Of a stretch of 59,150 bases of DNA, positions 1 through 59,150 are shown piece after piece. Every line of letters begins with the position of its first letter. Positions within the stretch are counted from its first letter, which is position 1. This DNA comes from SAR324 cluster bacterium (lineage in GTDB: Bacteria; SAR324; XYD2-FULL-50-16): assembly GCA_028280735.1 (NCBI GenBank), contig JANQLH010000170.1:1-59150 (forward strand), written 5' to 3'. A program made the translations under genes and the position numbers. Under the pieces are notes generated by a model. The model ran no database searches and had not been told where the DNA came from. It was given only the letters and a program-made list of their open reading frames with translations.

Positions 1-318
1 GCTTTTTCTTCAGGCGTCAGCACTATGCCACGCCCTTCAGTGCCTGATGATTCAGGATGTGAGACCGGTAGAGGATTCTGAAGAATTTCCCTGGCGTGCA
101 AATCGGGGAGATTGGATAATACTATAAAAGAGGAAATGAGGAGTAAACAGAATACCAGTCTATGTATCATATCTTGATAAAGCTAATTATCGTTAAGAAC
201 AAAGAGGTATATTTTTTACAATCATTCTTTCAACAGCATCCTAAACAACCTTATTATTCTGTTTTTATCACCCCGTATATTACTACCGGACTGGTAAAAA
301 AGCAATTTATCTTTCCCT

Positions 319-639
319 TTGATTAAAAATGAAATGCTGGCTTTTTGTAGGGTATTAAGATACTCAACAGCACAAACTACGATTGTTTCCATCAGAAAAA
401 AGCAGCCCGAATCTCAGCCCTGTCCGGTGTCAAAGGAATGGTTGGATTCCGTGAAAAGCGACGCTACCCGAAGATCGTATAGGTACACGATTGATTATTA
501 TCTGTCGTCTGCCGGAAACTATGCCATAGACTCCCATGACAATGCCTTCTTTACCAGATTTCAAAACAACCTTGCTGCGAAAGGACATTCTGAAAACACG
601 ATTGCCAAAAACCTTAGACAACTTTTGTATTCAAAATAG
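319..639 (+). pseudogene. Truncated tyrosine recombinase (phage-type integrase) fragment, N-terminal SAM-like core-binding domain only
   Basis: The 106-aa ORF contains WLDSVKSDATRRSYRYTIDYYL...FFTRFQNNLAAKGHSENTIAKNLRQLL, which follows the helix pattern of integrase N-terminal SAM-like domains. The ORF stops before any catalytic R..HxxR..Y domain, so it cannot encode a working recombinase. This is a by-eye family call. Confidence 0.35.
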
Positions 640-728
640 GTATTATTTACCCGTATCTTCACAAGTCGTTCATTTATCTGTTCAGATATGATCTTTGATA
701 AACCATGGATTGACCTATCCAGCGCTTG

Positions 729-748
729 GATATATACTGGTATATATC
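729..748. promoter_or_regulatory. Inverted repeat GATATATA-N4-TATATATC upstream of vapB, a candidate operator or -10 region
   Basis: The arms are a perfect 8-bp match at 729-736 and 741-748, 31 nt upstream of the vapB ATG. VapBC complexes typically autoregulate through palindromic operators that overlap their promoter. The sequence is AT-rich, so a chance match is possible. Confidence 0.3.
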
Positions 749-778
749 ATTTCCGGTTTGATTAACCATGGAGACTTT

Positions 779-1012
779 ATGGAAGCAATCGCAAAGCTAT
801 TCAAGAACGGGCGTTCTCAAGCTGTTCGTCTGCCAAAACAATTTCGCTTTGAAGGCCAGGAAGTCAAGATTCGGAAAGAAGGCAATAAGGTTATTTTAGA
901 GCCTTTGGATAAAGACAAGTGGGCAAACGATTTTTGGGATTTGTTTACAGAAGATCCCGAATTTGATGTTCCGATACCGTTATCTACCACACCTTTTGAC
1001 TTGGACAAATAA
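779..1012 (+). CDS. vapB: VapB-type antitoxin (AbrB/SpoVT fold)
   Basis: The track ORF starts at TTG 695, but the conserved N-terminus begins at ATG 779. MEAIAKLFKNGRSQAVRLPKQFRFEGQEVKIRKEGNKVILEP is the classic VapB/AbrB-like antitoxin N-terminus. The TAA stop at 1010-1012 lies 3 nt before the vapC ATG. Confidence 0.85.
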   Translation: MEAIAKLFKNGRSQAVRLPKQFRFEGQEVKIRKEGNKVILEPLDKDKWANDFWDLFTEDPEFDVPIPLSTTPFDLDK

Positions 1013-1015
1013 AAG

Positions 1016-1420
1016 ATGATCATTCTTGACACGAATATCGTCAGTTATTGGATGAGAGGAAATGAGCTAATCCTGAACAAGTTGAAACAACAGAAACCAA
1101 GCGACCTATCGATCTCGACAATAACGCTGGCTGAAATTCTATATGGAATAGAAAAATCTCCTGTAAAAAAGAAACTACGACGAAATCGAATTGAAGCTAT
1201 CTGTTCTCAACTTGAAATATACCCATTTGATCAGGATGCTGCACGTAAATATGCGGTAATCCGATCATTTCTTGAGAAAAAAGGAATACCGATCAGCGAA
1301 CGTGATTTACAAATAGCCTCAATTGCCGTTGCTAATCAATTTCGATTGATTACTCATAACACAAAAGAATTTAGTCGCGTTCCAAAACTCATCGTCGAAG
1401 ACTGGATAAAAGAGATTTGA
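1016..1420 (+). CDS. vapC: VapC PIN-domain ribonuclease toxin
   Basis: The 134-aa product starts at ATG 1016. MIILDTNIVSYWMRG carries the first PIN acidic residue. TLAEILYG, ERDLQIASIA and ITHNTKEF match the remaining conserved PIN positions. The gene is tightly coupled to vapB. Confidence 0.9.
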   Translation: MIILDTNIVSYWMRGNELILNKLKQQKPSDLSISTITLAEILYGIEKSPVKKKLRRNRIEAICSQLEIYPFDQDAARKYAVIRSFLEKKGIPISERDLQIASIAVANQFRLITHNTKEFSRVPKLIVEDWIKEI

Positions 1421-1645
1421 CAGTATAAACGACAAACAAAAACGGCCTCGGTTTAAGGTATTGACATCCTTAATGCACAACCAACCTTCGGACATCACAG
1501 ACAAATTAACAATGACATATTAAATCAGTCGGTTTCAACAAAGTACAATAATAAAAGCCTTCGTCAACCCAAACCCAATCCACAACTATTTTCGATGGAC
1601 TAAACGAAAGGTCTATCATAACAGAGTGTTTAGTGTGCCATCCCG

Positions 1646-1693
1646 TGGGATTCCTAATCCTCAGCTCCAGATTCGAGTCCTGGTGGGGCACCA
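1646..1693 (+). other. tRNA 3'-half-like remnant (anticodon arm, T arm and 3' acceptor strand), a possible att-site relic
   Basis: The piece reads TGGGA-TTCCTAA-TCCTC (anticodon-arm-like, CCT anticodon position), AGCT, CCAGA-TTCGAGT-CCTGG (T arm with a TTCGA loop and an A.C mismatch at the 53-61 pair), then TGGGGCACCA. No complementary 5' acceptor strand or D arm exists upstream, so it is not an intact tRNA gene. Confidence 0.3.
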
Positions 1694-2114
1694 TCAAATA
1701 ACAGCTACTTACGCCTGTTTCACCCATTAAAAACGCCCCTTTTTCAATTCACATAACTTCCCAAATTTCCTGCGTCCGCTGGACATAGCTTTTCACGATT
1801 TCCCAATATATTCACAGCAGAGCATGAAATGAAACAGACTTGAACAATCAAGTGAAATTGAAATTGATGCCAATAAAAATGCGATTGTAAACGTTTTGGC
1901 GAGTTAGATTGAGGAAGAAAACAATAAGATGTAAAGACTTACTATACAGTACGGAAACTCTCCCCAACCATCTACTGGTCCGTCTCTCTGTTGAAACCGT
2001 TGTCACTCAATGGTCAACTCAATCGAATTCAACGGACATATCGAGATTGAATTTTCACGTTTGAAACAAGTTCTACCTAGTTGTCATTCATAAATATGAA
2101 TATGACATAAACCA

Positions 2115-2393
2115 TTAATTTTTCAGTGTATTGAGGAACTCCAGGCATTCTGATTGTTTTATTTTTGATTCATGGAAGTCAAAATATGTCCAATCTGCTC
2201 CCCTTATAAAACTAACCAACATCCCTTCATAAATAAACATCCCAAAACTTGACTTATAATCAAAAACAACATTTTCATCGAGCGATAATAAACTATCAAA
2301 AAAGGTCCTGTCTTCTGGAAATATTGAATCATCACTAAAGGATTTCACTTTTTTAATTTGCCCACTCCAAACTTGATTATTCGATTCACCCAT
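2115..2393 (-). CDS. Hypothetical small protein (92 aa)
   Basis: This is an ATG-initiated ORF on the same strand as, and downstream of, the sensor kinase. I recognise no motif in it. It is called only because it is the sole sizeable ORF in an otherwise empty 1.2-kb stretch. Confidence 0.3.
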   Translation of the reverse strand: MGESNNQVWSGQIKKVKSFSDDSIFPEDRTFFDSLLSLDENVVFDYKSSFGMFIYEGMLVSFIRGADWTYFDFHESKIKQSECLEFLNTLKN

Positions 2394-2642
2394 ATAATAC
2401 CCTCTGAGTCCGTTGATTTGATAAATAAACCAAATTGGTAACTCTTTTTTTCACTCAAAGAAGAGACTTCAAGGGTATAAGACTTTAAATTATCAAGTAT
2501 TTGTTCCTCTATTCGACATAACAAGAGGTGAAATCGACGAAACCAATGAGATGCCAGCGAAATACAAATATTACAAAATCTTATCGTTTTACTATTCTGA
2601 TAATCTTTCGACGAAATAAATGCCCTGGAAGATGAAATCGAC

Positions 2643-5285
2643 CTATTTTATAAATGCGGTCAAGTTTTCAGAAAATTTATCAGAGACTTTTATTGAAACT
2701 GGATCTTCAAAATCGCATTTGAAAATTATCTTTCTTCTTTTTGCTTTATCGATTTGATTAGAATTTACCAAACTGGACTTGTTTACTTGAATAAGATCCG
2801 GGCAAAAATCGACAATCGATTTTAAGGTCATTTTTAAAATTAGAAGATATTGCTTATTGTGGTAAGAGAAGGCTTTTATATAGTCTTTTTCAGATTGAAC
2901 ATAAACAATCTCATCAATTTTTTTGTAGATCTCTTGAATGTTTTTCGGGGGCCGTCTTGCTATTTGGAGCGTATTCAAGCAGTTTTCGATTCTACTGAGC
3001 AACTCGATTTTTTGGATCGGCTTTACGATATAGTCATTACCTCCAGCCAAAAACCCATCTCTCATGTCAATATCTCGCCCTTTAGCCGATTGGAAAATAA
3101 TTGGTAGCTGAGACTTGTTGAATTTTTTTCTTATTTGATGACAGACTTTATAGCCGTCAATATTGGGCATCATGATGTCCAATAGGATTAAATCCGGTTT
3201 TTGCTCGTCCAGTTTTGCAATTAACTCTTCTCCAGAACTAATTGGAACAACGTTGTATTGTCCTTCCAGAAAATTGATCAGCACAGCAAGGTTCGTCGTG
3301 TCGTCGTCAACGATATAAATAGATTTATCCAGCTTTGCGTTTGATTTCGGTTTTAAAACCAGGGGAGGCATTGGCCGGCTGGCACCTTCCGGTTTAGTTG
3401 AAAGTAACTCAATAGACTTTGATTTTGCTGCCGGAAGTGTAAAGTAAAAGGTTGTTCCCTCGTTCATTTTGGATTTGTACCTGATTGATCCCCCATGTAG
3501 CTCAACCAGGGTTTTTGTTATATTTAGGCCTAACCCGGTGCCCAATTGCGAGCCTTTTTCAAATCGCTCAAACACCTTGTCCTTCATCTCTTCTGGAATA
3601 CCAATACCTGTATCAAGCACTAGTATCTCAACGAACTCTCCCTTTTCAGACGCTATCACTGAAATACTTCCTTTGGGTGTGTATTTGATTGCATTGGATA
3701 TCAGGTTGTCCATAATTTGGATTAGTCGTTCTAAATCAGCCTCAACCAGTGTTCCTTCTTCAATTTTGTCATATAGCTTAAGTCCCTTGTTTTTGATTTC
3801 AAAATCGTGATGTCTTTGAAAGCTGAAAAAGAACTCCTTGAAATCTATCGATATCGGTCGAAGCGTGATGTCATCATTTTTAATTTTTACAAGATCCAAA
3901 ATATCATTGATTAGTCGCAACAAACGATTGGAGCTCTGTTCTATCAAATTTAGATCACCCATGACAGACTTTACCCGACTGCCGGACTTTTCAATAATTG
4001 ACTGGGTTAACCCGATAATCCCATTTAAGGGTGTTTTAAGTTCATGCGAAGTATTTGCAAGTACCTCGTCTTTTATTTCTATTGCCTTGGTTAACATGGC
4101 ATTCTTATCAATCAACTCCTCGATCGTCTCATTCAACCTGCTGCCAATGACTGAAGATAAGAAGACAACTCCGAACACCATGCCGATATACAATGAAAGC
4201 GGGGAATAAGGATTCTTGAGAAAATCCAATTGATAGAGAATCAAAATAATACCGGCTGCGAGAGCGAACACCCAGGAGATAATATAATATCGGGCTTGTT
4301 TATTGGACTTCGTCCAGAGATACAGGCAAGAGACAATGAAGAATGTTTGAGCAAACATAAAGGAAATGACTGTCAACTTAAGAGTGTCAAAAAAGAATGA
4401 AGCCAAAGTTAAAACTGAAAACTCTATTGAAAATAAGACCAAAACATAATGGATTGGTTTATTGGATTCCCTGGTATTTAAAAATGAAGCTACAAAAAGT
4501 GTGGCCGATAACGACATCAACGGCAAAAAATGGGTGTTGGCTGCTGAAGTAAACCAACTGGGGAACCACCTCCAAAGCAGTCTGAAGCCTTCTCCTTGAA
4601 ACGACATAGCCCACAACAAAAAAGCCAGTAAGAAAAACACGTAAAACACATAGGCCATTTCCCTTACTTGTATAAATATCATCAGATTATAAAGCGCCAT
4701 GGCCAACATGATTCCAAAGATTGCTCCATAAAATAACTGGATGTTACTCACATGCTCAATGTAATCTTCCACATTGAAAAGCCTTGCCGGAACTTTTAAC
4801 GATCCTTTTGTTTTTAGATGGATATAAAAAGTAGAAGGAATGTTTTCGTTCAGTTTAACCATAAAAACATTAAGACGGTAATCGATGGATCGTCTGGAAA
4901 ACTCAGTCATATCTCCGCCCTCTTGCATCTCCCATTTTCCTTCGACACAGTGAAAAAAACTTAGGTGATCGATCATTGAGTTATCGATTTCAAGGAGCAG
5001 TGTTTTTGAAGTAACCGAATAAAGCGTGACTCTTAACCAGTAAGCCGAATCTGTATATCCAAAATTAAAAATGTCTTCGCTTGACGATTTAAACCTGATT
5101 GAGTAGTCACCATTTATGATATCAGATAGTTCTGCGCTGTCGTCTATAACTTCAAGGTATTCGATGTGTTTACCGATAAATCCACTTTCAAACACTGAGA
5201 CATCCAATTGTTTTGAGTAAACATGGCTACTTAATAAAGTAGCTGATACACACACAAGAATGATAAACTTCAAGAGGCTTTTCAT
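2643..5285 (-). CDS. Membrane hybrid two-component protein: 7TMR-DISM sensor, histidine kinase, receiver and LytTR DNA-binding domain in one chain
   Basis: The 880-aa product shows these elements in order:
- signal peptide MKSLLKFIILVCVSATLLS
- a periplasmic DISMED2-like region, then about 7 TM helices (aa ~185-385)
- H box SHELKTPL (His codon 4044-4046)
- N box DNLISNAIKYT and G boxes DTGIGI and GTGLGL
- receiver IYIVDDD...DLILLDIMMP (Asp codon 3177-3179)...YIVKP
- a C-terminal LytTR-like segment, IVYVQSEKDYIKAFSYHNKQYLLILKMTLKSIVDFCPDLIQVNKSSLVNSNQI (nt ~2643-2935). Confidence 0.9.
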   Translation of the reverse strand: MKSLLKFIILVCVSATLLSSHVYSKQLDVSVFESGFIGKHIEYLEVIDDSAELSDIINGDYSIRFKSSSEDIFNFGYTDSAYWLRVTLYSVTSKTLLLEIDNSMIDHLSFFHCVEGKWEMQEGGDMTEFSRRSIDYRLNVFMVKLNENIPSTFYIHLKTKGSLKVPARLFNVEDYIEHVSNIQLFYGAIFGIMLAMALYNLMIFIQVREMAYVFYVFFLLAFLLWAMSFQGEGFRLLWRWFPSWFTSAANTHFLPLMSLSATLFVASFLNTRESNKPIHYVLVLFSIEFSVLTLASFFFDTLKLTVISFMFAQTFFIVSCLYLWTKSNKQARYYIISWVFALAAGIILILYQLDFLKNPYSPLSLYIGMVFGVVFLSSVIGSRLNETIEELIDKNAMLTKAIEIKDEVLANTSHELKTPLNGIIGLTQSIIEKSGSRVKSVMGDLNLIEQSSNRLLRLINDILDLVKIKNDDITLRPISIDFKEFFFSFQRHHDFEIKNKGLKLYDKIEEGTLVEADLERLIQIMDNLISNAIKYTPKGSISVIASEKGEFVEILVLDTGIGIPEEMKDKVFERFEKGSQLGTGLGLNITKTLVELHGGSIRYKSKMNEGTTFYFTLPAAKSKSIELLSTKPEGASRPMPPLVLKPKSNAKLDKSIYIVDDDTTNLAVLINFLEGQYNVVPISSGEELIAKLDEQKPDLILLDIMMPNIDGYKVCHQIRKKFNKSQLPIIFQSAKGRDIDMRDGFLAGGNDYIVKPIQKIELLSRIENCLNTLQIARRPPKNIQEIYKKIDEIVYVQSEKDYIKAFSYHNKQYLLILKMTLKSIVDFCPDLIQVNKSSLVNSNQIDKAKRRKIIFKCDFEDPVSIKVSDKFSENLTAFIK

Positions 5286-5808
5286 GGATTCTGTCTTCTA
5301 TTTAATATTTTTACTATTTGTCATCGCAAGACTGATTACATTTATTATTTCTCGCAAGAACGAGAAGAGATTAAAAGAAAACGGTGCTGTTGAATACGGG
5401 AAACCCATTTCCATAATGATCATCATATTCATTGGTACCTACACGTTTGCTGTGCTGGCTGAAGGCATCTACACCAAAGTACAGTTTTCTCAGCTCACTA
5501 TATACGGACTAGCGATTTATCTATTTAGCATGGTGATGATTGCCTTTGTAATTAAATCCCTGGGTTCGATGTGGACAGTTAAACTGATAATAGATAAAGA
5601 AAATCAAATCATTAATAAAAACTTTTTATTCAAGTACATCAGACACCCAAATTACTTTCTGGGTATCTTCCCGGAACTGGTAGGCATGGGACTAATATTT
5701 GACGCTGTGTACTCAATGGCATTTATAATGCCCCTGGCTGTATTCGCCGTAATAATAAGAATAATTCAGGAGGAACGGGTAATGCGTGAGCATTTTCCGG
5801 TGTTTTAG
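5260..5808 (+). CDS. ICMT/PEMT-like integral membrane methyltransferase family protein
   Basis: The 182-aa product is multi-TM. FKYIRHPNYFLGIFPELVGMGLIF matches the RHPxY-hydrophobic-G signature of the isoprenylcysteine carboxyl / phospholipid methyltransferase family. The start is uncertain: ATG 5260 and ATG 5284 both overlap the divergent kinase start at 5285. Confidence 0.65.
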   Translation: MINFKRLFMDSVFYLIFLLFVIARLITFIISRKNEKRLKENGAVEYGKPISIMIIIFIGTYTFAVLAEGIYTKVQFSQLTIYGLAIYLFSMVMIAFVIKSLGSMWTVKLIIDKENQIINKNFLFKYIRHPNYFLGIFPELVGMGLIFDAVYSMAFIMPLAVFAVIIRIIQEERVMREHFPVF

Positions 5809-6579
5809 ATTTTTTTTGGCAAAATCATCTAAAATAGCAACACAATCGGTATCTGTAACGAGAGCTTTTAAACTTAAATCAAGATTCCTGCTCTTGTGAC
5901 GTTGAAACACCGTAGATTCAAACTATCAAAAGGGTTTGGTTTAACCTTGTTTGAATCTTAAACAGGTTAGTTTATACAGAGCCTGTTCATCAACCCGGCA
6001 AGCAACTTTTACCTGCGACCGACATCTGGCGACTAATCCAAACGAAATGGTATTTTCACTGGTTGGAATAGAAAGCTTAGTTGTTTTAAGTCCCCTAAAA
6101 TGTTTGCACACACTTATCTTCATATGTTTACCCAATTTAAAACTTCAAAAGCATTCCAGGAAATAGTTTTTCGTAGTCATATTTAATATCGTTTTTGGTT
6201 ACTTCCCATTTACGGCCTAGTTTGCTTCGTGCTTCGCGATTTTACCAATGCGGGACAGATTCCGGTGATTAAGTCACCGGTTATAAACTGTACAATCTTT
6301 TCGGGACTATGATTCAAAACCGGCAGCTTAACGTTTCTTGTGCGTCAATCCCTGTAAAGCAATTTACTCGGTGAAGGCAGTATCGCAAGGCGAGGGGTAC
6401 TCACTTTTGTCACAAAAAACGATTTCTCTGCAGTAATCCAAAAACAGTAACTATCCCAATAACTTTTTGACAATTTGCCATTATAACAATAATTTAAATA
6501 AATCATCGTTTGTTTTTACAAGATAAAAAATACTACTAAGAAGGCATATCAGTATTTTTAAAATAAATGCGGCAGTAGA

Positions 6580-7554
6580 ATGAAGGAGAACGTCGTGGTA
6601 AAACCTTTGGTTTTCATGTTTTCAGGGCAAGGCTCCCAGTACTATCACATGGGAAAAGAACTATTTGAAGAGAATGAACTGTTTAGAAAATGGCTACAAG
6701 AGTTTGATACTATCATCACTGATATCTATGGAAAATCCCCATTAGAATTGATTTATCATCCAAATAAAAACAAGGGTGATGATTTTTCTTCAACGGTTGA
6801 ATCCAGTCTTGCAATTATTGTAATTGAATTGGCAATGACCAAACTGTTAATGGAATATGGTATTAATCCCGACTATTTATTGGGAGCCAGCCTTGGAGAG
6901 GTAACTTCCGCAATTATCGCTGAAACCAGCGACTTAAATGATACTCTTACTTATCTGATCAATCGCTTGGAATACTTTGAAGGTCATTGTGGAAAAGGTA
7001 AAATGATCGGTATTTTGGACAATCCCACCATCTATGATTCAACACCTATCTTGAGGGAAACCAGTGAAATTGCCGCAGTCAATTTCGATTCCCATTTTGT
7101 TATATCGTGCCGGGATCATCATGTAGAGCCCATTGAGGAGTATTTAAAGACGCAAAATATCGTCTTTCAGACCCTACCGGTTTCAATCGCCTTCCATTCT
7201 TCCGCGATAGACGTTGCCAAAGCACACTGCCTGAATGAAGCAGGTGACATTTCCCTGAAACCGCCAAAAATCAAGTTTGTCTCCAGTACTCATGCCAGGC
7301 AAATCGACCGCCTTAAAAGTGATTATTTTTGGGATGTCTTTCGGCAACCTATTCAATTTCAAAAAACCATTCAAAACATGGAAGCATCAGGCAACTTTGT
7401 TTACATCGATTTGGGCCCTGCAGGGACCTTAGCTAATTTCGTCAAATATAATTTAAAAAAGAACACGAGTTCTGCAGTATTTCCAATTTTAAATCCCTTT
7501 GGACAGGACGTGAAAAACCTTGAAAGACTTCAGCAGTTCATACTTACAAACTGA
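6580..7554 (+). CDS. Discrete acyltransferase-like protein (trans-AT or AT-like acyl hydrolase), GASLGE variant
   Basis: The 324-aa product has FMFSGQGSQYYHMG (GQGSQ motif), a GASLGEVTSAI nucleophile elbow with Ala in place of the usual His, an Arg 25 residues after the Ser, and SIAFHSS. There is an alternative in-frame GTG start at 6595, 6 nt after AAGGAG. Confidence 0.85.
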   Translation: MKENVVVKPLVFMFSGQGSQYYHMGKELFEENELFRKWLQEFDTIITDIYGKSPLELIYHPNKNKGDDFSSTVESSLAIIVIELAMTKLLMEYGINPDYLLGASLGEVTSAIIAETSDLNDTLTYLINRLEYFEGHCGKGKMIGILDNPTIYDSTPILRETSEIAAVNFDSHFVISCRDHHVEPIEEYLKTQNIVFQTLPVSIAFHSSAIDVAKAHCLNEAGDISLKPPKIKFVSSTHARQIDRLKSDYFWDVFRQPIQFQKTIQNMEASGNFVYIDLGPAGTLANFVKYNLKKNTSSAVFPILNPFGQDVKNLERLQQFILTN

Positions 7555-7570
7555 TATCAACGGAGAAAAA

Positions 7571-8773
7571 ATGAAAGCTTATATATTCCCGGGACAAGGT
7601 TCACAGGTTAAAGGCATGGGAGGTGATCTCTTTGATGAATTTGAAGATCTCACCCAAAAAGCCGATGAGATTTTGGATTATTCCATAAAAAAGCTTTGTC
7701 TGGAAAATCCCGACAGAAAACTTAAGCAAACTCAATTCACACAACCTGCTCTTTATGTAGTCAATGCTTTGACCTATTTAAAAAAAGTTAAAGACGGTGA
7801 AACAATCCCGGATTTTGTAGCCGGACATAGCCTCGGAGAATACAATGCTCTTCTGGCAGCAAACGCTTATGATTTTGAAACCGGGTTGAAACTGGTGAAA
7901 AAAAGGGGGGATTTGATGAGCAGGGCTTCAGGCGGAGCAATGGCAGCTGTGCTCGGTTTGACTGAAGAAGAAACAAAAAACGTCCTGCAAACGGCTAACC
8001 TGGACAGCATTGATATTGCAAATTTGAATGCCCTAACACAAATAGTTATCTCAGGCACCCGGGAAGATATTGAAAAAGCGCAACCTGTTTTTGAAAAAGA
8101 GGATGCGACCTACATACCCTTAAATGTTAGTGCAGCTTTTCATTCCAGATACATGCAAAACGCCAGGGACGAATTTGAAGACTACTTAAAAGAGTTCACC
8201 TTCCAGGAGCTGAACATTCCGGTAATATCAAATGTTACTGCAACACCCTATCAACAAGGCGATATTGTTCAAAACCTGGCCGAACAATTAAGATCTTCGG
8301 TACGATGGTCTGACAGCGTGCAATATATGCTGGCCCGGGGAGTCACAGATTTTGAGGAATTGGGCCCGGGCGATGTATTGACAAAGCTGGTAACCAGAAT
8401 CAAATCGGATGAACCTCCCCAGACTGCCAGCACTAGAGATGAAAACACCGAAAAGAGCTTGGGAGCAGATGAAAATACCGTACAATCCGAAGAATCGCAG
8501 ATCAACAAACGGGATACTACCAAAAAAAATGTTGACGATGTCGATTCTGAAGAAGCAGGAAGAGCAGCCTACAAAAAAAGAATTGAAGCCGTACACCATC
8601 AAATTGCAGAATGGAATCAAAACCATCCTATTGGCACCAAAGTGACCTGCGATGGTTTTGAAGATCAATTGCAGACAAGAACGGAAGCTATGATGTTGTT
8701 TGGTCACAGGGCAGCAATATATATGGAAGGCTACAACGGCTATTTCGCTCTGGACGACATTTCACCCGGGTAA
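7571..8773 (+). CDS. Discrete malonyl-CoA:ACP acyltransferase (FabD-like trans-AT) with a C-terminal extension
   Basis: ATG 7571 is preceded by GGAGAAAAA (the track ORF starts upstream at 7520). Motifs are IFPGQGSQVKGMG, GHSLGEYNALLAA, an Arg at +25 (KKRG, the FabD R117 position) and SAAFHSRYM. After the AT core (~8400) come a ~55-aa acidic/polar linker and a ~65-aa tail. Confidence 0.9.
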   Translation: MKAYIFPGQGSQVKGMGGDLFDEFEDLTQKADEILDYSIKKLCLENPDRKLKQTQFTQPALYVVNALTYLKKVKDGETIPDFVAGHSLGEYNALLAANAYDFETGLKLVKKRGDLMSRASGGAMAAVLGLTEEETKNVLQTANLDSIDIANLNALTQIVISGTREDIEKAQPVFEKEDATYIPLNVSAAFHSRYMQNARDEFEDYLKEFTFQELNIPVISNVTATPYQQGDIVQNLAEQLRSSVRWSDSVQYMLARGVTDFEELGPGDVLTKLVTRIKSDEPPQTASTRDENTEKSLGADENTVQSEESQINKRDTTKKNVDDVDSEEAGRAAYKKRIEAVHHQIAEWNQNHPIGTKVTCDGFEDQLQTRTEAMMLFGHRAAIYMEGYNGYFALDDISPG

Positions 8774-38075: not shown

Positions 38076-41000
38076 TATCCGGACTTGAAGAGATTTTCAA
38101 ACAGACAGCCAAACGTGATTTAACAGTTGAACAAGCGCTATCACTAATTCAATCGTTAGAGAAAAAAAGTGGTCTCGTAACCGATGACAGGTTATCTCCG
38201 CTCAATTCCGACGAGAATACACTTGTAAACCACACTTTCTCTTATGACGATGATTATTTGAAAGACCACCTGGTATTTGGTCGACAGACCTTGCTTGGTA
38301 TCACTTACTGCAGCTTAGCCATCGAGGCAGCTAAAATGCTATCGCCAAAGGGTAAGGTGTCATCTATCGATAAACTCTTTTTTAAACAACCGGTTGTTTT
38401 TGAAAAAGATGAACAGATAGCAATCAAAATTAAGCTGGAAAACAGCGGAGACCAACCTGCCTTTCATGTAAGCGGCGTTAACCAGGCACAGTCGACGACG
38501 ATTGAAGCAGCCTCCGGTGTCTACAATTTCTTAACACCCTCTAAACCACTTGTTAAAAGGCTGAATTTAAAAGACATCGCAAAGAATTTCAGCCAGATTC
38601 AAACCTTTGAGGAAATCTACCATCGAAACCAACATGAGTCTGTAATCATCGGCCCCACTCTGCAGACTATCAAGTCAGTAGCAACAGGAAATCGGGAAGT
38701 CCTGGCGGAGTTGGTGCTAAAACGCGATCAACCGCTCTTTAACTATGATCCGGGTTTAATCAATGGAGCGATCATGAGCAGTGTTTATGGGATGGAGGGG
38801 ATGCTTTCCAGGGAGCTGTTTCTTCCGATCATGATCAAAAAAATCCGCTTTGGTCAGCCTCTGCCAAACTACTGCAGAGCTTACTCAAAAATCGTAAAAC
38901 TTAAAGAAGAGGTCCTGATTGTCGATATTACCCTCACCGATAAACATGGAGAGGTTCTGCTGTCTTTGGAAGAATTTACTTTGAAAAAAGTGAGGTCAGC
39001 CAATGACTTTGGCAAAGAAGAAAAGAAGAAATCCGCAATAAAATCAATGCCGGTAGTTAATAAAACATCGTCATCCAATATTGTGGATCGATTAAAAAGC
39101 TATTTGGTGGAAAACATCAAAACCTTGCTTGATGACTCAAATCAAGAGATCGAAGATTCAATCAATTTCATGGAATTGGGCCTGAGTTCAGCGAATCTGG
39201 TGTCTTTTACCGAACAGATGGAAACTGAGCTACAGTTGGATCTATTTCCGACCTTGTTTTTTGAATACCAAAATATTGCTGAACTGGCTGAATTTCTCAG
39301 AACTGAGCATCAAGACAAAATCAAAGCCTACTTTAAAGATACCCCTCCGACGTTGGAAAACCCTGACAGAGAGGAAACAGAGGTTGACAGCAACCAGGCG
39401 ATTTCTTCTCAAACAGTCGAGCAGGTTTTTGCTGATAAAAAATCAACACAAAGATCGAGTGGGATTCTTGCCAGTTCTCCTGCACCACTTGACAAGATTT
39501 CTGAAAATGAAATCGCTATCATTGGGATGGCCGGAGTTTTCCCACGGTCAGACAGCACAGAGGAATTTTGGGAAAACCTGTTGAAGGGAACCAATCTCAT
39601 TGAGGAAATCCCCGAAGATCATTTCGATTTTCGTCCCTGGTACGACCCTGAGCCGGATAAAAAAGACAAAATGTATTGCAAATGGGGCAGCTTTATCAAC
39701 AACGTCGATAAATTTGATGCGCCATTTTTCAACATTTCCCGGCGGGAAGCCCAACTCATGGACCCTCAAATGCGGCTTTTGCTGGAAGTGATCTATAAAA
39801 CGGCCGAAGATGCCGGATATGCTGCTAAAATCAGGGGGACCAATACCGGCATGTATGTCGGTGTTTGTTTTTATGATTATAAGCAGGAGATGGATCGTTT
39901 GGGAAAACCCATGGAGCCCCATGATGGCACCGGAAATTCACCTACAATGATGTCCAACCGGCCTTCCTTCTTTTTTGATTTAAAAGGACCAAGCTTGACG
40001 GTCGACACAGCCTGTTCCTCAACTCTGATTGCATTGCATCTTGCCTCTAAGGCTATTCTAAACAACGAATGTGAATCGGCTTTCGTAGCCGGGGCCAATC
40101 TCTTGCTCTGTTCCTGGCACTATCGATATTTCTGCAGCATCGGAGCCTTATCGCATACAGGTCGCAGCCATACCTTCGATCAAAGAGCTGATGGTTATGT
40201 TCCGGGGGAGACTGTGGCAGCAGTTTTACTGAAATCAAAATCAAGGGCCATTCAGGATAATGATCGTATCTACGCTGTAATTAAGGGATCAGCCATCAAC
40301 CATGGAGGAAATACACAATCAGTAACAGCGCCCAGCATCAAACAAGAGGCAATGGTTATTGAAAATGCCTGGCAAGACGCCGGAATTGATCCTGAAACCG
40401 TTAGCTACATCGAAGCCCACGGTACCGGGACTAAACTGGGTGATCCTGTGGAGGTCAGCGCGATGAAAAGAGCGTTTTCATCGCATACAAACAAAAAGGA
40501 TTTTTGCGCTATCGGTTCGGCCAAAGCTCATATTGGTCATGCCGAAGGATCAGCAGGCATAGCAGGATTAATCAAAGTTGTTTTATCACTCAGGAATAAA
40601 ACAATTCCTGCAATGCCACATTTTAGGAAGGTTAATCCCTACATAGAGATTGATGATTCCCCGCTGTATATCAATCCTCAGCCAATCGACTGGAAACCGC
40701 AAAATGGTCACATAAGAAGAGCCGGGATCAGTTCTTTTGGGTTTGGAGGCGCTTATGCCCATGTTGTTATAGAGGAATATCAAGAAAAGCCTGAAGAGAT
40801 CAAGCACAACGAACCGGTAGATCACCTGGTGGTGGTTTCTGCAAAAAATACTGAACGGTTAAATGCTTATTGCCATTCACTGGCGGAATTCCTCTCGGAA
40901 AAGCCAGTTAGAGCAACATCAGATGGCAGACTGCCGTCATCGATACCATTGGAGCAAATCGCATGGACGTTACAAAAGGGCCGTGAAGAGATGGAAGAAA

Positions 41001-44000
41001 GGCTGGCATTGATCGTTTCATCAAAAACCGAGCTACTTGAAGGACTGATTCGCTTTCAGGAACAACCGGTTTTAGAAGACAAAGAAAAGATTTTTTACTG
41101 CAATATCAAGAATAAGAAACTGAAATCTGCCATTAATGCATCCAATACATCAATTGAAATATTATATGAGCAAAAAAACCTCGAAGAACTGGCGAAGAGA
41201 TGGGTTACCGGATCGAAAATAAATTGGGATCTGGTCAGCGACACATCGGACTATAAACCGGTTTCTTTAGTAAGCTATCCATTTACAAGAAAAAGTTATT
41301 GGATACCGAAATTCGAAAAACCAGCCGTAGAATCAAACCCTGTCGAAAACAATCGGGAGATTTCAAATCATTTCTACCAGACAAATTGGAGAATTCAACC
41401 AATTGAATCTGTTCCCGCATCGCAATGGTTAACCGGCACGACCTTGGTTTTCGACACGGCAGATAATCACACTACAGCACTGAAAGAACGCCGGGAAGGC
41501 TCTGATGGCAGATGGATCTCGGTAACCGTTGGTGATCATTTTCAACAGCAAGCTTCGGACAGGTTTCAAATAAATCCACGAATTGCAGACAACTATACTA
41601 AGCTTCTGGACAACCTTAAACGGGAAAATAAAATCCCTGAAACCGTTATTTATCTTTGGAATTTATCCGCAAAAAATCCGGAAAAACCAAAAAAGACCAA
41701 TCAATACATGCTGCCCGCCAAGGACATTGCGGATATTGTGCTGCCCTTGTTTCATATCCTCAATTCGCTTAGCACCCTTAAACGTTTTCCGGTAAAACGA
41801 TTCATTCATTGTTTTTCAGGAAAAGACCAGCTTGACCCCTTCAGGGAATCGGTGGCCGGTTTTAGCAACTCTCTCAAGGCAATCTGGCCCGATTTTGTAT
41901 TTACCAATCTTAATCTGCTGCAAACTAATAAAACCACTACCCGGCTGGCGGATTTACTGCATAAGGAATGGGCCTGCAATCTTGAAAACATTTCCAGAGA
42001 AGTCCGTTATCAGGGTAATCAACGTCTGGTCCCTGTGACAGAACCACTGGCATGGAACAATAAAATCGAGGTCCAGGCCAAACCCGAAGATGTCTATGTA
42101 GTTACCGGAGGGCTGGGGGCGTTGGGATTGATTACCGCCCGGCATTTAGTCAAGCAACACAACTTAAAGGTAGCGCTGATCGGTCGCAGCAATCCAGATC
42201 CTGTAAAACGTGCATTTATCGCTGAACAAAAAGAGCAGGGTGCGTCAATAGACTACTTTCAAGCTGATGTCGTTGATCCAGTGGCATTGGAACGTTGTTT
42301 GGCCCGGGTCAGGTCTTCGTTTGGACCAATCAAGGGGATTATCCATGCCGCCGGGATAAATGACGGACGGTTGCTAAAAGATAAAACGGAAAAAGAGTTT
42401 TTAAATGCTTTAAATCCCAAAATTCAGGGATTGATAAACATTGACGAACTCACCAAAGATGATTCCCTGAATCATTTTGTTGTGTATGCTTCAATTGCTT
42501 CTTTACTCGGAGATTTTGGCCAATGTGATTATGCAGTTTCCAACCGGTTTTGCGATGCGTTTGGAGAGTTGAGAGAACAACAAAGAGAACAAGGTCTGCG
42601 CCAGGGAAAAACAACTATCATCGGCTGGCCACTCTGGAAAGACGGCGGAATGCATATGGATGCAAAAGCGGAAGCATTATTTTTAAATTCTTCCGGCATG
42701 AGCTACCTGGAGAGTGAAGAAGGATTGAAGATCCTTGATCAATCCCTGGCATGCTCCCTTACCCATCTATTCACCTTCAGAGGTGAAAAAGTCACTATTG
42801 ACAAACTGATGGCAGATGCCTTTAGCGGCAGAACACAGCTCTCCAAACCAAGTCCGGTGCGGAAATCTTCGCAAGTCTCAACCCCGGACAAAGATAGCAG
42901 GGACAAGATTCTGCGTGTCCGGATTAGAAAAATCGCAGCAGGGCTGCTTGATTTAAATGACGACGAACTCGACAGTGACGAATCGTTTGTCGATTATGGT
43001 TTTGATTCCATCATTTTAAAAGAATTCTCCGCCAGGCTTGGTTCCACCTTTGATATCGATATCTCCCCAACCTTATTCTTTAACCGTTCAACCATTAACG
43101 AACTTTGTGATTATTTAAATGAAGAATACCCTGGGCTGGCTCTGGATGAGAATAAAACAGAAATAAAACCAAAGCCGGCTTTCGAAACCTCCAAATCAAT
43201 CCCGCACCAGGAGACTGCTGCCAAGCCATCGGCCGAAGCTCCTTCCGAGGCGGTTGAGAGTGCTATAGCAGTGATCGGAATGAGCGCCAAATTTCCTAAA
43301 TCAAAAAATCTGAAGGAATTCTGGCGACATCTGGAAAACAACGAAGATCTCATCAGCATCATTCCTGAAGATCGGTGGGACTGGCGATCATTTTATAGTG
43401 GAAAAGATATAAAGCCCCATTTGTCCAACTCCAAATGGGGTGGATTTATTGACAATGTTGATACATTTGATGCCTCGTTCTTCAACATTTCTCCCAACGA
43501 AGCCGAGGTAATGGACCCACAGCATCGAGTGTTTCTCGAAACCTCATGGAAAGCCATTGAAGATGCCGGTTATAAGGTGTCAACATTCGAAAGTCGGAAG
43601 GTTGGTGTCTTTGCCGGAGTACAATTCAATGATTACAAGGATTTGATTTTAGAGAGTGGAGATTCGAGACCTCAAATTGGCACAGGCAACTCCCACGCGA
43701 TGCTGGTTAACAGGGTTTCCTATTTGTTGAATTTTAACGGACCCAGCGAAGCAATTGACACTGCCTGCTCCGGAAGTTTGGTGGCGATACATCGAGCCAA
43801 ACAGAGTCTACTCAGTGGCGAGTGTGATTTGGCTTTGGCCGGTGGTGTAAGTTTAATCGTTTCCTCAAAGCAGTTTGTCTATGCCAGCCAATTGGGGATG
43901 CTGTCCGTGGATGGACGCTGTAAAACCTTTGATAAAACTGCAAACGGCTTTGTCAAAGGGGAGGGTGTTGGTGTGTTATTGCTAAAACCCTTAAAAAAGG

Positions 44001-47000
44001 CCAGGGAAGATAATGATCACATTTATGCAGTTGTTAAGGGCAGTGCGGTCAATCATGGTGGAAAATCCAATTCTCTGACAGCACCTGACTCCGGTGCCCA
44101 GGCAGAGCTGATAAAAATGGCCCAAAAAGATGCAGGTATTGAAGCCTCTACAATCAGTTATATTGAAGCGCATGGGACGGGAACCGAACTGGGAGATCCC
44201 GTTGAAGTGGATGGTTTGCATCTGGCCTTTGCCTCAAGTTCGCAAAAATGCGCCCTGGGATCGGTAAAAACAAATATCGGTCATCTTGAACCGGCAGCAG
44301 GTATTGCAGGAGTTATAAAAACCGTGCTTAGCCTGAAGCATAAAAAGCTGACGGGCAATCCACATTTTAAAGACTTGAATCCCTATATAAAGTTAAGGGA
44401 TCGATTTGTTATCATTCAGAAAACCAAAGACTGGATCCGTCTGAAAAACAGCGATGGATCTGAAATACCCCTGAGAGCGGGTGTCAGTGCCTTTGGATTT
44501 GGAGGAGCCAATGCCCACATTGTCCTGGAAGAGTATGAACAATTACCGCATCGAAAACAGCCTGCCGGTTATGACTCGCACCTTATCCTGCTGTCGGCAA
44601 AGTCCGAGGAAAGCCTGACACGATATGCCGAGTACCTGAAAACCTGGTTACAGAATGTCAGTGCCGACAGGGAAGAATCGCACTCACTTGCGGATATCGC
44701 TTATACCCTGCAAGTCGGCAGAGAAGAGATGGCCTGCCGCCTGGTTATTGTTACTGAAAGTGTCAATGATCTGACGTTGAAACTGGAAAAATTCCAACCG
44801 GGAAAACAAGCGGCTGATGTTTATTTCAATTCAATCAAGGAGAATCAACCACTGGTTGCCGGCAACAGCTCATTGTCACAGTCAAATATAACCACTTTTA
44901 AAGATTCGACAAAAGCAGAGCAAAGGGTAATTGCCCAACATTGGGTATCAGGTCAAAGCTATGATTGGCAGCAGTTTTATCAAGATGAATCTCCCGGTCG
45001 AATCCCGCTGCCGACTTATCCTTTTGCGCCTGATCGTTATTGGATTGGGAACGGTCAGCCTAGCCTTCTCAGGGGACATGCAACATCATCAGCAGGATGG
45101 ACTGTTTCCCCCCCGGAGAACGGACTTTCGGCTAACATCCTGTTAACCGGACAAGAATTCTTTCTCAGGGACCATGTTATCGGAGGCAAAAAGGTGTTGC
45201 CGGGTGCAGCTTATATCGACCTGGTTTGCCGGACAGCAGAGCAACTAACGTCCCAATCTGTATCCAAAATTCGGAACTTATCCTGGATTCGAAAACTGGA
45301 AGTTGGGTCCGACACTCTCACCTTGAATGTCGAATTCTTTCCCCAACATGACAGCCTGGAATTTTCTGTAACATCACGTTCAAACACGCATGCCCGGGGC
45401 GAGCTGGTTTTAAATAAACCTGAAGCAACCAGCACTATTGACGATGACAGTTATGACATTCAATCGATCAAATCACGATGTATTCAAAAACTGGGCAATG
45501 AAGAGGTTTATCAATACTACGCCCGGGAGGGATTTGAATATGGGCCTGATTTTCAGCCAATCGAAACGGTCTATTTCAACGAAGCGGAAGCTTTATCCAG
45601 TCTTTTGGCGCCAATTGGGATTGATGAAAATCAGATGCTTTCTGCCTTGCTCGATGGTGCTTTCCAGACAATTATCGGGCTCCAGAACCATTCATCACAA
45701 CCTGCCAATAAGATTTATCTCCCTTTTGCTGTGGAGGAAATCAACTTTATCGATACGTTGCCAAATAGGTGTTTTGCTCACGTTTACCCGGATGCTGCGG
45801 AGGATAGTAAAAACGACGACCTGAAAATCTACCACCTTTCCTTAAATGACACAAACGGCAGACAGCTCATCAATATCAGAGGGCTAACCTTTAAGGCCCT
45901 GAATCAAGTAAAAAACTCCCAAATCAGCTATTACAGCAGTGAATGGAAAGAAGAGACTGTTACAGATTCTTCACCTTCCGAAGAGCCGGAAACACTGCTG
46001 CTATTCTGCCATGACCGAAAAACCGCGGAACCGATTGCAGAGCAATTTGTTGAAGTCGGCAACAACCAAAACAAAGTCATTTTTGTGAAAGCAGCGGACC
46101 GCTTTGATAAAGCCTCAGATAAGGAATATGCAATAAATCCGTCACATAAAGATGATTTCATATCGCTTTTTTCATCTCTTAAATTGGAGCAGTCGTTTCC
46201 CAGCAGAATTATTGTACTCTGGGATCACTCATTGGCCAGTGGTGCACATGGGGACTTGAAGATCATTAAAGCTCGCTCGTTTCCGGGTATGATCAACCTG
46301 ACACAGGCTATCATGGAATCGAAACCGACAGATCCGATTCATTTACTATACGGATACAATAAGACCATTGATTTCAAGGCTGGTCTGGCAATGGCAGGCT
46401 TTTTTAAAACACTGGCAAAAGAAAATCTCAATTTTCTCTATCGATCAGTCGGTCTCGAATTAAGCACCGATCAGATCACCAAACCAATCGACAAGGCAAA
46501 TGCAACAAAGCTGCTGAATGAATTGTTTAATGCCGGGAATTTTTCATTTGGTGTTGAGTATCGCGATCAAAGACGGTTGACAGCACATTACCGAACTCTG
46601 GAAACAGCATCGGCAAGTGAAATCAACGGTTTTTTGAAAACTGATGGTGTTTATTGGATTACCGGAGGTTTGGGAGGGATCGGCAAAAAACTGGCGACCT
46701 ATATCGCTGATCGCATAAAAGGCGTTATCATCATATCCGGCAGAACCGCTGCAGATGAATCAGCCGAAAGTTTTTTTCAGTCCATTTCTGCCAAAGGTTC
46801 CACGGTAAACTATATCCAATCTGATGTTGCTCACCTGGATCAAACAAAGAAACTGGTCGATAAGGTACTATCAGAATTTGATCGAATTGACGGGATTTTT
46901 CATTGTGCCGGTACCTTGAATGATTCCTTTGTTTTGAAAAAGAAAAGTGAGGAAATTACCAGGGTCCTGTCTCCCAAAATAGACGGTATTGAGGTTATTG

Positions 47001-50000
47001 ATGAAACAACCGGGACGCTGCCGTTGGATTTCCTGGTCCTGTTTTCATCCATATCCGCTGCCTTTGGCAATATTGGCCAGGCCGACTATGCGTTTGCAAA
47101 CGCGTATCTGGATAGTTTCGCACAATGGCGAAATGCATTGGTTTTAAAAGGAGAACGAAAAGGACAAACTATCTCTATCAACTGGCCATTTTGGCAGGGT
47201 GGAGGAATGGCGCTAAACGATCAAATTAAGTCCGGGTTGGCTCAAGCCGCGAAGTCTACTTCAATAACTGATTCCGAAGGTTTTGTGGCCCTGGAACATG
47301 CTTTTAAGCTGGGCCTGCCGCAGTTGATTGTTTGCAAGGGCCATCATATCGATGAATTGCATCCGCAGGTGAAACTTCAGGATGAGCAAGAGCAACAAGA
47401 TGAGACATCGGATCACCATCATCTGCTTTATCAAAAAACCGAAGGTTACCTGAAACAGGTTCTTTCAGCAGAAACCGGTGTCAAGGAATTTAACCTGAAG
47501 CCAAGTGAACCCCTGGAAAAGTACGGAATTGATTCGGTTGTGATTCTTGCTTTAAACAGAAGACTGGAAAAGGATTTTCAGGGATTATCCAAAACCCTGT
47601 TTTTTGAGTATCAGACTATTAATGAATTAACCGAATATTTCATAAACCATCAAACAAAACCCCTGCAACAAATTCTCAATTTTTCCGACGAAAAGTCCCC
47701 TATCGAAGCAGCGCCAGTCAGCAAAACGGCAACGATAGTTCAAAAAAAGCCGATCGCAATAAACAAGCCTTTGGACATCAAATCGCAGCTCCGTCAAGAC
47801 ATCGCCATTGTTGGTTTAAGTGGTCGTTATCCTCTGGCTGATGACCTGGACGAATTCTGGGAGAATCTCAAAACAGGTAAAGATTGCATTGTTGAGATTC
47901 CTGAAGAGCGATGGGATTACAGGGCTTTTTTTGATGAAGACAGGGATAAGATCGGCTTTTCCTACAGCAAGTGGGGTGGATTCATTAACGACGTGGATAA
48001 ATTTGATCCGCTTTTCTTTAATATATCCCCTCAGGAAGCCGAATTAATGGATCCACAGGAAAGACTGTTTCTGGAAACAGCTTGGACAGCTGTTGAAGAT
48101 GCAGGATTGTTGAAAACAGATCTATGGGGATCAAAAACCGGTGTTTATGTAGGCGTTATGTACGGTCAATATCAACTTTACTCAGCTGATAACCAGCCGG
48201 ATCATAATGAGCCGGTTTTGCTTTCCTCTTACAGTTCCATTGCCAATCGTGTTTCCTATTTCTTTAATTTAAGAGGACCCAGCCTGGCATTAGACAGCAT
48301 GTGTTCATCCTCCCTGACCTCCATCTGCCTTGCCTCTGATGCCTTGAAAAACAACGATATTGATCTTGCCATTGCCGGTGGCGTAAATGTCACCATTCAC
48401 CCCCATAAACACCTGTTTCTGAGCCAGGGACGATTTGCTTCCAGTGAAGGTCTATGCCGAAGTTTTGGCGAGGGTGGCGACGGTTATGTTCCCGGAGAGG
48501 GCGTTGGTGTGGTTTTGTTGAAACGACTGGATGATGCTGTTGCCAACAACGACAGTATCTATGGCATCATCCAAGGCTATGCATTGAATCATGGAGGAAA
48601 AACCAACGGCTATACTGTTCCTAATCCCAAAGCCCAAAGTGAGCTGATCAAAGAAGCCTGGGACAAAGCCGGTAGTAATCCCAAAACCATCGGATATCTG
48701 GAAGCCCATGGTACCGGAACATCCTTGGGAGATCCTGTTGAAATAACCGGTCTGCAGCTGGCCTTCCAACCTTTTAAGTTGGCAAAACAGTCTTGTCCCA
48801 TCGGTTCCGTAAAGTCCAATGTGGGACATCTGGAATCTGCCGCGGGGATCGTAGCACTCACAAAAGTCCTGCTTCAGATGAAATATGGGCAACTGGTCCC
48901 ATCTATTCACGCCGATACACTCAATCCAAATATCGATTTTGATAACTCATCGTTCTATGTCCAACAAACACAATCCCCCTGGACAACCGCCCATGACACA
49001 GAAGGGCAGCCAATTGCCAAACGAGCAGGTATCAGTTCTTTTGGTGCTGGTGGCGCCAATGCTCATTTGGTCGTTGAGGAGTATATTCAACCGCCGGCAC
49101 AAAACGAAAAGACCGATGACCAATTATCCCTTTTTGTTTTGTCTGCTCATAACAAAGAGCAACTCAAAAGTTATGTTTCCAGGTTTATCCGATTTTTAGA
49201 CAAAGTTGAGGTGCCTGCAAACAATGAAAATCTTCACAGTGGAAAAACTGATGACAAATCCATCACGTTGGCAAACATCACCTACACCTCCCAGGTTGGC
49301 AGAGAATCCTTTTCGCAGCGATTGTGCATCCTCTGTAATTCTATAGGTGAATTAAAACAAACACTGTCTGCTTATTCTCAAAATGAGTCCAACATCGACA
49401 ATCTCTACTATGGAGATACTGCCCCTCACAATAACAACATATCTACACTTTTATCCGGCCAACCGGGAAGGGATTTCATCCAAAGCATCATTCGATCCAA
49501 CGATTTGCAAAGACTGGCACAGGTGTGGACCACCGGCATGGATATAGACTGGTCAATGCTATACAAGCAGGTTATTCCGAATCGGATTAGCATGCCGACT
49601 TATCCTTTTGCCAAAGAAAGATACTGGGCTCCTAAAAATAACCCGGGCCCAAAGCAGACTAACCGCAACCGGACTTCTGATATGTTGCACCCCTTGTTGC
49701 ACCGGAATCAGTCTGATTTTTGGGCACAAACCTTCACCAGTAGCTTTAACGGTAAGGAGTTCTTTTTGTCCGATCATCGTATCCTGGACAAACCTATTTT
49801 ACCCGGTGCTGCATACTTAGAGATAGTAAGGGAAGCTGTTTTTAGATCCGCAAAGATCTCTTCTCAGGAGAAAAGCCTCAAATTGAGCGATGTTATCTGG
49901 CTGCAACCGTTTGTTGCTGATAAGCAATCACGACAATTGCACATTCTTCTGGAACCTCAGAAAACCGATAGTGTCCATTGTGAGATTTACAGCACTGAAG

Positions 50001-53000
50001 AGGCCGGCAACGGTGAGATGACAATCCATATGAAAGGAAAAGCTGTGATCACAGAACCGGAAGTGATGTTACAGCAAGATCTGGAAAAGCTGCGTAATCA
50101 ATGCTACAAACCGATCATCAAAAATTCGGAATGCTATCGCCGCTTTCAAACACTGGGAATGGTCTATGGGAAAGCTCACCAGGGGCTGGTAGAAGTGCAT
50201 AGGGGTGACCGGTTGATCATGGCACGCATTGTCCTGCCGCAACATTTGTTAGCAGAGTTTGATTGCTATTATTTGCATCCGACGATTATTGACTCGGTGT
50301 TGCAGGCGGCCATCGGATTCAACTGGGAAGAACAGTCGCAACATCCGATGCTTCCTTTCGCCTTCGAAGAAATGACCTTGTTTGGGGCTTGCAAACAAGA
50401 GATGTGGGCCGTTCTCACAAGAGAAGCTACCACTGACAAAGAGGATACCATTCTTAAATTTAACGCTGAATTGTATGATACAGAGGGTAACTGCCACGTT
50501 CTGCTAAAAGGATTGACTTGCAAGAGAAAAGAGGAAAAACATCCTGAACGATTATCTGACGAGTCAGCGAATAAAGCAATACTAGCACCGTCCTGGCAGA
50601 AAATAGATGCTGGCAGATCCGAGCCAGTCCCGGTGGATAACCAGCACCAGGTTGTTTTGTATGGTTTTGATTCTGACGATTATAAGCAACTGGAACGCGA
50701 TCTCCCATGGGCAGAACTGGAACGGGTTCCTCAATTGGTCGGTGAAACTGAAGAATGCTATCAATTGTTGGCAAACCGCCTCTTTAAGAAATTAAAAAGG
50801 CTGTTGTTAAACCATACAAGCAAAAAAGCACTGCTGCAGCTGCTCATCGCTGAAGAAGAATCAACAATGATGCTAGCCGGTCTCAGCGCTTTGCTGAAAT
50901 CAGCTCATTTGGAAAATCCCAATTTAAACACCCAGATATTGCTGCTAAACAGCAAAAGCAGTCCTACTCAACTAGTTGACACAATTAAACAATCAGCTGC
51001 TTTTCCCACCGAAACCGAAATTAAATATGAAAATGGATACTTATGGGGGAAAAGATATCTGCCAATTTCGAATCCCTCCCCAACTGCAGCACCAATTTGG
51101 AGGGAGGGAGCAGTTTATCTTATCACCGGTGGTGCCGGGGGAATAGGGCTGTTGGTCGCTTCAGAGATTGGGGAAAAAACCAACCGTGTCACACTGATCT
51201 TAACGGGACGATCCAAGCTTTCGAAGGCGCGGCAAGCCGCTATTGATGCAATTAAAGCCAAAGGTGCAGATGTTTATTATCGGCAAATGGATATCAGCGA
51301 CCCGGAGGCTGCCAAAAGATTGATTGTCGGTATTACTTCCGAATTCGGACAACTCAATGGGATTTTGCACTGTGCGGGGATTACTAATGATCAATTTATC
51401 GTCAAAAAAACTGCAGAAGATTTTAACCGTGTTTTACAACCAAAAACAAAAGGAACCATCAACATCGACCTGGCAAGTAAGCACCTGGATCTTGATTGTT
51501 TCATTCTCTTCTCTTCCACATCTGCTAACTTGGGAAACCCCGGTCAATCCGATTACGCCACTGCTAACGCTTTTCTTGATCACTTTGCCCACTATCGAGG
51601 GGAACTGGTAGCAAGACAAAAACGATCCGGATTCACCCTCTCCATCAACTGGCCTCTCTGGGAAGAAGGCGGTATGCAACTGGATAACGACCTCATAAAA
51701 AAATTAGAGGAAAAAACCGGAATGGTGCCCATGCCAACATCCGTTGCCTTTGATCTCTTGTATCAATCCATAAACGCAGGTAGACATCAGACGGTTGCTC
51801 TATATGGCAAAACAGAGCATCTGCTCATTTATTTCCAACCGCAATCGTCCCCCAACAGAGCTCAATTGGAAGCGATTCCCGAGACAAAAGACGAAAGTCC
51901 GAAAGTTGAGCGGGCGTTGAATAGAAATGTAATTTCTTACTTTAAGGATCTACTTTCTGAATATATCAAACTACCGGTTGAGCGCATTCAAGCCGACACT
52001 CCTTTTGATACTTATGGTGTTAACTCCATTATGATCAATAAAATGACCGATCAATTGGAGAAAACCTTCGGTCAACTGTCTAAAACGTTGTTTTTTGAGT
52101 ATAAGAATATTCGCGAGTTAGCCGGCTTTTTTCTGGAAAACCATCATGAAACACTTGGCCATGTCTTTTCCTCCAGTCTTAAAGATACTGCCCCATTTAT
52201 CAAAAAGCCGGAGTCACACACCAATTTATCAGGTTCCAAACAAAACCGTTTTCTGAATCGGGTTGCTTCCACCAAAGCGGCTGAAAAAGCCTTTGATACG
52301 GAAATAGCCATTGTCGGACTGGCCGGTCGGTATCCGGAAGCTGATAATCTTGAGGCATTCTGGAACAACCTGGAAAAGGGAATCGATTGCATTTCGGAAG
52401 TACCTGAAGACCGCTGGGATAAAGATCGATACTTTAGCCCTGAAAAGGGCATTCACGGAAAAACCTACAGCCGATGGGGCGGATTTCTGAATGATGTGGA
52501 TAAATTCGATCCGCTGTTTTTCAATATCTCGCCACGTGAAGCCGAGATTTTAGATCCCCAGGAAAGACTATTTCTGGAATGCGCTTATGATGTTATCTCA
52601 GACGCAGGATACACCCGCCATAATCTTGGAATTTCAGATACCTGCCCTGTGGGTGGTGATGTTGGTGTCTTTGTCGGCGTGATGTACGAAGAGTACCAAT
52701 TATTTGGCGCCCAGGAGCTTGAAAAAGGTAATCCCCTGGCGCTGCCAGGCAGTCCGTCTTCAATCGCAAACAGGGTATCTTATTTCTGCGATTTCAAAGG
52801 TCCGAGCATTGCTATCGATACCATGTGCTCTTCCTCGCTAACGTCGCTTCATATGGCCTGCAACAGCATCATTAATGAAGAGTGTTCCGAAGCCATTGCC
52901 GGCGGAGTTAATCTCTCGCTCCACCCCAGCAAATATCTTCTTTTAGGAAAGGCAAAATTCATGTCCAGCGATGGCCGCTGTAAAAGTTTTGGAGAAGGAG

Positions 53001-56000
53001 GAGATGGATATGTTCCCGGTGAAGGTGTGGGCGCTGTTCTATTGAAAAGAAAAAGCAAAGCCGTCGAAGATGGTGACCATATATATGGTATCATCAAGTC
53101 GAGCGCCATTAATCATGGCGGAAAAACCAACGGATACTCTGTACCCAGCCCTCAAGCGCAGGCACAAGTCATTGAAAATGCATTCCGTAAATCCGGTGTT
53201 CACCCCAGGTCAGTAAGCTACCTGGAAGCCCACGGAACAGGCACTGCCTTGGGTGATCCCATAGAGATCGAGGGATTGAGCAGAGTCTTCAAACAGACCA
53301 CAGGGGACAATCAATTCTGTGCAATCGGTTCTGTCAAATCCAATATCGGCCATTGTGAAAGCGCTGCCGGAATTGCGGGACTAACAAAAGTGTTACTTCA
53401 ATTAAAGCATAAAAAGCACGTACCTTCATTGCACACCAGTTTGTTAAATCAAAAAATCGACTGGAAACAAACGCCATTTGTCGTCCAGCAAAAAATGGAA
53501 GGCTGGCAGCAGCCCCAATTGACAATTAACGGCAAAGCAGAACTGTTTCCCAGAATCGCCGGAATATCCTCGTTCGGAGCGGGTGGGTCCAATGCTCATG
53601 TATTAATAGAAGAGCACGATGACAGTTCCATAACAAACAGATTCGATCCGAAAACTTATCCCCACCCGGCATTGGTCGTCCTATCTGCCAGAACCAGCGA
53701 ACAGCTTCAACTTCAGATTGAGCGCCTATCAACATATCTTCAAAACAACGAGCTTTCCCACCTGGATCTGTTTCGTATTGCTTACACACTTCAGGTCGGT
53801 CGTGAGCAAATGACAGAACGCGTTGCCTTTGCAGCAGCATCCTTGCGTCAAATGGAAGAAAAACTGGCAGCTTGCTTAAGCGGAACAGAACCCCCGGCAG
53901 ATGTTTTTTGGGGAAAAGCTCATGCTGATAATAATATCCAATTTGAGATTGATCCTGAAGAGTCATCACAACATGTCGTCAGGCAGTATCTGGCAACGTC
54001 AGATTATCAAAAGCTGTTGCAAAGTTGGACCAGGGGACTCCCAATCGATTGGCAACTATTGTATGACTATCAAACACCGCAACGTATCAGCTTACCCTCC
54101 TATCCATACTCACGTAAACGTTGTTGGTATGCCAGTGCTGAAGCAGCAACAGAACTACACCCGCTTTTTGTTAAGAACATCTCAATAGGTACGGAGCAGA
54201 AATTCTTGTCACGTTTCAATGGTGAAGAGTTTTTCCTGCAGGATCATCAGGTAAGAAATCAAAAAATCCTGCCTGGGGTAATATTTCTTGAGATGGCCAG
54301 GGCTGCAGGAAATTTGGCAACGGATCAACCCATCACTCAGGTAAAAGACATTGTTTTCAGGCAACAACTGGCCGTTGACAGCAAAGGCAAGGAAGTGGTT
54401 GTTGAATTGGATTCACAATCTGAAGATATGAATTTTGCGATCTGCTCCCACGAAGAAAATGACAACCAAACAGTTTATTGTAAAGGCGAGCTTGTTTTGG
54501 GCTCCCACCATAAGCCAACTGTCGGGAAACACAACATTCAAAAAATTCAAAACCGTTGCACTTCCAGCATTCCGGGAAAAGAATGTTACACCTTACTTGA
54601 GCAATCCGGTTTGAATTATGGCAAAAGCTTTCAAGCCATTCAAAGGCTGCATTACAACGAAACCGAAACACTTGCAGAACTTGCCCTGCCTTTTGAATCA
54701 AACAAGTATCTGCTGCCCCCGGGATTGTTGGATGCTGCCTTGCAAGCTTGTATGGGTTTATCGCTTTCACAGCAGATTGACAAAGAAAAGCAGTTATACC
54801 TGCCAATCGCCATTGACCGCGTAATCCTGCACCAAACTCCTCAATCCCATGGATTTGCTTATGTACGATACACTCCTGGTAGCGGCCCCGGCAAAAAAGC
54901 CATTAAATTCGATATCGATCTCCTGAATCAACAAGGGGATATTTGCATTTCACTGAAGCAATTTACAACGATGGCTACAACGAGCAAATCAAAAAACCAA
55001 TCCCACAAGTCCGTCATGAAGGGCATTCTAACGACAACACCTCAATGGTGCAACAAACCAATCACCAGACCGCAACAATTTAACACTGCGATACCATTAA
55101 CCCTGTTTATGGGAGGATTTAAGAAAGCCACTGTTTATGAGGTACGGAAGACATTTAAACATCTGACCGTATTCAATCTTCCCTGTGTTGCATCGGCGCA
55201 ACCGCAGGATTTAATCACAACCTTTCAGAGCCTCTATTCTCATATACGGTCAATTCTGGAACAAACACCAAAAACTGACCAACATATACTCTTTCTGGTA
55301 CCGAGTGATGCGAAAAAAAGATTGCACACTTTTGTCAGTGGCCTCCTTAAAACAGCGTTTCTAGAGCATTCGAAAATCAAAAGCAAAGTTGTCGAAGTGT
55401 ATTCGGAGATCCCTTCTGCCGTCTGCGACATAGTCAAACAGGAGCAGATAGTTGGGACCTTTGATGACTTTGATGTACGCTACCGTGATCACTCCCTGCG
55501 GGAAGTCATCCGGTTCCAAAAAACGGATCTCGCATCTCCTTCCGATGAACTGGCGGTCAGGGCAGGAGGTGTCTACTGGATAACCGGGGGATTAGGAGGT
55601 CTTGGAAAGATTTTCACCGAATATCTCGGTCAAAACAGTGAAGCAACCATCATTCTCAGTGGACGATCAAAAACAAATCCCTCCATTGAAGAGGAGCTGG
55701 AAAAGCTTAGACAAAATGACATCACTGTTTCCTATATCACCTGCGATGTTAGCCGGCTCGACGAAGTTGAATCCGCATACAATCAGATTAAAGCAGATTA
55801 TGGAAAACTCGACGGGATTATTCATGGCGCCGGAACCGTCCTGGACAGTTTTATTTTAAATAAGACTGAAGAAACTATTATCACAGTCCTAAATCCAAAA
55901 ATCAGAGGATTGATCAATATAGACACGGTTACCAGGAATGAAAATCTGGAATTTTTGATGCTGGTATCATCTGTTGCAGGGGCGCTGGGAAATATTGGCC

Positions 56001-59000
56001 AATGTGACTATGCCGCAGCCAATGCTTTTTTGGATACCTACGCTGACTATCGTCAAACCCTGGTGCAGGAAAAGCATCGCTTCGGCAAAACAATCAGTGT
56101 TAACTGGCCCTTATGGCAAGATGGTGGAATGCGCATCTCCAAAGAGGCCGAAGAAATGATGCGACAAAGTACAGGAATGATTCCCCTGGAAACTTTTCAA
56201 GGCATACAAATCTTGAATGAAATCCTTAACACCGGAACAAACCGTGTGATGGTGATGGCAGGAGATGTCACCCAAATTGAGCAACAACTGTTTTCAAGAT
56301 TAGACACCACCAAAACACGACCAGACCATAAAATAAAAACTCCGGAGTTTGACCATCAACAAGCCAAAAGCGACATTTTGCAACTGTTGAAACAAGATGT
56401 TTTCAGCATCCTCAAAGTCGAAACCGAAGAACTGGATAACCATACCAAGATCAACGAATATGGATTTGATTCAGTTTCGTTGACCGAATTTGCCGGCCTT
56501 TTAAACGACCAATATCAGCTGGAACTGACACCGGCAGATTTTTTTGAAATCGCAACGCTCGATAGAATCGCAGATTATGTATTGGAAAACCATCAGCCTC
56601 AGATCCCTCCATCTTCCTATTTATCTTCTGAAGAAACGACCATTGCGTCTCAGGTAGTCCCTGTCCGGCACTCTGCAGATGTGATTGAAAATCACCCGGA
56701 AACAGCCCAACAAGGACCAATAGCCATCATTGGAGTCAGTGGTAGGTTTCCCATGGCTGAGGATATAGATGATTTTTGGCAAAATCTGCTTGAAGGCAAA
56801 GACTGTATTGAAAATGTTCCCGTTGATCGTTGGGATTGGAAAGCGACCTTGGATAATCCCTCGGATGAAAACATACAAAGCGGCGTCAAATGGGGTGGAT
56901 TCATAAAGGGGATTGAAGAATTTGATCCAATATTCTTTGGTATATCCCCCAATGAGGCAGTGCTCATGGATCCCCAACAGCGATTGTTAATGATGTATGT
57001 CTGGAAAGCTGTTGAAGATGCCGGATACTCACCACAAAAGCTAGCCGGTTCGAAAACCGGTATCTTTGTTGCGACAGGAGCGACCGGCTATCAGCAACTG
57101 GTTTCTAAAGCAGGGCTTCCCACTGAAGGTTATACGTCCACCGGTTTAACGCCGTCTGTCGGCCCGAACCGGATGAGTTATTTTCTTGATATTCATGGTC
57201 CCAGTGAACCTATAGAAACAGCATGTTCTTCCTCATTGGTGGCTATTCACCGAGCCGTTGGAGCAATTGCCGACAAAAGCTGTGATTTGGCAATTGTGGG
57301 AGGAGTTAATACGATTGTTACCCCCGATGGCCACGTCGGTTTCAGCAAAGCAGGTATGCTTAGCAAAGAAGGACGTTGTAAAACGTTTTCCGACAAGGCT
57401 GATGGTTATGTGAGAGGTGAAGGTGTCGGTATGATTGTTTTGAAATCGCTAAAAGCTGCGGAGCTGGCACGGGATCAAATCTATGGTGTCATTCTATCCA
57501 CTGCCGAAAATCACGGTGGCAGGGCCAACTCGTTAACCGCTCCCAACCCGATTGCTCAAGCAGAACTGTTGAAAGAAGCATACACCAAAATTGGAATAGA
57601 TCCGACCACCATTGGCTACATTGAAACTCATGGCACCGGAACAAAAATAGGAGATCCGATCGAGATAAACGGTCTGAAATCCGCTTTTGAACAACTGGAT
57701 TGGCACACAAAGGACCAAAGAACAAACAATAAACATTGCGGCCTGGGATCGGTCAAAACGAACATTGGCCACCTGGAACTGTCAGCGGGGGTCGCCGGCG
57801 TCATTAAAGTCCTGCTCCAGCTAAAGCACAAAATCCTGGTAAAAAGCCTTCATTGTGACACCATTAATCCCTATATCAATCTGGAAGACAGTCCGTTTTA
57901 TATTGTCAATGAAAACCAGGAATGGAGACCTCCCCAAAACGCACAAGGGGCAATACTCCCACGTCGGGCCGGGATCAGTTCATTTGGTTTCGGTGGCACC
58001 AATGCTCACATTGTCGTTGAAGAATATATTTCCGAGGACCAACAACCAACAAAAATCAATCATAACAAAACACAAAGCGCAATCATCGTACTTTCCGCCA
58101 AAGACGCAGACCGATTGCGCGATCAAGCGTCACACTTTCTTAGACACGTGCAAAAGCAACAATACACCAGCACTGATCTGATGGACGTCGCATTTACTCT
58201 TCAAGTTGGTCGAGACGCCATGGAAGAACGATTGGCAATTATTGCCAACAATTCCCAACAACTGGAAGAGAAGCTCCAACATTTTCTCGAAAGGCACCAA
58301 GGGACTGATGGTCTATATTACGGCAGAGCCCAACAACAGTTACAGGACCAGCAGGAAGATATTGAAAAATGGATTCGAGAAAAAGAATTCAGCAAGTTAC
58401 TTCATAGCTGGGTCCAAGGGGCTGTCGTTGATTGGAATCTGCTTTATGACACCCCACTCCCACGCCGTATCAGCCTGCCAACATATCCGTTTGCCAGGGA
58501 GTTTTATTGGATAAAAGGTTCCGGATTGACTACCAATGATAATAAAATCGTTGCGACGAGCTCTTCCCCCGGTGCTCATCCACTTTTGCATCACAATACA
58601 TCCACCTTGCTGGAACAACGATTCAGCTCTCAATTCACCGGTCATGAGCCCTTTTTTAACGATCACATAATCAACAACAAAAAAGTACTTCCTGCAACAG
58701 CCTATCTTGAAATGGCAAGAGAAGCTATATCCCGGGCAGCCAGTGAGCTATATGATGATCAGGCACATATCCGCCTAAAAAACATCATGTGGATTCACCC
58801 GATTATAGCTTCCAACGCACCGGTAGTAGTCAACATTAATCTCAGGTACGAGGAAACAACGGAAGAAATTGCTTTCGAAATAGCGCAACAAGAGAGTTTA
58901 AGCCAGGTCATAAACTGCCGCGGAATTGCGTCCTTCAGCGAAGAGCCCCAAATCTCCACACTCGATTTGGAAGCGGTTAAACAACAGTGTCGGCAAAAGC

Positions 59001-59150: not shown

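Follow-up and report, generated by a model that had tools for sequence, protein, structure and literature searches.

A large, uncharacterised trans-AT polyketide synthase/NRPS gene cluster with a putative PanP-like decarboxylase gene, cut at the end of its contig

Genes and domains of the locus

The window, which is the whole stretch of DNA that we analysed, is a complete contig of 59,150 bp, and its right end falls inside the last of three megasynthase genes. These genes are co-directional and packed tightly, with a gap of 6 bp between ORF1 and ORF2 (Table 1). A preliminary description of this DNA had reported megasynthases of approximately 4280, 3358, and at least 7026 aa; we found 4284, 3358, and at least 7026 aa, with no internal stop or frameshift across the ~14,670 codons of the three genes. 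At a GC content of ~43%, a stop-free run of this length is far beyond chance. Stops or frameshifts had been named as what would mark the cluster as decayed. In addition to their absence, 12.9 kb of the window (26429-39365) agrees at 100% identity with an independent Logan assembly of SRR20820735. This segment covers two gene junctions, from ORF2 through the decarboxylase gene into ORF3.

The PKS genes have a GC content of 42-46% versus 36-39% in the left flank. Scans of the window for Rfam families, tRNAs, and promoters or terminators yielded nothing notable, and a 50-mer taken at the contig's right end had no exact match in the genome contigs and metagenome contigs searched. The histidine kinase encoded in the left flank matched only proteins that are 28-41% identical and come from many phyla. 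Members of the VapC cluster are labelled as both Bacteroidetes and Deltaproteobacteria.

Table 1. Positions of the genes, modules, and domains discussed in the text.
Feature	Coordinates	Strand	Length and details
AT1, predicted PksD-type AT-like acyl hydrolase	6580..7554	+	324 aa; GASLGE; Pfam Acyl_transf_1; PksD (8avz) is best PDB match
AT2, predicted free-standing malonyl-CoA:ACP transacylase	7520..8773	+	417 aa; GHSLGE; TIGR00128 fabD equivalog
STAND (NACHT-type) NTPase with TPR-like C-terminus	8890..12219	-	1109 aa; Pfam NACHT/AAA_22 at residues 427-599
ORF1	13317-26171	+	4284 aa (database copy starts at 13329, 4280 aa); KS1 - dead AT - DH1 - KR1 - ACP1 - KS2 - KR2 - cMT - ACP2 - KS3 - ACP3
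Dead AT remnant	15069..15896	+	ORF1 residues ~585-860; nucleophile elbow GHSxG changed to ASKEG
C-methyltransferase of module 2	22314..23516 (limits approximate)	+	Pfam Methyltransf_12/23, ORF1 residues 3203-3370
ORF2	26178-36254	+	3358 aa; C - A(Gly) - PCP - KS4 - KR3 - ACP4 - KS5 - DH2
NRPS module C-A-PCP, predicted glycine-type A	26319..29498	+	Pfam Condensation, AMP-binding, PP-binding in order
Split module KS5-DH2 // EI-ACP5	33465..39301	+	No KR; interrupted at the gene level by the decarboxylase gene
Putative PanP-like PLP-dependent (group II) decarboxylase	36429..38075	+	548 aa; Pfam Pyridoxal_deC; stop overlaps ORF3 start (ATGA)
ORF3	38072-59150	+	At least 7026 aa, runs off contig end; EI - ACP5 - KS6 - KR4 - ACP6 - (KS-DH-KR-ACP) x3 - KS10 - DH7 (truncated)
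Polyene-building stretch	43259..59149	+	Three complete KS-DH-KR-ACP modules (KS7-9) and KS10-DH7

Pfam combined with in-window phmmer and HMM mapping gave 10 KS, 7 KR, 7 DH-type, and 1 methyltransferase domain and 1 C-A-PCP module, with 10 carrier domains (9 ACPs and 1 PCP) across ORF1-ORF3, which reproduces exactly the counts given previously. All ten KS domains retain Cys-His-His, and each is followed by a RhiE-like/CurL-like linker according to Pfam. KS3 is very divergent, with HGSGN and only 33-40% identity to the other KS domains. KS8 and KS9 pair at 56% identity and KS10 falls outside this pair, though all three follow DH-KR modules. Both catalytic motifs are present in DH1, DH2 (HxxxGxxxxP and DxxxQ), DH4, DH5, and DH6, and the His motif of DH7 is present before the contig is cut. 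The KR domains have NADPH and Tyr motifs, with the B-type Asp (LDD motif) in KR1, KR3, KR5, KR6, and KR7; KR2 is divergent and has YAAAC in place of YAxAN. At the end of the window the preliminary description had counted at least four consecutive enoyl units. Three of these correspond to complete KS-DH-KR-ACP modules; the contig stops within the DH of the fourth.

No megasynthase had a Pfam match to Acyl_transf_1 at E ≤ 0.001, in agreement with the earlier claim that functional integrated ATs are lacking. In the KS1 region, the LPTYxF end of the linker comes ~300 aa later than normal. The intervening sequence belongs to a family with more than 380 homologues that occupy the same position after a KS, and an hhalign comparison between the profile of this family and an AT profile gave a probability of 95% (E 4e-8) with coverage of the GHSxG region. 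Pfam assigned no family to this remnant, BLASTP of ORF1 residues 430-960 against AT1 and AT2 gave no match, and the best non-self match to ORF1 residues 510-930, in a search over all protein lengths, was 33% identical. A single-sequence AlphaFold model of the remnant had a mean pLDDT of 35.7. As a widespread family without a Pfam model, the AT remnant after KS1 is of use to specialists.

Two free-standing ATs had been placed immediately upstream of the synthase genes. Both genes do belong to the AT family according to Pfam, but AT1 appears to be a PksD-like acyl hydrolase (8avz, E 5e-78 over residues 8-320), and PksD has GSSLGE at the position of GASLGE in AT1. AT2 scored 369.6 bits against TIGR00128, with a cutoff of 260.9; its C-terminal tail of ~120 aa has no Pfam family, yet is conserved in other trans-AT loci. 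Neither gene is immediately upstream, as the reverse-strand STAND gene and a 1.1-kb spacer separate them from ORF1. The STAND NTPase had only weak matches in PADLOC. It is 49% identical over 1099 aa to a protein encoded in another locus (L160), where it likewise sits beside an acyl hydrolase-AT pair, and it is a possible cluster-linked regulator. We considered L160 as an orthologous cluster and rejected it; the two loci have only the acyl hydrolase-AT-STAND block in common, and L160 differs by its trans-ER and β-branching cassette.

The window's single A domain has a specificity code of ~DPLQLGVVWK, as obtained by alignment to PheA with position 278 adjusted by eye; the Gly code for comparison is DILQLGLIWK. 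Its best PDB matches, headed by LgrA residues 1236-1704 and 5u89, are the second A domain of LgrA and the A domain of DhbF, both of which are Gly-activating. The code and the PDB matches support the prediction of a glycine-type domain and thereby the glycine unit of the preliminary description. We rejected β-alanine as the substrate of this domain because Asp235 is retained and the code is Gly-like. Because this A domain is Gly-type, nothing visible in the window uses β-alanine. The best single-KS PDB match of KS4 is PksJ 4na1 (523 bits), the KS that in bacillaene follows the glycine module.

The DH-like domain at the N-terminus of ORF3 keeps the His, with Leu in place of Pro and Asn in place of Asp. 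Its best PDB match is the PksR enoyl isomerase 4u3v (E 4e-14), well ahead of 5hqw (E 9e-9), which we take to be a pyran synthase, and we rejected a pyran synthase on this basis. Of the “dehydrated/isomerised or cyclised” unit that had been suggested here, isomerisation is thus favored over cyclisation, and these data support the prediction of a bacillaene-type enoyl isomerase. The chemistry of KS5-DH // EI-ACP is ambiguous because the module has no KR although KS5 keeps its full catalytic triad. A Type A dehydrating bimodule is defined by a second KS without the HGTGT histidine and by a protein break after that KS (PMC8456789). The present arrangement differs from this type (KS-KR-ACP-KS0 // DH-ACP) in that KS5 keeps Cys-His-His, the break comes after the DH, and an EI is added, but KS5-DH2 // EI-ACP5 may still work like a dehydrating bimodule.

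Proposed assembly line

The preliminary description had identified the locus as a trans-AT PKS/NRPS, and our results point the same way. The ten KS modules contain no Acyl_transf_1 domain, the GHSxG serine is missing from the AT-sized insert that follows KS1, and a free-standing malonyl AT that scores as a FabD equivalog (AT2) is encoded with the synthase genes. The RhiE-type, AT-less KS linkers, the split module, the PksD-like hydrolase, and the EI domain are also features of this class. From the sequence, we consider it quite likely that the locus is an intact and probably functional trans-AT PKS/NRPS hybrid that is cut at the contig end, with a collinear chain and a decarboxylase that feeds an off-contig step.

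The order of the chain from ORF1 on is an assumption of collinearity. AT2 would load malonyl units onto the nine ACPs and AT1 would clear stalled acyl groups. The first unit would be an enoyl unit (KS1-DH-KR), followed by an α-methyl-β-hydroxy unit (KS2-KR-cMT), a β-keto or pass-through unit (KS3-ACP), glycine (C-A-PCP), and a β-hydroxy unit (KS4-KR). The sixth unit would be dehydrated, with its double bond shifted to the β,γ position by the bacillaene-type enoyl isomerase (KS5-DH // EI-ACP), and the seventh would be β-hydroxy (KS6-KR). From the eighth unit on, there would be at least three, and probably four or more, conjugated E-enoyl units. Given this unit order, the expected product is a glycine-containing polyene amide, which is probably linear. 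The decarboxylase, coupled to ORF3, would provide β-alanine or a comparable decarboxylated amino acid, which would enter a building block off the contig; the acceptor there could be either a terminal NRPS module, as in kirromycin and janustatin, or a β-amino-acid starter.

The window stops before any release domain or further NRPS of the line, and the start of the line may be absent from it too. ORF1 opens with a KS, a loading module cannot be seen, and gene order may therefore differ from module order. This KS begins 14 residues from the start of ORF1, with no loading ACP, GNAT, or A domain before it, and 12220-13316 contains no free ACP gene. In trans-AT clusters generally, gene order often departs from collinearity. 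If ORF1 does not encode the first module and the line starts or continues on other contigs, the chain order read from the window would be wrong and the enzymes would still be real; a contig that stops inside ORF3 and a decarboxylase with no visible acceptor module would both fit. However, some trans-AT synthases start directly with a KS, for example MmpD of mupirocin. The close packing of the co-directional genes, the 6 bp gap, and the overlap between the decarboxylase stop and the ORF3 start all argue for an unbroken order, as do the end of ORF2 and the start of ORF3, which together make up one module (DH // EI-ACP), and the resemblance of KS4 to the KS after the PksJ glycine module. On balance, a misread order is unlikely, though it carries more weight than any of the other alternatives below, and we retain the collinear reading.

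The decarboxylase gene and the relatedness of the cluster

The decarboxylase gene between ORF2 and ORF3 was absent from the preliminary description. Its product has the HK PLP-lysine motif, read directly from the sequence, and matches the PanP model TIGR03799 over positions 4-522 of 522 (E 2.8e-164). The score of 547.4 bits is below the cutoff of 606.1, whereas the five Desulfobacterales PanP homologues tested scored 606.9-629.1 bits. It is 45-53% identical to 69 Desulfobacterales homologues, which have a median identity of 62% to each other, and it departs from PanP homologues at 30 of 183 near-invariant columns; the affinity to Desulfobacterales comes from these PanP homologues and is biased by the exact-peptide search behind them. 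We suggest that the enzyme is a putative, diverged paralogue of PanP (aspartate 1-decarboxylase). Its substrate may not be aspartate, because it falls below the PanP cutoff and differs at these near-invariant positions. A KS was found near the PanP homologue in none of the homologous loci of 77 genomes, which suggests that the paralogue was recruited, and the overlap of its stop with the ORF3 start implies co-transcription and translational coupling.

The decarboxylase probably supplies β-alanine, or an amine like it, to a step encoded off the contig. A more specific idea, which we hold tentatively and regard as possible rather than likely, is that it is a dedicated β-amino-acid enzyme, acting on a free or a VinO-like carrier-bound substrate, and that the full cluster makes a structurally new glycine and β-alanine polyene. 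If so, the product could be a pyridone, a tetramate, or a macrolactam, according to what the missing end encodes, and the producer would be an uncultivated sediment bacterium that may be a sulfate reducer related to Desulfobacterales. Recruitment of a putative PLP-type aspartate decarboxylase into a trans-AT operon is a possible new route of β-amino-acid supply, a detail of use to specialists. The end-to-end match to the PanP model, and the wide occurrence of PanP homologues as stand-alone genes in Desulfobacterales, would also be expected of a housekeeping panP that makes β-alanine for coenzyme A and plays no part in polyketide synthesis. However, the gene separates the KS-DH and EI-ACP halves of a split module and overlaps ORF3, and its score under the equivalog cutoff, its low identity to the 69 homologues, and its changes at near-invariant columns set it apart from them. 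A housekeeping role is improbable, and we favor the recruited paralogue.

The preliminary description had called the cluster an orphan, and the database searches bear this out. Among the matches listed, which were to proteins of less than ~3000 aa, the best were 41-43% identical to the tail of ORF3 and 37% identical to the head of ORF2, and sequence identity of 37-43% is what unrelated trans-AT modules show. At 90% identity, ORF1, ORF2, and the decarboxylase each form a singleton cluster. A protein-level scan with the ORF3 tail found no relative in 185,579 species genomes and only 36% identical relatives in JGI metagenomes, and no syntenic relative of the cluster was found in the genome and metagenome collections searched. 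P0121, the best ORF2 homologue (37%), was rejected as part of an orthologous cluster because the PKS ends after P0121 on its contig and there is no decarboxylase. A full-text literature search found no described trans-AT polyketide from Desulfobacterales, and a search for SRR20820735 gave no relevant paper. Together with the PanP homologues, none of which lies near a KS, and protein matches in the range of 33-43%, these searches of proteins, genomes, and metagenomes are consistent with an orphan cluster.

Long characterised synthases could have been missed because the matches listed held no protein of more than ~2950 aa, and the cluster might then be an orphan in appearance only, for want of a comparison with MIBiG. 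A bacillaene-like family would account for the PksD-like hydrolase, the PksN/PksR-like split KS-DH // EI-ACP, the PksJ-like KS after glycine, and the polyene modules; a kirromycin/elfamycin-like family would account for the discrete ATs, the polyene stretches, and a cluster-encoded aspartate decarboxylase. On the other hand, the domain order is unlike that of bacillaene, and the window has neither a starter A-PCP nor an HMG-CoA synthase/ECH cassette. KirD, which we take to be an aspartate-α-decarboxylase of the PanD kind, is unlike the PLP enzyme found here. The low identities of ORF2 and ORF3 among the matches listed, the singleton clusters, the scan with the ORF3 tail, and the search with ORF1 residues 510-930, which covered all protein lengths and still found only 33% identity, also argue against a characterised family, and we give this explanation little credence. 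A decayed cluster or an assembly chimera, which the single-contig source (probably a metagenome bin) and the higher GC of the PKS genes than of the left flank might suggest, is scarcely credible given the stop-free codons, the catalytic motifs kept in nearly all domains, and the identical Logan contig across two gene junctions.

From the analyses above, the cluster is real and uncharacterised, and it belongs to a familiar class of assembly line with no close relative in the collections searched. If expressed, it should make a linear polyene amide that is undescribed, or a compound derived from it by cyclisation, in a class that includes the antibiotics bacillaene and kirromycin. Orphan trans-AT clusters are a common kind of find in metagenome-assembled genomes. 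Because this one is incomplete, it opens no long-standing question on its own.

Comparison with known systems

The bacillaene system (pks/bae) of Bacillus subtilis and B. velezensis is likewise a trans-AT PKS/NRPS hybrid for a linear polyene amide. Dehydrating bimodules are listed for both bacillaene and kirromycin (PMC8456789). Shared with bacillaene are a PksD-type acyl hydrolase beside a malonyl AT, a glycine module followed by a KS like that of PksJ, and a protein break within a module where a DH ends one protein and an enoyl isomerase and ACP open the next. By contrast, module order and number differ, as judged from the general architecture of bacillaene synthase. The window lacks a hydroxy-acid starter module, a second amino acid, and the HMG-CoA-synthase/ECH β-branching cassette. 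It does contain a single cMT module, the AT remnant that follows KS1, and the PanP-like decarboxylase. The identity of the megasynthases to any database protein listed is at most 43%.

The elfamycin kirromycin is also made by a trans-AT PKS/NRPS. Both systems use discrete ATs and have polyene stretches, and the kirromycin cluster encodes an aspartate decarboxylase, a function that is putative for the enzyme of the present cluster. The decarboxylase here is of the PLP-dependent PanP type and not of the KirD type, the window contains no cis-AT modules or second true AT, and the units on either side of glycine are unlike those in the kirromycin structure. In Streptomyces collinus, KirD makes β-alanine for the terminal NRPS KirB, and kirromycin is released by a Dieckmann cyclase to form a pyridone (PMC5818483). 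In the trans-AT PKS for janustatin (jan) of Gynuella sunshinyii, the terminal NRPS JanE installs β-alanine, and a decarboxylase is not mentioned in that paper (PMC11755721). Unlike the present cluster, jan starts with a GNAT, comprises eight PKS modules, and ends in its one NRPS, without an internal glycine module.

PLP-dependent decarboxylases also make the β-amino acid for the polyene-forming PKSs of vicenistatin (VinO) and incednine (IdnL3). VinO decarboxylates carrier-bound 3-methylaspartate for the starter of a polyene macrolactam (PMC11284099). These two are cis-AT PKSs of actinomycetes. No counterpart of their dedicated adenylation enzymes, free ACP, or transfer AT was seen in the window. 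As a comparison with the PanP family itself (TIGR03799), the decarboxylase is likewise full-length and has the PLP-lysine motif, but it differs in its sub-cutoff score and in its setting within a PKS operon instead of as a stand-alone gene.

Gene layout and domain organization

The window carries a trans-AT PKS/NRPS cluster that is real and intact but incomplete, its end being missing. The preliminary description had read it as such an assembly line, and both its observation and this main interpretation stand with refinements, namely an acyl hydrolase (AH) with one acyltransferase (AT) upstream, a dead AT, an enoyl isomerase (EI) and a decarboxylase. The three giant co-directional megasynthase ORFs were borne out by ORF listing and translation, with no internal stop in any of them. 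Missed before was a PanP-like PLP gene (the decarboxylase) between ORF2 and ORF3, whose TGA overlaps the ORF3 ATG as ATGA. This position and overlap argue for co-expression with ORF3. In the database, the copies of ORF1, ORF2 and the decarboxylase each lie on a contig of exactly 59,150 bp, which makes the window a complete NCBI contig. Window 26429-39365 is 100% identical to part of the independent Logan assembly made from run SRR20820735, thus the order ORF2, decarboxylase, ORF3 is not an artefact of one program. Window 1-6500 resembles a different genomic neighbourhood, is not cluster-like in content and has a GC content of 36-39% compared with 42-46% in the PKS genes. A search for a close relative of the histidine kinase in this flank found none.

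Features of the window and their coordinates
Feature	Position	Strand	Description
Integrase-N fragment	319-639		weak; left flank
VapB/MazE-VapC (PIN)	695-1420		toxin-antitoxin pair; left flank
Histidine kinase	2643-5285		hybrid 7TMR-DISM, fused to receiver and LytTR domain; left flank
Methyltransferase	5260-5808		ICMT family; left flank
AT1	6580-7554		AT-family gene upstream of megasynthase ORFs
AT2	7520-8773		AT-family gene upstream of megasynthase ORFs
AT2 tail	8408-8770		aa about 300-417
STAND/NACHT NTPase	8890-12219	-	1109 aa
ORF1	13317-26171	+	4284 aa; KS1 - [AT remnant] - DH1 - KR1 - ACP1 - KS2 - KR2 - cMT - ACP2 - KS3 - ACP3
AT remnant	15069-15896		ORF1 aa about 585-860, after KS1
ORF2	26178-36254	+	3358 aa; C - A - PCP - KS4 - KR3 - ACP4 - KS5 - DH2
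Decarboxylase	36429-38075		548 aa, between ORF2 and ORF3
ORF3	38072-59150	+	at least 7026 aa; DH-like - ACP5 - KS6 - KR4 - ACP6 - KS7-DH4-KR5-ACP7 - KS8-DH5-KR6-ACP8 - KS9-DH6-KR7-ACP9 - KS10 - DH7 (cut)
KS8	47798-49054		
KS9	52301-53590		
KS10	56720-58000		

Domains were mapped with Pfam and with phmmer/HMM searches, the latter seeded with the window's own domains. The counts (10 KS, 7 KR, 7 DH-type, one C-methyltransferase or cMT, one C-A-PCP and 9 ACP) agree exactly with those described before. All 10 KS domains keep the Cys-His-His triad and all 10 carrier domains have their serine. Both HxxxGxxxxP and DxxxQ are present in DH1, 2, 4, 5 and 6, and DH7 shows the first motif ahead of the contig end. 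The LDD-motif Asp (B-type) occurs in KR1, 3, 5, 6 and 7 and is absent from KR4; KR2 is divergent (YAAAC). A B-type KR together with a DH usually gives E double bonds. KS3 is an outlier, with HGSGN for HGTGT, GFGVFNSH for GFGGxNxH and 33-40% identity to the other KS domains of the window. KS8 and KS9 form a pair (56% identity) with MCSSS and GAGG motifs in common. KS10 falls outside this pair despite its position after a DH-KR module, which hints at an incoming intermediate other than a plain E-enoyl, or at a module recombined in. Its identity to KS8 and KS9 is only 45-48%, against 50-53% to KS2 and KS4.

Acyltransferases, glycine module and split module

Two free-standing ATs had been proposed upstream of the megasynthases. 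This holds for AT2, which scores 369.6 bits against the FabD equivalog (cutoff 260.9) and has the motif GHSLGE, but not for AT1. Among solved structures, AT1 is by a wide margin closest to PksD from the bacillaene cluster (8avz, E 5e-78, residues 8-320). The AT1 motif is GASLGE, and PksD has GSSLGE at the same position. AT-like proteins of the PksD group are reportedly proofreading acyl hydrolases, as Jensen et al. are said to have found in 2012. Because AT2 is a FabD equivalog and AT1 is PksD-like, the pair is the usual trans-AT hydrolase and AT rather than two ATs. The C-terminal tail of AT2 (~120 aa) matched no known family and may serve for docking. Conserved versions of it occur in the AT genes of the related MAG contig L160 and of the trans-AT loci L179 and L184-L187.

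Pfam gave no Acyl_transf_1 match in the megasynthases at E <= 0.001. Behind KS1 the distance to the end of the LPTYxF linker is ~490 aa versus ~190 aa for other KS domains. The extra stretch of ~330 aa belongs to no Pfam family, and BLAST showed no similarity between it and AT1 or AT2. Among 1.84 billion representative proteins the AT remnant in this stretch has >380 homologues, one of them from a Desulfobacteraceae MAG, nearly all at residues ~590-940 of large PKS proteins, right behind an N-terminal KS. A profile of 71 homologues matched an AT profile over the nucleophile elbow (probability 95%, E 4e-8), where the GHSxGE position reads ASKEGF in ORF1 and the family consensus is serine-less. 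An AT remnant lacking the GHSxG serine directly supports the earlier statement that there is no functional integrated AT. The remnant is also a small finding in itself, and its family of >380 representative proteins is without a Pfam model.

The earlier assignment of a Gly unit was strengthened. Alignment to PheA gave the A-domain code D-P-L-(Q)-L-G-V-V-W-K, with position 278 set to Q by lining up the TP motif, which is conserved; for comparison, the code for glycine is DILQLGLIWK. Among solved A domains the best matches were LgrA residues 1236-1704, taken to be module 2 of linear gramicidin synthase, which activates Gly, and 5u89, presumably the Gly module of DhbF. For KS4, directly downstream of the NRPS module, the best single-KS match was the PksJ KS (4na1; 523 bits versus 457 for the next), which we assume takes the bacillaene intermediate that ends in glycine. 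For KS1 this preference was not seen. As the predicted substrate, glycine is thus well supported, and beta-alanine, given a code and nearest A domains of glycine type, is not.

The last domains of ORF2 are KS5-DH2, and ORF3 opens with an ACP preceded by a DH-like domain. In this DH-like domain the catalytic His is retained, with Leu in place of Pro of HxxxGxxxxP and Asn in place of Asp of DxxxQ. Its best solved relative is the PksR N-terminal enoyl isomerase (4u3v, E 4e-14), and the printed alignment shows these substitutions in that structure as well. By these residues and this match it is a double-bond-shift (EI-type) domain. Of the "isomerised or cyclised" unit proposed before, the isomerised half thus stands, and a pyran synthase was dropped on the same match. 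The KS5-DH2 // EI-ACP5 module has no KR. In the likeliest working, DH2 would dehydrate the beta-hydroxy group set by a neighbouring KR and EI would then shift the double bond. As a comparison, dehydrating bimodules have the order KS-KR-ACP-KS0 // DH-ACP in type A and KS-KR-ACP-KS // DH-ACP-KR in type B (PMC8456789). The arrangement KS4-KR3-ACP4-KS5-DH2 // EI-ACP5 fits neither exactly, because the KS5 triad is intact and the proteins are split behind the DH.

The PanP-like decarboxylase

The decarboxylase belongs to Pfam family Pyridoxal_deC and aligns end to end with TIGR03799 (PLP-dependent aspartate 1-decarboxylase PanP, NCBIfam) at 547.4 bits, under the equivalog cutoff of 606.1 that 5 of 5 tested homologues passed (606.9-629.1). 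A genome scan gave 77 homologous loci at ~50% identity, nearly all from Desulfobacterales and related MAGs, and within 10 kb of these 77 no KS was present. As to the source organism, these relatives would hint at Desulfobacterales. Set beside 69 full-length homologues, the protein is an outlier (45-53% identity, compared with a median of 62% among the homologues themselves). Of 183 near-invariant columns it deviates at 30, many of which lie in residues 38-65. Because of the sub-cutoff score, outlier identity, deviating columns and lack of KS near homologues, we regard it as a paralogue that has diverged and been recruited to this operon. The PanP homologue of highest local identity (61%; locus L076, 10001-11581) is broken by 8 stop codons in its given frame, which probably reflect frameshift errors in a MAG built from long reads.

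Since the window has nothing that can take up what the decarboxylase makes, we infer its role. KirD provides beta-alanine for the terminal NRPS KirB in kirromycin (PMC5818483), and beta-alanine is installed by a terminal NRPS in janustatin (PMC11755721). For polyene macrolactam starters, VinO decarboxylates carrier-bound 3-methylaspartate and IdnL3 beta-glutamate (PMC11284099). These pathways are precedents for its possible role.

Relatives of the cluster

The ORF3 tail (1626 aa) had best identities of 41-43% and the ORF2 head (1700 aa) 37% among matches listed, none above ~2950 aa, and longer synthases may therefore be missing from these lists. At any protein length among the 1.84 billion representatives, the best non-self match of ORF1 residues 510-930 was 33%. 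Clustering at 90% identity leaves ORF1, ORF2 and the decarboxylase each as a singleton, and the context of the best ORF2 homologue is unrelated. At the protein level, the ORF3 tail had no match in 185,579 species genomes and only 36% matches in JGI metagenomes. Together, these comparisons strongly suggest that the cluster is an orphan. MAGs frequently contain orphan trans-AT clusters, and this one lacks its end, which makes it of moderate interest only.

The STAND/NACHT NTPase gene between the AT genes and ORF1 has no recognisable N-terminal or DNA-binding domain and only weak PADLOC matches. Because a 49%-identical copy (L160 13974-17288) adjoins the AH-AT pair of L160, the gene may be tied functionally to trans-AT clusters rather than to defence, perhaps as a regulator.

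L160 (JBFFHJ010000049.1), from a mud MAG, is the sole syntenic relative found. It resembles the window in its AH (56%), AT (63% including the tail), STAND protein (49% over 1099 aa) and their arrangement, but has its own beta-branching cassette and trans-ER, next to which no ORF1-like gene lies. Its positions 1-13757 encode a free-standing KS, HMG-CoA synthase and ECH (the cassette), a fused AH-AT gene, the trans-ER and an 848-aa protein without a Pfam match. The same pathway was rejected, only the accessory block AH-AT-STAND being common to both; L160 represents another trans-AT system, distinct from the first and likewise uncharacterised.
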